A stretch of DNA of 64,000 nucleotides from Scenedesmus sp. PABB004 (taxonomy: Eukaryota), in the NCBI GenBank assembly GCA_014905635.1, contig JABVCE010000012.1, positions 186,001 to 250,000 of the forward strand. The letters run 5' to 3'. The translations under genes were made by a program, and so were the position numbers. Positions within the stretch are counted from its first letter, which is position 1; each line of letters begins with the position of its first letter. Positions 1 to 64,000 of this stretch are shown piece after piece. The notes below the pieces were generated by a model. The model did no database searches. It was given only the letters and a program-made list of their open reading frames with translations, and was not told the origin of the DNA.

Positions 1-957
1 CCAGCCCGCCAAACCAGAGCTCCGCGGCGGCGCCGTCGGCGCCGCCGCTCGCGCCGCCGCCGCTGCCGCCGCCACCGCCGCTGCCGCCGCTGCCGCCGCT
101 GCCGCGGCCGGTGAGGGTGAGGCTGCCGAGCAGCCGCGCGCTCGCGCCGCTGATCAGGCCGCGGAGCGAGGCGGAGAACGAGTGCGGCGCCGCGGCGGCG
201 GCGGCCGAGGGCGTCTGCGCCTCCGACCCCGCGCGCGACCTGCGCGCGCGGGCGGCGGCGCCGGGCGCGGGTGGGCCGCCGCGCCGCGGCCGCTGCGGTC
301 GGGCCGTCGCGCCCGATGCGCTCACCGCGCGGTCGAGGGGCCGTCCCAGTCGTCGGCCGCCTGACCACCGCCACCGCCGCCGGCGTCGACGCTGGACGCG
401 CCCTCGGATCGCGCGAACGATTTCTGCGCCGCGCGCGCGGGTCGCGCGGGTCGCGCAGAGCGCACGGGCCCGCCGGCAGGCGCGCGCGCGCCGCCGGGGG
501 CCGCCTGCCGGCGCGCGCGCGCACTCGCCTTCAGGCGACCAAAGAAGCCGCGCCGCGCGGTGGCGTTGGCGCCCGGCTCCGCCGCAGCGCCGGAGCGGGG
601 GCTGGCGCCGGGGCTGCCGGCGGGCGCGACAAACTTGACGTGCTGCGCCCGCGCCGTCGCGCCGCCGCCGCGCGCCGAGGTCGACGCGCCGCCCGCCGGC
701 TCATCGCGCTGCCGCTCCCGCGCCTGCTGCTCGTACCTGCGGGCGGCGGCGGTCGGGCGAGGCCTGGGACGCGCGCTGCCGGCACGGGCCGCTCCTGCGT
801 CGCCGGTGAGCGCGCAGCTTTCGCCAGCCCCCGCCGCGCACCACTCGGGCTGAGCCCCGGGCAGGATGGTGGCCCCAGACGGGCTGCCGGCGCGCGGCGG
901 CGCCTCGGCGGGCAGCGCGGCGATGGTCTTCACGCCGAAGACCGCGCGCTGCTGCAT
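1..957 (-). CDS. Hypothetical low-complexity protein, 5' part (spliced, runs off the left end)
   Basis: ATG at 957 (MQQRAVFGVKTIAALP...RRGFFGRLK), then probable donors gcgag (~530) and gtgag (~325). A downstream exon reads SRAGSEAQTPS...ELWFGGL. No recognisable domain. Confidence 0.45.
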
Positions 958-2065
958 GCCGCTGCGGCCGCCGCGCGGCGCCTGGCGCTACGCGGAGCGC
1001 CGTGTGTGCTGTGAGGACGTTCGAAAACGCGACGGCGCTGGGCGAGCCCGTCGGGCGGCAGGCGCCGCCGCCGCCGCGCGCGCCCGCGCCGCTGCTGCGG
1101 CGTCGCTGGCGAGGACGAGAGAGCGGGCGTGGGCGTGGGGGCAACTGGGGAGAGTGCGGGATGGAGCAGCGGCGCGGCGCCTCGCGTGGCCGCCACCCCG
1201 TTACAACAGCCGACACACGCCGAATCCCGCAGGCACGCCGGTCGCGCCTGGAATCGCAGCAGCTGCACACACACACGCCACACAGCAACACCCAAGGCCA
1301 GCGCAGTGCCTCGGTCGATCGATCGCTCCCCCAGCCGGCGCCGGCGCCGGTCGGCACGCGCGCGCTGGCGGCGGCCTCCGCAGCGCCGACGACAGAGCGC
1401 CCCCAAGGGAATGCTGGTGGTACAGCAGCGGCGGCCAACCGATCAATCCATGGCGCCCCGACGCACACGCGCACGAGTCAAGTCAGCCACCAGCAATCGG
1501 GTGAGGCGGGCGCCGCTCGTCGCTCGCGCCGAGTGCAGCACTCAGCAGCAGCGGCGGCGGCGGCCCGCCGGTGTTGCACAGCGGCCCTGTTGTACAGCGC
1601 GGCGCGCCGCGTCGGCGCGCGCACATACACATGAAGGCATGCGACGAATTCCCTCCCCCCGCCTCGCGCCGCGCGCGCGCGCGCGTGCCCGCGGCACAGC
1701 GCCGCGCGGCGGCGGCGGCGCACGGCGGCGCGCAGCGGCAGAGGCCTGCCCGGCTGGCCCGAGCCCGCGGCCTTGCGGCGCGGTTTAGCGGCCTGGGGCG
1801 TGCACGCTTTATGCCCGCCCGTGCGCGTCCCCCGCCGGTGAGGGCGGCGTCAGATGTCGGCGGGGCGGGCGCCCCGCCGCACGAACGAGCACCCCCGCCC
1901 GGCGCCCCAGAGCGCCCAGCGCCACCCCCGCGCCCCCTCACCACCGGCCGCTGGGCCGGAGTCGTCGGGGGCGCGCCCCGTGCGAGCGCCGAGCGCGTCG
2001 GCCCGGTGCGGCGCGCGGCCCGCCGCGGCCGCGGCGCCGTGCCCCTCTCGCCTGCGCGCCGTGCG

Positions 2066-2967
2066 TCAGCTGCGCTGCTGCTGCTCGCGCGGCCGCGCCG
2101 TGCGGCGGCCGCGGCGGCTCCACGTGGGCTTGGTCTCGTTGCTGGACCCGCTCACGTACGTGTGGCGCTCGAGGTGCCGCCGCTGGATGTCAATGTTGGC
2201 CGCAGCGACCCGGGGCCTGCGCGCGCGCGCGCGCGCGCGCGCGGCCGCGGCGGCGTCGGCGACCCTGGCACGCGCGCGGCTGCGGCTGCGGCTGCGGCCC
2301 CGGCGGGGTGCGCGGCCGCGCGGGGCGGCGGCGGCGGCGCCGCACCCGATGCCTGCGGCGAGCTTGGCGGCGAGCGCCTCGCGCGTCGCGATGACCGCGC
2401 CGGCGATGGCGGCGGGGTTGACGCTGTGCGTCGCGCCCGTGTAGGGGTCGACCGTCGCCGCGGGCGGCGCCTCGAGCAGGGCGGACAGGAAGGCGTCGCC
2501 CTCGATCGGCGGGTTGGCGCTGAAGTGCGCGCGCAGCCAGGAGGCCTTGAACTCGTCCACCTGCGCCACGTTGGCCAGCACCAGGCCCGCCGCCCTAGCG
2601 GTGAGCATGCGCAGCGCCAGGCGCGCCGTCTCGCTGCGGGGAGCGGCGGCGGGAGTCGGCCGAAACTCCCGCGGTCGGCACCCGGGCGGCACGAGCGCCC
2701 AGCATGCGCACCGGTCAAAGTCGTTCTCCTCGACACCGGCATCGGGCCTGGCGGGCGCGCGGCGGGCGGCGCGGGACCGGTGGTGGCCGCTGCTGCATCG
2801 CCCGCGCCCCGCGGCCCCCGCGCCAAGAACGCGCCCGCCGCCGCTCACCGCTCCTGAGGCGACGCCCGCAGCACGGCCACGCGGCGTGGCAGGGGCCGGA
2901 GCGCGCCCGGCTGCGCCGGGGCAGGCCGGCGCGGCAGGACGCGGCCGGGGAGCGGCTGCGCCCGCAT
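2066..2967 (-). CDS. RbcX-like (Rubisco assembly chaperone-like) protein with putative plastid transit peptide
   Basis: Spliced model: MRAQPLPGRVLPRR...VAVLRASPQE / ...PDAGVEENDFDR / ETARLALRMLTARAAGLVLANVAQVDEFKASWLRAHFSANPPIEGDAFLSALL...AVIATREALA / ...AANIDIQRRHLERH. The pattern resembles RbcX (vl..l....W...f...nP..dGd.Fl..L ... N....R.hle). Confidence 0.6.
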
Positions 2968-3304
2968 CGCGGCGCGCGGGCGGTTCTCTCCCGTGCGCTA
3001 CGGCGGGGCTGGCTTGCGAGACAGGCAGCTGCCTGCGAGCTCTTCTTCGACGCGGCAACAACCTGCTCGTCCGGGCGCGCGCTCTCGGGGCCTCCGACCT
3101 CGTGCCGTGTGTGGCTGTGCGGCTGGGGCTGAGCTGGCGGCGCGGCGCCGGCGGCGGAGTTGGCGCCGCGTTCCGCCGCTGCGCCGCCGCGGTTGAAGGG
3201 TGGGGCCCGCGGCGCGCGCCCCCGGTCCGCAGGGCCCGCAGCGCAACCCACAGCACTCGTTGCCGCCGACACACGACGCAAGTGGGGCACGCACCACCTC
3301 CGCG

Positions 3305-4281
3305 TCAGGGCCCGTCGTCCGGCGACGCGGGCTGCGCCCGGATCCACGCGGCCACGGCCGCGTGGCCGTTGTCTGCCGCCGCGCGATCGCACTTGGCGCG
3401 CCGCCACGGGCAGCCGTTGGCGCGCAGCCAGCGCAGCGCGTCCAGCTGCCCCTCCGCAGCCGCCCAGTAGCACGCCCCCTCGTCCCACGGCGCGGGCGGC
3501 GACTGGGCGCGCGCCCAGCGCAGCATCTCCAGGTCGCCGCGCGCCGCAGCATTGCTGCACACCGCAATGTCGCCCAGGGAAGCGGCGCCTGCGACCGCGC
3601 CCAGCGTAGCACCGCCAGCTGCCCGCCCTTGGTTGCTGCCTCGCACACAAAGTGCAGGCACAGCCCCTGGTCGCGCGCCCACTCCAGCACGGCGATCTGG
3701 CCGGCGCGTGCTGCTTCCCGGCCCACGCCCCAGTCCATGTCGCAGCCGGCGCCACGCAGCCAGGCCAGGCCCGCCACGTCGCCGCACTCTGCACGCCGCA
3801 CCACCAGCCACCACTGCAGAATCCAATCACTGCGCAACTCCCGCCAGGCCTCCTGCACCGCCTCCAGCGGCAGCTCGGGGCAGGTCAGAGAGATGGGGCC
3901 GCGGAAGCGCTCGCGCGCCGCCTTGCAGACCAGCCTGGCGGTCCACGCCTGCAGGGCCGGCGGCAGGAAGCTCAGGACGTGGAGCACGAGGGCCTCCGGC
4001 AGCTCCGGCAGCAGGCTGCGGGCGGCGGCGTGGGCAGGGCGGCCGGGGCGTGAGGGGCGGCGGTGGGGCGGCGCGCAGCGCCTGCTGCAGCCGGCTGAGG
4101 CTCGCTGCTCAGCGCCCGCCTGGCCAGCAGCACCAGTCATGAGGAAGGGGCAGCAGCGGCTGCGCGCCCACCTCGGCGCCGCCTCGTCGCCGCCGGGCGC
4201 CTCGCCCGCCGCTGCTGCCGCAGCCGCCCGCGCGCGCGTGGTCGGCCCGGCGCGCCGCTTGCCCGCCGGCGCAGCAGACAT
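3305..4281 (-). pseudogene. F-box/ankyrin-like repeat cassette gene, copy 1 (apparent 1-nt frameshift)
   Basis: MSAAPAGKRRAGPTTRAR, intron, LPELPEALVLHVLSFLPPALQAWTARLVCKAARERF, repeats GQIAVLEWARDQG / GDLEMLRWARAQ / GQLDALRWLRANGCPW. Frame changes near 3575 (one G missing in tgg ggc); could be an assembly error. Confidence 0.75.
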
Positions 4282-5145
4282 GGTGCCAACTAACAGCCTG
4301 CGGGCCAGCAGGGAGCAGCAGGCGGCGCCGGCGGCGGGCGCGAGCGTGCGCGGGCGGCGTGAGCGCAGCAGCAGCAGCAGCAGCGAGCGGCGCCCGTCCC
4401 CGCCCCCTGGCGCAGCGGCGCAGCGGCGGCCTGCCAGCGGCGCCCGGCGCGCGCAGGCCCGGCGGCCCACGCCACACGCCCGCCCGCCGCGCACCGCCGG
4501 CGCCCCTGCCGCCTGCAGCGGGCGCCGCGCAGCGCGGCCCGCCCGCCCGCTGCTGCCCTCCCCGCCTGCCCGCGCACCCGGCTCGCCTGGCGCTGCGTGG
4601 GCGGGTCGGCCCGGCCGTCAGACGCCCGACGCGCGTCGCCCCGCCTGGCCAGGGGCGCGGCGCGGGCGGGGGCGGGCGCTGGGCGGCGGCGGCGCGGCGC
4701 GTGCGGGAGCTGTGTGGGCCGCGGCCGGCGCTCGTGCTTGTGCGCGTGCGTGTGCGGCAGGGGCGCTGAGGGCGGCGGCTGTGGGCGGCGGGGCGGCGCG
4801 CGCGCGGGGCCTCCTCGGCGGCACGGCGCGGGCAGCCGGCCGGGCGGCGCCTGCGCCCTGGGCCCTGCACCGCGCCGCCCGCCGCGTTGCCGCTGCCGGG
4901 CGCGCGCGCAGCGCGGCGCGGCGGAGAGGCTGCCGCCGTCATCGCTCGGCGGCGCCAGACGCGGTCGGCCGGTTGCCAGCACGCGCTGCCGCTCGCTCGC
5001 GCCCGGCGCCGCCAACTCTCCTGGCTGCGTGCACGCAAGCACTCAAAATCCTTCACCCGCCGCCGTGGCACGGCCAGCCGCCAGTCGTGCGCGGCCAGTG
5101 CCTGGCGCAGCACGCCGGCCGCTGCAGTCTCGCGGCGTCACCCCT
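4282..5145 (-). repeat. Conserved upstream region of cassette copy 1 plus inter-copy spacer
   Basis: Contains the anchor gccctgggccctgcaccg (~4855-4872) found upstream of all copies. 4930-5145 matches 25375-25600 in reverse complement. Confidence 0.85.
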
Positions 5146-5175
5146 GAAAGGACCTCCTACTAGTCCCACATAATC

Positions 5176-6427
5176 CTAGTAGTAGTCCACATACTCCTCC
5201 TCATCCGAGTCATCATCCTCTACACCGCCGTCGTCCGCCGCCGCGGGCTGCGCCCGGACCCACGCGGCCACGGCCGCGTGGCCGTTGTCTGCCGCCACGC
5301 CCTCGCACATGCTGCGCACCCACGGGCAGCCGTTGGCGCGCAGCCAGCGCAGCGCCTCCAGCTGCCCGCACTGAGCCGCCGCGCAGCAGGTGTCTTCGTC
5401 CCACGGCGCCGGCTCGGCCTCGGCACGCGCCCAGCGCAGCATCTCCAGGTCGCCGCGCTCTGCAGCCTGCCGATACATGCTGCCTCCCCACCGCAGCGGC
5501 GGCGTCTGCGCGCGCGCCCAGCGCAGCACCGCCAGCTGCCCGCCCGCGGCTGCGCCGCTGCACACGCCCCTCAGGTCCAGCCCCTGGTCGCGCACCCACG
5601 CCAGCACGGCGAGCTGGCCGGCGCGTGCTGCTGCGTGGCCCACGTCCCCCAGGCGCAGCCCCTCGCCGCGCGCCCACTCCAGCACGGCGATGTGGCCGTG
5701 CTTTGCTGCTGCGTACCCCACGTCCCACAGGTTCAGCCCCTCACCACGCGCCCACTCCAGCACGGCGACCTGGCCGGCCGAGGCTGCTGCGTGCTCCACG
5801 TCACTCAGGCCCAGCCCCTCGCCGCGCGCCCACTCCAGCACGGCGACCTGGCCGGCGTGCGCTGCTCCTGAGCCCACCCCGCCCATGCTGCAGTCGGCGG
5901 CGCGCAGCCAGGCCAGGCCCGCCACGTCGCCGCACGCCGCGCGCGCCTCGGCCAGCTGCCGCTGCTGCATCCAATCACTGCGCAACTCCTGCCACGCCTC
6001 CTGCACCGCCGCCAGCGGCAGCTCGGGGCAGCGCAGCGAGATGGAGCCGCGGAAGCGCTCGCGCGCCGCCCTGCAGACCAGCTTGGCGGTCCACGCCTGC
6101 AGTGCCGGCGGCAGGAAGCTCAGGACGTGGAGCACGAGGGCCTCGGACAGGTCTGGCTGCGGGCTGTTGGCGGCGGCGTGGGCAGGGCGGCCGGGGCGCG
6201 AGGGGCGGCGGTGAGGCGGGCGCGCGGCGCCTGCTGCAGCCGGCTGAGGCTCGCTGCGCAGCGCCCGCTGGCCAGGCAGCGCCACCCAGGGGGAAGGGGC
6301 AGCAGCGGCAGCGCGCCCACCTCGGCGCCGCCTCGTCGCCGCCGGGCGCCTCGCCCGCCGCCGCCGCCGCAGCCGCCCGCGCGCGCATGGTCGGCCCGGC
6401 GCGCCGCTTGCCCGCCGGCGAAGACAT
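5176..6427 (-). CDS. F-box/ankyrin-like repeat cassette gene, copy 2 (intact; four tandem 25-aa repeats; acidic tail)
   Basis: Exon 1 MSSPAGKRRAGPTMRAR...EAAP, donor gtgggc. Exon 2 is open to the stop at 5176, with 75-bp units (AA.aGq.AVLeWargeGL.L) and tail EDDDSDEEEYVDYY. Confidence 0.85.
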
Positions 6428-7135
6428 GGCGGCGTCTGGGGGCCTGCGGGCCAGCAGGGAGCAGCAGGGGGGGCGCCGGCAGCGGGCGTGAGCGCGCAGG
6501 CGGCGTGAGCGCAGCAGCAGCAGCGCACGGCGCCCGCCCCCGCCCCGGCGCGGCGGCGCGGCGGTGTGCCTGCCAGCGGCGACCGGGGCGCGCAGTCCCG
6601 GCATCACACGCGACAAGCCCGCCCGCCGCGCACCGCCGGCGCCCCCGCCGCCCGCAGCGGGCGCCGCGCAGCGCGGCCCGCCCGCCGCTGCTGCCTGCTC
6701 ACTGCCCGCCCGCGCGCTGCCGGGCTCGCCTGGCGCTGCGTGGGCGGGTCAGCCCGGCCGTCAGGCGCCGGCGGCCGAAGCGCGTCGCCCCGCCTGGCCA
6801 GGGGCGCGCCGTGGGCGGGGCGGGCGCCGCAGTTCAAACGCTGCGCGGCGGCGCGTGTGCGTGCGGGAGCTGTGGGCCGCGGCGCTCGTGCGTGTGGCAG
6901 GGGCGCTGAGGGCGGCGGCTGTGGGCGGCGGGGCGGCGCGCGCGGGGGCCTCCTCAGCGGCGGCGCGGGCAGCCGGCCGGGCGGCGCCTGCGCCCTGGGC
7001 CCTGCACCGCGCCGCCCTCGCGCCGCCGCTGCCGGGCACGCGCAGCGCGGCACGGCGCAGAGGCTGCCAATCACGCTGCGGCGGCAGGGCGTGCGTGCGG
7101 CCCAGCACGGGCGTGCGGCCAGCCGGTTGCCAGAG
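6428..7135 (-). repeat. Conserved upstream region of cassette copy 2
   Basis: Colinear with 4282-4980, including gggtcagcccggccgtcagg, tgtgggcggcggggcggcgcg, gccctgggccctgcaccg and gccggttgccag. Confidence 0.85.
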
Positions 7136-7190
7136 CGCTGTATGCCGTGCCTCGTGCGAGCGCTGCGCAGTTCTGTGCGAGCCGAACGCT

Positions 7191-9784
7191 TCACACCACC
7201 TCGCCCACGCCCCTGTCACGACCCGCCGCCCGCCCCCGCCCAGCCCCCACCGACGCGCGGCTGCCGCGCAAACCAGCCGCCGCTGACGGGCCGTGGGTAC
7301 GCCGGCGGCAAGCCGCCCAGCGCCGGCCCGCTGCCGCCGAGCGCGGGGCGGAAGTGGTCCCCCCGGCCCCGCCACCGCCGCCGCCGCCGTCGCTGTCGCT
7401 GTCGCTCCGCGCGTCGTCGGCGCGGTCCGGCAGCGGGCGGAACGCGTGGCGCGGCGACCCGCCGGCGCCGCCGCCGCCGCCGCCGGCCGCGAGCAGGCGC
7501 GCCTCCTCGCGCCAGCGCGCCGCGTACGTGAGCCCCGCCGCGAGCAGCAGCGCCGCGACGGAGGCCAGCGTGAGCAGCGAGATGACCCAGATTGCAAACT
7601 GGGCGCGCGGGCGCGTCGCGTCCTCGCCGCGCTCTGCGTCGAGGCACACGCCCCAGCGCCGCCGCCCCGTGGTCGCGTTGAGCGCGCGCAGGCAGCACAC
7701 GCGCCCGGCGCAGCCCTCGACGTACAGCCGCCCGCCGGCGAGCCGCAGCGCCGCGCCGCGCCCGCCGGCGTCCGGCGCCGGCGGCGCCTGCGCCGTGCCG
7801 TTGAGCGCGTGCCGCCAGAGCGTGCGCCCGCCCGCGAGCGACACCGCGGTCACCGCGGTCTTGCCGCCGCGCGTCGTAAGCGCGAGCACCAGCGCGCCCG
7901 CGGCCGCGTCGTGCACGGGCAGCAGCCAGGGCTGCGCCTCGTCGCCGTCCGCCAGCGCCGCCGTCCACGCGAGCGCGCCGGTCGCGGCCTCGACCGCGAT
8001 CACGCGGTCGGCCGCCACAAACGCGGCGAGCCGGCCCGCGAGCACGGGGGCCATGCCCCAGGCCTGCGCGCCGCGCGGGAAGGCGCCGCCGCCGTCGTGG
8101 CGCAGCGCCCACTGCACCGCGCCGCTGCGCATGCTGAGGCTGTACATGCACACGCTGCCGCCGGCAGGGTTTGGGGCAGAGCCGGCGCCGCCGCGCGCGC
8201 CGCCGCAGGCGCAGCCAAAGAGCGCGCTGCCGCCGGCGACCGCCGCGGCGGTGCAGCCGCCGTCGGGCGCGGCGTCGCGCGGCGGCGCCCAGCCGCGCCA
8301 CACGCTGCGCCCGGTCGCCGCGTCGAGCAGCTCCAGCTGGTCCATGCCCTCGCAGCTGCCCACGAGCAGCAGCGCGCCGCCGCCGCCGGCGCCGCCGCCG
8401 GCGATGGGCGAGGGCGTGTCACAGAAGGGCCCGTCGCGGCGCCACAGCAGCGCGCCGTCGGTGGCATTGATCCCCAGCACCGCGTCGCCGGCCGCGCCCG
8501 TCGCGAGCAGGAGCTCGCCGCGCTGTCCGGACAGCGCGAGCGACGCCGCGCCGAGCTCGACGCCGGGGAGCACCGCGCCGCGCCAGAGCGGCGCGCCGCT
8601 GCCGACCTCGAGCGCCGCGAGCCACGCGCCGCCGGCGGCGGGGTCGTTGAAGCCGGCGTATGCGGCGCACCCGCCCGGGGGCGCGCCGTGCGGCGCGGCG
8701 CCCGGCGCGGGGCCCGCGAGCGCCGCGAGCGCCGCGCCCGGCGCCGACGCGCGGTACTCCCAGCCGCGGGCGCCCGACTTGGCACGCAGGCCGTACACCC
8801 GCCCCGGCGGGCCGACCGCGGTGGCGAGGACGACGTCGCCCGCCTGCCGGGGAGGGAGACGCCGGCGGCGGCGGCGGCGGCGGCGGCGCGGGGTGAGGCC
8901 GGGGCGGGGCGGGGTGAGGCGGCAGCCGCGCGGCAGGCGCGTGCGGCGCGGCGGTGCGGCGGCGGCGCGGCGCGCGCGGTGGCGCGCCTCTTCGGCGTGC
9001 GCGAACGACGCGGTGGGCGGGAGGTCGATGTCTTTGACCCAGTAGCGCAGCCAGGAGTCGAGCGGGAAGCCCCACCGCACGTGTCCGCTGCCCGCGTTGA
9101 CCGCGTACAGCCCGGGGCCGCTCCAGGTCGTGTAGTAGACCGAGCGCCGGCCCTGAGGCAAAGGAGAGGGGCGGTGGTGCGGCGGCGGCGGCGGCGGCGG
9201 CAGGGAGGGGCCGTCGGCGGCGATGCGGCGGCGGGAGGGAGGGCCGCCGGCGGGGCGCGACCGCGGCGCACCACGGTCACGGCGCGGATGCCGCTGCTCG
9301 CGGTTGAGAAGGCGAACCAGATCACGCGGCCGTGGGTCTCGTTGACGCCGTAGACGTTCAAGCAGGGGTCGGGGCCCGCGCACTGCTCCGGCGTGAGCTG
9401 CGCACGCGGCGCGCGGCGCGCGGCGGGCGGGCGGGCGGGGCTGGGCAGCTCCGTCCGAGGCCCGCCTCTGCACAGCGGGGTCCCGGCACCCACGGACGGG
9501 CAGCGCGGACGGAGCTGCCCAGCCCCGCCCGCAGCTGGGCAGCGCGTCCGGCTGGGCAGCACGGTCCCGGCGCCCACGCGCGTGCCGGGGGCGCGCGGGG
9601 CCGGGGGCGGCGCGGCAGCGGCGCCGCTGCTCGCGGCGCTCACCGCGACGCTCCAGAGAGCGACGTCGCGCTTGCTGCTGGGCTGGGGCGTGATGGCGTC
9701 TGCCAGGCACGCCGCCGCGACGCAGAGCAGCCCGAGCAGCAGGCGAGAGGGCGCCGCGCCGGGGCGCCGCGGCACCGCCGCCAT
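7191..9784 (-). CDS. PQQ-like/BamB-type beta-propeller repeat protein with signal peptide and C-terminal TM helix
   Basis: Signal LLLGLLCVAAACLA. Repeated A-x-D/N-x-x-x-G-x-x-x-W blades (YAVNAGSGHVRW, GINATDGALLW, LLDAATGRSVW, AVEAATGALAW, ALNATTGRRRW). TM FAIWVISLLTLASVAALLLAAGL. Three probable introns. Confidence 0.8.
9431..9532. repeat. Perfect 27-bp inverted repeat with 48-nt loop in probable intron 1 of the PQQ-like gene
   Basis: gcgggcggggctgggcagctccgtccg (9431-9457) is the exact reverse complement of 9506-9532. Confidence 0.9.
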
Positions 9785-10022
9785 CTCGCGCCGCCGCCGA
9801 GCGGGGATGCGCCGCGGGGGGAGCGCGCCGAGAGCCACTCTCAGGCCATCGACTGCCGCGCCGCGCGCTGAGTGTCGGCGCTGGACGACTGCAGCCGGCG
9901 GCGGCGCGAAAGATGCCGCTGTCGCTGCTGCCGCTCGAGCGTCACTGCTCGGCAAGACCTAGGCCCCGATCATGGAGCGTGCTGCAGCTCGGCGAAGCCG
10001 ACACGTCGCCCAGTCCTAGTTT

Positions 10023-10027
10023 TTACA
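10023..10027 (-). promoter_or_regulatory. Chlorophyte-type poly(A) signal TGTAA
   Basis: ttaca on + strand, ~30 nt after the stop (10058) of the HMMR-like gene. Confidence 0.55.
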
Positions 10028-10057
10028 GGTCACCCCCGACAACGCCAACCGACCTCC

Positions 10058-13000
10058 TCACCCCACTGAGCGGCCGAGCGGGACGTCGGCGTCTGGCGCG
10101 CCGCCGCCGCCGGAGCTCGCGCCCGCGCGCTCGTGGGCGGCCGCGCGGCGCGCGCCCGCGGGCGAGCACACCGCCGCGATCTTGGCGCGGATGCGGTCCT
10201 CGATCCCCGCCGCCGCGCTGCGCGCGGGCGTCGGCGTGAGCGCCAGCGGCGGCGGCACGTCCGCGTCGCTCGCGCGCCGCCGCGCGGCGCCGCCGCTGCG
10301 GGCCGAGCCGCGCCTGCCGCGCTGGTCGGGGCCGCCGCTGAAGCAGGACCGCGGCGTGACAAACGGCCCGCCGCCGGCGCCGGCCTCCTTGGCCACGCCG
10401 GCCGCGGGCGTCGCGGGCGCGCTGTCGGGCCCGCCGCCGCCGGCGGGCGCGTCGGGCGCGCCGGCGTCGTCGCCGTGCGGCGCCGGCGTCGGCGCGGCGG
10501 CGGCGACGCTCGCGGCGCTGCTCTCGGCGCTCAGCGACGCCGCGACGGCGGCGGCCGCGGCCGCGACCGCGGCGGCGGCCTCGACCGGCTCCCGCCAGCT
10601 CGCCATCTCATCCAGCGTGCGGCGCCGCACGGTGGTGATGGCCGACTCCATGTCCTCCTGCGCCGCGGGGCGGGGCGGGACGGCAGCGCTCAGCCGAGCG
10701 GCGCTCACCGCGCCGCGCCGCGTCGCGTCGCGTGTGCGCACGCCGCGCCCCGCGGTCCGGCCACCCGCGCGGCCGCGCCTTGGTCGTGTACACGGTGCCG
10801 CGGTCGGCCAGGCGCCCGCGGCCGCTCAGCGCCATGCTGCGCGCGCTGAGCGGCGAGGAGTACAGCACGCTGCCGGCGAGGCTCGCCGGCTGCAGCGCGG
10901 CCGCCGCGGGCCGCGGGCCGCCGCCCGCGCCCATGCCGGCCAGCGCCCGGTCGGCGGCGCCGGTCGGGTCGGGCGCGCGCGCGGAGAGGTACCTGCCGCG
11001 TGCGCGCGGCCGCGGGCAGCGGGGTCGGGTCGACGCCTGCCGGGCTGGCGGCGCGCCAGCCGCGCCCCGGGGCGGCGCCGCACCGGATGCACTGCTGCAG
11101 GTGGAAGCGCTCGCGCAGCAGCACGGTCGCCTCGTGGCGCAACTCCTCCAGCTCCTGCTTCAGCTTCAGGTGGTACTGGATCTGTGCGCGCAGGGTTGAA
11201 GGGCCGAGCAGGGAGGGACACGGCAGCGGGGGGCAGCGGGGGGGGGGGGGGGGGCAGGTGAGGGCCGGCGGCCGCTGCGCGCCCGCCCCTGCGCGGCCCC
11301 AGGCGGCGGCTGCGGCGGCTCGCCTTCTGGCGCGGGTTGGAGTGGCCCAGCCCGCTCGCGCTCGTGCCGAGCAGCTCCCTGCGGCGGCGGCAGCGGTCCG
11401 TGGCAGTCAGCGCGGCGGCGCGCTCCGGTGCCGCCGCGGCCGGGCCGGCGGCGCGCCCGGGCCCCGGCGGCGCCGCCGTGCGCGGGGCGCACTTGAGGTC
11501 GCCCGCCATCTGGTCCAGCCGCGCGCCCAGCACCGCATTGTCCTCCTGCAGGCGGCCCATCTCCAGCGCGAGCGTCGCGGACCGCCCCGCGCTCGCGCGC
11601 GCCGCGTCGGCGGCGGCCTCGGCCGCCGACGCGCGCGCAAAGGCGGCCTCCAGCTCCTTCTGCAGCCCCGAAACCGCCTGTGGCGGCGGGAGAGGTCGCA
11701 GGGAGGGGCCGCGGGCGGGTTCAGGACGCGCGCTTGTGCGCGCGCGCGACCGCGCCGCGCCGCGCCGCACCTCCTCCACGCCCGCGCTGCCGTGGCTCTG
11801 CGCCGCCGCCTCGGCCCGCGCCTCGGCCGCCGCCTGCTGCGCCGCGGCGAGCTGGAGCCGCAGGTCGCCCGCCTTGTCCAGCGCGGCGTCCAGCTCGACG
11901 CGCAGGCCCGCCGCCGCCGCGAGCTGCCCGGCCTGCGCCTCCAGGCGGCTGGCGTGCTCCGCGAGCTGCTGCGCCTGCGCCTGCGCCTCGGCGGCGCGCG
12001 CTGCGGCCTGCGGGGCGGGCGGGAGCGGCGCGCTCGGCCCCGCGCTCCCCCGCGCGGCGCGGCGCGGCCGGCGGGGGCGCGCCCGCGCCCGCGACGCGCC
12101 TCGTCCTGCAGCTGCGCCAGCTGCGTGCGCAGGCCCTCCTCTGTGCAGGCGGCGCGCTCGGCGCTGGCAGCCGCGCCGTCCTGCGCCGCAGCAAGGAGCT
12201 CGCGGAGCTCGTGCTTCTCACTGCGCAGCGCGCCCAACAGCGCCTGCGCGCGGCCGCGGCGGGGCACAAAAAGCCGGCGGCTGGGTCGGCGCCGGCAGCG
12301 GGCCCCCGCGCGCGGCGAGCGGCGGCGCGGCGGCGCGCGCCCACCTGCGCCTCCTGCAGCTCCGTCGCGGCGCACGCCAGCTCGGCGGTGCGCGCCGCGA
12401 GCTGTGCGCCCGCGGCGCTGAGCTCGTCGCGCGTGGACGCCAGCTCCCTGGCCTGCGCGCCGCTGTCGGCGCCGAGCGCCTCGTGATCCTGCAGCAGCTC
12501 GGTGTGCGCGGCGCGCACGTCGGCCAGCGCGGCGCGTGTGTCGGCCAGCTGCGCGCCCGCCTCGTCCAGTGCGTCCTGCAGCGCCGCACGCTCCGCGACC
12601 GCGTCCGCGAGCCGCGCGTCGACAGCCTGGAGCTGGCCCTGCACGACAGTCAGCGCGCCCGTCGCGGCGCCGATGCTGCCCTGCAGGCTCGCCGCCTGCT
12701 CCTGCAGCTCCGCCTCCACGCCCTCCAGGCGCTGACGCTCGCGCGTCTGCTCCGCCAGCGCCGCCTCGCTGCGCTCCAGCTCGGACGCCGTGTCGGCCAG
12801 CTGCGCGCGCGTCGCGTCCCAGCCCGCCTGCAGGCTCGCCGCCTGCTCCCGCAGCTCCGCCTCCACGCCCTCCAGGCGCTGGCGCTCGCGCGTCTGCTCC
12901 GCCAGCGCCGCCTCGCTGCGCTCCAGCTGGGACGCCGTGTCGGCCAGCTGCGCGCGCGTCGCGTCCCAGCCCGCCTGCAGGCTCGCCGCCTGCTCCTGCA

Positions 13001-15357
13001 GCTGCGCGCCGCCCTCGCGCGCCGCCTCCAGCGCGGCGCCGGTTGCCGCGTGGTGTGCCTGTTCGTCTGCCAGCTCGGCGTCGCGCTGCCGCAGCTGGTC
13101 CGCCGTCGCGGCCAGCTGCGCGCGCGCCTCCTGGTGGCGGCCGGACTCGGCGCGCAGCAGCTGCTGGGCCTCCGCCAGCCCCGCCGCCGCGGCCGCGTGG
13201 GCCGCCGCCTCGGCGGCCAGCTGCTGCTCCACGCGCGCCCCGTTGGCACGCGCGGCCTCGAGCGCCGCGCCCAGCTCCTCGGCCTGTGCCTGCAGCGCCG
13301 CGCCGTGCTGCCGCGCCGCCTCGAGCTGCGCCGCCAGGGCCTCGCCCTCGGCGGCCGCCTCCGTGGCGGCCTCGGCCAAGCCGGCTGTCGCCGCGGCCAG
13401 CTGCGCGCGCGTCGCAGCGTGCGCGGCCGCCTCGTCGTCCAGCTGCGCCTCCAGGTCGGCGATGCTGGCCGCCGACGACTCCAACTGCTGCCCCGCAGCC
13501 TCCAGCTCCGCCGCCGTCAGCGCGTGCGAGCCCTGCTCCGCCGCGAGCTGCTCCGCCGTGGCGGTGTGCGCGGCACGCGCCTCGGCCAGCGCGGCCCGCT
13601 CCTCTGCGAGCCGCGCCGCCGTCGCGGCGGCCTGCTCCTTGGTCGCGGCGTGGCCGCTGACCTCGCTCGCCAGCTGCTGCTCGCTGGCCGCCAGCCTGGC
13701 CGCGAGCTCGGCGCCCGCCGCCGCCTGCGCCTCCAGCGCCGCGCGGGTCTCGGCGTGGCCCGCCCGCTCGCCCTCGAGCGCCGCCGCCGCCGCCTGCAGC
13801 GCGGCCCGCGCCTCGCCGTGCGTGCCGCGCTCGGCCGCCAGCGCCTCGCGCGCGGCCGCGCCCTCGCTCGCAGACGCGCCGAGCTGCTCGCGCTGCTGCT
13901 CCAGCAGGGCGGTCGTGTCGGCGAGCTCCCGCTGCATGCCGGCGAGCTGCTGCTGCGCCTCTGCCAGGGCCGCGCCGGCGTTGGCCAGCGCCGCGTCGGC
14001 CTGTTCGCGCGCGGCGCGCTCGGCCGCGAGCGCCTGCGCCGCGTCCTCCTGCTCCTGCTCCAGGCGGACCTGCAGCGCCTCCAGCTCCTGCGCGCCGCCG
14101 CGGGCGGGCGTGGCAGGTGCTGAGTGAGAGCGCGCAGGCGGCCGTGCGAGCGCGCGCGGAGGCGGAGCGGACCGCGTGAGCGCAGCGCGCCGGCAAGCCG
14201 CCGCACCCGCTCGGCCGCCTCGTGCGCCGCCTCGTGCGCCGCGCCCTGCTCGCGCAGCAGCTGCCGGGCGTCGCCGAGCTCGCGCTCGCGCGCCGCCAGG
14301 CTGTCGGACAGCTCCTGCAGCTGCGCGCCGCTCTGGACCATGCTCGCCGCCGCCGCGTCTGCATGCGCGCAGCGGCGGCGGCGGCGCGGGCGCGCTCAGC
14401 GCTCAGCACTCGGCGCCCGCGCAGCGCGCGCGGCGCCGGGCCGCCGGCCGCCGTCCCTGCGCGCGCGCGCGCGCGCACCGAGGTCGTCCTGCAGCTGCGC
14501 CTTGGCGCCCTCCAGGTCCTGCACCTCAGCCTCCAGCTTGGCCGCCTGCCGGCGGGCGGGCAAGCGCGCGCGTGCGGGCTGTGAGCAGCGCCCCCAGCCG
14601 CGGGCCGCTGCCGCCGCCGTCCGAGGCGGGCGGGCGGGGCCGGCGCGGCCGCGCGCCGCACCCGCTGCTGGTCCTGGTCGCGCGCCGCCGCCAGCTCCTG
14701 CATGCGCGCCTCCGCCTCGTGCACAGCCGCCTGCGCAGCGCGCGGCGGCGCGTGGGCCGCGTGCGCCCGCGCGCCCCCGGCGCCCCCCGTGCCCCGCGCC
14801 GCCGCACCGCCTGCGCCTCGTGCGTCTGCGCCTGCAGCCTCAGCTGCGCGTCCAGCTCCTTGGCGCGCTTCGCCGTCCTGTCCAGCTCATGCTGCAGCTC
14901 GGTGATGCGCTGCGTGGCCCAGCTGAACTTGCGCTCCGTGCCCGCGACCGCGGCGGCGGGCTTGCGCTGCCGCGGCGGCGAGATCTCGCGCGAGCTGGTG
15001 AGGTCATCTGCGCGCGGGCGCCGCACGCGGCGCGGCGCGGCGCGGCAGCGTCGGCGGCGGCGCGCGGTGTGGCGCCGACACTGCGCACGGCGGCGCGCAC
15101 CTGCGGACGCCTCCAGCGACCGGAAGCGCGCGTCGCCCGCAAACGCCGACTTGGGCTCGGCCTTCCAGCCCTCCACCAGCCGCGGGTCGTAGGCGCTGCG
15201 GCGGGCGGGCGGCCGCGGCGGATGCGGTGGGGCGGCCGGGCCGACAGCGGCGCGCACGGCCCGCCTCCGGCGGCGCTGGCGGCGCTGCGCACCCCGGCCC
15301 GGGGAGGGTGTCCTTGGCGGCCCTGAAGCGCGGCCCGGTCTTGCCCCAGTCCGCCAT
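10058..15357 (-). CDS. HMMR/RHAMM-like long coiled-coil protein (multi-exon)
   Basis: N-term MADWGKTGPRFRAAKDTLPGPG/AYDP (RF...PGPGAYD motif), a long A/E/Q/L heptad region, and C-term LGHSNPRQK/IQYHLKLKQELEELR matching the HMMR/KIF15 C-terminal motif. Confidence 0.75.
12681..13000. repeat. 147-bp (49-aa, 7-heptad) coding tandem repeat, ~2.2 copies
   Basis: ctgcaggctcgccgcctgctcc recurs at 12681, 12828 and 12975. Confidence 0.9.
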
Positions 15358-15802
15358 GGCGCCTCGGGTTGTTGGGCGCGCGGCGCCCCAAACCGGCCCT
15401 GCCTGGCGAGCGCCTCCGGCAATGCGCGGGCGCCAGGGCACCTGTATGGGACGGTGGTATCGACGCCGGCGCGTGCCGCTGCGCCGGCGCACGCAGGGGC
15501 CGGCTGGCGCGTGGGATGGCGCCGCGCCGTCGCGCGGGAGGGAGGCGGCCACGTGCCGGCGCTGCGCGGCCGCGGCCGCACTTCCAAACTGCTCGCAGAA
15601 CTGGTGCGGGGCCCGGGTGGCCGTGTCGCGGCCGCCAGCCTGCGGAAGACAGCCGGACGCAAGCAGCGCTCAAACGCGCAGCGACTGGATTTGCGCGGAG
15701 CTGGCGGCTATGGACGGTCGCATGTCGGCAGGTCCGGAAGCACTGCTGGCGTTGCGGCGCGCGTGACCGCGGCGGCGGGCGGCGCGCCAAGCGTTGCAAC
15801 GC

Positions 15803-16767
15803 TCACTCCGGCTGCGCCCGGATCCACGCGACCACGGCCTCGTGGCCCTCGCCTGCCAAGAGCCGGCACCAGTCACGCCGCCACGGGCAGCCGTTGGCGC
15901 GCAGCCAGCGCAGCGTGTCCAGCTGCCCGTGCGCAACGGCCGCCTCGCACGTCTCCTCGTCCCACGGCGCGGGCTCGGCCTGGGGGCGCGCCCAGCGCAG
16001 CATGTTGAGGTCGCCGCGACGTGCAGCGTAGTAGCACACCCCACACCATGAGCCGCCCCACGGCAGCGGCGGCGTCTGCGCGCGCGCCCAGCGCAGCACC
16101 GCCATCTGCCCGCCCTTGGCTGCTGCAACGCACACCACCTCCAGGTCCAGCCCCTGGTCGCGTGCCCACTCCAGCACGGCGAGGTGGCCGTGCTCCGCTG
16201 CTGCCCAGGCCACGCCGCCCATGTCGCAGCTGCGCCGCCAGCGGCGGCGCGCAGCCAGGCCAGGCCCGCCACGTCGCCGCACGCCGCGCGCGCCTCGGCC
16301 AGCTGCCGCTGCCGCTCCCCATCACCCTGCACCGCCCGCCACGCCTCCTGCACCGCCGCCAGCGGCAGTTCGGGGCAGGTCAGAGAGATGGGGCCGCGGA
16401 AGCGCTCGCGCGCCGCCTTGCAGACCAGCTTGGCGGTCCACGCCCGCAGGGCCGGCGGCAGGAAGCTCAGGACGTGGAGCACGAGGGCCTCGGGCAGCTC
16501 CGGCAGCGGGCTGCGGGCGGCGGCGTGGGCAGGGCGGCCGGGGTGTGAGGGGCGGCGGTGAGGCGGCGCGCAGCGCCTGCTGCAGCTGGCTGAGGCCCAG
16601 TGCTCAGCGCCCGCTTGGCCAGCAGCACCAGTCAGGCGGCGCCAGCAGCAGCAGCGCGCCCACCTCGGCGCCGCCTCGCCGCCGCCGGGCGCCTCGCCCG
16701 CCGCTGCTGCAGTCGCCACTGCGCTCATGGTCGGCCTGGCGGGCCGCTTGTCCTCTGGCGACGACAT
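15803..16767 (-). pseudogene. F-box/ankyrin-like cassette gene, copy 3 (frameshifted)
   Basis: MSSPEDKRPARPT..., F-box-like LPELPEALVLHVLSFL. A small insertion near 16230-16245 shifts the frame before CDMGGVAW. The C-terminal repeats are in ORF 15803..16282. Confidence 0.8.
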
Positions 16768-17345
16768 GGCGCCGGCTGGGGGTGTGCAGACCAGCAGGGA
16801 GCAGCAGGCGGCGCCGGCAGCGGGCACGAGCGCGCGGGCGGCGTGAGCGCAGCAGCAGCAGCGCACGGCGCCCGGCCCCGCCCCGGCGCGGCGGCACGGC
16901 GGCGGGCCTGACAGCGGCGCCCGGGGCGCGCAGGACCGGCGGAGCACGCCACACGCCCGCCACCCGCGCACCGCCGCCGCCCGCAGCGGGCGCCGCGCAG
17001 CGCGGCCCGCCCGCCGCTGCCCTCCCCGCCTGCCCGCGCACCCGGCTCGCCTGGCGCTGCGCTGGGCGGGTCAGCCCGGCCTTCAGGCACCCGCAGGTCC
17101 ACGCCCCGCCTGGCCAGGGGCGCGCCGCGGGCGGGGGCGGGCGCTGGGCGGCGGCAGCGCGCGTGCGTGCTCGAGCTGTGGGCCGCGGCCGGCTCTCGTG
17201 CGTGTGCGTGTGTGGCAGGGAGGCGCTGAGGGCGGCGGCTGTGGGCAGCGGGCCGGCGCGTGGGGGTCCTCCTGCTCGGTGGCGGCGCGGGCAGCCGGCC
17301 GGGCAGCGCCTGCGCCCTGGGCCCTGCACCGCCGCTGCCGGGCGG
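16768..17345 (-). repeat. Conserved upstream region of cassette copy 3
   Basis: Same ordered motifs; anchor at ~17313-17331. Confidence 0.85.
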
Positions 17346-17574
17346 GCGCGGGCTGCAGCGCGGCGGCGCCGCTGGCGGGGGCGCCCTGACCGTGGTCAGC
17401 TGTCGGCCGAGCGCGGGTGACCACTCGAGCTGCGCGCGCGCCCTCGAACCGGTGCGCGCAGTGCGCGCAGTGCGGTCAGCCGGTCGCCGGCCGCGGGTGT
17501 GCAACGTGCGCCCCCGCCACGCACGCCGCCGTGCGCAGCCGGCCGCAGTCAAGGGGCGCCTCATCATATTCGTT

Positions 17575-18597
17575 TCACTCCCAGCCCCCCTCCTCATCCT
17601 TTTCCTCCTCCTCGGGGCCGTCGTCCGCCGCCACGGGCTGCGCCCGGATCCACGCGACCACGGCCTCGTGGCCGTTGTCTGCCGCCACGCGCTCGCACTT
17701 GACGCGCGCCCACGGGCAGCCGTTGGCGCGCAGCCAGCGCAGCGCCTCCAGCTGCCCGCACTGAGCCGCCGCCCAGCAGGTGTCTTCGTCCCACGGCGCC
17801 GGCTCGGCCTCGGCACGCGCCCAGCGCAGCATCTCCAGGTCGCCGCGCTGCGCAGCCTGCCAGCACACACTGCCTCCCCACCGCAGCGGCGGCGCCTGCG
17901 CGCGCGCCCAGCGCAGCGCCGGCAGCTGCCCGCCGTCGGCTGCGCCGCCGCACACGCCCCACAGGTCCAGCCCCTGGTCGCGCGCCCACTCCAGCACGGC
18001 GAGCTGGCCGTGCGCCGCTGCTGTCCGGCACACGCCGTCCACCTCGAACACGCGGCCCATGTCGCAGCCAGCAGTGCGCAGCCAGGCCAGCCCCGCCACG
18101 TCGCCGCACGCGCGCGTGCCTTGGCGAGCTTGCACAGCTGCTTCAACCCATCACCCTGCACCGCCTGCCACGCCTCCTGCACCGCCGCCAGCGGCAGCTC
18201 GGGGCAACGCAGCGAGACGACCGTGGCGCCCCGGAAGCGCTCGCGCGCCGCCTTGCAGACCAGCCTGGCGGTCCACGCTTGCAGGGCCGGCGGCAGGAAG
18301 CTCAGGGCGTGTAGCACGAGCGGCTCGGGCAGCTCCGGCAGCGGGCTGCGGGCGGTGCTGGCGGGGCGAGCGGGTGCGGGGCGGCGGTGAGGCGGCGCGC
18401 GGCGCCTGCTGCAGCTGGCTGAGGCTCAGCGCTCAGCGCCCGCCTGGCCAGCAGCACCAGCAGCAGCCGCACGCCCACCTCGGCGTTGCCTCCGCGCTGC
18501 CGGGCGCCTCGCCTGCGGCGGCGGGCACCGCTGCCGCAGCCGCCCGCGCGCGCGTGGTCGGCCCGGCGCGCCGCTTGCCCGCCGGCGCAGCAGACAT
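17575..18597 (-). pseudogene. F-box/ankyrin-like cassette gene, copy 4 (apparent 1-nt frameshift)
   Basis: Frame changes at ~18110 (KLAKAR/ACGDVAG, one base short of consensus). Otherwise complete, with acidic tail EEEEKDEEGGWE. Confidence 0.75.
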
Positions 18598-19230
18598 GGC
18601 GGGTGCTGGGGGCCTGCGGGCCAGCAGGGAGCAGCAGGCAGGGCGCCGGCAGCGGGCGTGAGCGCGGGGGCGGCGTGAGCGCAGCAGCAGCAGCGCGCGG
18701 CGCCCGCCCCCGCCCCGGCGCGGCGGCACGGCGGCGGGCCTGACAGCGGCGCCCGGGGCGCGCAGGCCCGGCGGAGCACGGCACACGCCCGCCACCCGCG
18801 CACCGCCGCCGCCCGCAGCGGGCGCCGCGCAGCGCGGCCCGCCCGCCGCTGCTGCCCCCCCGCCCGCCCGCGCGCGCGGCTCGCCTGGCGCTGCGCTGGG
18901 CGGGTCAGCCCGGCCTTCAGGCACCCGCAGGTCCACGCCCCGCCTGGCCAGAGGCGCGGGCGGCGGCAGGCGCTGGGCGGAGGCGGCGCGGTGCGTGCGG
19001 ACCTGTGGGCCGCGGCCGGCGCTTAGTGTGCGTGCGTGTGTGGCAGGGAGGCGCTGAGGGCGGCGGCGGCTGTGGGCGGCGGGGCGGCGCGCGCGGGGGC
19101 CTCCTCGGCGGCGGCGCGGGCAGCCGGCGGCGCCTGCGCCCTGGGCCCTGCACCGCTGCTCGGGCGCGGCGCGGCACGCAGAGGGAGTGCGCGCGGCCCG
19201 CCCAGGCGCGCTGGTCAGCCGGTTGCACGC
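18598..19230 (-). repeat. Conserved upstream region of cassette copy 4
   Basis: Anchor at ~19138-19155; gccggttgc motif at ~19218. Confidence 0.85.
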
Positions 19231-19260
19231 GCAGTCGAACGCACACGCGGTGGAGCTTCG

Positions 19261-21547
19261 TCAGCCCGCCTGCTCCAGCAGCAGCTGCCGGTAGGCCGCC
19301 TGCAGCGCCGCGGCCTGGCCCAGCAGCAGCTCCTGCGGCGCGCGGCACAGGAACGCAGAGCCGCCGCGCTGCCCCGCGGCGGCCGCAAAGCCCGCCGGCA
19401 GCCTGCGCGGTGCGGTGCGGCCCGCGGCGGCGGCGGCAGTGGCGGCCGGGCGTGTTGGCTCGGGCCGCGGGCCAGCTTGGTTCGGCCAGGGCCGCGCCCG
19501 GCCCGGGCGCACCTGCTGAGCAGCTGATGCTCGTGGTGCGCCGCCGCCAGGTGCTGATAGTCGGCCAGCATCAGCGCCAGCTGCGTGGCACGGCGTGCGT
19601 GCGCGCGGCGCGCGTGCGGCGTGCGCGCGGCGCGCGTGCGTGCAGCCTGGCCGCCGGCCCTGCCGGCGCCCCCGCCGCGCGCGCGGGCGGGCCCGCCCCC
19701 CGCCGCGCACCTGCGCGAGCTGCAGCTGCGCCGCGGCCGCAGACATGAGGTGCTGCCGCGCCGCCGACACGAGGACGTCGTGGGGGAGGCCGCCGCCGCC
19801 GCCGCCGCCCGGGCCGCCCGGCGCCGCGCCCAGCAGCGCGCGCCCGAGCGACGCAAGCTCCTCCACCACGGCGCCGGGGGGCGTGAACGGCCCGCCGGGC
19901 CCCGTGCCGGGCGCGCCCGGCGGCGGCGCAGGCCCGCCCGGCGCGAGGCCATCGCCGCGCGCAGCGCCGCCAGCCCCGGCGGCTGCTCCGCCGCCGCCGC
20001 GGCCGCGGCGTCCGCGCTGCTCGTGCTGCTCCCAGGGCGGCTGGCGCCCGTGGCCGGCATGAGCCCCGGCGCCACGCGCGACAGCGCCGCCGGCAGCGCG
20101 CCCGCCAGCGACCTGCGCGCGCCGCAGCGGCGGCGGCGGTGGCGGCGGCGTGAGGCCGCGCGCGGGTCAGCGGCGGGCGCGGGCCCGCGCCGCGCCCGCC
20201 TGCGCGGCCGCCAAACACGCGCGCGCGCGCGCGCACGCACCCGCCGAGCTTGGTGAGCGCGTCGGCAGAATAGGCCGCCGGACTCCGCACCAGCCGCGCG
20301 AACTGCTCCGACCCCGCGCCCACCAGCGCCGCCAGCGGCTGGCCGCCGCCGCCGCTGCCGCCGGGCGCGGCGCCGGGCGCGGTCAGCGGCGCCGCCGCCG
20401 GCGCCGCCGGGCGCGGGGGCGCGTGCTGGCCCGCCGCGCCGCCGCCGCCGGGCGGGCGCGGGCTGGGCGGCGGCTGCGGCGCGGCGCTGGCGGGCGCGTC
20501 GGCGGAGCCGACGCTGCCCGCGGCGCTGGGCGTGCGCTGCAGTTGCGCCTGCGGCGCGTCGCGCGGTCGCATGGGCCCCAGCAGCGACTGCAGCAGCGAC
20601 TGCTGCGAGCCCGCCCTGTGTGTGTGTCGGGGGGGGGGGGGCAGTGAGGCGGCGGGGGCGCGTCGGGGCCGCGCCGGCGCGCGCGCGAGGCGGCGAGCGC
20701 CGGCCGCCCCAGCCAGCCCGGGCTCACCTGGCCGGCGGGTGCGGCGCCGGCGCCGGCTGCGCGGCCCCGCCGGGGGCCGCCGCGGCGCCGCCCGCGCCAG
20801 ACGTGCTCGGCAGCACTGGGAGCTCGCCGGACTGCGGTGCGGCGGCGGCGGCGGCGGCGGCGGCGGCCGCGAGCGGCGCAGGCAGGGGGCGTGGGTGGGT
20901 GGGGGGGCGGGAGAGGGGCGGGGGGGGGGGGGGGGGGGGGGTAGTGGAAGACGAAAAGTCATGCTGACGTGGCATAAACGTTATGCCACCTCAGATGCAG
21001 AAGTAACGCTGTCGTGCGCGCACACCCAAACAGCCGCCCCCGCGTCCGCGCGCGGTATACTTTCCACAATTTATCAAGAGCGGGTGAAAGACCCCGCCGG
21101 CGCTCGACGCCGTGCACACCAAACCAACGTCGGCCCGCGCGGCCGCCAAAACTGCGCCGCCGCCCCGCGCGCGCGTCGCCGCTGCTGCGCGCGCACCGCG
21201 TCGAGCCACCAGAGCTCCCGCACGATGCCCTCCCTGTGCCGGCCGCCGAGCAGCAGCAGCCGGCCGTCCAGCAGCGCCGTCAGGCTGCCACACATCGCCT
21301 CGGCCGGCCACGCGCTGCCCTCTCCCTGCGGCACCTGCACCCAACTGAGCGCGCGCGCGCGCGCGCGGCGCGCCCGATGAGCACTTTCGCGCGGGCCGCC
21401 GCCGCCGCGCGGCGCCCCGTCAGGCGAGCGCGCCGCGCTCACGCGAGGGCCTGCAGGTCGAGCACCCACAGCTCCTTGCTCTGCACGTAGTGGCGGTTGA
21501 TCGACAGGAAGCTGCTGAGGTCGAGGCAGCCGCCAAAGACCACCAGC

Positions 21548-21604
<57 letters not shown>

Positions 21605-23217
21605 GCCTGCTGCGCAGCTTGCGTGGCGCCGGGCTCGGCGTCGGCCTCCGTCGCAGGGGGCTCGCCGCCGTCGCTGCTGCTGGCGCTGCCGGTGCTGCCA
21701 GGCGCCGGCGGCGGCGGGCGGGCGCCGCCGTCGCCGCCCGGCGCCGGCGCGGGCGGCGGCACTGCGCGGCGGCGCGGCGCGGGCGCGGCGTCGGCACGGC
21801 ATCAAGGGGGGGGGGGGGCGCGCGAAGCGCGTGGGGGCGCGGAGCGCGGCCTGTGCCCCAGCGCGCTCCCGGGCGCACCCGCGGCCATGACGTGCCCAAA
21901 GCGCGGCGGCGGCGACGCGCGCAGCTTGACCTGCGTCCAGCGCGGCGCCTCGCCCGCGCCCCAGCCGCGCAGCAGCCAGAGGTCGTCCAGGGGGCCGCTG
22001 TCGCGCTCGCCGCCAAACAACGCGACCTGGCCGCCGAGCTGCGGGCAGCGCGCGGGCGTCGGCGGCGGCGGCGGCGGCGCGAGCTCCGCCACGCCGCCGC
22101 CGCGCCGCCACGTGCCGTTCCCCACACATGAGCCCGCGAGCGCACAGCCAGCCACGCACCTGAGCCATGGCATGCATCTTGCGCGGCGGCGGCAGCGCGC
22201 CCTCGCACCGGAGCTGCCGCCACGCGCGCCTGGCCGCCCGGCGGCGGCGGCGCGGTGTGTGGTGAGGGCGGCGCGCTGCGGCACCCGCCCGCGCCGCGCG
22301 CGTTCGCAAGGGGACACCCCGCGCACGCGCGCGCGCGCAGCGCGCGCACCTGTCCAGGTCCAGCGCCCAGGTGTCCTGCAGCCCGCGGCCCGCCTCGCTG
22401 CGCCCGCCAAAGACCAGCAGCGTGCGGCCCGCCGCGGGGCCGTCGCCGCCGCCGCAAGCCGCCAGGCCCGGCCCGTCCAGCAGCAGCAGCGCGCTCATGT
22501 CGCGCGGCGGCGGCGCCGGCCCGGCCGCGGGGTCGACCGGCAGCGCGCTCCAGCGCCAGTCGTCCTGCGGCCGCAGACGCGCGCGGCGCGCGCGCGGTGC
22601 GACTGAGCGCGCCGCGGCGCCGCGCGCCCGCGCCCCACGCCGCGGCGCCGGGGTCCCGCCCGCCGCGCGGCACGCCGCTGCCGCCGCCGCCGCTGCCCTC
22701 TCCCCCCCCCCCCCCCAGTGGCGCCGCCCACCGTGTCGAGCTGCCACACGTCGTTGAAGAAGCAGCGGCGCTTGCGCCCCGGCGCAGCGCCCTGCGCCGC
22801 GTCGGGGCCGCCGCCGCCGCCGCTCGCGAGGATGTGGCCGCCAAACACGAGCACCCGGCGCCCGAGCGCGGCGGACGCGTGGAACGCGCGCGCCCGGGCG
22901 CGGCGCCGGGCGCGACGTCGGGCGCGAACCACGTGCCGCTGTCGACCTGCGCCCGCCGCACGGCGAGAGCGCGCGTCTGCAGGGGGGCTTGGGGCCGTCG
23001 GCGCGCGGCGCGCGGCCGCCGCGCATGCTCGCTGCCCGGCCGGCCGCACCTGCAGCGCAAGCACATCGCCGAGCGCCGTCTGCGCGGCGCCGACGCCGCC
23101 AAACACGACGACCAGGTCGGAGCCGTCGCCGCCGGGCACCGCCACGGCGCTGTGGCCGAACCGGGGCAGCGCCAGCGCATCGCTGGCGAGGCTGGTGAAG
23201 CAGGGGCTCCAAGCCAT
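19261..23217 (-). CDS. Kelch-repeat protein (multi-exon, polyQ); one apparent 1-nt frameshift in exon 2
   Basis: Kelch blades PRFGHSAV..VFGG, RAFHASA..VFGG..FNDVW, PRDMS..VFGG, PRKMHAM..LFGG..LDDLW, PRFGH..VFGG, LLGG. One C is missing at ~22892 relative to the duplicate at ~32970. Confidence 0.8.
20964..20994. other. Short AT-richer hairpin in a kelch-gene intron
   Basis: ctgacgtggcataa-acg-ttatgccacctcag, 14-bp arms with 1 mismatch. Confidence 0.7.
21548..21602. repeat. (CTG)n microsatellite encoding polyQ
   Basis: ~18 uninterrupted CTG units inside a kelch exon. Confidence 0.9.
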
Positions 23218-23467
23218 GGCGGCGCGCGCGGCGGCAGCAGCAACAGCCGCCCGCCCGCCGCCGCGCGCAGCAGCCCCGCGAGGGCGCGCCCGCTCGACGG
23301 CAGGCCGGGGGAGCCTGCAGAAGTGCGCCGCTTCAGAGACCGGGCTGGATCGGCTCGCGACGTGCGCCGGGGCAGCGGCGGTTGCGGGACCCGGCGGCTG
23401 GTGCTGCTCTGCCTGCCTGCTGCTCGCTGGGCACAGGCATAGGGCCGCGGTCGTTGGGGAGCGGCAG

Positions 23468-24089
23468 TCCCGGCAGCGGCGGCAGGTGGCGGCAGACGGC
23501 GGCGCAGGGCCCGGGGCGCAGGCGCCGCCCGGCCGGCTGCCCGCGCCGCCGCCGAGGAGGCCCCCCGCGCGCCGCCCCGCCGCCCACAGCCGCCGCCCCC
23601 AGCGCCTCCCTGCTGCACGCACACACGAGCGCCGGCCGCGCCCACACAGCCCCCCCCCCCCCCCCCCCCCCACGCACACGCGCCGCTGCGCAGCGTTTGA
23701 ATTGCGGTGCCCGCCCCCGCCTGCGGCGCGCCCCTGGCCAGGCGGGGCGACTCGCGTCGGGCGCCTGACGGCCGAGCCGACCCGTCCAGCGCAGCGCCAG
23801 GCGAGCCACGTGCGCGGGCGGGCGGGGAGCAGGCAGCAGCGGGCGGGCGGACCGCGCTGCGGGCGGCGGGGGCTGCGGCGGTGCGCGGCGGGCGGGCGTG
23901 TGGCGTGGGCCGCCGGGCCTGCGCGCCCTGGGCGCCGCTGGCGGGCCCGCTGCCTCGCCGCCGCGCCGGGGCGGGGGCGGGTGCCGCGCGCTGCTGCTGC
24001 TGCTGCGCTCACGCCGCCCCCGCGCTCACGCCCGCTGCCGGCGCCCTGCCTGCTGCTCCCTGCTGGCCTGCAGGCCCCCAGCACCCGCC
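23468..24089 (+). repeat. Conserved upstream region of cassette copy 5, with probable 5'UTR intron 23801-24073
   Basis: ccag|gcgagc donor, gctcac branch-like motif and ctgcag| acceptor 16 nt before the ATG; the same elements are seen in the other copies. Confidence 0.75.
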
Positions 24090-25229
24090 ATGTCTGCTGC
24101 GCCGGCGGGCAAGCGGCGCGCCGGGCCGACCACGCGCGCGTGGGCGGCTGCACTGGCGGCAGCGGGCGAAGCGCCCGGCGGCCAGGATGAGGTGGCGAGG
24201 TGGGCCCGCTGCCGCTGCTGCCCCTTCCCCCTGGCTGCTGCCGCTGGCCAGGCGGGCGCTGAGCACTGGGCCTCAGCCAGCTGCAGCAGGCGCTGCGCGC
24301 CGCCTCACCGCCGCCCCTCACGCCCCGGCCGCCCTGCCCACGCCGCCGCCCGCAGCCCGCTGCCGGAGCTGCCCGAGGCCCTCGTGCTCCACGTCCTGAG
24401 CTTCCTGCCGCCGTCCCTGCAGGCGTGGACCGCCAGGCAGGTCTGCAAGGCGGCGCACGAGCGCTTCCGCGGCGCCAGGCGCGTCTCGCTGCGTTGCCCC
24501 GAGCTGTCGCTGGCGGCGGTGCAGGAGGCCTGGCGGGCGGTGGGGGGCCACGAGCGGCAGCAGAGTCGGCTGGCCAACGTGCGCGCGGCGTGCGGTGACG
24601 TGGCGGGCCTGGCCTGGCTGCGCGGCGCCGGCTGCGACATGGACAGCGTGTTTCAGCATGACAGCGTGTGCAGGACAGCAATGCGCGCTGGCCAGCTAGC
24701 CGTGCTGGAGTGGGCGCGCGGCGAGGGGCTGGACCTGCGGGACGTTGTCGCGGAAGCAGCGCGCCACGGCCAGCTCGCCGTGCTGGAGTGGGCGCGCGAC
24801 CAAGGGCTGGACCTGGGGTGGGCATGTGTTGGAGCAGCCCTGCGCGGGCAGCTGGCGGTGCTGCGCTGGGCGCGCGCGCAGGCGCCGCCGTTGCCGTGGG
24901 GCGACACGTGCCTCTGCGCTGTGGAGCGCGGCGACCTGGAGATGCTGCGCTGGGCGTGTGCCCAGGCCGAGCCCGCGCCGTGGAACTGGCTGTCGTGCTT
25001 CGCGGCGGCTGAGTACGGGCACCTGGAGGCGCTGCGCTGGCTGCGCGCCGACGGTTGCGAGTGGTGGCGCGGCAAGTGCGAGCGCGCGGCGGCACGTTCC
25101 GGCCACGCAGCCGTGGTCGCGTGGATCTGGGCGCAGCCCGTGTCCGCGGACGACGGCCCGGACTGGGACTCTGACGATGAGGAGCACGAGGTGTGGCACG
25201 AGGGCTTTCAGGAGGGGGCTGAGGAGTGA
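24090..25229 (+). CDS. F-box/ankyrin-like cassette gene, copy 5 (intact; probable intron 24200-24355)
   Basis: Continuous frame with F-box-like segment, two LEWAR repeats, LRWAR, GDLEMLRW and GHLEALRWLRADGC, and an acidic tail. Confidence 0.85.
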   Translation: MSAAPAGKRRAGPTTRAWAAALAAAGEAPGGQDEVARWARCRCCPFPLAAAAGQAGAEHWASASCSRRCAPPHRRPSRPGRPAHAAARSPLPELPEALVLHVLSFLPPSLQAWTARQVCKAAHERFRGARRVSLRCPELSLAAVQEAWRAVGGHERQQSRLANVRAACGDVAGLAWLRGAGCDMDSVFQHDSVCRTAMRAGQLAVLEWARGEGLDLRDVVAEAARHGQLAVLEWARDQGLDLGWACVGAALRGQLAVLRWARAQAPPLPWGDTCLCAVERGDLEMLRWACAQAEPAPWNWLSCFAAAEYGHLEALRWLRADGCEWWRGKCERAAARSGHAAVVAWIWAQPVSADDGPDWDSDDEEHEVWHEGFQEGAEE

Positions 25230-25345
25230 GAGTGGCACGAGGACTTTCAGGAGGGGGCTGAGGAGTGAGAGTGGCACGAGGGCCTTCAGGGGGGGGCTGA
25301 GGAATAAGAGTGGAACGAGGACTTTCACGGGGGCGAGGAGTACTA
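25193..25345 (+). repeat. 39-bp tandem repeat x~4 spanning the stop codon of copy 5
   Basis: gtggcacgagg(a/g)ctttcaggagggggctgaggagtgaga at 25193, 25232, 25271 and 25310. Confidence 0.9.
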
Positions 25346-25374
25346 GGAGGTGGAATGAGGGCTTTTTTTAGCGA

Positions 25375-25725
25375 GTTGACGCCGATTGACTGCGGTCGGC
25401 TGCGTGCTGTGCCCAGGCTGTCAACTGGCCGCGCACGACCGGCGGCTGGACGTGCCACGGTGGCGGGTGAGGGCTGTTGAGTGCACGCACGCAGCGAGGA
25501 GAGTTGGCGGCGGCGAGCGCGAGCGGCAGTGCGTGCTGGCAACCGGCCGACTGGCGCGCGGGGGACGACGGCGGCGGCCTCTGTGCCGCGCCGCGCACGC
25601 TCGGCAGCGGTGGCGCGAGGGCGGCGGCGCAGGGCCCGGGCGCAGGCGCCGCCCGGCCGCCTGCCCGCGCCGCCGCCGAGGAGGGCCCGCGCGCGCGCCG
25701 GCCCACCGCCCACAGCCGCCGGCCT
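25375..25725 (+). repeat. Spacer plus truncated extra cassette head
   Basis: Reverse-complement match to ~4775-5145, ending after cgcccacagccgcc. Confidence 0.8.
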
Positions 25726-25823
25726 CGCACTCTCGCCGGCCCCGGCCGCGGGCCAGAGCGCGCCAAAGCGCCGCTGCTGCCGGGCGCGGCGCGCCCACTC
25801 CTGCAGCGCGAGCGACAGGGCGG

Positions 25824-27640
25824 ATGTGTCTGCGCCACCCCGGCCATCGCGCGCCAGCAACGCGGCCGTCGCGGCGCAGCAGCAGCGGGCGCCGCATCGT
25901 GTGCGCGGGGGCATCGCCGGGCTGGTGCCCGCCGCCGCAGCGCCAGCGCGCCGCTGCCGGCGCTGCTGCTGCTGCTCCGCCGCCCGCCCACCAGCCGCGC
26001 CGCCCCTGCCTCGCAGCTGGCCCCGCGCGCGGTGGCCGACGCAGCTGCGTCGGCGTCGTCTTCCGCCCAGCAGCAGCAGCAGCAGCAGCAGCAGCCGGCC
26101 GGCGGCGGCGGCGCGCTCGACATGAGCGCGTCGCTGAGCGACACGCTCATGTCAGCCTGGCCAAAATCGGGTCGAGCCTCATCCGCCAGGAGGACAGCAT
26201 CATATTCACCCTCATCGAGCGCGCCCAGTTTGCGCGCAACGCCGCTGTGTACGAGCCCGGCGGCGTGCAGGTCCCGGGTGCGCCGCGCCACAGGGATTCG
26301 TGATACGCGCGTATCGACCCCTTGTATCCAGAAATACGCGTACTGATACGGATACGCGTACGGATACGCCAAATACGCCGCCTGATACGTCAGCCCGCCA
26401 GGGGCTTTGCATGCTGCTGCGCCGCGGCTGGTCTGGTAAATTCCACCGATAATTTTGCTGCCCGCGCCGCTCCACGGATAGAAAGACGTTCGCAGAGTGC
26501 ACTGCGCGCCGCTGCGCGGCCGTTCGCCGGCTGAAATGTCCGCCCCGGGCCCGGAAGCTGCGGCGGATTGGAGCGCCTCCAACGTCGTCGCCGACCACTT
26601 CGAGGTCTGTACGGCGCCTCCAAGGCCTGGTTCGAGCTCCCACAACAAGAGCTACACGTGCAAGTGGTGTTCAACCACCTTCTCAGGCTCCGTCACCCGG
26701 GCGCTCGCCCATCTGGCGGGCATTGTGGGCATAGGCGTCGCGGCGTGCGCGGCGATCTCTGAGGGCGTCAGGAACAAGTTCAAGGCTGAGTGGGCGAGCA
26801 AGCAAGCAGCCACGAAGAAGCGCTGTGCACCGCTCGGCGGCTGGGCGGCTGGGCTGGGCGGCTGGGCTGGGCGGCGGGCTGTAACAGTGAGACGTATCAG
26901 GGCCGTATCGCAGCCGCATCGGACCGGCGGCGGCGTATTTTTCACGTATCGCGTATCGCGTATCGCGTATCACGTATCACGTATCCAAATCCCTGCCGCG
27001 CCACGCCGCGCGGGCGCCGCGCGCCGCATCGCGAGCGACCCGGCGGCGCGCCGCGAGCGCCGCCGCGGGTGCCGCAGCGTACGGGTGCGACGGCACGCGG
27101 CTGAGCCTGCTCGAGTATCTGCTGCGCGAGACGGAGGCGCTGCACGGCAAGGTGCGGCGCTACACGAGCCCCGACGAGCACGCCTTCTTCCCGGGTGCGG
27201 CGGCCGCGGCGCCTGCGGCTCGCGGGGATTTGGGGTTTTGTCGGGGCGACGGGGCACGCGGCGCGGGCGGGCTGCTGAGGCGGGCGGCGGCTGCGGCGCG
27301 GCGGCTCGGGCGAGCGGCTGCGGCGCGGCGCGGGCGGCGCTCACAGCGCGCGCCGCTGACTCGCCGCAGACGACCTGCCGCCGCTCGTGCTGCCGCCGCT
27401 GGAGTACCCGGGCGTGCTGGCGCCCGCTGCGGGGGGCATCAACATCAACGCCACCATACTCGCCACCTACGTCGACGCCATCCTGCCGGGTGGGTGGTGG
27501 GCGTGGGGAGGAGGCTTGGGGGTCGCGGCGAGGCTCGGGGGCCGCGGCGTCAGGGCGCTGCGGCGGCGGCAGGGCGGCGGGCGCTGCGGCGGCGGCGCCG
27601 CGCGCCCACGGGCGGCGCGCGCGGTCGGTGTGCGCAGAGG
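25824..27640 (+). pseudogene. Chorismate mutase pseudogene (exons 1-4 only)
   Basis: Compared with the intact copy: ~80-bp deletion removing the exon 1 donor, 17-nt frameshifting insertion at 26136, hAT insertion in intron 2, and exons 5-7 missing. Confidence 0.9.
26291..26995 (+). mobile_element. Non-autonomous hAT DNA transposon (705 bp) with BED zinc-finger fragment
   Basis: TIR CAGGGATT...AATCCCTG. 8-bp TSD CCGCGCCA (26283-26290, 26996-27003). Subterminal GATACG/CGTATC arrays. Peptide DHFE..YTCKWCSTTFSGSVTRALAHLAG..G.AAC. Absent from the paralogous intron at ~35960-36083. Confidence 0.93.
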
Positions 27641-28012
27641 GGACTCTTGTGTGGACCCACGAGCTCCTTTCGCGCGCACGGACTCGTTGGGCCCGCGCGC
27701 CGCTGCCGCGGCGGGGTCGTACGACGCCCACAGCATGAGCCACCTGGTTGCGTTGGCAGGGCGGCGCGCGCGGGGGCGAGCTCGGCGAACGCGCGGGCGC
27801 GCGCTGCTTGCCTCGCCCGCAGCCCGGAGGTACGAATACATTGAGGGGACCCTTGTTAATTTTTGGAAGTTTTTGTAAGAAACTTCCCCATTTGCAGGAG
27901 GACGAGTACGGCCCAGCCCGCCTTGCGCTGGTGCTCCGCAACCACCCAGGCGCCGCGCGTATGACGCTTCCGCCGTCTGACTCTCCACTGCTCTGACTCT
28001 CCACTGCTCGCC

Positions 28013-30718
28013 ATGGCGCACGCCTGGAGGCACGGCGCCGCCGCTGCGACGCGCGCCGCGTGCCTGCTCGCGCTCGCCGCCCACGCCGCGGCGTGCACCC
28101 AGATTGTCCTGGGCGGCCAGGTGCGCGCGCGCGGGCGCCGGCGCGCTCAGTCACTCGTGCTGCTGCTGCTCGGAATGCTCGGAAGCAGCGCCCGCCAGCG
28201 CCCGCCCGCCGGCTGGGTCGCACGACCGCACGCCCGCCCTTTCCCCGCCGCCTCCCCCGCCCGCGCCCGCGGCCGCAGGGCATGGCCTACCCCACCCAGG
28301 CGATGAGCGCGCGCACCCTGGACTTCCGCGCGCTCCCCGGGCTCACGTTCAGCCTGGTGGCCGTCCCCCCGGGCTTCACGCTGACGCAGGTGCGGCGCGG
28401 CGGCCGCGCGGGCTGCGCACGCCCGCATGTCGGCGCCGGCCGCGGCGGCGCGGCGGCGCGGCGGCACAGCGCGCGCGCGCCCCGCTCTCGCCGCAAGCCC
28501 CGTCTTCCGCCTAAAAAGAACAAGAACAAGAAATTTGCACCCGCCTGCGCCCTCCAGGTGCCCGCGACCAGCGAGGAGGTGCCGTTCCCCGTTGCGACCA
28601 AGTTCGGCATCGTGTGCCAGGCCCCCAACGTTGAGACCGTGCGCGACGCGCTCGTCAATCTGGGTGCGGCGCCGCGGCGGGCGCCGCGGCTGGCGTGTGG
28701 AGGCGGGCGAGGACACGCGCACGCGCCGCGGCCTGACAGCCTGGCAGCAGACACGCAATTTGTGCTGGCCGCGACGTGCGCGAGCGACCCCCCCCCCCCC
28801 CCCCCCCCCGCCCCCGCCGCCCTTCCCCCGCAGTCCGCAACAAGAGCGTTGCGCGGCGCTACGCCGGGCTCTGCTTCGATGGCCTCAACGCCGCGGGGCT
28901 GAGCGGCGCGTACCTGTGGGACAATGCCAACCAGGGCTACACCGGCGTCACGCCGCCGCCGCTGAGCGCGAGTAAGCGCGGCGCGCAGCGCAGCACGTGC
29001 GCGCACGCCGCGCGCGCCCGCTTCCGCCCTGCACGCGGCGCGCCCGCCCCCCCCCCCCCCCCCCCCCGCCGGCGCGCGCCGACCCCGCACCCCACCCCAC
29101 GCCATCCTGACCCCGCCCGCGCACGCGCGCAGCCCCTGACCCGCCGGGCGGCGGCAAGGAGTCGGTGTCCTACTTTGACTACCCGCTGCGCGTCCTCGCC
29201 GAGTGCGACACGATCGCGTGCGCGCGCGCGCTCACGGCGCGGCTCATCGTCGTCGACCGCCCGCTGCTGCGCGAGTTCGTGAAGGCGCAGTTCAAGCTCG
29301 ACTTCATCCCCATGCACGCGACCTTTTGTGACAAGTCTGCCGCGTGCATCGGCGTGGAGTGGGGGCCGGGCGGCGTCGCGGTCGTGCGCGACCTGACGCA
29401 GGGCGTGCTCACAAACGTGCGCCCTGCCTCCCTTTGCTTGTGCTTCCCGCACGCGAGCGCGCGCGCCCGACCCCACGCCCCCCCCCCTTCCCCCCCGCAG
29501 TCGCCCCAGCTGCCGGCGCAGGAGGCATTCCTGGCGCAGTACGACGCAAACTCGCAGGCGGCGCTCGGCCCCAAGACCGACCAGCTGAACTGGCCGGGCG
29601 GCCTGGCCACGACCAACCGCGCGCTGGCAAACAACAGCGACATTGACTCGATCACGCGGTGCGGCGCGCGGCGGCGCGCTCGCGTGCCCGCGCGCGGCGC
29701 GCGCGCCCTCACCCGGCCGCCCAACCCCCCCCCCCCCCCCCGCGCGCGCGCGCGCGCGCGCCGCCAGCTTCATCCGCGCCGTGCGCCTGCGCCGCCTGTT
29801 CGGTCCCGTGGCTTACGTGGACAAACCCAGCCCCTACACGCCGGCCTCCTACAACGACACGTGGGCCGCCTTTGCCCAGGCCAACTCAATCATCGACGCG
29901 TGCAAGATCACGGGCGCGTTCCCCGCCGGGTGCGCGCGCGGGCGCGGCGCGCCGCCGCACGCGCTGTGGCCGCGCGCAAGCAGCGCGGGCGTGGGGCGCA
30001 GCCGATGCGCGCGCGCGCGCGCGCAAGCGCAGGCTGCCCGCCCCGCATTCCCCGCGCCTCCTGCGCCCGCGCCCAAGCCATCCGCCCATGCGCGCCCGCC
30101 CATGCGCGCGCGCGCCCTCCCCTCTCCCAGGTTCCCCGAAAAGTGGGAGGGCGAGTTCACCATGAGTGAGCGGGCCGCGCGGCGCGCGGCGCGTGGCGCC
30201 TGCCGCCTGGCGCCTGCTGCCTGGCGCACGGGTTGCCGCACCGCGCGCCGCGCCGCTGCGGCGCGCCCCCGGCTGCGCCCCGGCGAGCGCCGCCCCACGT
30301 GCGCGCCCGCCCCCGCCCCGCAGGCACGTCGACGCGCGACCACGTCAACGGCGACTACTACCTGCGCGTCGGGGTCAACATGAACAGCCACAGGCGCGGC
30401 GTGGGCGCGGGCGCGGGCGCGGCGCGCGCCCTCGCCCTTCGCGTGCCAGCAGCGGGCCAGGGCCCCGCCCGCCGCCGCCGGCGGCAGCGGGCGCGGCGGC
30501 GCGCGCGCGCGGCTTGGGCGCCGCCCAGCTGCCCCCTCCCCTGCATCTCCTGCCCCCGCGCGCACGCGTGCTCACCATGTGTCAACACCCTCCTGCCCCC
30601 CCCCTCTCCCTGCCACAGGTTCAACGTCCGCAAGGTCGCGCGCGGCGGCATCATCCGCGTGCGTTCGGTGGCGGACGTGCTGAAGGCCGAGAACTATGCG
30701 ATTGAGAGCAGGTTCTGA
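28013..30718 (+). CDS. Secreted Ntn-hydrolase, choloylglycine hydrolase / penicillin V acylase family (multi-exon)
   Basis: Signal peptide ending AHAAA followed by catalytic C-T (TGC 28094). Motifs ARTLDF, FDGLNAAGLS, H..f.D.s...igvEw, VLTN/SP, WPG...SITR/FIRA, RDHVNGDYY. Confidence 0.82.
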
Positions 30719-30933
30719 TGATCTGACGACCTGATGGGTGGCAACACAACATGCATGCCATGCAGACACGTGCCATCACGCATTGTTGCAGGTCAGCACT
30801 CTGGCTGATTTTTGCCCTGCTGCCTTGCACCTGGCTGATGCCTGCTACAGCCGCGCAGCCGCGCTGCCACGACGGGCGCACCCGCCTGGCATCAGCCCGC
30901 GCGCACTGCTGCGCGCGCGCTGCGTCGCGTGAG

Positions 30934-31071
30934 CTGTTGGAGCGCGACGTAGCGCGCTGTAGCGCTGTAGCGCGCTGTAGCGTGCTGTAGCCCGTGGCGC
31001 TACAGCCCGTGCGCGCGCCCTACAAGTAGGCGCCCCATCACTTGGCGCTTGTAACAGAGCTACGCCAACAG
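30934..31071. repeat. Cluster of TGTAGC/GCTACA motifs bounded by ctgttgg...ccaacag; possible decayed MITE
   Basis: Five tandem (t)gtagc motifs followed by inverted ctac(a) copies; no TSD found. Confidence 0.4.
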
Positions 31072-31410
31072 ACACAGCCCTCGCAACCGAGCAGCAGGCA
31101 GCGCAATACGCATGGTGTGGTGCGGCGTTCGATGTCTATCTGCCTCACTGCATGCCTCAGGCTACTTTCCCCTGTCGGAAGAGGCCGCGCCTACAGCATG
31201 TTCACAGCACATCACCCCCTCCCCCCTCAAGACAAGAAAGTTACACCATAGACTCGCGTCTCCCTTGCCGACACGCCCCCGTTCCCCCTTGCCGACACGC
31301 CCCGATCACTACTTCTGCCCCCTACATACATCTCGGCCACATCTGAGCTTTGGTTGCATTGTTGCGTTGTCGCGTTGTTGCGTAACCGGCCTACACCCCC
31401 AGGGTAACGC

Positions 31411-32003
31411 CAGGCTTGCCCCCGCCGCCGCCGCCGAGGCCGCGCGCGCGGCGCCGCCGCCCTGCAGCGCCCCACGCGCCCTGGCCCGGCGTCCCGTCGG
31501 CGCCTCGCCAGCTCCCGCGCGGCGACTGGCGCACGCAGCGGCAGTGGCGCCGCGCCGCTGCCGATCGCGCACTTGCTGCACCAGCACCAGCTGCTGATGG
31601 AGTCGGGCTTCACCCATCAGCAGGCGGCCCTCATCCTTGAGTTCAGCGCGCGAAGCGCTTTCGCCGCCGGCGAGCGCGGGTGCCCAGCGCGCGCGCCCCG
31701 CGTGTGCATGCGGCCGCGCGCGCGCGGCACATCGACGCCCGCGCCGCTGCGCCGGCAGGCCCGCCTGAACTGCAGGCGCCGGCCAGCGCGGCGGCGCCGG
31801 CAGCCGCGCCGCCGCCGAGCAACGCGCCGCCCAGCGCAGCAGCTGGCGGCGGCGAGCCCGCGGCGGCGGCCGCGCTGCGCGTGCTGGAGGAGCTGGAGGC
31901 GGGGCTGGTGCCGTACGAGCCCTCCGGCTGGGCGATTGCGGGCGTGATCTTCACCGTGTATGCAGGTCTGGCCCTGCTCGGCCTCGGCCTCGTCGCGGCG
32001 TGA
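31411..32003 (+). CDS. Small membrane protein or 5'-truncated gene fragment (one intron)
   Basis: Frame QACPRRR...PLPIAHLLHQHQLLMESGFTHQQAALILEF / ...WAIAGVIFTVYAGLALLGLGLVAA*. In-frame TAA at 31405; no ATG before 31597. Confidence 0.45.
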
Positions 32004-32320
32004 GCGCGCCGCGCCAGGCGCCAGGCTGAGCGGGCCGCCCCCGCCGCGCAGGCGTGGTGCTCACCGGCCTCGCCGTGCTGGCCAGCGGCGACGCCGGCGG
32101 CGCAGCGGACATGCTCACTCTGTGGTGGTGACGGCGCGGCCAGCGGGGGCGCGCGCGGCACGCGCGAGCGTCGCGCAGTCGTCACGAGCGCACGGTTTTC
32201 CAGCGACGCGCGTGTGGGGGGTTGGCGTGTGTTGGTGAACAGGCTCACTGCCGTGTACAGTAGGCGTGCCAGGGCGATGCAAGAGCCGACGCCGGCGCGC
32301 AGCGGCCGCCGCACAGCGCC

Positions 32321-32476
32321 GCTGCTGCGTCGCCGCTGGCGCCGCCGCTGCTGCGTCGCTGCTGGCGCCGCCGCTGCTGCGTCGCTGCTGGCGCCGCCGC
32401 TGCTGCGTCGCTGCTGGCGCCGCCGCTGCTGCGTCGCTGCTGGCGCCGCCGCTGCTGCGTCGCTGCTGGCGCCGCC
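32321..32476. repeat. 26-bp minisatellite x6
   Basis: gctgctgcgtcgctgctggcgccgcc at 32321, 32347, 32373, 32399, 32425 and 32451. Confidence 0.95.
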
Positions 32477-32808
32477 GCTGGCGCCGCACGCGCGCACGCC
32501 CAACGGCGCGATGATGGGCAGCAGCGGCGCCCGGCGCTGCTGCTGTCTTCCTCCACACCAGCATCCCGCTGCTGCAGCGCCGCCTGGGGCCAGTGCGGCA
32601 GCGCCTGGAGCAGCTGGGCGCGCGCGTCTTGCACGGCGGTGACGACCAGGTTGCCGGACGACCAGGTTGCCGTGGTGCGGCTGGGCGCGGCGCGCCCAGC
32701 CGCGGCGCCGCGCGCCCCACGCCGCGGCGCCGGGGTCCCGCCCGCCGCGCGGCACCGCTGCCGCCGCCGCCGCCGCTGCCCTCTCTCGCCCCCGGTGGCG
32801 CCGCCCAC

Positions 32809-33291
32809 CGTGTCGAGCTGCCACACGTCATTGAAGAAGCAGCGGCGCCTGCGCCCCGGCGCAGCGCCCTGCGCCGCGTCGGGGCCGCCGCCGCCGCCGC
32901 TCGCGAGGATGTGGCCGCCAAACACGAGCACCCGGCGCCCGAGCGCGGCGGACGCGTGGAACGCGCGCGCCCCGGGCGCGGCGCCGGGCGCGACGCCGGG
33001 CGCGAACCACGTGCCGCTGTCGACCTGCGCCCGCCGCACGGCGAGAGCGCGCGTCTGCAGGGGGGCTTGGGGCCGTCGGCGTGCAGCGCGCGGCGCGCGT
33101 GCTCGCTGCCCGGCCGGCCGCACCTGCAGCGCGAGCACGTCGCCGAGCGCCGTCTGCGCGGCGCCGATGCCGCCGAACACGACGAACAGGTCGTAGCCGT
33201 CGCCGCCGGGCACCGCCACGGCGCTGTGGCCGAACCGGGGCAGCGCCAGCGCATCGCTGGCGAGGCTGGTGAAGCAGGGGCTCCAAGCCAT
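32809..33291 (-). pseudogene. Truncated kelch gene duplicate (exons 1-2, in frame)
   Basis: MAWSPCFTSLASDALALPRFGH...FNDVWQLDT, nearly identical to 22730-23217; downstream kelch exons are absent. Confidence 0.85.
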
Positions 33292-33544
33292 GGCGGCGCG
33301 CGCGGCGGCAGCAGCAGCGCCCGCCCGCCCGCCGCCGCGCGCAGCAGCCCCGCGAGGGCGCGCCCGCTGGACGGCAGGCCGGGGGAGCCTGCAGAAGTGC
33401 GCCGCTTCAGAGACCGGGCTGGATCGGCTCGCGACGTGCGCGGGGCAGCGGCGGTTGTGGGACCCGGCGGCTCGTGCTGCTGCTCTGCCTGCCTGCTGCT
33501 CGCTGGGCACAGGCATAGGGCCGCGGTCGTTGGGGAGCGGCAGT

Positions 33545-34146
33545 CCCGGCAGTGGCGGCAGGTGGCGGCAGACGGCGGCGCAGGGCCCGGGGCGCAGGCG
33601 CCGCCCGGCCGGCTGCCCGCGCCGCCGCCGAGGAGGCCCCCGCGCGCGCCGCCCCGCCGCCCACAGCCGCCACGCCGCCTTCAGCGCCTCCCACACACAC
33701 ACACGCGCCGGCCGCGGCCCACAGCTCCCGCACGCACACGCGCCGCCGCCGCCGCACAGCGCCCGCCCCCGCCCGCGGCGCGCCCCCCCTGGCCAGGCGG
33801 GGCAACGCGTGTCGGGCGCCTGACGGCCGGAACGGTCCGCCCAGCGCAGCACCAGGCGAGCCGTGCGCGCGGGCAGGCGGTGAGCAGGCAGCAGCGGGCC
33901 GCGCTGGCGCGGCGCCCACTGCTGGCGGCGGGGGCACCGGCGGTGCGCGGGTGGCGGGCGTACGGCGTGGGCCGCCGGGCATGCACGCCCCGGGCGCCGC
34001 TGGCAGGCCCGCCGCCGCGCCGCCACGCCGAAGCGGGGGCGGGCGCCGCGCGCTGCTGCTGCTCCGCTCACGCCGCCCGCGCGCTTGCGCCCGCCGCCGG
34101 CGCCGCCTGCTGCTCCCTTCTGGCACGCAGGCCTCCAGAACCCGCC
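33545..34146 (+). repeat. Conserved upstream region of cassette copy 6
   Basis: Anchor gcgcagggcccggggcgcaggcgccgcccggccggctgcccgcg at ~33578. Confidence 0.85.
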
Positions 34147-35151
34147 ATGTCTTCGCCGGCGGGCAAGCGGCGCGCCGGGCCGACCATGCGCGCGGGGGCG
34201 GCTGCACTGGCGGCGGCGGCGGGCGAGGCGCCCGGCGGCGCGGAGGCGGCGCTGAGGTGGGCCCGCAATTGTTGCTGCCCCCCCTCCCCCCCCCCCCCCC
34301 CAACGGCTGGTGCTGCTTGGCCAGGCGGGCGACGAGCACCGAGCCACGGCCAGCTGGGAGCAGGCGCCGCGCGCCGCCTCACCGCCGCCCCTGCGCGCCC
34401 ACCTCACCGCCGCCCCTGCGCGCCCGCCTCACCGCCGCCCCTGCTCGCCCGCCCGCCCGCTCCTGCGCCGCCAGCAGCCTGTGGGCGGAGCTGCCCGAGC
34501 CGCTCGTGCTACACGCCCTGAGCTATCTGCCGCCAGCCCTGCAGGCGTGGACCGCCAAGCTGGTCTGCAAGGCGGCGCGCGAGCGCTTCCGCGGCGCCAC
34601 AGCCGTCTCGCTGCGCTGCCCCGAGCTGCCGCTGGCGGCGGTGCAGGAGGCGTGGCGGGCGGTGCAGGGTGACGGGTGGCAGCAGAGGGGGCTGGCCAAC
34701 GCGCGCGCGGCGTGCGGCGACGTGGCGGGGCTGGCCTGGCTGCGCGGCGCCGGCTGCCGCACGGCCAGCGTGGTCCGGCCAGCAGCGCGCGCTGGCCACC
34801 TCGCCGTGCTGGAGTGGGCGCGCGGCGAGCGGCTGGGCCTGCGGGACGTGTGCCGAGGAGCAGCGGAGGGCGGGCAGATCGCCGTGGTGGAGTGGGCGCG
34901 GTCACAGAGGCCGCCGCTGCCCTGGGACAACTTTGTGTGCCTCTGCGCTGCGCGGCGCGGCAACCTGGAGATGCTGCGCTGGGCGCGCGCCCAGGACAGG
35001 CCCGCGCCGTGGCACTGGACGGCGTGCACGGCGGCGGCTGAGCGCGGGGACCTGGACGTGCTGCGCTGGCTGGCGCTCGAATGCTTTGTGCGCGGCGGAC
35101 TTCGCCGGCCACGAGGCCGTCGTCGCGTGGATTCGGGCGCAGCCTGCGTGA
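34147..35151 (+). pseudogene. F-box/ankyrin-like cassette gene, copy 6 (frameshifting deletion in last repeat)
   Basis: RANGCP segment missing at ~35070 (ctggctggc junction); the terminal GHEAVVAWIRAQPA* is in another frame. Confidence 0.8.
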
Positions 35152-35199
35152 GCTGCCGCGCCGCTTGGAGGCAACACGTTCTCCGCCGCGCCGCGCCCC

Positions 35200-35325
35200 C
35201 GCCCGGCAGCGGCAGGCGGGCGGCGGCGGTGCAGGGCGCAGGGCGCACGCGCCGCCTGGCTGCCCGCCGCCGCCGACGAGGCCCTGGCGCGCGCCGGCCC
35301 GGCCGCCCACACAGCCGCCCTCGCA
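35200..35325 (+). repeat. Truncated, degenerate extra cassette head
   Basis: cccggcagcggc...ggcggtgcagggcgcagggcgca...ggctgcccgccgccgccg...cacagccgccctc. Confidence 0.7.
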
Positions 35326-35434
35326 ATCTCGCCGGCCCCGGTCGCGCCCCGCGGGGCAGAGCGAGCGCGCCCGCCAAAGCGCCGCTGCTGCCGGGCGCGG
35401 CGCGCCCACTCCTGCAGCGCGAGCGACAGGGCGG

Positions 35435-35756
35435 ATGTGTCTGCGCCACCCCGGCCATCGCGCGCCAGCAACGCGGCCGTCGCGGCGCAGCAGCAGCGGG
35501 CGCCGCATCGTGTGCGCGGGGGCATCGCCCCGCGGGCGATGGGCGGCGCAGCCCGCGCCTAGAGCACCGACGCCGCGGTCTCAGGTGCGCCGGTCGTCGC
35601 GCGCGCCCGGGCTGGTGCCCGCCGCCGCAGCGCCAGCGCGCCGCTGCCGGCGCTGCTGCTGCTGCTCCGCCGCCCGCCCACCAGCCGCGCCGCCCCTGCC
35701 TCGCAGCTGGCCCCGCGCGCGGTGGCCGACGCAGCCGCGTCGGCGTCGTCGTCCGC

Positions 35757-35792
<36 letters not shown>

Positions 35793-37429
35793 GGCCGGCG
35801 GCGGCGGCGGCGCGCGGGACATGAGCGCGTCGCTCAGCCTGGCCAACATCAGGTCGAGCCTCATCCGCCAGGAGGACAGCATCATATTCACCCTCATCGA
35901 GCGCGCCCAGTTTGCGCGCAACGCCGCCGTGTACGAGCCCGGCGGCGTGCAGGTCCCGGGTGCGCGCCGCGCGGAGGACCCGGCGCAGCGACGCGAGCGA
36001 CCCGGCGCCGCATCGCGAGCGACCCGGCGCCGCGCCGCGAGCGCTGCCGCCGACGCCGCCGACGCCGCCGCCGCGCCGTGCAGCGTACGGGCGCGACGGC
36101 ACGCGGCTGAGCCTGCTCGAGTATCTGCTGCGCGAGACGGAGGCGCTGCACGGCAAGGTGCGGCGCTACACGAGCCCCGACGAGCACGCCTTCTTCCCGG
36201 GTGCGGCGGCCGCGGCGCCTGCGGCTCGCGGGGATTTGGGGTTTCGTCGGGGCGACGGGGCACGCGGCGCGGGCGGGCTGCTGTGGCGGGCGGCGGCTGC
36301 GGCGCGGCGGCTCGGGCGAGCGGCTGCGGCGCGGCGCGGGCGGCGCTCACAGCGCGCGCCGCTGACTCGCCGCAGACGACCTGCCGCCGCTCGTGCTGCC
36401 GCCGCTGGAGTACCCGGGCGTGCTGGCGCCCGCTGCGGGGGGCATCAACATCAACGCCACCATACTCGCCACCTACGTCGACGCCATCCTGCCGGGTGGG
36501 TGGTGGGCGCGGGGAGGAGGCTCAGGGGGGCCGCGGCGGCGGGCGCTGCGGCGGCGGCGGCGGCGGCGGCGCCGCGCGCCCACGGGCGACGCGCGCGGCG
36601 CGCGGGCGGCCGCAGAGATCTCGGCGCCCGGCGACGACGGCAACTACGGCTCGGCGGGCACGCTGGACGTGCTGGCGCTGCAGGCGCGTGGGGGGCGGCG
36701 GGCGGCCTGGGCCTCGGCGCGCCGCGGCGTGCGCGCGCCCCGCGCCAGCCGCGGCAGGCCCGCGCAGCGCCCCCGCCCCGCCCGGCGGCGGTGCCGTGCG
36801 CCCGGCTCACGCGCCCCCCGCTCCGTACCTCCGCGCCCCGTGGCAGGCGCTGTCGAAGCGAATCCACTACGGCAAGTTTGTGGCCGAGGCAAAGTTCAGG
36901 TGGGGCGCGCCTGCCGCGCCGCGGGCGCCGCGTCCGCGGCCAGCGGCGCGCGGCCGCGGCCGCCCCGCGAGCGCCGCCTGGGGTCAACGCTGCCCGCCCG
37001 CCCGTGCGCACACATTCGCACACCCAACCACACGCGCACGTGCACGCGCGCCCACACACACACCAACCACACACCCACACGCACCCAACCACGCCCGCGC
37101 GCAGGGCGCGGCCTGAGGAGTACACCGCGCTCATCCGGGCGCAGGACGGCGCGGGGCTCATGGCGCTGCTGACCGACGTGGCGGTCGAGCGCACGGTCGT
37201 GGAGCGCGTGCGGCTCAAGGCCGCGACGTTCGGCCGCGACATACACCCCGGCGCGGCGCCGCTCGACGGCGGCGCGTCCGGCGGCGGCGCCGCCGCGCTC
37301 GCGTCGGCGTCGCTCGACGGCGGTGGGTTTAAGATTGCGCCGTCTGCCCTCGCGGCGATGTATGAGACCGTGGTTATGCCCCTGACAAAGGAGGTGCAGG
37401 TCGCGTACCTGCTGCGCCGCCTCGACTGA
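35435..37429 (+). CDS. CM: Chorismate mutase, eukaryotic AroQ class, plastid-targeted (7 exons)
   Basis: Exons 35435-35584, 35707-35959, 36084-36200, 36376-36495, 36616-36683, 36847-36899 and 37105-37429 join in frame. Motifs LSLANIRSSLIRQEDSIIFTLIERAQF, RYTSPDEHAFFP, ALSKRIHYGKFVAEAKF, MPLTKEVQVAYLLRRLD. Confidence 0.96.
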
Positions 37430-37561
37430 CCGGGGCGGGGCGCCGGCCCCGGGGCGGCGGGGCGGGCGCCAGGCGGCGGCGGCAGGCGGCGGGCGGCGGG
37501 CGCCAGGCGGCGGCGGCAAGCCCGGCAGCGCGGCGCGAGGGAACCGACGATTGCCCGCGTG

Positions 37562-38617
37562 TCAGCCCCGGTCGCCCGCCGCAGGCTGCGCCCGGATCCA
37601 CGCGGCCACGGCCTCGTGCCCTTCGCCTGCCGCCGCGCGCGCGCACCAGTCGCGCTCCCACGGGCAGCCGTTGGCGCGCAGCCAGCGCAGCGCCTCTAGC
37701 TGCCCGCTCCCAGCCGCCACGTAGCACGACACCTCGCTCCACGGCGCGGGCTCGGCCTGGGCGCGCGCCCAGCGCAGCATCTCCAGGTCGCCGCGCGCTG
37801 CAGCCCAATAGCACACATCGCCGCCGCCCCACGGCAGCGGCGGCGTCTGCGCGCGCGCCCAGTGCAGCACCGCCAGCTGCCGGCTAAACGCTGCTCTCAC
37901 ACACACGTCCCCCAGGTCCAGCCCCTCGTCGCGCGCCCACTCCAACACGGCGACCTGGCCGTGCTCTGTTGCAACCCAGACAACGAACCGCAGGTCCAGC
38001 CCCTCGCCGCGCGCCCACTCCAGCACGGCGAGTTGGCCGTGCTGCACTGCTGCCGCGACCACGCTGATGGCCATGTCGCACCCGGCGCGGTGCAGCCAGG
38101 CCAGCCCCACCATGTCGATGCACGCCGCGCGCGCCTCGGGCGAGCTTGCACTGCCGCTCCCTATCACCCTGCACCGCCCGCCACGCCTCCTGCACCGCCG
38201 CCAGCGGCAGCTCGGGGCAGCGCAGCGAGACACGCCTGGCGCCGCAGAAGCGCTCGCGCGCCGCCTTGCAGACCAGCCTGGCGGTCCACGCCCGCAGGGC
38301 CGGCGGCAGGAAGCTCAGGACGTGTAGCACGAGCGGCTCGGGCAGCTCCGGCAGCGGGCTGCTGGCGACGTGGGCGGAGCGCGGCGAGTGGGCGGTGGTG
38401 AGGCAGCGCGCGGCGCCTGCTGCAGCCGGCTGAGGCTTACTGCGCAGCACCTGCCTGGCCAGGCAGAGCCACCCAGGGGGAAGGGGCAGCAGCAGCAGCG
38501 CGCCCACCTTGGCGCTGCCTCGTCGCCACCGGGTGCCTCGCACCACGCCGCCAGCGCAGCCGCCCGCGCGCGCGAGATCGGCCCGGCGCGCCGCTTGCCC
38601 GCCGGCGCGGAGAGCAT
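37562..38617 (-). pseudogene. F-box/ankyrin-like cassette gene, copy 7 (apparent +1 frameshift)
   Basis: Extra C at ~38139 (ctc gcc c gag); otherwise complete. Confidence 0.75.
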
Positions 38618-39258
38618 GGCGCCACCTGGGTGTCTGCGGGCCAGCAGGCAGCAGCAGGCGGGGCACCGGCAGCGGTCGTGAGCGCGCGGGTGGCGTGAGC
38701 ACAGCAGCAGCAGCAGCGCGCGGCGCCTGCCCCCCCCCCCCCCCGCGCGGCGGCGCGGCGGCGGGCCTGCCAGCGGCGCCCGGGGCGCGCAGTCCCGGCA
38801 GCCCACGCCACACGCCCGCCCGCCACACACCGCCGGTGCCCCCGCCGCCCCCAGCGGGCGCTGCGCTGCGCAGCGCGGCCTGCCGCCGCTGCCCTCCCCG
38901 CCCGCCCGCCCGCGCACGGCTCGCCTGGCGGTGCGCTGGGCGGGTCAGCCCGGCCGTCAGGCGCCCGCAGGTCCGCGCCTCACCTGGCCAGGGGCGCGCC
39001 GCGGGCGGGGGCGGGCGCTGGGCGGCAGCAGTGCGTGTGCGTGCGGGAGCGGTGGGCCGCGGCCGGCGCTCGTGCGTGTGTGCGTGTGGCAGGAGGGCTG
39101 AGGGCCGCGGCTGTGGGCTGCGGGGCGGGTCGCGCGCGGGGGCCTCCTCGGCGGCGGCGCGGGCAGCCGGCCAGGCGGCGCCTGCGCCCTGGGCCCTGCA
39201 CCGCCGGCGGGCGTGGTGCGCGCGCTGCGCCGTCGCGCGGTCAGGCCGGTTGCCAGCG
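38618..39258 (-). repeat. Conserved upstream region of cassette copy 7
   Basis: Anchor at ~39185-39203; ggccggttgccagc at ~39244. Confidence 0.85.
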
Positions 39259-39272
39259 CGCGCCCGGCGCCC

Positions 39273-40903
39273 TCACAGCAGCCCCTTGTCGCGCCGGTCC
39301 CACGTGAGCAGTCCAAAGTGCTGCTCGTAGCCGCCGCCCATCGTGCCGTCGTCGGGGCGGCGGTCGTACATCGAGAAATAGAACGCCGGCCGGCCCCCCG
39401 TGCGCCCCGCCGGCACCCAGCCGCGCGAGACGGCGTCCCAGTAGCCGCGCGCGCCGGCAAGGGTCGCGGGCACGCCCGACGGCGACGTGCCGCCGTCGCT
39501 CGGGAAGCCGGTCTCGGTGAGCTGCAGCTTGGCGCCGTAGCGCGCCTGCAGCTGCGTCCACTGCGCGTCGAGGGGCTTGGCGGGGTCGGACGGGTCGGCG
39601 GCGCCGAAAAAGGCGTAGACGTTCGCGCCGACCACGTCGCACGCCGCCGCGAGCGCCGCCGCGGCGTCGCCGCCGGGCGTGCCGGGCGGCGCGAGCCACT
39701 CGGTCGCGCGCTGCACCGTGCCGACCGGCACCGCGCCTGGCGCCACGCCCGCGGCCGCGAGCGCGTCGCGCAGCCCCGTGATGCGCGCCACGATCTGCGC
39801 CGCCGACGCGGGGCCGGCGGGCGCGAGGTTCTCGTTGCCCACGAGCAGCGCGGTGACCGTGCTGGGGTGGTTGACGACCGCCGCCACCGCGGCCGCGACC
39901 TGGTCGGCGTACCAGGCCTCGCCGGTCATAAATACGCCGAGCGCGAGCCGCACGCCCGCCGCGGCGGCCGCGGGGGCCACGGGCGTGCCGTAAAACGTGG
40001 AGTAGTAGGTCCGCGCGTGCGCGACGCCGAGGGACGCCATCTGCGCGAAGTCCTTGGCCATCGCGGCCGCGAGGTCGCCGAGCGGGCCGCCGTTCAACGG
40101 GTACTGCGGTATTGCATGCGTGTGTGTGGAATAGGGGGGGGGGAGGGGCGCGGCGGGCGTTTGGGTGCGTGTGCGAGCGCCGGCGCCGCGCGCCGCGCGC
40201 CGCGCACCTCTGGGTTGTGCATCGGGTCGTAGCAGACGCCCATGAGCCCGCCCAGGCCGCCGGCGCCGGCCGAGGCGTTGCCGGGGCGGGGGCTGGGCGC
40301 GGGGCTGGGCGCGGGGCTGGGCGGCGGCGCGCCGCGCGGCGCGACGACCCCGCACGCCGCGCCTGCGCCCGCCGCGGTGCGCGCGTCGGCGCGCGCGCCG
40401 GCGCCGCCGTGCATCGCGCAGCCGCCCGCGGTGGCCCAGGAGTAGTGGGTGCAGCCCGGCGTGCGCACGCAGAGCCGGCGGCAGCCGCCCGCGCTCGTCG
40501 GCGCGGCGGCGCCGGCGCCCCCTCCGGTGAGGTTGGCCGCGCGCGGCGCGAAGCTGCAGCCGGCCGCCCACGCGCGGCCGGACCAGTCGGGCGCGACGCC
40601 GCAGCGCGCGCCCGGCGCGGTGCTGGGCGCGGCGTCCGTGCGGCCCGCGCCCGCGGCGAGCACGCACGCGCCGCTGGCGTCGAACGAGTACGCCACGCAG
40701 CGCGCCGTCGCCGCGCACGCCGCCCGGCAGCGCCGGACCGAGGTCACGCCCGCCAGCTCGGCCAGGGGCGGGCCGGGGAAGGCGCACGCGGGCGCCTCGT
40801 CGCCGGACCACGAGAGCGGCGCGCCGCCGCTGGCGGCGCCAGCGAGCACGAGCAGCAGCGACACCGCCGCCAGCGCCCGCGCGCCGCCGCCGCGCGAGTC
40901 CAT
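39273..40903 (-). CDS. Secreted glycoside hydrolase family 17 beta-1,3-glucanase with two N-terminal PAN/apple-like modules
   Basis: Signal peptide; C-x3-C-x5-C modules; Pro linker; GVCYDP, ARTY, LLVGNE, GANVYAFF, LTETGFPSDG, FYFSMYD, EQHFGL; one intron ~40106-40207. Confidence 0.88.
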
Positions 40904-41348
40904 GCGCCCGACACTTGGCGCGCCAGCAGGGCCTCTTCCGCGCTGGGCGGCGGCCGGGCGGCCCGGCGAGCTTTCGACCGGGCGGTGCCGCCCGGGCGCA
41001 AGCAGCGGCGGTGTCGCCGGCGGTGGCGGGCGCAGCAGCAGCTCTAGCGCTGCGCCCGGCAGTCGCCGTCGCTCGTGTGAGGCTCTCGGGTGATTTGGGC
41101 GCGAAGTTTTGAAGTTTTTGGAAGCCCGGAAGGTCTTCACTCTTCGGGCGTGGGCCCCGCCGCGCGGCCTTCGCTCGCCCCTCCCGCTCGCCGCAGCGCC
41201 CACTCCCCACTCGCAAGGGCCCCCGCGTCACGGCGACGACCACGCAGGACACCGCCGTCATCGCCGCCGCCGCTGCTGCGCACCGCCGCGGCTTCTGCGC
41301 AGGCTCCGCCAGTCGTCCGGCGTGCCTGGACGCCGCCGCCCGACTGCG
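40904..41348. promoter_or_regulatory. Probable bidirectional promoter
   Basis: 445 bp between divergent ATGs, with a central T-rich patch gaagttttgaagtttttggaag (41103-41124). Confidence 0.5.
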
Positions 41349-42960
41349 ATGGCACCGCCGCCACCGTCGCTCTCTGGCCCGGCACTGCTCCTGCTCCTGG
41401 CGGCCGCCAGCGGCGCCGCGGCCGCGTTCGAGGTCGTGCGCGACGAAGCGGCCGGCTGCGCGTGGCCGCCGGCGTCCGCGCTGGGCGACGCGCAGGTCAC
41501 CAAGTCGTCGGCGGCGTGCCGGGGGAAGTGCGTGCGGACCAAGGGCTGCACGCGCTACGCGTGGCGCGAGGCCGGCGGCGGCACGTGCACGCTCTCCAGC
41601 GGCGCGGCCGACGGCGACGACCTGTGGGCGGGCGCGGTGCCCAGCGACGCGCCCGGCGCGCGCTGCGGCGTCACACCGGACTGGAGCGGCCGCGCGTGGG
41701 CGCCGGGCTGCTGGTTCAACCAGCCCTTGCTCGCGGGGTCGGGCCCCTCGGCGACCCTGGCGACCTGCCGGGCGCTCTGCGCGGCGACGCCCAACTGCAC
41801 GCACGTGACGTTCTCGCGCGAGGCCGGCGCCGGGTCGTGCGGACTGCACGGCGGCCCGGCGTCCAGGGCGCGCGGGCTGGTCGCGCCGGCCCTCTCGTCC
41901 TGCGCCAACGCGCTGCGCGTGGCGGCGCCCCCGCCGGCGGGCGGGCCGCGGACGCTCAAGTTTGTGAACGCGTGCCCGCAGCCCATCTGGCTCTCATCTA
42001 CGCACAACACGGACCGCATGCCGCTGCCAGGCGGCGTGGTCAAGATCGCCCAGGGCGCCTCCTACACCTACGACATCCCCAGCAACGGCTGGGCCGGCCG
42101 TGCGTGGCAGGGCGGGGGGTTGGCAGGGAGAGGGGTGGCAGGGAGGGGGGTGCGTGGCAGGGAGGGGGGTTGGTCCGGGCGCAGCTAGCGCTCTCTGGTG
42201 ACGCCGCTGCCGCCGCCGCCGCCGCGCCAGGCCTGTGGCCCAAGGTTGGCTGCGACGACGCCGGCACCAACTGCGCGTTCGGCGACAGCGTCCCGCCCTG
42301 CCCGCCCGGCGGCTGCTCGCCGCCGGCGGAGACCAAGGTGAGGGAGGGCGCGCGCACCCGGTCGAGCGCGGGGCGCGGCCACACGCCCGCGCCGCGGCCG
42401 CCGCTGCTGGTGTCACCCGCCGGCCGTCGCCCACCCCTCTGCGCGCCCGCGCGATGCCCGCGGTCCGCCGAAAAAAGGTGGAGTTCAACTGGCCAACCGA
42501 CCCGAACGCCGACTGCTGGTACGACGTTTCCCTGGTCGACGGCTTCAGCCTCCCGATGCGCATCACGCCCGCCAACGCGCCCGCGAGCCACCCGACGTGC
42601 ACGCCGACCGCGTGCGACGTCTCGCTCGCCGCCTGCCCAACGGACGAAGCCGACGTCGGCGACCTGCGCGCGGTCGTGGGCGGGCAGGTCGTCGCGTGCT
42701 TGAGCCCATGCAAGAAATGGAATTACGATGCTCCGTGGGGCTTGCACAAGTCTGAGCAGGTCGAGCCGGGTCTCTGGTTCTGCTGTCCCACACCGCCGAC
42801 GACGCCGGCGACGTGCAGCGCCAACCGCATCGTGAACACCAAGTACGTCAACCTCGTGCGGTCGGCGTGCAAGACTGCCTACTCCTACGCCTACGACGAC
42901 ACCGCCGGCCTGCACGCCTGCCCCGGGTCGATGAGCTTCACGGTCACGCTCTGCCCCTAG
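41349..42960 (+). CDS. Secreted thaumatin-like protein with two N-terminal PAN/apple-like modules (3 exons)
   Basis: FVNACPQPIW, WAGR/LWPKVGC, PPAETK/VEF, WYDVSLVDGFSLPM, ACLSPC, AYSYAYDD, FTVTLCP*. Confidence 0.92.
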
Positions 42961-43494
42961 TGACTCACGTGGGTGTTGGGCGCGCTGGGCCCTCACCCGA
43001 CTTTGACCGACCCTAAACGCCACGGTCACGCTCCCTTGCCCCTGATGACAAGGCTCTGGACTTGGTGGTGGCTGCCCTTGACGTGGGCTGACCCTGAACA
43101 GAGAGCCCCGGCTGGGCCGCGCGGGCGCGCGCCGGCCGGCCGCCTCCCTGCGCACGTCGCACCCCTTTTGCTGCTCCACTGCCTCGCACGCTCAGCCACG
43201 GCCACTGCTCGCAGCGCGCGCTCTGCCGAGGTTTTGACGCTGGTATTTCTGGACCGGACGGCGGCGCGCGGCGCATGCCCAGCCCCTGACACACCTGCGG
43301 GGCCACGACACGCACGCCCACAGTTGCAACGCCAATGACTGCATCAACACACAGCCGCCGCGCACTTTCACAGCGCACGCTCTCCCCCCTTCACACCCTC
43401 TCCGCTCGCCTCACGGGATGATGATGTGCACCTGCCGCTTGTTGCACAAGTAATACCAACGCACGCGCCCGCCTGCAGCTGGCGCCGCCGCGCG

Positions 43495-44815
43495 TCACAC
43501 GCGCTGCGCCGCCGCGACAGCCGCGTCAGCGACTGCCTTGACCGCCGCGCCCAGCACGCCCGCCGCGCCGACGCTCGCGAGCGAGTCGACTGCCGCCAGG
43601 CTGACCACGTCCGGCGGCGCCGGCGCGCCCTCGCCCACGCGCTGCAGGTCGCGCAGCCGCAGCACGAGCGCACGCACGTCAGGCGCCTGCGGCGGCGGGA
43701 CGCGGCGGCGGGCCGCGCTGGGCGCGCGGTCCGCGTGCGCGCGCCTGCTTCTGCGCCGGCGCCGCCGCTGCGCCGCGCGCCCCGCAGCGCCGCGGCCGCA
43801 CCTCGCCGAGCCCTGCCGCGCGCATGGCGCGCAGCTGGTCGTTGTACAGCTGCGTCAGGCTCTCCTGCAGGGCGCCCATGACCGCCGCGCGCGCGGGCGG
43901 CGGCGCGAGCGCGGCCGCCGCGCCGGCGGCCAGCCCCGCCGCCCGCAGCAGCCCCAGCAGCGCCGACGGCCGCGCGCGGTGCCTGCGGCGCGGCGCGGCG
44001 CGGCGCGGCGCGGCGCGCTGAGCCGCGGCGCGGCAGCGGGCAGGCGGGGCGGGGGCGCTGCTGCGCGCGCTGCGCCGCATGCGCTGTGCTCTGTGCGACC
44101 CGCATCTGTCAAGCCGGCCGCTGCTTGGCGCCGGTCAGTGTTCAGAGGCCGCGGCGCTCGCTGTGGGATGGCCGCAGCGGGGTGCGCCGCGGGGCTGGCG
44201 CGGCGCACCCGCGCCGCCGCGGGGCGCGGCGGCGGCCGCCATCCGGGCTGCGGGCTGGGCGGCGCGCGCGCGTGCGGCGCGTGGCCGTGGCCGGCCGCGC
44301 GGGCGGTGAGCGGGCGCTCACCGCGGCAGCAGCTGCTGCACCTCCGCCAGCGCCTCGCGCTCCTGGTCGGCGAAAAGCGCGGCGTCCGGCCGGCCCCGCA
44401 GCACCGCCTGCTGCCCCGCCAGCACCTGCGCCATGGCCGCCTGCGGGCGCGCGGCGCGCGGCGCGCTGGGCGCGCGGCGCGCTGGGCTCGCCGGCGCGTG
44501 CGCGTCGCGCCGCCGCCGCACCTCTGCCGCGTGCGCCTGGCGCAGCAGCGACCGCAGCAGCGCCTGCCGCTCCCGCTCCGGCACCTGCTCCGGCTCGTCG
44601 TGCTGCTCCAGGAAGGAGAAGGCCTCCGGCTGCGGCGCGGCGGGCTGGCCGCCGCCGACGCCGCTTTTGCTGCTGCTGCTGCCGCTGCCGCCGCCGCTGT
44701 GCGCCGCGCGGCGGCCCGCCGCTCCGCCAGCAGCTGCATGGGCGTGGGCGCAGCCCAGGGCGCCGCCCCAGCCCCGCCCGAGCAGCGCCTGCGCGGCGCG
44801 GAGGGCGGGCGCCAT
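43495..44815 (-). CDS. COQ7-like (ferritin-like) protein with degenerate di-iron motifs
   Basis: RQAHAAE/AAMAQVLAGQQAVL, DQEREAL, RARPSALL, G.A.GA..AL, QESLTQLYNDQLR and LRD align by eye with COQ7; mitochondrial-type N-terminus. Confidence 0.68.
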
Positions 44816-45099
44816 CTGGTGGTGCTGCTGCTGGCGCCGGGAGCGCGCGCGCTGCGCTGGGGAGTGAGTTGCGGGGGCGGCACACTGCTCGCTGTCAACT
44901 CGCCAGGCGGTCGTCAACCCCGGCGCGGGCTCTGGCGCCAGAACGCCGCGACCTGGCGCGCTCTCCGCCGCCGCCCGCCACTCCCGCGCGCCCCCCGTCC
45001 TCCACGACGACGACACGCGGTGCCACCCACCCAGCCAGACAGGCGCCGCTGCTCACACGCCGGCCGCCGCTTCGCCGCCGCTGCGCCGCCGCCGCGACG

Positions 45100-46565
45100 A
45101 TGAAGCGGCGCTTCGACTCGGACGCGGAGGACTCTGACGGACCGCCGGAGGAGGAGCTGGCAGCGCGGCGGCCGCCGGCGCGGCGGCGAGCAGCCGCCGC
45201 GGGCGCCGACGCCGGCGGCGGCAGCAGCAGCCGCGGCGGCGGCTCGGACGACGGCGGCGGCAGCGACGGCAGCGGCTCCGACGACGGCAGCGACGCGGAG
45301 CTGGAGGAGGCGGAGCGCGCGCTCGAGGAGCGGCTCGCGGACGTGCCGTTTGAGGTGCTCGCGCGCCTCGCCGGCGACGGCGCCGGCCCCAGCCCCGCCG
45401 CAGCGCGCGCGGCCGCGGCGGCGGCCAAGGCGCGCGGGAGTTTCCACCGCGAATCCAAGAACCGCCCCCAGGAGCTCTCGAGCAAGCGCCCCGTGTCGCG
45501 CTTCCGGGAGGTCATCCAGGTCGCCAAGCAGTGAGCGCCGCCGCCGCCGCGGAAGCTCTCGCCCGCCCTCCCCCTTCCCGCGCGCCGCCCCCCCCCCCCG
45601 CCACGCCCGGCCCCTCGCTGCCGGCGCGCTGCGCCGCGCCCGCCGCCGCGCCGCCCGGCCCCCGCCCACCGCACCGCCGCGCCGCGCCGCCGCCGGCTGC
45701 CGGTCAGCCCCGCCAAGGACCCGCGCTTTGACGCGACGATCGGCGGCGCGCCGTTTGACCGGGCGCGCTTTGCGGCGCGCTACGGCTTCCTGTATGACGA
45801 GGTGCTGCCCGCGGAGCGCGCGGCGGTCAAGGACGCGCTCAAGGTGCGGCGGGCGGCGCGTGTGCGGGCGTGCGTGTGGGCGCGGGGGCGTGCGTCTGCT
45901 GTCTGCTTGCCTGGCGGAGGGCAGGGGCCGGTCTGGGGACGCAGGCGCGCGGACGGGCGGGCCGCAGCGTGCGCGCGCTGCGTGCGTGCTGCCGCGCCGG
46001 CGCCGACCGGCCGGCCGCCCGCCCGCGCCCCGGCTGCCTCCGCCGCCGCAGAAGGAGAAGCGCGAGGGCAAGCGGCGCGAGCTGGCGGCGCAGCTCACGC
46101 GCCTGCAGCAGCAGCTCGCGGACGAGCGCGCGCGGCGCAAGAGCGAGGCGCTGGGCAAGGAATGGAAGGTGGGCGGACGTGCCGCTGCCGCTGCCGCCGC
46201 CGCTGCCGCTGCCGCTGCTGCTGGGGCGCGTCCGCCGGCTGCGGCGGGGCCTTGCGGCGGTGGAGGCGGCTCTGCGCACGCGCGCACGCAGCGCCGGCGC
46301 GGCCCGGCCCGCTGCCCACGCCGCCGCGCTCGCTTGCCCCGTGCCGCGCGCCGCGCAGGCCCAGGAGAAGGCGGCGGTCGCGGGCGGCAAGGCGCCCTTT
46401 TTCCTCGGCCGCGGCGCGCAGCGCACGCGGCAGCTCGTGTCGCGCTACGAGGAGCTCAAGAGCGCGGGGCAGCTGGACAAGTTCATGGAGAAGCGGCGCA
46501 AGAAGAACGCGGCCAAGGACCACAGGTACCTGCCGACCGGCCGCCGCGGCGGCGGCGGCGAGTGA
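45100..46565 (+). CDS. RRP36: rRNA biogenesis protein RRP36 (DUF947)
   Basis: KNRPQELSSKRPVSRFR, DPRFD, YGFLYD, GKAPFFL, YEELKSAGQLDKFMEKRRKKNAAKD. Confidence 0.92.
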
Positions 46566-46674
46566 GCGGCGCGCCGCGGCGCGGCGAGCGACGCGAGCGC
46601 GAGCGAGCGGCGCGAGAGCGAGCCACGGCCGGCCCGGCCTGCAACCGCGGCGTGCGGCGCCGCACCGCGCCCGC

Positions 46675-47293
46675 GCCCGGCAGCGGCGACACGAGGAGCG
46701 GCGGTGCAGGGCCCAGGGCGCAGGCGCCGCCCGGCCGGCTGCCCGCGCCGCCGCCGAGCAGGAGGCCCCCACGACCCGCCCCGCCGCCCACAGCCGCCGC
46801 CCTCAGCGCCTCCCTGCCACACACGCACACACGCACGAGCGCCGGCCGCGGCCCACAGCTCCCGCACGCACACGCGCCGCTGCTGTTCGAATTGCAGCGC
46901 CCGCCCCCGCCCGCGGCGCGCCCCTGGCCAGGCGGGGCGACGCGCGTCGGGCGCCTGACGGCCGGGCTGACCCGCCCAGCGCAGCACCAGGCGAGCCGCG
47001 CGCGCGGGCGGGCGGGGAGGGCAGCGGCGGCAGGCAGGCAGCGCTGCTGCGCGGCGCCCGCTGCGGGCGGCGGGGGCACCGGCGGTGCGCGGGTGGCGGG
47101 CGTGTGGCGTGTACCGCCGCGCCTGCGCGCCCCGGGCGCCGCTGGCAGGCCCGCCGCCGCGCCGCCGCGCCACGGGGCGGGGGCGGGCGCCGCGTGCTGC
47201 TGCTGCCGCTGCGCTCACGCCGCCCGCGTGCTCGCGCCCGCTGCCGGCGGCGCCTGCTGCTCCCTGCTGGCCCGCAGGCTCCCAGGCGGCGCC
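46675..47293 (+). repeat. Conserved upstream region of cassette copy 8
   Basis: Anchor cggtgcagggcccagggcgcaggcg at ~46702. Confidence 0.85.
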
Positions 47294-48174
47294 ATGTCCT
47301 CGCCGGCGGGCAAGCGGCGCGCCGGGCCGACCATGCGCGCGCGGGCGGCAGCGGCAGCGGCGGCGGGCGAGGCGCCCGGCGGCGACGAGGCGGCGCCGAG
47401 GTGGGCGCTGCTGCTGCTGCTGCCCCCCCCCCCCCACACACACACAAACGGCTGGTGCTGCTTGGCTGCCACTTCACCGCCGCGCCCGCCCTGCCCCGCG
47501 CGCGTCGCCGCCAGCAGCCCGCTGCCGGAGCTGCCTATGCCCCTCGTGCTCCACGTCCTGAGCTTCCTGCCGCCGGCCCTGCGGGCGTGGGCCGCCAAGC
47601 TGGTCTGCAAGGCGGCACGCGAGCGCTTCTGCGGTGCCACAGACGTCTCGCTGCGCTGCCCCGAGCTGCCGCTGGCGGCGGTGCAGGAGGCCTGGCGGGC
47701 GGTGCAGGGTGACGGGTGGGAGCAGCAGTCTAAGCTCGCCAAGGCGCGCGCGGCGTGCATCGACATGGTGGGGCTGGCCTGGCTGCGCGGCGCTGGCTGC
47801 TGGATGGGCGGTGTGGGCTGGGAAGCAGCACAGCACGGCCAGCTCGCCGTGCTGGAGTGGGCACGCGACCAGGGGCTGGGCCTGGAGCTCGTGTGCGCTG
47901 GAGCGTGCTGGAGGAGGCGTGCGGTGTCGCGGCTGAGCGGGGGCACCTGGAGGCGCTGCGCTGGCTGCGCGCCAACGGCTGCCCTTGGGCGCGCGGCGAA
48001 TGTGAGAGCGTGGCGGCAGGCGAAGGGCACGAGGCCGTGGCCGCGTGGATCCGGGCGCAGCCTGCGGCGCCGGACGATGAGCCTGTCTGGGACTCGGATG
48101 AGGAAGAGGAGGAGGGCTGGAGCTCGGACGAGGGGGAGAACGAGGAGGGGGAGGAGGGGGAGCATGCTGCGTGA
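47294..48174 (+). pseudogene. F-box/ankyrin-like cassette gene, copy 8 (two repeats deleted, frameshifted)
   Basis: The junction at ~47905 joins LELVCAG to the last repeat out of frame; long acidic tail. Confidence 0.8.
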
Positions 48175-48409
48175 GTGCGGCCGGCAGTGCGCCGCCCCAG
48201 GCTGCCGCGGCTGTGCCCGGCCGCGGCTGGCGGCCAACCGGTTGCGCGTGTGCGTGTGTGGGGCCGCGCCGCGCTGCGTGCGCCCAGCGGCAACGGACGG
48301 AGCTGGCGTCACGTTGGGTGAAACGCGCGGGGTGCGCGCCTCGCTCACGCCTCGCCCGCCCCGCGCGGCGCCTGCTGCCAGCGGCAGACCCCCCCGACTG
48401 GAGGAGGGA

Positions 48410-51400
48410 TCACTGCTTCGCCTTGCCGCCGCTCCCGCCGCGTGACAGCGCGCGCGCGAGCCGCCGCCCGAGGCCCTCGCTGCCGCTGCTGCCGCTGCCC
48501 GGGGCGCCGCCCGCCTTGGCCGGCGACCTGAAGATAGGTGCCGCCCGGCCGACGGGCGCCGACACGGCGCTGGCGCCCAAGCGCGGGCTGGTGCCGCCGC
48601 TCGCGTCGCCAGCGGTGCCCGCCGCCGGCCTCGTCGCCGCGCCCGGGCCGGCGTCGGCGCTGCCAGTGCTGCCGCTGCGCGCTGCGGGGATGCGGGACGG
48701 CCGGGACGCGCCGACGCCCGCACCCGGCCTCGCGCCGCCCTTGACCGCTGCTGCGAGCGCTGGCGGCATCGCGAGCGCGCCGGCGGTGCGCGGCGAGGGC
48801 GGCACGGAGCCGGCCGGCGAGGCGGGCGCCGAGCCACTCCCCAACCTGCGGTCCAACGCGCCGCGCGCGGCGGCCTGCGGGCCGGCCCGCGCGCCGTCGG
48901 GGCTGGCAAGCTGGCCCGGCAGCGCCAGCGGCGGCGCGGCACGGCGTGGCGGCGCTGTGGCCGCCTGCGCGCTGCTGCCAGCTTGCGTCTCCTCCAATGG
49001 CCCGGCCGCCCGCATGCCCGGCGCCTGCGAGCCCGCGGGGGCGGGCTCGGCGGCGCTCCCACGCGGGTCAAAGTGCGCCGCCAGAAGCTGGACGAAGCCC
49101 GGCTGCGGGTTGAGCACCACCTGCTCCGCCACGGGCCCCGCCAGCGCGGCCGCTGAGGGCCACTCGGCCGCGCCGCGGCGCGGGCTGCCGCCGCCGCCGC
49201 CGGGAGTGGTGCCGCCGCGCAGCCGCTCCAGCTCGCCCTCCATGCGCGTGCGCTGCTGCTGCTGCTGCCGCGCCGGCACCGCGCCCGCCTCCGCCAGCAC
49301 GGCCTGCAGTCGCGCGACCGCCTCGGGCGCGAGCCCGGCGAGCGGCCCGCCGGGCGCGGCCGCCGCGCGCAGCGCGGCGTCCGCGGCAGCCTGCTGCCCC
49401 TCTGCCGCGGCGTGCAGCTCGTCCAGCTGGGCCTCGAGCACCACCAGACGCTCCTCGCTGCGCGCGGCACGCGGGGCGCGCGTGGCGGGTCAGCGGGTCA
49501 GCGGGGGGTACGCGCTGCGCCGCTGCGCTGTGAGTGCGACGTGTGCTCCTGCGCACCTCGCGCACAGGCGCTGCAGCGCGAGGTCGCGGTCGCCCGCGAG
49601 CTGCGTCACCGCGCCGCAGCGGCTCGCGAGCGCAGCCTCAAGGTCCGCCGCCGTGCGCCGCGCTGCAATGAGCGCCTCCAGCGCCTCGTCGCGGCTGAGG
49701 CTCTGCGCCGCCTGCGCCTCGGCGAGCTCGCTGGTGAGGCCAGCGAGCGCGCTGATGTCGTGCGCCACCGCGGCGAGGCCGGCGGAGCGGCGCTCCGCCG
49801 CGCGCGCCGTGCCTGCGCGGGCCGCCCGGCGCGGCGCGGCGGGGTGGGCCGGTGGGCCAGCGCAGCGCGGCACGCTCGTGCGGCGCGGCGCCTCACCGCC
49901 GGGCCAGCTGCCGCGGCCGTTGCCCTCGCCCTCCTGCCTCAGCTTGGCCAGCGCGCGCCGCGCAAGTGCCTGCGCCTGCGCCTCGCCGCTGCCGTCGGCG
50001 GCGGGCTCGCCGCCGGGCACGACGACCACCACCTCGCGTGACGCGAGCGCCGAGTGCCGCCCCGCGCCGCCGCCGCCGCCGCCGGGCGCCGCCGCCGCGG
50101 AGGGCGAGGCCGGCGCGCTGTCGTCCTCGCGCGTTGGCAGCGCGGGCCGCCGGCTGCTGGCCTCGGCGAGGCTCTGGGTCATGTGGGCTGGGTTGGAGTA
50201 GGTCAGGCTCTGCAAGCACGGGGGCGGCGGTCGGGGCCGGGGCAGCACAGTGAGGGGCCGAGACCGGGACGCCGCTGGCAGTGACCGCGTGCCACGGTGG
50301 CAAGGCAGTCGGGCCCTGCCGCCTGCACCGGCGCAGCCCACCCACCTCCTCCTCGGGCTCGGCGGCAAAGGGCCGGCTGCACAGCGCGCCCTCGCTGAGC
50401 TCGGACGGCTGCGCCAGCTGCTGCTCCGGCAGGCGCGGCAGCCCGCCCAGCGGCGCCGCGAGCGGCCGCAGCACGGTCGCCGGCGCCGCGTCGCCGCCCG
50501 CGTTGCTCGGCTGCATGCTCTGCTCGGCGCCGCCGGGCAGCTGGAAGCCCGCGCCCGCCGCCGTGGCTTGGCGGCCTGCCGCCAGCGCCGCGGCGAGCTG
50601 CGCCGCGAGGTCCTCGTTGGACCGCCGCAGCGCCGCGAGCTCGCCCGCCAGCGCCGCGAGCTCTGCTTCAAGCGCCGCGCCGCGCGCGCCCTGCGCGGCG
50701 AGGCGGTCGCGCTCGGCGCGCAGCTCTGCCTGCTGCTGCGTCGCCGCGGCGAGGCCCTCGTCGAGGCCGCGTCGGTCCGCGGCGAGCGCCGCGCTGGCCG
50801 CCTCCGCCGCCGCCGCGGCCTCCGTCGCCTCGCGCAGCGCCGCGCGCAGCTCCGCGCCGGCCGCCTCGGCCGCCGCTCGCTCGGCGCGCGCAGAAGCCAG
50901 CTCGGCTGCGAGCGCGGCTGCGTCGGGGCTGGCCGGGGCTGGTGCGACGTTGCCGCCGTCACCGTCACTGCCGCCGCTGGGGGCCGGGAACGCGCGGGCG
51001 ACGATTGCCTCAACCTCCTGCGCGCTGCGCGCCGCGAGCAGGCTCTCCGGCAGCGCTGCGTCCGACGCGCGCTCGGCCGCGGCGACGGCGCCCGTGCCCG
51101 CGGGGCTGGCGGCCGCGGGCGCCTGCACGCGGCGGCGCGGGCGGCGCGGGCGGTCGGCCGCGGCGACGCGCGCCGGCAGCAGCAGAAAGCTGGCAGCAGG
51201 GGCGCGCCGGCGCCCGCGCCCGCACCTCGGCACCGTCGCCGCCTGCCAGCACCTCCTGCGCGCTCTGGCTGATCAGCTCCAGCCGCAGGTCCTGCGCCTG
51301 CATGCTCAGCAGGCTCTGCTTTGCCGCTGCCATCGCCGCCATCGCCGGCTCCAGCGCCGCCCCGACCGCGAGGCTGCGGGTCGTCGCTGCGCCGACCTGG

Positions 51401-54400
51401 GCCGTGAGCGCAGCAAAGCGCGCCGCCGCCGCGTGGCGCGCGGAGCTCGGCGAGCGCGGCGACAGCGCCGAGGAAGCGCCGCCGCCCGGTTCGCGCGGGC
51501 TGCCGGCCAGCGCGGCGAGCGCCGCCGCCGCGTCGTCGCCGGCCTGGCTGCGCCAGCTGGCACGCTGCGCCGCGCCACCGGGCGAGGCGGGCGGCGGCTG
51601 AGCCCACTTGGCTGCGTCGTGCGCGTGCTTGCGCAGCCGGAGCAGCACAGCGTGGATGGCCTGTGCGTGCGATGCGCGGCCGGGCGCGCACTTCAGCAGC
51701 GCGCCCCGCTGCAGCAAAGGCGCCGCGTCACAGCCAGCGCCGCGCCCGCCGCACCTCCAGGTGGGGGTTGGCAAAGGTCACGCCCAGGCCCTCCACGTCC
51801 TCCCAGCGCTCGTGGCCCGCCACAAAGGCCAGCGCCAGCGTGTCCTGCTCCCACGTGCTCAGCTGCGCGCGCGCGGCGGCGAGGTCTGCGCCGAGGTCCG
51901 CGCCGCCCCCGGGCGTGCTCAGCTGCTGCGCCTGCTGCTGCGCGGCACGCCGCGCCGCGGCCAGCGCGTCGCGCTCGGCGGCCAGCGCCGCCTGCCGCGC
52001 GTGCGTGGCCGCCAGGTCGCGCACGGCCGCCTCCAGCTGCGCGACGGTGTCCCGCAGCCCCTGACCGACCGCCTCCAGCTGCTCGCGCAGGCCGGCCTCC
52101 TTGGCCGCAAACGCGGCGGCCGCGGCCGCGAGCTCTGCCCGAAGGCCGGCGGCGAGCTCCCCCCGGGCATCGCGCTCATCCGACGCGGCCGCCTCCTGCT
52201 CGGCCTGCTGCTGCAGCGCCGCCGCCCGCACGGCAGCCTCGCGCTCGCGCGCCTGCTGCGCTGCGGCGAGCTGCTGCGCCGCGTCGCGGCGTGCGGCAGA
52301 GAGCTGGCCCTCAAGCGCCGCCAGCTCGGCCGCGGAGGCCTCGGCTGCCGCCGCCACCGCCGCGGCCGCGGCAGCGCCCGCTGCCTGCGCCTGCTCGTGC
52401 AGCGCCGCCAGCGCCGCGGCGTGAGCGGCCGCGGCGCCCTCCCGGCCGCGCTCCGCGTCTGCCGCAGCGCACGCCAGCGCGCGTGCGTGCTGCTCCTGCA
52501 GGTCGCGCAGCTGCTCCGCATGCGCCGCCTCGGCGCTCACGTGCAAGCCTGCAGCCACCGCCGCCAGCTCGGCGGCGTGCTGGGCAGCGAGCTCTGCCAG
52601 CGCGGCCGCGTGGGCGCCGGCGGCCTCGGCCGCGGCGGCCGTGGCGGCTCGGTCCGCCGCCGCCAGCGCGTCCGCGTGCGCCGCTACGAGGGCCGCTGCC
52701 GCGGCCCCATGCTCCGCTGCCGAGGCGTCGAGCCGCCCCCGCAGCGCCGCGGACTCGGCCGTCGCCGCTGCCAGCGCGCCCTCCAGCTGCGCGGCGCGCG
52801 CCGCGGCCGCCTCGGCCTCGGCGGCGTGGCGCGCGCGCAGCTGCGCCAGCTCGGCCTGCAGGCCTGCCGCCGCCTCCTGCGCCTCCGCGGCTGCTGCCAT
52901 CTGCTGCTCGCGTGCCTGCTGCGCGGCCGTCAGCTCGGCACGCGCCTGTGCATGCTCCGCCTGCAGCGCCGCGTGCGCGGCGGCCAGCCTGGCCGCCTCC
53001 TCGGACGCCGCCACCGCCTGCCGCGCCTCGACCACCTGCAGCGCCGCCACTGCCTGGCCGTGCGCCGCCACCCGCTCGGCGAGGCTCGCCTGCAGGCCAG
53101 CCACCTGCTCCCGCAGCCCCGCCTCTGAGGCCGACAGCGCCACCACGTCGGCGCGCAGCTGCTCGGCCGCCGCGAGCCAGCCCGCCAGCGCGGCGCCCGC
53201 CGCCGCGCCCTGCATCGCTGCGCCGCACGCCGCAGCCGCGCCGGACGCGGCCGCACCAGACGCGGCCGCAAGCGCCGCGCTGCCAGCGGCCGCCGCGGGC
53301 GCGAGCGCGCCGCCGAGGCGCGCGAGCGCGCTCGACAGCGCGTCGCGCTCCTCGCGCGCCGCCACCAGCAGGGACGCGAGCTCGGCGAGCTTGCCCGCGT
53401 GCGCCGCGCGGGCCTCGCCCAGCTCTGCTGCCTGCCCCGCCTTGGCGGCGACCAGCGCTGCCCGCTCACCGGCCACGTCCGCCTGCAGCTGCTCCGCCTC
53501 CGCCGCCGCCCGCAGGAGCTCCGCGCGCAGGCCGTCGCACGTCGCTTCCACCTGCTCCACGCTCGCAGCTGCGTCGCCGCGCGCGGCCGCCAGCTCGGCC
53601 TCCAGCTCGCCGCAGCGCGCGCGTGCCGCCACCACGGCCGCCGCCGCGGCTGCCCGGTCGTCCTCGAGCGCGGCCGCCCGCGCCGCGGCCGCCTTGCCGT
53701 CGGCCGCCGCCGCCGCCGCCGCCGCCGCCGCGCACTCGGCCTCCAGCGCGGCCGCCCGCGCCTGCGCCGCGTCGAGCGCGTCAGCCTGCTCCACGCGGCG
53801 CGCCTCGGCGGCAGCCGCCGCAGCCGCCGCGCCGGCGCGCGCCGCGGCAAGCTGCTGCTGCAGCTCGCCCGCGCGTCGCCCGGCGGCCGCGCGCTCCGCG
53901 GCGAGCTCTGCCTCCAGGCCGGCGACGACGGGCCCGTACCCCGCGCGCAGGCCCGCCACCTCCTCCCTCAGCGCGGTGAGGCTCTGAGTGGCGGCGCCCT
54001 GCTCGGCGGCGGCCGCGGCGCCCGCGCCGCGCAGCGCCGCCTGCGCGTCGCCCACCGCCGCTGACAATGCTGCGGCGTCCGCCTGCGCGTCGGCCAGAGC
54101 GGCCCGCGCCGCGAACAGCGCCTCGGCGTTCGCGCCCCCCTCGGCCTGCCAGCGCCCCGCCTCGGCGCGCGCGCTCGCGAGCTCCGTCCGCAGCCCGGCC
54201 AGCGCGCCGCCCAGCTCGCGCTGCACGCGCGCCTTGGACGCCGCCAGCCTGGCCAGGCGCTGCTCCAGGTCGCCCACAGCCGCCGCCGCCGCGCCCTGGC
54301 TGGCCTCGAGCGCCGCCTGCGCGGCCGCGTGTGCGCGCGCCGCCTCGCCGCGTGCGTCCGCCGCCTCGTCGGCAAGCTGCTGCAGCTGGGCCTGGAAGCT

Positions 54401-55271
54401 GCGCCGCAGCAGGCGCTCCGCGCTCGCGCCCCCGCCCTCGCTCCCGCCCTCGTCCCCGCCGCGCAGCTGCTCCCGCGCGGCGTCCAGCTCCGCCCGCAGC
54501 GCGGCCTGCACCGCCGCCGCCGCCGCCAGCTGCGCGTCCCTGCCCGCCAGCGCCGCCTGCGCGGCCTCCAGCTGCCGCGCGAGCGCGCACTGCTGCGCGG
54601 CGCTGCCGGCCGCCGCGCGGCGGTGGCTGAGGATCTCCTGCCGCGCCAGCAGCGGCAGCTCCTCCAGCTCCTCCCAGCTCACCGCCTGGCTCGTGAGCGC
54701 GGGGGCGACCACCGCGCCGCGCGCCCCGCCCGAGCCGACGCCGCCGCGGGGCGGCGCGCCCGCCGGGCTGCCGCCCGCGCCGGCCGCCGGCGCCACCCAC
54801 GCCAGCACCGCCTCGTCCCTGCGGGGGTCATGCAGCACCGCGCGCGTCGCCGCCGCGGCCGCGGCCGCCGCCGCCAGCGCCCCGGGGCCCTGCCAGGCGC
54901 CGGCGCTGGCGGTGCCCGCCGCGCTGCACGGCGCGCCCGCTGCGGCCCGAGCGGCCGCCGCAGCCGCGTCGGCGGCCGCCACCTGCTCCACGACCGACAG
55001 CGGCCGGCCGCGCGGCGCCGGGGTGCCCCTGCGGTGCCGGTGCCAGGCGGGGCCGACCGCCGCCACCGCGTCGGCGCTGACACTGCCGGGCTGCAGCGCG
55101 GCAGCTGCCGCCGCCGAGCCAGCGATCGCAGGCGCGCCGCCTGCCGCGCCGCGGCCGCGCAGCAGCGTGCCCAGCATCGAGGCCGCCGCAGCCAGGGCGA
55201 CGGGCAGCAGCAGCACCGGGTCCAGGCCGCCGCGGGGTGGGAACTGCTCGAAGCCGTCCCAGCCGGGCTGC

Positions 55272-55315
<44 letters not shown>

Positions 55316-58300
55316 TCCACCGCCACCGCTTGCGCCTGGCGCGCCATCGCCGTCGCCGCCGCTGCCCGGCGCGCTGCCATCGTCGCCGGAGCCGCTGCCG
55401 CCCTGGCCGCCGCCGCCGCCGGGGCCCTTGCGCCCCGCGCCGTCATCTCTGCTGCCGCCGCCCTGCATGCCCCCGCCATCGGGTCCGTACGCCTCTTGCG
55501 CCAGCGGCTCTGCGCCGCCCGGCGAGGCCCGCACCGCGCCGCCGGGGGGCGCAGGCACGCAACCGAGGGCCTCCTCTGACCACCACTCGGGCGCGACCAG
55601 GGCCAGCAGCCCCGACGCCGCGAGCAACTCCTCGCGCAGCGTGCGCGCCTCGCCCGGGCCCTTGCCGTCCACGCGGCCCCTGGCCGCGGCCACGGCGGCG
55701 CCCGCGGCGGCCGCCGCCGCGCCAGCATCGGCTCGCAGCCGCGCGGCTGCGGCACCCCCGGCGGCCACCGCCGCGGCCGCGCCCGCGCCCAGCTGCGCCG
55801 CCGCCCACGCCCCCGCCCGGGCGGCGCCGGCGGGCAGGGCCGTCGCCGCACCGCGCGCCCTCGACGGCTCGCCGCCGGCTGTCGCGGATGCTGGCGCCGC
55901 TGCCGGCGCCTGCGCTCCGCGCTGCGCCTCCTGCGTCCCACAGCCGTCGCGCATGCTGGGCGGCGGCGGGGGCTGCCCGACAAAGAGCAGTGCTGGCGCG
56001 GCGGCGCCCCGGGGCGGCGGCGGCGGCGGCGCGAGCACGCGCGTGCGCGCGCGCTCCTCGCCGGCCGCGCTGCCGGCGCCTGCGGCCGCCTCGGCGCGCG
56101 CGAGGATGGCGTCCGCGCTGGCCAGCAGCTCGGCAGCTGAATCGCAGCTCAGCGCCTCGCTGCCGCCGCGCGCCGCGGGCGGCGCCACATCGGCCGCGTG
56201 CTGCGCAACATCGCCCGCGCCGGTCGGGCCCAGCTCGGCGAGCAGGAGCCGCACCACAGTGTCGAGCTCCTCCGCCGCCGCGCCCGCGCCGTCGGCCACG
56301 CCCGCGACCGCGCCGTCCAGGGCCGCCATCGCGCCATCGAGCTCCCGCCGCGCGGCGGCCTGGCCCGCGAGCGCCGCCGAGACCCCGCCGTAGCTGCCCG
56401 CCAGGTCGGCGAGCTGCGCGCGAAGCGCCGCGCCGTCTCTGGCCGCCGCCGCGGCGTCGCCGCGCGCGGCCGCAAGGCGGTGCTCCGCGGCCGCGAGCGC
56501 GCCGCGCGCGGCGTCCGCCTCGGCCCGCGCGGCGGCGAGGCCCGCCGCCTGCTGCTGCTCACCCTGCGCCTCGCTGCTGCCGCCGTCGGCGGCGGCGCTC
56601 AGCGGCTCGCCCGCGGCGAGCCGGTCCTGCAGCTCGCGCACGGCGCGCCGCGCCTGGTCGTAGCGCGCGAGCGACTCGCGCTTGGACGCCAGCAGCGCCG
56701 CCTGCTGCGCCTCGAGCGCCGCGGCGCTCGCCTGAGATTCGCGCAGCCCGCCGGCCGCCGCCGAAAGCTCGGCCTGCAGCGCCGACAGGTGCGCCTGCGT
56801 GCGCGCGTGCTGCTGCAGCAGGCTGTCCCGCAGCTGGCCCAGCCAGGCCTGGTACGCTGTGAGCCCGGCGGCCGCGCCGTCGCTGCTCGCGCTCGGCAGG
56901 GACGCGCGGAGCTCGGCGAGCGCCGCCAGCACCGCGTCGGCGCCGTTGTCGGCCGCGCCGCCACCTCCGACGCTGCTGGGCTCGCCCGCGAGCAGCGAGA
57001 GCGCGCGCTGCATCATGCCGCCCACGCGGGCCGCGAGCCCGGCCAGCGCCGACCCGAGCCCCGGCGCGCCCTGCTGCGGCTGCGCCTCCTCCGCGGCGCC
57101 GGCCGTCGCTGCTGCCACGGCTGGCGACACGGCCGCCTCGTCCGGCGCCGCCGCGAGCTGGCCCATGGCCGCGGCGGCGTGGCTCGCCGCCTCCGCGTTG
57201 ACCTGCGTGTCCGCGAGCTGCCCCATCGCGACCGCCGCGGAGCCGGCCGCCGCGACGCCCTCCTGCGTGGCCGCCAGCTGCGCGAGTGCCGCGACGGCGG
57301 TGCTCGCTGCCGCGGCCGCGCGCTCGGCGGCCGAGAGCTGCCCGAGCGCGGCCGCCGCGGCGCCGCCGGCCGCGAGGTTGGCGCGCAGGTCGACCCCCGG
57401 GAAGGCGTCCGCGAGGCGGCGCTCGCCCTGCATGAAGCGAAGCACCTCCGCCGCCGTCGCGGGCGCGCCGGCGAGCGTCGCGCGCGCGCGCAGGAAGCCG
57501 GCCAGGCTGGCGAGCGCCGCAGTCGGCGGCGCGAGCTGCGCCTGCAGCCGTGCCAGCTCCGCGGGGCTCAGCGCCGCGAGCACGTCCTCGGGCAGCGCGT
57601 CGATCGAGCCCGCGCCGCCGCCGCGGAGCAGCCAGGCGACGAGCAGGGGCAGCTGCGCGCGCGCCGCCGGCGCGACGGCCGGCGCCGGCAGGCCGAGCAG
57701 CAGCCCGATCGCGGGCGCGGCCGCCCAGGTCGCGCGCAGCAGCCAGCGCAGCAGCAGGTAGCCTACGGCGTAGTCGTGGCGCAGCAGCCCCGCCAGCAGC
57801 CGCAGCGACGCGCGCGCGCGCGCCGCGGCCGCGGCGCGCGAGGTCGAGCGCTGCAGCGGCAGCGGCGGCAGGCCGCGCGCGCGCGCCGCGCCGGCGCCGC
57901 CCGCCGCGGCGCCACCCAGCTCCGAGCGCGGGCTGGCCGAGCCCACGTCGGACGCGGGCGCGCTGGAGGGCAGCAAGCACAGCGGGTGTGACGTCAGCGC
58001 CGGCTCCGGCCCGCCAGCGCCAGCGGCGGGCGCCGCCACCGACGCGCGCAGCCGTGCGAGCCAGCCGCCGCCCCGCCGCGCCGCCTGCAGGCGGCGCAGG
58101 CGCATCGCCCGTGCCGCCTGGCGCGCCGTCAGGCCGCAACGTGAAAACACCGAGTGGCCGCTGCCGCTCCTGCAGGGCGCGGCGGGCGGCCGGGCGCGTG
58201 GGCCGGCGCGGCGCGCCGTGCAGCTGCCGCAACCGCAGCCCTCGCCGCCTCGCGCGCCCCTGACGCACCGCGCGCCGTCGTCGTCGGAGCTGGCGTCGCC

Positions 58301-58699
58301 CGCCGCGCTCGCCCGCCGGCTGCCGCCGCACAGCAGCGCCGTGCGCCGAGCGCGACGGTGGCCGAGGCAGCCGCCGGCGGCGGCGCCGGCGACCGCGCCG
58401 CAGCCATGGCCCAGGCCCTGCGCGCGGCGGCGGCGCCGGCGCTACGTGGGCGACGAGGCGCGCGCTGGCGCCATCGCCGCCCTCCCTTCCGGGTGCGCCG
58501 CCCCATGGCAGGGGCGCACCTTGACCTGCAGCGGCGCGCCCCGCGCCGGCAGCGCCACCAGCAGCCGGCAGCGGCGCGGCGCGCACGGCGCGCGCCCGCG
58601 CGCGAGCGCCTGCGCCGCGCCGCCGGGGAGCGGGACCGGGCTGGCGGCGCCGCGCGTGGCGTCCGGCCAGGCGCGGCCGGCCGGGGCCGCGGCGGCCAT
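48410..58699 (-). CDS. Very large Ala-rich coiled-coil protein with hydrophobic segments (multi-exon; ~6.2 kb central exon)
   Basis: ORF 51728..58150 gives consistent A/E/L/Q heptads. Further exons in 48410-51720 are joined by GT/GC-AG sites. Probable start MAAAAPAGRAW at 58699 with a transit-peptide-like N-terminus. Confidence 0.7.
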
Positions 58700-59346
58700 G
58701 CGCGCCGGCGCGGGCAGCAGTAGCGGTCGGGTCAACGAACGCCGCGCTGCGTGCCGGCGCCGGCGGCCGCGGGCCCGTGCCGGGGGGCTGGAGAGTGTGT
58801 TTTTGCGTCGCGGGGGCCCTCGGGAGGCGGGCCTGGGCGCTCGTGTGGGGCGTGCCCGTTGCGAGTCGGCGCCTGGTGCCCGCGCCGCGCCGTGCGCAAG
58901 CGGCGCCCACACCGGTCGTTGCACGCGGCCTGAGCGGTGCGCTCACCGCCCGCCCGGCCGCGCGGCTGCCGGCCGGGGTCCAGCAGGGCTCAAAAACAAG
59001 CGGGCTCTCAACGCCGGCCTCCGTTCGTGCCCTGGGCCACTCACAGCGACGCGCCTGACCGACCCGCGACCCCCGGCGCCCGGGCACCGCCCCGCACGCC
59101 CGCAGCCCGCTCGCGCAGCAGTCTGCCCGAACTCGTGCCCGCCGCGGCCGCAGGAGGGGCCCCAGCCCGCCCCCGGCCGGCCCCGGCGCGGCCGGCCCCG
59201 GGCGCGGCCGGTCCGGTCGCTGCCCCGCCCGCCGGCGCGGCGGCGGCGCGGCCGGCGCGGCGCCATCACCAGCAGCGGCGCCGCGCCGCTGCTGCCGCGC
59301 GGAGGCTGGTAGAGGGCGGCTCTCGCGCACCCGGCCGCGCGGCGCC

Positions 59347-61541
59347 ATGTCGGACGTCAAGGACATCCTGGGCGTTCCCCGGGGCGCCGCCGGCGGCGGC
59401 GAGGCGGCCAAGCCCGAGGCGCGGGCGAAGCCGGAGAAGCTGAAGCGCCCGGAGGGCATGTCGCGCGAGGCGTTTGCGCTGCTCGGCGGCTCCAACCCCG
59501 TGCTCCCTAGCCACCTGCTCGGCGAGCTGGGCAAGAAGAAGGACAAGGCGGCCAAGCCCAAGGCCTCGACCAAGGGGACGGTCATCTACCGCCACAAGCC
59601 CTTCCTCAACGCCGCGCGCGACGACGGCCTCGCGCTCACGCACTGGGTCAAGGGCTACAAGGACGCCAACGGCCGCATCCGCGACGCCAACGAGGGCGAC
59701 TACCCGTGGGCAAAGTACAACAAGAAGGCGCGCGGCGCGCGGCACACATTGTTCGCCGCGCCGCCGCGGCAGCACGCTGCCGCCGCCCAGTCCACCACCT
59801 CCTCCCCCCTCGCTCTCCTCCTCCTCTCTCCTCGTCAACCAAAATGTAAAAAAATAACAACAACCCCGCGCTCGCCCCCGCCCCCCGCGCGCAGGTCGTG
59901 CTGTACCGCTACGACGGCGAGGAGTGGCTCAACGTCGTCAGCCGCGACGTCGGGCTCGCGAGCATGGGGTGGACCAAGGACGAGACTGACTACCTGCTCG
60001 ACATGCTGGAGACCTACGACCTGCGCTTCGTGGTCGTCGCGGACCGCTACAACGTGCGCGCCTGCGCGCGGCGCGCGGCGCGCGTGGCGCCGGGCGGCGC
60101 GCGGGGCCGGGCGGGACAGGTAGTGCGGCGCGCGGCGCGCCGCCAGACGGAGGCGCCGACGCCCGGCCCCGCCGCGCCGCCGCCGCCGCGGCTGCCGCGC
60201 GCGCAGTTCCCCGGCGGCCCGCCGCGCAGCCTGGAGGACCTGAAGGACCGCTACTACGCGATCGCGCGCAAGCTGCTCGTCGCGCGCGAGGGCACCGACG
60301 CGACGCTGCTCAACCACCCGCTGCTGCGCCACCCCTACAACGCCGGCCACGAGCGCGCGCGCCGCGCCGCGCTCGACGCGCTCATGTGCCGCCGGCCCGA
60401 GGAGGAGGAGGCGGAGAACACGGTGCGCGCGCGGCCGCGGCGGCGGGGTGTAGGGCTCAGGGTTGAAGGTTGCGCCGGCCGGGCAGCGCCCCGCCGGCCC
60501 GCCGCTTTAGGCTCGGCGCCGTGCGTGGCTCATCGCGCCCGGGGCCGCCGCCGCCGCCGCCGCCGCCGCAGCTGCTGGAGAAGGCGCGCGTGATCGAGGA
60601 CAAGCGGCGCACGGAGCACGCGGCCGCCGCGGCGGCGCAGGCCGCGGCCGCGGCGGCGGCCAGGAAGGCCAACGCGGCGGCCGCGGCGGCGGCCGCGCCT
60701 GCGGTCGCGGCGGCGGCCGCCAAGCCGCCGCTGCCACCAGCGCCGCCGGCGGAGGTGCCGTTCAACCCCTCAGACCTGGTCTACCCCCAGGCGCGCCGCC
60801 GCCGCCGCCGCCGCGGCCGCGTCTGCCGCCCGCGCCGCCGCGCCCGCCGCGCCCGACGACGCGCCGTCGCGCCCGCCGCGCCGCGCAGGAGTTTGCCAAC
60901 GCGCCGATGCCGGCGGGCGTGCCGTCGCTGCTGGACACGCACCTGGAGCCGACGTGGCCGGCGCCGGGCGTGTACGCGCGCGGCGTGCACACGCGCGAGA
61001 CGGTGTCGGCGCAGGAGAAGCAGGCGCTCGGGTCCTCCCAGTGCGTGGCGCGCGCGCGTTGACCGGCTGGCGGCCTGGGGCCGGCGCGTCCCCGCGCCGC
61101 CCGGGGCGGCGGGCCTCTGCGCTGCGCGCGCCCACGCGCACACACGCGCGCCGCGCTGCTGCTTGCAGGCGCAACCAGAAGATGCTGGAGGCGGCGCTGG
61201 CGGAGGTGGGCTACGCGAGCGTGCCGCGCTACAACTCGCGCGCCGTGTGCGGCGCGCACCTCGCGCTGCGCGGCGAGATTCTGGCGCTCGTCGACCTGCG
61301 CCGCCAGGTGCGCGCGGGGCGCGCGGCGCGGCTGCTGCCGCCTGGCTGCCGCACGGCCCGCACGCGCGCGGCGGGCCCGCCGGCCGGCGGCTCAGCGCAC
61401 ACCCGCGCGGCGCGGCGCGGCCCGCAGCTCCAGGCGCGCACCGAGACCAAGGGCGGCGGCGGCGGCGGCAAGCGCAAGGGCGGCAGCGACGGCGGGCGCA
61501 GCGAAAAGCGGCAGCGCACTGCGAAGCGCCCGTACGACTGA
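59347..61541 (+). CDS. SWC4: SWR1-complex protein 4 / DNA methyltransferase 1-associated protein 1
   Basis: MSDVKDILG, RPEGMSRE.FAL, PF.N.AR.DGL.L.HW, AKYNK, SANT WTKDETDYLLDM...DLRFVVVADRY, RSLEDLKDRYY. Confidence 0.93.
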
Positions 61542-61675
61542 CGCGGGCGCGGCGCTCGCGCTGTGCGGCGGCGGTGTGCAGCAGGCGCGGCGCATCGGTG
61601 CGGGGCGCCGGCGTGCCTGCGTGCGCCTGGTTGACTCGTCTGTTGAACAACTCTCACGCCCGGGCACACACCAGC

Positions 61676-62714
61676 TCACGCGGGCTGCGCCCGCATCCAC
61701 GCGGCCACGGCCTCGTGGCCCTCGGCTTCCGCCCACCGCTCGCACTCGGCGCGCCACCACGGGCAGCCGTTGGCGCGCAGCCAGCGCAGCGCCTCCAGCT
61801 GCCCGCTATGAGCCGCCGCCCAGCACGTGTCCTCATCCCACGGCGCGGGCTTGTCCTGGGCGCGCAGCCAGCGCAGCATCTCCAGGTCACTGTGCTGTGC
61901 AGCGATGGTGCACACATCGCCGCCCCACGGCAGCGGCGGCGTCTGCGCGCGTGCCCAGCGCAGCACGGCCATCTGCCCGCCCTCGGCTGCTGAGCTGCAC
62001 ACATCGCGCAGGCTCAGCCTCTTGCCCCGCGCCCACTCCAGCACGGTGAGGTGGCCGGCGCGCGCTGCTGTGCAGCACACAAACCGCAGGTCCAGCCCCT
62101 CGCCGCGCGCCCACTCCAGCACGGCGAGCTGGCCGTGCCCCGCTGCTGCGGAGCACACGTCACTGTCTATCTCGCAGCCGGCACCGCGCAGCCAGGCCAG
62201 CCCCGGCACGTCGCCGCACGCCGCGCGCGCCCCGGCCAGCCGCCGCTGCTGCTCCTGCTGCCCCCACCGGTCACCTTGCACCGCCCGCCAGGCCTCCTGC
62301 ACCGCCGCCAGCGACAGCTCGGGGCAACGCAGCGAGACGCGCCTGGCGCCGCGGAAGCGCTCGTGCGCCGCCTTGCAGACCTGCCTGGCGGTCCACGCCT
62401 GCAGGGCCGGAGGCAGGAAGCTCAGGACGTGGAGCACGAGGGGCTCGGACAGCTCTGGCGGGCTGCGGGTGACACGGGGCGTGCGCGCAGGGCGGCGGTG
62501 AGGGCGCGGCGCCTGCTGCAGCTGGCTGTGACTCGCTGCGCAGCGCCCGCCTGGCCAGGCAGCGCCGCCCAGGGGGGAGGGCGGGCGTGAGCAGCAGCAG
62601 CGCCCACCTCGGCGCCGCCTCGTCGCCGCCGGATGCCTCGCACGCCGCCGCCAGCGCAACCGCCCGCGCGCGCGTGGTCGGCCCGGCGCGCCGCTTGCCC
62701 GCCGGCGAAGACAT
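61676..62714 (-). CDS. F-box/ankyrin-like cassette gene, copy 9 (intact)
   Basis: Exon 1 MSSPAGKRRAGPTTRAR; exon 2 open from SPPELSEPLVLHVLSFL to WMRAQPA*. Confidence 0.85.
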
Positions 62715-63325
62715 GGCGGGTTCTGGGGGCCTGCGTGCCAGAAGGGAACAGGCTGCGGCGCCGGCGGCGGGCGCGAGCGCGCGGGCGGCGTGAGCGCAGC
62801 AGCAGCAGCGCGCGGCGCCCGCCCCCCCCCCCCCCAGCGCGGCGGCACGGCGGCGGGCCTGCCAGCGGCGCCCGGGGCGCGCAGGCCCGGCGGGTCACGC
62901 CACACGCCCGCCCACCGCGCACCGCCGGCGCCCCCGCCGCGCACAGCAGCGGGCGCTGCGCAGCGCGGCCCGCCCGCCGCTGTTGCCTCCTCCCCGCCCG
63001 CCCGCGCGCGGCTCGCCTGGCGGTGCGCTGGGCGGGTCAGTCCGGCCGTCAGGCGCCCCCAGGTCCGCGCCCCGCCTTGCCGCGTGGGCGCCGCGTTCGA
63101 ACGCTGGGCGGCGGCAGCGGCGCAGTGCGTGCGGGAGCTGCGGGCCGCGGCCGGCGCTCGTGTGCGTGCGTGTGCGGCAGGGAGGCGCTGAGGGCGGCGG
63201 CTGGGCGGAGGGGCGGCGCGCGCGGGGGGCCTCCTCGGCGGCACGGCGTGGGCAGCCGGCCGGGCGGCGCCCTGGGCCCTGGGCCCTGCACCGCGCCGCC
63301 CGCGTGTTGCCGCTGCCGGGCGCGG
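62715..63325 (-). repeat. Conserved upstream region of cassette copy 9
   Basis: Anchor at ~63275-63293. Confidence 0.85.
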
Positions 63326-63398
63326 GCGACGTGCCGCCCTCGTGCCGCCGCCCGCGGTCTGCGTTTTGTTGCGCGCGAGCGAGCGACAGCATGTCACC

Positions 63399-63845
63399 TC
63401 ACGCCTCGGCCGTGGCGTTGGCCGCCAGCACCTCGTCCAGGTGCGGCTGCCCCATCGCCCCCGCGCCGCCCGGCGGCCGCAGCCCGCGCAGGCGGCGGCG
63501 CAGCTCGTCGAGCGCGGGCGCCGGGAGCGCGCCGCCGGCGTCGCGCGCGCGCGCCCAGGTGCGCAGCGGGATGCGGAACTGCTGCGGCTCGGCGTTGGGG
63601 AAGTACACGTGGAAGGCGTTGGGGTTGAGCAGCGCCGCGGAGAGGCTGAACGCAGAGTTGCTCATCACCAGCACGTCCGCGGTCGCCATCTGCTGCCAGC
63701 TCCACGCGAGGTCGGCGCTCGGCAGCACCACGGGCGCCGCGAGCGCCGCCCCGAGCGCCGCGAGCTCCGCCGCGCCCTCGGCGCTGCCCGGGGCCTCGGT
63801 GTAGACCTCCACGCTGAACACACAGCCCGCCTCGTCCAGCTCCTG
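63399..63845 (-). CDS. Last exon of a putative fucosyltransferase-like (GT11/GT23-type) protein
   Basis: VEVYTE...MATADVLVMSNSAFSLSAALLN resembles the C-terminal GDP-fucose-binding motif; the gene continues beyond the window. Confidence 0.5.
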   Translation of the reverse strand, partial: QELDEAGCVFSVEVYTEAPGSAEGAAELAALGAALAAPVVLPSADLAWSWQQMATADVLVMSNSAFSLSAALLNPNAFHVYFPNAEPQQFRIPLRTWARARDAGGALPAPALDELRRRLRGLRPPGGAGAMGQPHLDEVLAANATAEA

Positions 63846-64000
63846 GGCAAGACGGCGGTGGCGGCAGGGCGGGGCGGTGCGCAGGGCGGCCCGCGGCCGC
63901 GCCCTCCCGCCCGTCCGGCTGGCCGATGCTGGCCCCCTGCTGTTGACCGCAGTTTGACCGACCGCCCGCGCGGCGCCCCCGCCGCCCCCCACGGGGCGGC

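Follow-up and report, generated by a model that had tools for sequence, protein, structure and literature searches.

Within 64 kb of algal DNA one gene recurs nine times among unrelated genes, which raises the question of whether it travels as a mobile element or belongs to a family multiplied by duplication. The window analysed here (the whole stretch of 64,000 nt) is nuclear DNA of the green alga Scenedesmus sp. PABB004, with about 80% GC, from a genome for which the accessible part of its description gives a size of 39.8 Mb and 1.31% repeats (PMC12571836). We favour, with a probability of roughly 0.6, a lineage-specific family of SCF-adaptor genes amplified at the DNA level, in tandem pairs and larger segments, and kept alike by gene conversion.

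Copies in the window and beyond

Using positions 17201-19300 as a BLASTN query against the whole window we obtained nine colinear full-length matches (76-84% identity over 1.4-1.6 kb), and a repeat search puts the copies in register (Table 1). The nine dispersed copies of the initial annotation are therefore all real; its coordinates correspond to their low-coordinate coding ends, that is, stop codons for minus-strand copies and ATGs for plus-strand copies. Each copy is 1.55-1.96 kb long and together they cover 15,292 of the 64,000 nt (23.9%), six with the gene on the minus strand and three on the plus strand, in agreement with the proposed placement on both strands and share of about a quarter. 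All follow one layout, in which a non-coding head (560-650 nt upstream of the ATG) is followed by a short exon containing the motif KRR, a GT-AG intron, an F-box-like segment and four to eight ankyrin (ANK) repeats of 26-29 aa, whose number differs between copies. Exon 1 measures 104-119 nt, 2 mod 3 in every copy, and carries the KRR previously noted in eight of nine copies, c3 having KRP instead. The intron (117-221 nt) has GT..AG boundaries in all nine, and the frame is intact in c2, c5 and c9 and broken in the other six.

Table 1. Cassette copies and associated features, in positions of the window
Feature	Position	Strand	BLASTN range	Remarks
c1	3305..4918	-	3297-4918	head down to 4282; ATG 4281; intron 4171-4016; exon 2 from 4015; family-frame stop 3305; ANK region frameshifted; second unit of tandem pair c2->c1
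c2	5176..7132	-	5196-7014	intact, 364 aa; ATG 6427; intron 6320-6164; exon 2 6163-5176; 7 motif-matched ANK units; acidic tail; long 3'UTR; pre-head extends to TGGCAACCGGCTGGCC motif at 7117-7132; head core 185 nt downstream of PQQ_2 gene stop
78-nt (26-aa) tandem repeat run in c2	5482..5958	-		supplies extra ankyrin units
Host gene before c2	7194..9941	-		PQQ_2 beta-propeller ORF; GCAACC 61 nt past stop
c3	15803..17351	-	15810-17351	ATG 16767; intron 16663-16511; frameshift shortly past F-box; short 3' end; palindrome AGCGTTGCAACGCT directly behind stop; second unit of pair c4->c3
c4	17575..19230	-	17589-19174	ATG 18597; intron 18478-18346; 1-nt frameshift; acidic tail; head core 109 nt downstream of stop of co-oriented ORF X
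Segmental duplication block A	22593..27624	.		partner 32671-36598
c5	23460..25229	+	23490-25162	intact, 327 aa; head 23460-24089; exon 1 24090-24199; intron 24200-24355; exon 2 24356-25229; identical to N-terminal part of annotated P0076; Kelch gene upstream, divergent orientation
Solo module behind c5	25595..25725	+		first ~130 nt of head only; between c5 3'UTR and chorismate-mutase-like gene
Segmental duplication block B	32671..36598	.		partner 22593-27624
c6	33540..35151	+	33566-35144	ATG 34147; intron 34257-34477; late-ANK frameshift; short 3' end, TGA 35149-35151
Solo module behind c6	35201..35321	+		~50 nt after c6 stop; ~113 nt before ATG (35435) of chorismate-mutase gene
c7	37562..39255	-	37576-39228	ATG 38617; intron 38507-38359; frameshift past F-box; head core 73 nt downstream of PAN/GH17-like gene stop; fused in annotation as P0088
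Host gene before c8	43882..46565	+		RRP36, three ORF pieces; GCAACC 76 nt past stop
c8	46660..48445	+	46654-48120	ATG 47294; intron 47401-47517; acidic tail; most ANK repeats deleted; head core 140 nt downstream of RRP36 stop; fused in annotation as P0015
c9	61676..63330	-	61681-63298	intact, 297 aa; ATG 62714; intron 62607-62463; exon 2 62462-61676; C-terminal part of annotated P0081; convergent with SANT_DAMP1 gene; head core 109 nt downstream of co-oriented gene's stop
Host gene before c9, 3' end	63399..64000	-		coding-type GC3 0.95; GCAACA 27 nt past stop

Among annotated proteins, 36 F-box cores were found in 27 entries, 31 of them on the one 1,235,393-bp contig to which the window belongs, as expected from the local spread that had been suggested. 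Most of these members are mis-fused to an unrelated gene upstream: in 21 of 28 models the cassette is preceded N-terminally by over 200 aa belonging to an unrelated protein, a count that is biased because only co-oriented neighbours can be fused, and a cassette follows no fewer than about 20 different host genes. Eight pairs of cores share a model (one pair each in P0075, P0077, P0078, P0079, P0080 and P0001, two in P0074); the P0078 pair, with an LHC-like segment between its cores, is no strict tandem. Members on other contigs include the canonical P0003, compared over exon 1 and the intron only, and P0087, a BMS1 fusion whose model includes translated head-like sequence (37 aa, 65% identical to head DNA, in a search of GC-rich sequence with composition correction off). 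A divergent subfamily (P0005, P0099 and P0101; 55-62% identity in the F-box core) likewise lies behind host genes on other contigs.

A putative F-box and ankyrin adaptor

Ank_4 scored above the Pfam gathering score in three of four exon-2 translations (26.0-35.6 bits against a cut-off of 22.7); the fourth, from c8, which has lost repeats, fell below it. F-box-like/F-box matches at residues 2-35 of three of the four translations were sub-threshold (E 0.001-0.09), and a PDB search with a profile built from all nine N-terminal segments gave six matches, all of them F-box proteins aligned on their F-boxes (E 0.0098-0.18). The AF2 model has a pLDDT of 87.5, and all 44 Foldseek matches listed are ankyrin-repeat or designed-repeat proteins (best E 8e-6). 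Precomputed PF12937 or PF00646 assignments are present on the paralogues P0074 and P0077 and on the Raphidocelis relative P0090. These searches uphold the earlier reading of an F-box plus ankyrin protein as a candidate, and the product is most likely a substrate adaptor for a ubiquitin ligase of the SCF type; its F-box lies at the N-terminus, and the short ankyrin repeats would provide the binding surface.

F-box and ankyrin proteins of amoebae and protists (Acanthamoeba P0012, Balamuthia P0034, Raphidocelis P0090) likewise have an N-terminal F-box followed by PF13637-type repeats. Relatives outside Scenedesmus sp. PABB004 are at most about 42% identical, and P0090, at 39% identity, shows that the architecture predates this alga. 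Legionella AnkB and the poxvirus ANK/PRANC proteins are F-box plus ankyrin proteins of parasites; the poxvirus proteins carry the F-box-like part at the C-terminus, unlike the N-terminal F-box of the algal family. No viral hallmark was detected in the window by Pfam scan, the family genes have host-like GC and introns, and nothing ties them to a virus.

Duplication, conversion and the limits of the copies

Copies c5 and c6 lie in a segmental duplication of about 5 kb that includes neighbouring genes, whose flanks are 95-100% identical and whose cassette interiors are 71-90% identical. The spacer between c2 and c1 matches the 3' flank of c5 plus its solo module (at 80%, 25377-25726 aligning with the spacer and the beginning of the c1 head); c2-c1, c4-c3 and c5-solo represent the same tandem pair in different versions, c2 pairing with c4 and c1 with c3. 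Between copies, 13 near-identical tracts of 108-217 nt (96.7-99.4%) were found with changing partners: along c5 the partner changes from c6 to c4, c3 and then c9, with distances of up to 38 kb and some matches in inverted orientation, and the nearest neighbour of a copy differs by region. The copies are mosaics of frequent short-tract gene conversion, on either strand and over tens of kb, and unequal exchange within the 78-nt repeat run acts alongside it. As a result of both processes the head and the F-box are homogenised, mean pairwise identity being 87-90% in the head, 89% in the F-box, 82% in the intron and 79% in the last ANK repeats. For the F-box part dN/dS is 0.75; for the ANK part, where scaffold residues are conserved, it is 1.03-1.25. 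A conserved F-box joined to variable ANK repeats fits a defence-type or fast-evolving gene family, as had been proposed under the heading of a selfish or defence family, and the pattern suggests birth-and-death evolution, in which selection may diversify the ankyrin surfaces and many copies decay.

Considering the anatomy of the copies, the whole transcription unit would have been duplicated as DNA, from just behind the 3' end signal of the previous gene to its own stop or a short 3'UTR, often as a tandem pair and sometimes within a larger segment including neighbouring genes. The adaptors may be evolving fast, with proteins of viruses or other foreign sources as possible targets. If survival in a compact genome requires a copy to share the orientation of the gene before it and to land in the short gap after that gene, the stereotyped position would follow.

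Several observations count against duplication alone. The singletons c7, c8 and c9 have no flank in common with any other copy, yet homology sets in at nearly one point (to within about 50 nt), with head cores 73-140 nt behind the stops of three unrelated co-oriented genes; this near-common 5' limit speaks against segmental duplication because independent events should have random ends. Family members occur on other contigs, including the BMS1-fused P0087 with its head-like sequence, and co-orientation is found in the 21 of 28 models against 50% expected, subject to the bias described above. Lastly, the non-coding head is conserved above the intron and the ANK exons, for which duplication alone does not account.

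The motif GCAGGGCCCAGGGCGCAGGCGCCGCC (up to three mismatches) occurs nine times in the window against none in 100 shuffles, in eight cassette heads and one solo copy, and when the initial ~150 nt of the head (the module) were made into an nhmmer profile, 11 sites were recovered, namely nine heads and two solo copies. The common start claimed for all copies is thus found as a motif in eight heads, as a variant exceeding three mismatches in c9, and by profile in all nine. The module probably holds the core promoter. Upstream of it the length of the pre-head stretch ranges between 37 and about 120 nt, and homology ends near the stop codon in two different, unrelated 3' end types. Outside the copies, flanks average 40-46% identity, which is noise, c5/c6 excepted, and the Pfam neighbours are diverse (PQQ_2 propeller, Kelch twice, PAN, thaumatin, COQ7, RRP36 and the SWC4-like SANT_DAMP1), in line with the reported insertion between unrelated genes.

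Alternative origins and known systems

A non-autonomous mobile DNA element, undescribed or Helitron-like, would carry the F-box/ANK gene as cargo between a fixed 5' end and a variable 3' end, inserting in sense orientation immediately downstream of genes, in their termination zone, and hopping mostly locally. The 5' limit, near-identical in all nine copies, even the three singletons that follow unrelated genes, agrees with this, as do 3' ends that vary as in rolling-circle read-through, the number of host genes preceding a cassette, the copies on other contigs, the otherwise repeat-poor genome (PMC12571836, in its accessible part) and the 16-nt motif TGGCAACCGGCYGRCC, all six matches of which adjoin cassettes where 0.9 would be expected by chance. 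As the initial annotation had stated, however, the copies have no TIRs beyond shuffles and no poly(A) run at their 3' ends, and no transposase, RT, Rep or recombinase family was detected by Pfam in the 274 ORFs of 110 aa or more that the window contains apart from the copies (12 of them with any Pfam match); the autonomous partner for which it had suggested a search was not seen in this window. Its inference of DNA-level copying holds, with intron and head retained in nine of nine copies. Its non-autonomous element does not: the alignment shows the ragged, unshared ends that had been named beforehand as contrary evidence, with no base-exact terminus in common, and segmental duplication together with tandem pairs accounts for six of the nine copies, all of them conversion mosaics. 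Gene conversion can also mimic shared limits. A defined mobile element is not supported, and we regard mobility in any such form as unlikely.

Somewhat less likely still is that the module serves as a portable promoter-front, with homologous recombination or gap repair between modules inserting, deleting and swapping cassettes, possibly via circles excised from tandem pairs, in an integron-like logic without a dedicated integrase. Modules bound each tandem unit, solo modules precede both chorismate-mutase paralogues, and c5/c6 identity falls from 98% to 82% exactly at the 5' module end and returns to 100% directly after the 3' solo module, and the two cassettes differ in 3' end type. But these boundaries are where homology to any donor must stop, so that ordinary gene conversion accounts for them; both solo modules are copies of one event, and nhmmer finds none behind c1, c3, c7, c8 or c9, nor the proposed third solo copy at 20387-20498.

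It is improbable that the copies are old dispersed paralogues made to look young by concerted evolution, or RNA-templated copies of unspliced transcripts, with a 5' limit at the transcription start and read-through expression from the host gene. Ongoing conversion makes copy ages unreadable, the divergent subfamily also sits behind host genes, and a fixed 5' limit, variable 3' ends and co-orientation would suit an RNA template; against these readings, introns are present in all nine copies, poly(A) tails are absent, and c5, which like c6 has no co-oriented gene upstream, is intact. That the copies are mis-assembled duplicates is very improbable: some frameshifts could be indel errors, and the assembly is described, in the part available, as long-read-based with few contigs (PMC12571836), but the copies differ by 10-25%, each is joined to different single-copy genes, and further distinct copies are seen in independent annotated proteins.

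Compared with known systems, the family resembles Helitrons and gene-capturing DNA transposons in its fixed 5' limit, variable 3' end, host-type gene cargo and lack of TIRs. It differs from Helitrons in that no Rep-helicase was found nearby, the copies have no common exact termini or 3' hairpin-CTRR end, what is carried is an entire, frequently intact gene together with its intron and upstream region, and for several copies an origin by segmental or tandem duplication is demonstrable. The wtf drivers of fission yeast are also dispersed conversion mosaics with variable internal repeat number and both intact and broken copies; they encode a different type of protein, the algal family has no flanking LTRs, and drive or a poison-antidote function is not indicated.

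The amplified adaptor family that we favour is closest in kind to the fast-evolving, lineage-specific F-box families of C. elegans wild isolates (PMC8120010) and of plants, where 'genomic drift' of FBX genes is described (PMC3030570). In the accessible parts of these sources, large species-specific copy numbers, clustering, an F-box that is conserved next to a substrate-binding part that varies, numerous pseudogenes, and duplication plus conversion are all features in common. Unlike those families, the algal one has a short (26-29 aa) ankyrin-type repeat as partner domain and resides in a 39.8-Mb genome with 1.31% repeats (PMC12571836, as above); its whole transcription unit of 1.6-2 kb is copied, with a 0.6-kb head better conserved than the coding repeats, and its copies, besides forming tandem arrays, stand in ones and twos after unrelated genes of the same orientation.

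Cassette copies and the wider family

All nine cassette copies (c1 to c9) reported in the initial annotation proved real, and together they take up 23.9% of the window (15,292 nt), in agreement with the estimate of about a quarter made there. Each consists of a non-coding head of 560-650 nt, an ATG, a first exon of 104-119 nt (phase 2 in every copy, with KRR in 8/9 and KRP in c3), a GT..AG intron of 117-221 nt and a long second exon with an F-box-like part and ankyrin repeats; both the intron and the upstream head are kept in 9/9 copies, as had been claimed. The flanks are unrelated between copies (mean identity 40-46%), except for the pair c5/c6. The reading frame of the family is intact in c2, c5 and c9 only, c1, c3, c4, c6 and c7 being frame-shifted and c8 being without most of its repeats, and some of these frameshifts may be assembly indel errors. 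G+C is about 80% throughout the window, and private C-runs of about 14-25 nt, each present in one copy only, are likely places for long-read indel errors or slippage. The coordinates of these and the other features are collected in the table.

Coordinates of the cassette copies and associated features in the window
Feature	Position	Strand	Annotated protein or remark
c1	3305..4918	-
c2	5176..7132	-
c3	15803..17351	-
c4	17575..19230	-
c5	23460..25229	+	P0076 (100% identity)
c6	33540..35151	+	P0086
c7	37562..39255	-	P0088
c8	46660..48445	+	P0015
c9	61676..63330	-	P0081
Solo module (head start) behind c5	25595..25725	+
Solo module (head start) behind c6	35201..35321	+
Third solo-module candidate	20387-20498		rejected
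Segmental duplication with c5	22593-27624
Segmental duplication with c6	32671-36598
Kelch-repeat paralogue beside c5	21077-23332	-	head-to-head with c5
Kelch-repeat paralogue beside c6	32248-34428	-	head-to-head with c6
26-nt tandem repeat	32291-32498
Mature-part start of chorismate mutase CM1	35821-35870
C-run, c5 head	23690-23720
C-run, c6 intron	34300-34330
GCAAC/GTTGC palindrome, c3	15790-15803		approximate
GCAAC/GTTGC palindrome, c8 3' flank	48540-48560		approximate
GCAAC/GTTGC palindrome, c1 3' flank	3230-3265		approximate
Host 3' end, GCAAC[CA] site	7132-7193
Host 3' end, GCAAC[CA] site	19213-19263
Host 3' end, GCAAC[CA] site	39240-39275
Host 3' end, GCAAC[CA] site	46563-46650
Host 3' end, GCAAC[CA] site	63360-63401

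Using the c5 F-box core as query, we found 36 cores in 27 annotated proteins of Scenedesmus sp. PABB004, 31 of them on a contig of 1,235,393 bp, to which the annotated proteins of c5 to c9 also belong, and the others on contigs of five other sizes. The protein containing c7, which has no core, is a 28th. In the protein searches c1-c4 were not recovered among the annotated proteins, and a 'shorter' protein search yielded no additional member from this organism. Locus tags listed for the models range from HT031_003954 to 004038, which, if tags follow gene order, would correspond to an island of about 85 gene models and roughly 0.5 Mb. For comparison, passages of PMC12571836 put the genome at 39.8 Mb in 77 contigs, with 7,092 genes, 78.5% GC and repeats making up 1.31%, the smallest share within its order.

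In 21 of the 28 models the cassette is preceded by over 200 aa of an unrelated protein, the hosts including two histone-deacetylase-like genes, aspartyl aminopeptidase, beta-glucosidase, fbiC, FZR2, rnf10, RRP36, BMS1, ribulose-phosphate epimerase, TFIIB and photolyase. Pairs of cassettes within a single model were counted eight times, with an LHC-like segment between the two in P0078. We take these fusions as gene-finder errors in stop-codon-poor DNA; even so, they demonstrate that the usual place of a cassette is shortly behind a gene of the same orientation. Co-oriented neighbours are also merged in public models such as P0074, P0078 and P0099, one model of 1,966 aa combining two deacetylase genes and four cassettes, and such mergers may partly explain why the gene number is as low as 7,092. 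Annotators should be wary of this assembly, in which no fewer than 21 gene models join housekeeping proteins to a cassette. A variant first exon, MS..LS.SL..L without KRR, occurs outside the window in P0002, the second cassette of P0077 and the fourth of P0074; it loosely resembles MSASLSLANI, the mature-part start of the adjoining chorismate mutase, and may go back to a swap of exons at the module common to both, the first ~130-150 nt of the head.

Predicted protein and pattern of divergence

Pfam scans were run on the exon-2 translations of four copies. Three gave Ank_4 matches of 26.0, 30.3 and 35.6 bits, above the cut-off of 22.7, the fourth (c8) being mostly repeat-less; F-box-like or F-box matches at residues 2-35, likewise in three of the four, scored 13.0-19.2 bits, under the gathering score of 24.3. 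A profile built from the nine N-terminal segments matched six PDB entries, all of them F-box proteins aligned at the F-box (E 0.0098-0.18), and precomputed PF12937 or PF00646 assignments exist for the paralogues P0074 and P0077. The structure model of the N-terminal part by itself was too poor for a fold search (pLDDT 64). For c5 exon 2, AlphaFold (AF2) gave a helical repeat at pLDDT 87.5, and all 44 Foldseek matches listed against the PDB were ankyrin-repeat or designed-repeat proteins, which agrees, as do the Ank_4 scores, with ankyrin-repeat proteins and their helix-turn-helix solenoid fold. The repeat period of 26-29 aa is below the canonical 33, with about 4-8 units per copy, and the extra ankyrin units of c2 stem from a 78-nt tandem run. 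On the Pfam, PDB-profile and fold results, the predicted combination of F-box plus ankyrin put forward in the initial annotation is reasonably supported.

A distant relative that matches in its F-box wording, LPTSLVLHVLSFLPP, and has other repeats behind it was observed on a metagenome contig of 62% GC (L001:1574-2101), so this F-box type is not limited to Scenedesmus sp. PABB004. It is a single locus from a metagenome alignment search and is uninformative on the cassette as a unit; scanning metagenomes with the head-core pattern gave 0 matches.

Between the copies, mean pairwise identity is high in the head (87-90%) and the F-box part (89%) and lower in the intron (82%) and the last ankyrin repeats (79%). 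The dN/dS ratio is 0.75 in the F-box part and 1.03-1.25 in the ankyrin stretches, where scaffold residues are conserved and exposed positions variable. The pattern is that of a putative adaptor family evolving by birth and death, its binding surface diversifying. Codon phase of substitutions was found nowhere, the head being without 3-periodicity but the true exons as well, which makes the phase test uninformative on hidden coding in the head. ATG depletion was seen in the head, but on both strands and in copies that are not independent, which makes it equally uninformative.

Ends and placement of the cassettes

In all copies the 5' limit of homology lies within about 50 nt of CCCGGCAGCGGC...GGTGCAGGGCCC. 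The 16-nt motif TGGCAACCGGCYGRCC is located 40-120 nt farther upstream in c1, c2, c3, c4, c7 and the solo module behind c5; it has six matches in the window against 0.9 expected, and these lie only beside cassettes. At the other side, homology stops near the stop codon in two unrelated end classes: an acidic tail in c2, c4, c5 and c8 (c2 and c5 also having a long 3'UTR in common) and an immediate stop in c3, c6 and c9. Short GCAAC/GTTGC-based palindromes (AGCGTTGCAACGCT, CAACCGGTTG and GCAAC-N12-GTTGC) occur just past several cassette stops.

Seven of the nine cassettes stand directly behind a co-oriented gene. The distance from its stop codon to the head core is 73-185 nt where the gene is one of five unrelated hosts, and 247 and 307 nt in the two cases where it is another cassette. 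GCAAC[CA] is found 20-76 nt past the stop in all five hosts, the background frequency being 0.67 per kb of each strand, and often follows cassette stops too. Passages of PMC7896298 name TGTAA as the usual poly(A) signal of related (chlorophycean) algae; it occurs only 7 times in the 64-kb window, both strands summed. GCAAC-type motifs may thus mark 3' ends in this extreme-GC alga, and the cassette could start just past the end of the previous gene, which would make the repeated unit one transcription unit. This suggestion is a weak one, because the motif is missing within 200 nt of the stop codon (42958) of the thaumatin gene, the one non-host gene checked. Bicistronic read-through was set aside, since about 700 nt would separate the reading frames, with long host ORFs ahead (compare passages of PMC7896298).

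Duplication, conversion and alternative routes of amplification

A segmental duplication contains c5 and c6 and also takes in part of a Kelch gene upstream, and a chorismate-mutase-like gene downstream. One tandem pair is present in several versions, namely c2-c1, c4-c3 and c5 with its solo module, and identity between the c2-c1 spacer and the 3' flank of c5 plus solo module is 80%. The copies are mosaics, with 13 near-identical tracts of 108-217 nt (96.7-99.4%) whose partners change; c5 matches in turn c6, c4, c3 and c9, some tracts being on opposite strands and up to 38 kb distant. The two blocks with c5 and c6 are 95-100% identical in their flanks but only 71-90% in the cassette, from the 5' module to the 3' solo module, and the 3' end types of c5 and c6 differ; a whole cassette was therefore overwritten after duplication. 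Flank homology in subsets of copies and mosaic tracts, as looked for in duplicates under conversion, were both found, and DNA-level amplification with gene conversion of a putative SCF-adaptor family is the reading we prefer, with a probability of about 0.6. Kelch is another frequent partner domain of the F-box. The second Kelch paralogue has in or beside it a 26-nt tandem repeat of about 8 units up to 99% alike.

A mobile element is unlikely. Its proposed form, a non-autonomous element offered as an alternative to a gene family, is not supported as a defined entity, the ends not being base-exact and no hallmark being found in the window, and the gene-family half of that proposal is the supported one; the accompanying remark that TIR, LTR features, poly(A) and transposase are lacking in the window holds. 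The longest inverted matches between 5' and 3' zones are 8-12 nt against shuffle means of 8.9-10.8, and direct matches of 10-13 nt at the inexact ends, sought as target-site duplications, are at chance level for the composition. Codon-position GC being too coarse for gene finding, 274 stop-to-stop ORFs outside the copies were scanned with Pfam, and among them (12/274 with any match) there was no transposase, RT, Rep-helicase or recombinase family. A Helitron would show a shared 5'-TC and a shared 3' hairpin-CTRR end and have a Rep-helicase partner, whereas the 3' ends split into two unrelated classes, with no exact shared 5' terminus and no helicase or Rep match in the window. The introns kept in every copy, the lack of poly(A) or A-runs at the 3' ends and a head module that recurs downstream only beside a tandem partner or its remnant speak against retrocopies and LTR elements, and Rfam gave no family at gathering score within the window.

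Plain segmental duplication does not predict three observations: the singletons c7, c8 and c9, which start nearly alike behind unrelated genes and share no flank with any other copy in the window, so that not every copy is traceable to a larger segment; the BMS1-fused copy on another contig, read through head-like sequence; and a head conserved better than the intron. These could be explained by targeted insertion, by module-guided recombination or, in a compact genome with short gaps between genes, by selection that retains sense-oriented copies there and no others. A bolder and quite improbable reading makes the cassette a self-spreading promoter-to-stop gene for a ubiquitin-ligase adaptor, of a kind undescribed in eukaryotes, which would copy itself sense-oriented into the termination zones behind genes and may supply the genes ahead with a 3' end signal. 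Recombination or gap repair at the ~150-nt head module could do the copying, as could an unknown transposition route, and over time this would have built the ~0.5-Mb island, where copies diversify by the dozen while the genome is otherwise poor in repeats. Recombination at the module as the driving process is likewise improbable: the module profile has 11 matches, recurring downstream only where a tandem partner or remnant follows, and none behind c1, c3, c7, c8 or c9 in the window. A third solo-module candidate, a 77% BLAST match missed by the profile, was rejected.

If the amplification and conversion that we favor are ordinary family expansion, the window still offers a clear example, from an alga, of a putative SCF-adaptor family that evolves both fast and in concert. 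Should a mechanism lie behind the stereotyped placement after co-oriented genes, cellular genes would have a new route of spread, free of transposon machinery.

Follow-up and report, generated by a model that had tools for sequence, protein, structure and literature searches.

A 64-kb stretch of the genome of Scenedesmus sp. PABB004 (the window; G+C about 80%) holds nine paralogous units of ~1.9 kb, and the stretch under study (5176-6140, minus strand) falls inside exon 2 of one of them, c2. We consider it probable that c2 is a member of a clustered, lineage-specific, birth-and-death family of SCF-type substrate receptors whose binding face is under diversifying selection. In each unit an N-terminal F-box-like segment is followed by 6-9 short ankyrin-type repeats (26-29 residues). 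Omega (dN/dS) exceeds 1 only in the predicted substrate-binding repeats, and the F-box part is conserved.

The units were delimited by tblastn and blastn self-comparisons of the window. They occur in both orientations with unrelated cellular genes between them, and their neighbours are ordinary cellular genes, e.g., those for an rRNA-processing protein and chorismate mutase. The exon-2 frame is uninterrupted in c5 (23469-25193, plus strand) and c9 (61679-63327, minus strand), as it is in c2; the remaining six copies are disrupted in the assembly. On the minus strand, c1 (3312-4934) has a 1-nt frame shift within its type-B linker, c3 (15810-17332) a frame shift in the N-cap region, c4 (17589-19156) a 1-nt deletion between F-box and repeats, and c7 (37565-39204) a 1-nt insertion in that same interval. 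On the plus strand, the last repeats of c6 (33545-35148) contain a deletion and change frame, and c8 (46657-48114) has an internal deletion of about two repeats together with a frame change. Since six of nine frames are broken in the assembly, part of what the initial annotation called a repertoire may consist of pseudogenes or assembly errors. Many copies may make no full-length protein, and the broken frames may be either real lesions or errors of long-read assembly. Blastn self-comparison placed the 3' half of c4 nearest to c2 (90% identity over 450 nt); this identity is confined to the 3' half, and the copies look mosaic.

Database searches showed that the closest relatives of the family are ten proteins of Scenedesmus sp. 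PABB004 itself (45-70% identity), and that relatives outside this alga reach at most 42% identity. Its genome carries at least seven paralogues beyond the nine units of the window, and three of the 11 public PABB004 protein models that we fetched contain c6, c7, and c8, as matched by eye. The named relatives come from Capsaspora, stramenopiles, an oomycete, and Pandoravirus celtis, and no other green alga was among the named relatives returned by the database search. The family is therefore a lineage-specific, clustered expansion with disrupted copies, as are adaptively evolving ligase-adapter families. According to a table in PMC12571836, the PABB004 genome comprises 39.8 Mb with 7,092 genes, 1.3% repeats, and 78.5% G+C.

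The open reading frame of c2 (5176-6528, minus strand) has 450 codons. Using public gene models of paralogues and an alignment of the nine units, we arrived at a splice model in which the putative exon 1 (6321-6427; 35 codons plus 2 nt) encodes a basic, alanine-rich N-terminus, and a putative GT...AG intron of 157 nt (6164-6320) separates it from exon 2 (5176-6163); the ATG and the GT donor of exon 1 are kept in all nine units. An upstream segment (6428-7068), probably promoter or 5' UTR, is conserved in all nine, with blastn homology reaching 7010-7068, and its mean pairwise Jukes-Cantor (JC) distance in the nine-unit alignment is 0.12 vs. 0.205 for the intron. We took this segment as non-coding because its indels are not multiples of three. 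Exon 2 is an open frame that encodes the F-box-like segment (6049-6153), nine helical-hairpin repeats, and an acidic tail, with the stop codon at 5176-5178. Repeat detection placed an N-terminal capping repeat (type N) at 5884-5961, followed by four tandem type-A repeats of 26 residues at 5572-5883 (5806-5883, 5728-5805, 5650-5727, and 5572-5649), compared with one or two in the other copies. The rest of the array (5236-5571) consists of types B (5494-5571), C (5407-5484), and D (5320-5397) and the C-terminal cap, type E (5236-5313), and the acidic C-terminal tail with its aromatic residues (5179-5235) varies in length and sequence among copies; all of these features lie on the minus strand.

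Repeats of the nine copies (58 detected, i.e., 56 plus two N-caps) share one pattern of variation, in which positions 1, 2, 5, 6, 9, and 10 are highly variable and positions 3, 4, 7, 8, and 11-20 are near-fixed. Shannon entropy is 1.5-2.7 bits at positions 1, 2, 5, 6, and 9 in most repeat types, with lower values at 1 and 6 in type D and at 5 in type E; position 10 has high entropy in types D and E only. At positions 7 and 11-20, entropy is 0-1.3 bits. A single variable column can hold up to seven different residues among the nine copies. Repeats of the same type (233 pairs) differ on average at 11.6 of 30 nt over positions 1-10 vs. 2.6 of 30 nt over positions 11-20. Within c2, A-repeat 1 differs from A-repeats 2 and 3 at 13 and 12 of the 21 nt in seven variable codons vs. 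5 and 4 of 57 elsewhere, and the other four pairs differ at 6-9 of 21 and 6-10 of 57, respectively. The entropy profile recurs in 27 repeats of seven paralogues outside the window, and a 46-sequence consensus of the family's relatives is undetermined at the corresponding positions, on either side of the conserved C and of the AA pair. Both the entropies and the nucleotide differences thus bear out, across the nine copies, what the initial annotation had described as a fixed framework with a few hypervariable positions. The short peptide strings that it quoted could all be located, those of c2 within the open reading frame 5176-6528 and the others in c1, c3, c5, c6, c7, and c9.

Profile searches identify the repeats as ankyrin-type. 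With a cut-off of 22.7 bits, Pfam Ank_4 scored 24.1 on the whole c2 open reading frame and 26.3 on the exon-2 protein, and it matched all 46 aligned relatives. A family profile matched 275 PDB sequences at E <= 0.001, with a DARPin at E 5.5e-46; DARPin, Espin, and Ankyrin-1 matches ranged from E 5.5e-46 to 4e-28. A PDB search with the c2 repeats as a single sequence gave only chance-level matches (E >= 0.17). An AlphaFold2 model of c2 had a mean pLDDT of 86.5 (92-98 over the repeats) and showed paired helices throughout. Foldseek returned 54 matches to this model at E <= 0.001, and those listed were nearly all ankyrin domains or DARPins, two designed PPR chains aside; TM-scores were just 0.25-0.46 because solenoid curvature differs. 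The repeats, at 26-29 residues, do not conform to the canonical 33-residue ankyrin unit with its beta-turn and TPLH motif. When the profile was aligned to a DARPin, six beta-turn residues had no counterpart, and TPLH stood opposite non-conserved or different residues. Since neither the canonical unit nor the beta-turn nor TPLH is kept, we regard the family as an atypical, shortened ankyrin variant.

In the AlphaFold2 model, helix 1 spans repeat positions 3-10. Positions 2, 5, 6, 9, and 10 fit the i, i+3, i+4, i+7 spacing of one helical face, and small conserved residues occupy the opposite face at 3, 4, 7, 8, and 11. The variable residues are thus predicted, in agreement with the initial annotation, to occupy, in each repeat, one face of helix 1 and the turn that precedes it. 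Judging by this helix periodicity, the variable positions would be exposed and the conserved ones packed. DARPins and the algal repeats are alike in pairing a constant ankyrin framework with a small number of diversified surface positions in each repeat, and the annotation's term "DARPin-like" proved half right. The randomised positions of DARPin libraries are 2, 3, 5, 13, 14, and 33. Three of the six algal variable positions have a partner among these, with 1, 9, and 10 matching 5, 13, and 14 of the DARPin repeat, and on this point the term holds; the other three (2, 5, and 6) stand opposite T6, H9, and L10. It fails in that the beta-turn that carries the other library positions is missing, leaving nothing in the algal repeat to correspond to DARPin positions 2, 3, and 33, and in that two variable positions replace the H and the second L of the canonical TPLH-L motif. 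The natural algal repeats of 26-29 residues thus lack the six-residue beta-turn and TPLH, whereas DARPins have both.

Several lines of evidence suggest that the N-terminal segment is F-box-like, the basis of the proposal that these proteins are ubiquitin-ligase receptors. The c2 segment itself matched the Pfam F-box model at 13.4 bits (E 0.079), below the cut-off of 20.5, over stretch 2-36 of the 64-residue piece 5965-6156. All nine copies matched F-box (best E 2.6e-4, below the curated cut-off) and eight of nine matched F-box-like (best E 2.8e-4), with no other Pfam family matched by the nine N-terminal pieces. When a profile of this segment was searched against PDB, all six hits were F-box proteins aligned on their F-boxes (E 0.035-0.07). 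Among the 46 relatives, F-box-like was found in 13 and F-box in nine at E <= 0.01, and distant relatives have significant F-box domains at the same N-terminal position. The AlphaFold2 model places helices at residues 9-16, 21-31, and 33-38 of the N-terminus with low pLDDT (52-73). A comparison of the N-terminal profile with one F-box-bearing relative by hhalign was uninformative (18 columns aligned, probability 4.3%).

Selection was estimated on 24 variable and 56 framework codons from repeat types B, C, D, and E. Counts by the NG86 method gave a dN of 0.845 at variable positions, compared with a dS of 0.185 and a dN of 0.119 in the framework; the neutral yardsticks were the JC distances of the intron (0.205) and of the upstream segment (0.12). 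Our own implementation of the MG94xF3x4 codon model, which assumes one tree though the copies look mosaic, yielded omega of 4.05 for the variable class, 0.31 for the framework, and 0.28 for the F-box, and the likelihood ratio test (LRT) statistic for omega > 1 in the variable class, against omega = 1, was 81.3. Taken position by position, only the six variable ones had an omega above 1, namely 3.6 (position 1), 4.8 (2), 6.2 (5), 4.5 (6), 4.6 (9), and 2.2 (10); at the other fourteen it was lower than 1. Variation is therefore concentrated at these six positions and is not spread evenly along the repeat. Omega of the variable class was 5.3 with class-specific codon frequencies, 4.1 with a star tree, and 3.1 in a cross-validation in which variable sites were chosen from type-A repeats, which were unused in the fit. 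The estimator recovered omega values of 0.3, 1, and 4 in a check. With omega at about 3-8.6 in every test variant, and never at or below 1 at the variable sites, these results argue strongly for diversifying selection on the variable residues, as had been proposed from the letters of the sequence.

Several possible causes of an inflated omega were rejected. Post hoc choice of sites does not account for it, as 200 runs of a neutral simulation, each with its top six positions by variability taken post hoc, reached at most an omega of 1.63 and an LRT of 18.8. Misalignment near the variable-length linkers was set aside on the result that positions bracketed by invariant residues, used alone, still give 3.6, and relaxation in pseudogenes on the result that the three intact copies alone give 8.6. 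Base composition and GC-biased fixation were likewise rejected, on the composition of the variable codons and the rates of non-coding columns. The variable codons are more A/T-rich, as initially noted, and modestly so (29.4% A+T in 846 bases vs. 23.6% in 2034 bases; odds ratio 1.35, p = 0.0014). The annotation had also remarked on aromatic residues, and we found W, Y, and F to make up 29 of 282 residues at variable positions (10.3% vs. 1.8% expected from the base composition of flanking non-coding DNA), or 44 of 282 when H is counted too. Proline accounts for 0.4% of these residues vs. 21% expected, and E plus D for 18% vs. 3%. Since proline is depleted and E/D and W/Y/F are enriched, the variable positions are not in neutral drift. 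Codon pairs at these positions differ at two nucleotides in 33.6% of cases and at three in 16.4%. Those encoding the same amino acid differ in 21.7% of cases vs. 11.2% at framework positions, an excess of silent differences that repeated hits, or else a slight local rise in mutation rate, could explain. In non-coding DNA, columns with an A/T majority diverge 1.9 times faster than those with a G/C majority (0.212 vs. 0.112).

These data bear directly on two readings that dispense with selection. If the copies were decaying neutral duplicates, with dN/dS inflated by relaxed constraint, GC-biased gene conversion, or base composition, then the broken frames, a genome of ~80% G+C (in the window; 78.5% in the table of PMC12571836), and the faster divergence of A/T-majority non-coding columns would all be in keeping. 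Such decay predicts an omega of ~1 everywhere, however, and we observed 0.3 in the framework, 4 at variable positions, and 8.6 in the intact copies, a level that simulated post hoc choice of six positions did not approach. The A/T excess (29% vs. 24%) predicts a neutral rate of ~0.141 vs. 0.136, not the observed pN of 0.51. GC-biased fixation should lose A/T and gain G, A, R, and P codons, yet the variable sites are A/T-richer and nearly devoid of proline, and their variation tracks the periodicity of a helix. We regard this reading as very improbable. Variation might instead come from a mechanism and not from selection on point mutations, i.e., from short-tract conversion out of a pool of repeats (cassette mosaicism) or from locally targeted mutation. 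In its favour, a difference of two or three nucleotides separates half of the variable codon pairs, variable codons show silent differences twice as often as framework codons, the copies look mosaic, and ectopic exchange would be helped by the presence of over 50 repeats with a near-identical framework. Nevertheless, each variable segment is nearest to the orthologous repeats of other copies and not to other repeat types, and no donor cassettes or DGR-like template copies sharing variable segments were found among the 51 window repeats compared (N-caps left out). Conversion, moreover, only reshuffles variants, so that diversity must still be created and kept, and a mutational process offers no reason for the i, i+3, i+4, i+7 pattern or for the avoidance of proline; an origin of this kind seems unlikely to us.

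Two further alternatives grant the selection and dispute what the proteins do. They may not be ubiquitin-ligase receptors at all but stand-alone ankyrin-type binders, e.g., inhibitors, decoys, or alpha-solenoid factors that are targeted to organelles and use a per-repeat recognition code, and their F-box resemblance would then be incidental. The F-box match of c2 is sub-threshold, and its basic, alanine-rich exon 1 may resemble an algal targeting peptide. PMC13126933, a paper on candidate organellar solenoid factors, describes in Chlamydomonas a tandem cluster of seven ankyrin or pseudo-ankyrin paralogues without Pfam ankyrin hits. Set against this, the nine N-terminal pieces match F-box and F-box-like alone among Pfam families, all PDB hits of their profile are F-box proteins, distant relatives have significant F-boxes in the same position, and the segment is under purifying selection (omega 0.28). 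The variable positions, rich in E/D (18%), are also unfavourable for nucleic-acid binding, and we judge the whole alternative to have a small chance of being right. A smaller one still attaches to a giant-virus or selfish origin, in which an endogenised host-manipulation family spreads locally and the selection reflects intragenomic conflict instead of defence. The named relatives include Pandoravirus celtis and no other green alga, the units stand in both orientations between unrelated cellular genes, and giant viruses have large ankyrin expansions, e.g., 148 copies in Bodo saltans virus (available text of PMC5871332). The units nevertheless carry the 80% G+C of the host and an intron, and they sit beside ordinary cellular genes. 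When viral contigs were scanned with the c2 protein, a search that detects close relatives only, none of the five pattern matches was confirmed.

On our preferred reading, that of SCF-type substrate receptors with a diversifying binding face, the F-box would dock the protein on SKP1 of an SCF ubiquitin ligase. The repeats would stack such that the outward faces of helix 1 and the preceding turns (positions 1, 2, 5, 6, 9, and 10) make up a continuous variable stripe, and this stripe would bind the target. Positions 3, 4, 7, 8, and 11-20 would pack the scaffold and be kept by purifying selection. A constant repeat scaffold, of which six surface positions per repeat change several times faster than neutral DNA, is what one would expect of receptors in an evolutionary arms race. 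Diversification would proceed by positively selected amino-acid replacements on the stripe, by changes in the number of type-A repeats from one to four, and by gene birth and death, which would result in broken frames such as those of six of the nine copies in the assembly. The data show the family itself, its repeat architecture, the site-specific omega above 1, and, in a confident model, the helix assignment; SKP1 binding, target binding by the stripe, and the identity of the target are what we infer. A more far-reaching version, which we put forward tentatively and hold to be rather doubtful, is that the family is a germline-encoded library of natural, DARPin-like F-box-ankyrin binders whose helix-1 stripe is continually re-selected against proteins of viruses, parasites, or selfish elements, these being sent to the proteasome.

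Ankyrin domains serve as degron-binding modules of cullin ligases in FEM1B and FEM1C (CRL2) and in the ASB proteins (CRL5), as is predicted for the algal family, whose profile matched FEM1B and FEM1C chains in PDB at E of about 1e-13 to 1e-11. FEM1 proteins have a C-terminal VHL box and ASB proteins a C-terminal SOCS box, whereas the putative cullin-docking element of the algal proteins is the N-terminal F-box-like segment. To our knowledge, FEM1 and ASB are conserved single genes and not fast-evolving clusters. The pairing of an F-box, or in the alga an F-box-like segment, with ankyrin repeats and the short repeat type also occur in F-box-ankyrin proteins from intracellular bacteria, giant viruses, and protists, among them the Capsaspora F-box domain-containing protein CAOG_07861, Pandoravirus celtis cds_744, the poxvirus ANK/PRANC proteins, in which the F-box is C-terminal, and Legionella AnkB. 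The viral and bacterial proteins manipulate a host, whereas the algal ones are host genes. Our literature searches turned up no site-specific positive selection in a family of this type. The available text of PMC5871332 describes an ankyrin "genomic accordion" in Bodo saltans virus that shares with the algal family recent tandem and dispersed duplications, variable repeat number, and disrupted copies, and reads these duplications as a sign of an arms race. That family is viral and AT-rich, has 148 copies, and is described in this text without an F-box on its proteins, whereas the algal family is cellular with ~80% G+C.

The algal family is comparable to F-box and MATH families that evolve adaptively in nematodes and plants. 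Such substrate-adapter families, F-box and MATH-BTB, were described in Caenorhabditis and plants by Thomas (2006; Genome Res 16:1017), as cited in PMC5392922. By the account available in PMC5392922, these too are large lineage-specific expansions of cullin-ligase adapters, with a conserved cullin-side domain and substrate-binding sites under strong positive selection. The same account notes a proposed function of these families in immunity to intracellular pathogens, and the induction of C. elegans adapter genes by infection with virus and microsporidia. For the algal family, an immune role is plausible. The recognition module differs, being a shortened ankyrin solenoid in the alga and an F-box-associated domain (DUF38) or MATH in nematodes (PMC5392922). 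The scale differs as well: the algal case concerns a unicellular green alga and the nine copies of one window, whereas the Caenorhabditis and plant families were treated genome-wide. In the literature titles and abstracts that we searched, there was no report of positive selection in an algal F-box-ankyrin family.

Very little is known of how green microalgae recognise intracellular enemies. Here, in a compact genome, a whole cluster of genes is built on a single protein scaffold, and the predicted binding face of this scaffold changes at about four times the rate of silent sites; the family offers a concrete candidate set of receptors for testing. If the interpretation as a library of re-selected binders is true, a unicellular relative of plants would possess a ubiquitin-based repertoire for innate immunity inside the cell, diversified by point substitution, by gain and loss of repeats, and by gene turnover. 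The principle of the DARPin, i.e., a fixed ankyrin frame with few free surface positions, appears to have been reached in nature on a shorter repeat without the beta-turn, and this natural version could inform binder design. Should the F-box link hold, unicellular algae would join nematodes and plants as organisms to which the idea of adaptive ubiquitin-ligase adapters applies, in their case with another recognition module.

Base composition along the whole window was ~80% G+C. The stretch originally singled out (5176..6140) lies within a minus-strand ORF (5176-6528), and a tblastn search of the window with the product of this ORF detected eight more loci. A blastn self-comparison of the window showed that the focal copy, c2, belongs to a repeated unit of ~1.9 kb (5196-7068, minus strand) that extends from slightly inside the coding 3' end to a point ~640 nt ahead of the start codon. 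The other units were located at 3312-4934 (c1), 15810-17332 (c3), 17589-19156 (c4), 23469-25193 (c5), 33545-35148 (c6), 37565-39204 (c7), 46657-48114 (c8), and 61679-63327 (c9). The nine units occupy both strands and are interspersed among unrelated cellular genes, in a genome listed as 39.8 Mb in 77 contigs, with 78.5% G+C, 7,092 genes, and 1.31% repeats (PMC12571836). Single units may have spread locally by tandem duplication and inversion or by a transposition-like process. Lone fragments resembling the units' upstream segment occur directly downstream of c5 (25377-25726) and c6 (35180-35322), i.e., where the next tandem unit would sit, and may be leftovers of lost copies.

Alignment of the nine units revealed a kept ATG, a brief exon 1, a GT...AG intron, and a long exon 2, with splice sites matching those in public models of paralogues. 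For c2, exon 1 is predicted at 6321-6427, the intron at 6164-6320, and exon 2 at 5176-6163, all on the minus strand. In the assembly sequence, the exon-2 frame is uninterrupted in only three of the nine units (c2, c5, and c9); small frame shifts interrupt c1, c3, c4, and c7, the last repeats of c6 are affected by a deletion, and c8 is missing approximately two repeats and changes frame. These broken frames are either true lesions or indel errors of long-read assembly. Homopolymer C runs of ~15-25 nt, which could likewise be real or long-read artefacts, were seen within otherwise conserved non-coding sequence upstream of c5 (near 23700) and in the c6 intron (near 34350). A segment of ~640 nt before the start codon (6428-7068 in c2, 4495-4934 in c1, 23469-24100 in c5) is copied with every unit. 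In the nine-unit alignment its Jukes-Cantor (JC) divergence (0.12) was lower than that of the intron (0.205) and roughly equal to that of the F-box coding block (0.138), and its indels were not multiples of three; it is probably a common promoter or 5' UTR, retained through constraint or conversion. Exon 1 (6321-6427 in c2, and its counterparts) encodes a conserved, basic, alanine-rich peptide that might direct the protein to the nucleus or to an organelle. In c2 (5179-5235), and likewise at the 3' termini of c4, c5, and c8, the C-terminal tail is strongly acidic and dotted with W/Y/F; tail length ranges among copies from zero to ~40 residues.

Searched against Pfam, c2 matched ankyrin repeats only (Ank_4, 24.1-26.3 bits; cut-off 22.7). 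As a single sequence it matched nothing in the PDB, while the family profile matched 275 PDB sequences at E <= 0.001, including a DARPin at E = 5.5e-46. An AlphaFold2 model of c2, built on a 46-sequence alignment with its relatives, had a mean pLDDT of 86.5 (92-98 in the repeats), and the Foldseek matches listed for it were nearly all ankyrin domains and DARPins, at TM-scores of only 0.25-0.46. Six repeat types follow in order: an N-cap (N), types A, B, C, and D, and a C-terminal cap (E). Repeats are 26-29 residues long; type A, of 26 residues, occurs one to four times per copy (four in c2). Profile alignment to a DARPin showed that the family repeats have no counterpart of the canonical six-residue beta-turn and do not retain the TPLH motif. 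The repeat domain is thus a shortened, atypical ankyrin.

The initial annotation had described a fixed framework with a few hypervariable positions, and this description was borne out. With the invariant G ahead of helix 2 numbered 11 and the invariant W numbered 18, positions 1, 2, 5, 6, and 9 showed an entropy of 1.5-2.7 bits in the majority of repeat types; type D departed from this at positions 1 and 6, and type E at position 5. At position 10, only types D and E had high entropy, and values for positions 7 and 11-20 were near zero. The same profile was found in 27 repeats of seven paralogues outside the window. Averaged over 233 same-type repeat pairs, the 30 nt encoding positions 1-10 held 11.6 differences and the 30 nt encoding positions 11-20 held 2.6. 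Within c2, the first type-A repeat differed from the second and third at 12-13 of 21 nt in seven variable codons versus 4-5 of 57 nt elsewhere; the contrast was milder in the remaining four pairs. Variable codons were also somewhat richer in A+T (29.4% versus 23.6%, P = 0.0014) and encoded W/Y/F in 29 of 282 cases, as had been proposed. The AlphaFold2 model places helix 1 at repeat positions 3-10 and helix 2 at 13-21. Positions 2, 5, 6, 9, and 10 are spaced as on one face of a helix, with position 1 in the preceding turn; by helix periodicity, the small conserved residues 3, 4, 7, 8, and 11 would make up the packing face on the other side. In ankyrin domains, the first helices line the groove that is the usual binding surface. 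By profile alignment, repeat positions 1, 2, 5, 6, 9, and 10 correspond to canonical (DARPin) positions 5, T6, H9, L10, 13, and 14, respectively; of these, 5, 13, and 14 are among the positions randomised in DARPin libraries.

Nei-Gojobori counts over repeat types N, B, C, D, and E gave a framework dS of 0.185 and dN of 0.119, and a dN of 0.845 at the variable positions (1, 2, 5, 6, 9, and 10). Set against the JC distances of the non-coding parts of these 1.9-kb units (intron, 0.205; upstream, 0.12), the variable positions therefore change at 4-7 times the rate of any neutral reference in the unit. We then fitted our own MG94xF3x4 codon model to 146 columns (55 F-box, 67 framework, 24 variable), holding the site classes fixed and using one set of branch lengths for all of them. 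Omega exceeded 1 at the variable sites and variation was not even: estimates were 0.28 for the F-box, 0.31 for the framework, and 4.05 for the variable class (LRT against omega = 1, 81.3). By position, omega was 3.6 (position 1), 4.8 (2), 6.2 (5), 4.5 (6), 4.6 (9), and 2.2 (10), and below 1 at each of the fourteen other repeat positions. It stayed above 1 for the variable class in all variants run, i.e., with class-specific codon frequencies (5.3), a variable set taken from type-A repeats alone, which the test leaves out (3.1), a set restricted to positions flanked on both sides by invariant residues (3.6), a star tree (4.1), or the three intact copies only (8.6). In 200 neutral simulations with the six most variable positions picked post hoc, the maxima were omega 1.63 and LRT 18.8; when true omega was set to 0.3, 1, and 4, the estimates were 0.29, 0.98, and 3.94. 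The model is one without recombination, and c2 and c4 share 90% identity confined to their 3' halves. We regard the family, its shortened ankyrin architecture, and a strong, periodic, site-specific excess of amino-acid replacement as solid.

Mutational explanations of this excess were also weighed. In the nine-unit alignment, non-coding columns with an A/T majority diverge 1.9 times faster than those with a G/C majority (0.212 versus 0.112), consistent with strong G+C pressure in the PABB004 genome, but the A/T enrichment of the variable codons is too slight to account for more than a negligible difference in rate. Under GC-biased fixation, codons for G, A, R, and P should be enriched, which is not what was observed: proline makes up 0.4% of the variable sites (21% expected), E and D together 18% (3% expected), and W/Y/F 10% (1.8% expected); these sites are screened for helix-compatible surface residues, yet driven to differ. 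As to cassette conversion, a search within the window found each variable segment closest to the orthologous repeat in another copy. The local mutation rate may be mildly raised at variable sites, where codon pairs encoding the same amino acid differ in 21.7% of cases versus 11.2% in the framework, although this silent difference also fits repeated hits.

The N-terminal 64 residues, ahead of the repeats, matched the Pfam F-box family in all nine copies (best E = 2.6e-4) and F-box-like in eight, and no other Pfam family; the c2 F-box match (13.4 bits; cut-off 20.5) is sub-threshold. An N-terminal profile matched six PDB sequences (E = 0.035-0.07); each is an F-box protein, and the alignment falls on its F-box. 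Among 46 aligned relatives, 13 matched F-box-like and nine F-box at E <= 0.01. The AlphaFold2 model is weak over this segment (pLDDT 52-73), and one hhalign test was uninformative. Since the Pfam, PDB-profile, and relatives' matches agree, the segment is likely an F-box, though sub-threshold.

The top database relatives were Scenedesmus sp. PABB004 proteins (45-70% identity), the majority on one contig of 1,235,393 nt. Named relatives came from Capsaspora, stramenopiles, an oomycete, and a pandoravirus, and the database search named none from a green alga other than PABB004; on this evidence, the family may have a foreign origin. A more distant paralogue on another contig (P0006; 45% identity, eight repeats) has mostly A or G at the positions variable in the cluster, closer to the expectation from GC pressure alone, and may represent a slower-evolving or decaying branch. 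Three of 11 public PABB004 models examined (matched by eye) contain c6, c7, and c8, fused to adjoining genes. Models of these copies and of paralogues outside the window are either such fusions, e.g., with an rRNA-processing protein, a chorismate mutase, a glucanase-like protein, or a thioredoxin-like protein, or have the ankyrin domain spliced out. Since all frames are open at 80% G+C, annotation of the region is unreliable.

Among the titles and abstracts listed in literature searches, none described positive selection at specific sites in an algal family of F-box-ankyrin proteins; the underlying principle is already known. The closest precedent comes from Caenorhabditis and plants, whose F-box and MATH adapter families evolve adaptively; PMC5392922, citing Thomas (2006), gives pathogen proteins as their proposed targets and describes their induction by viral and microsporidian infection. 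FEM1B and FEM1C, both among the PDB matches of the family profile, use ankyrin domains to bind degrons, and comparable ankyrin "accordions" occur in giant viruses (PMC5871332). An immune role for the Scenedesmus family is a hypothesis, to which we give a fairly low probability. These sequences are best read as a family of SCF-type substrate receptors that evolves by birth and death, in which a conserved docking end would be joined to a target-binding stripe under diversifying selection, and the number of type-A repeats and gene turnover would contribute further variation.
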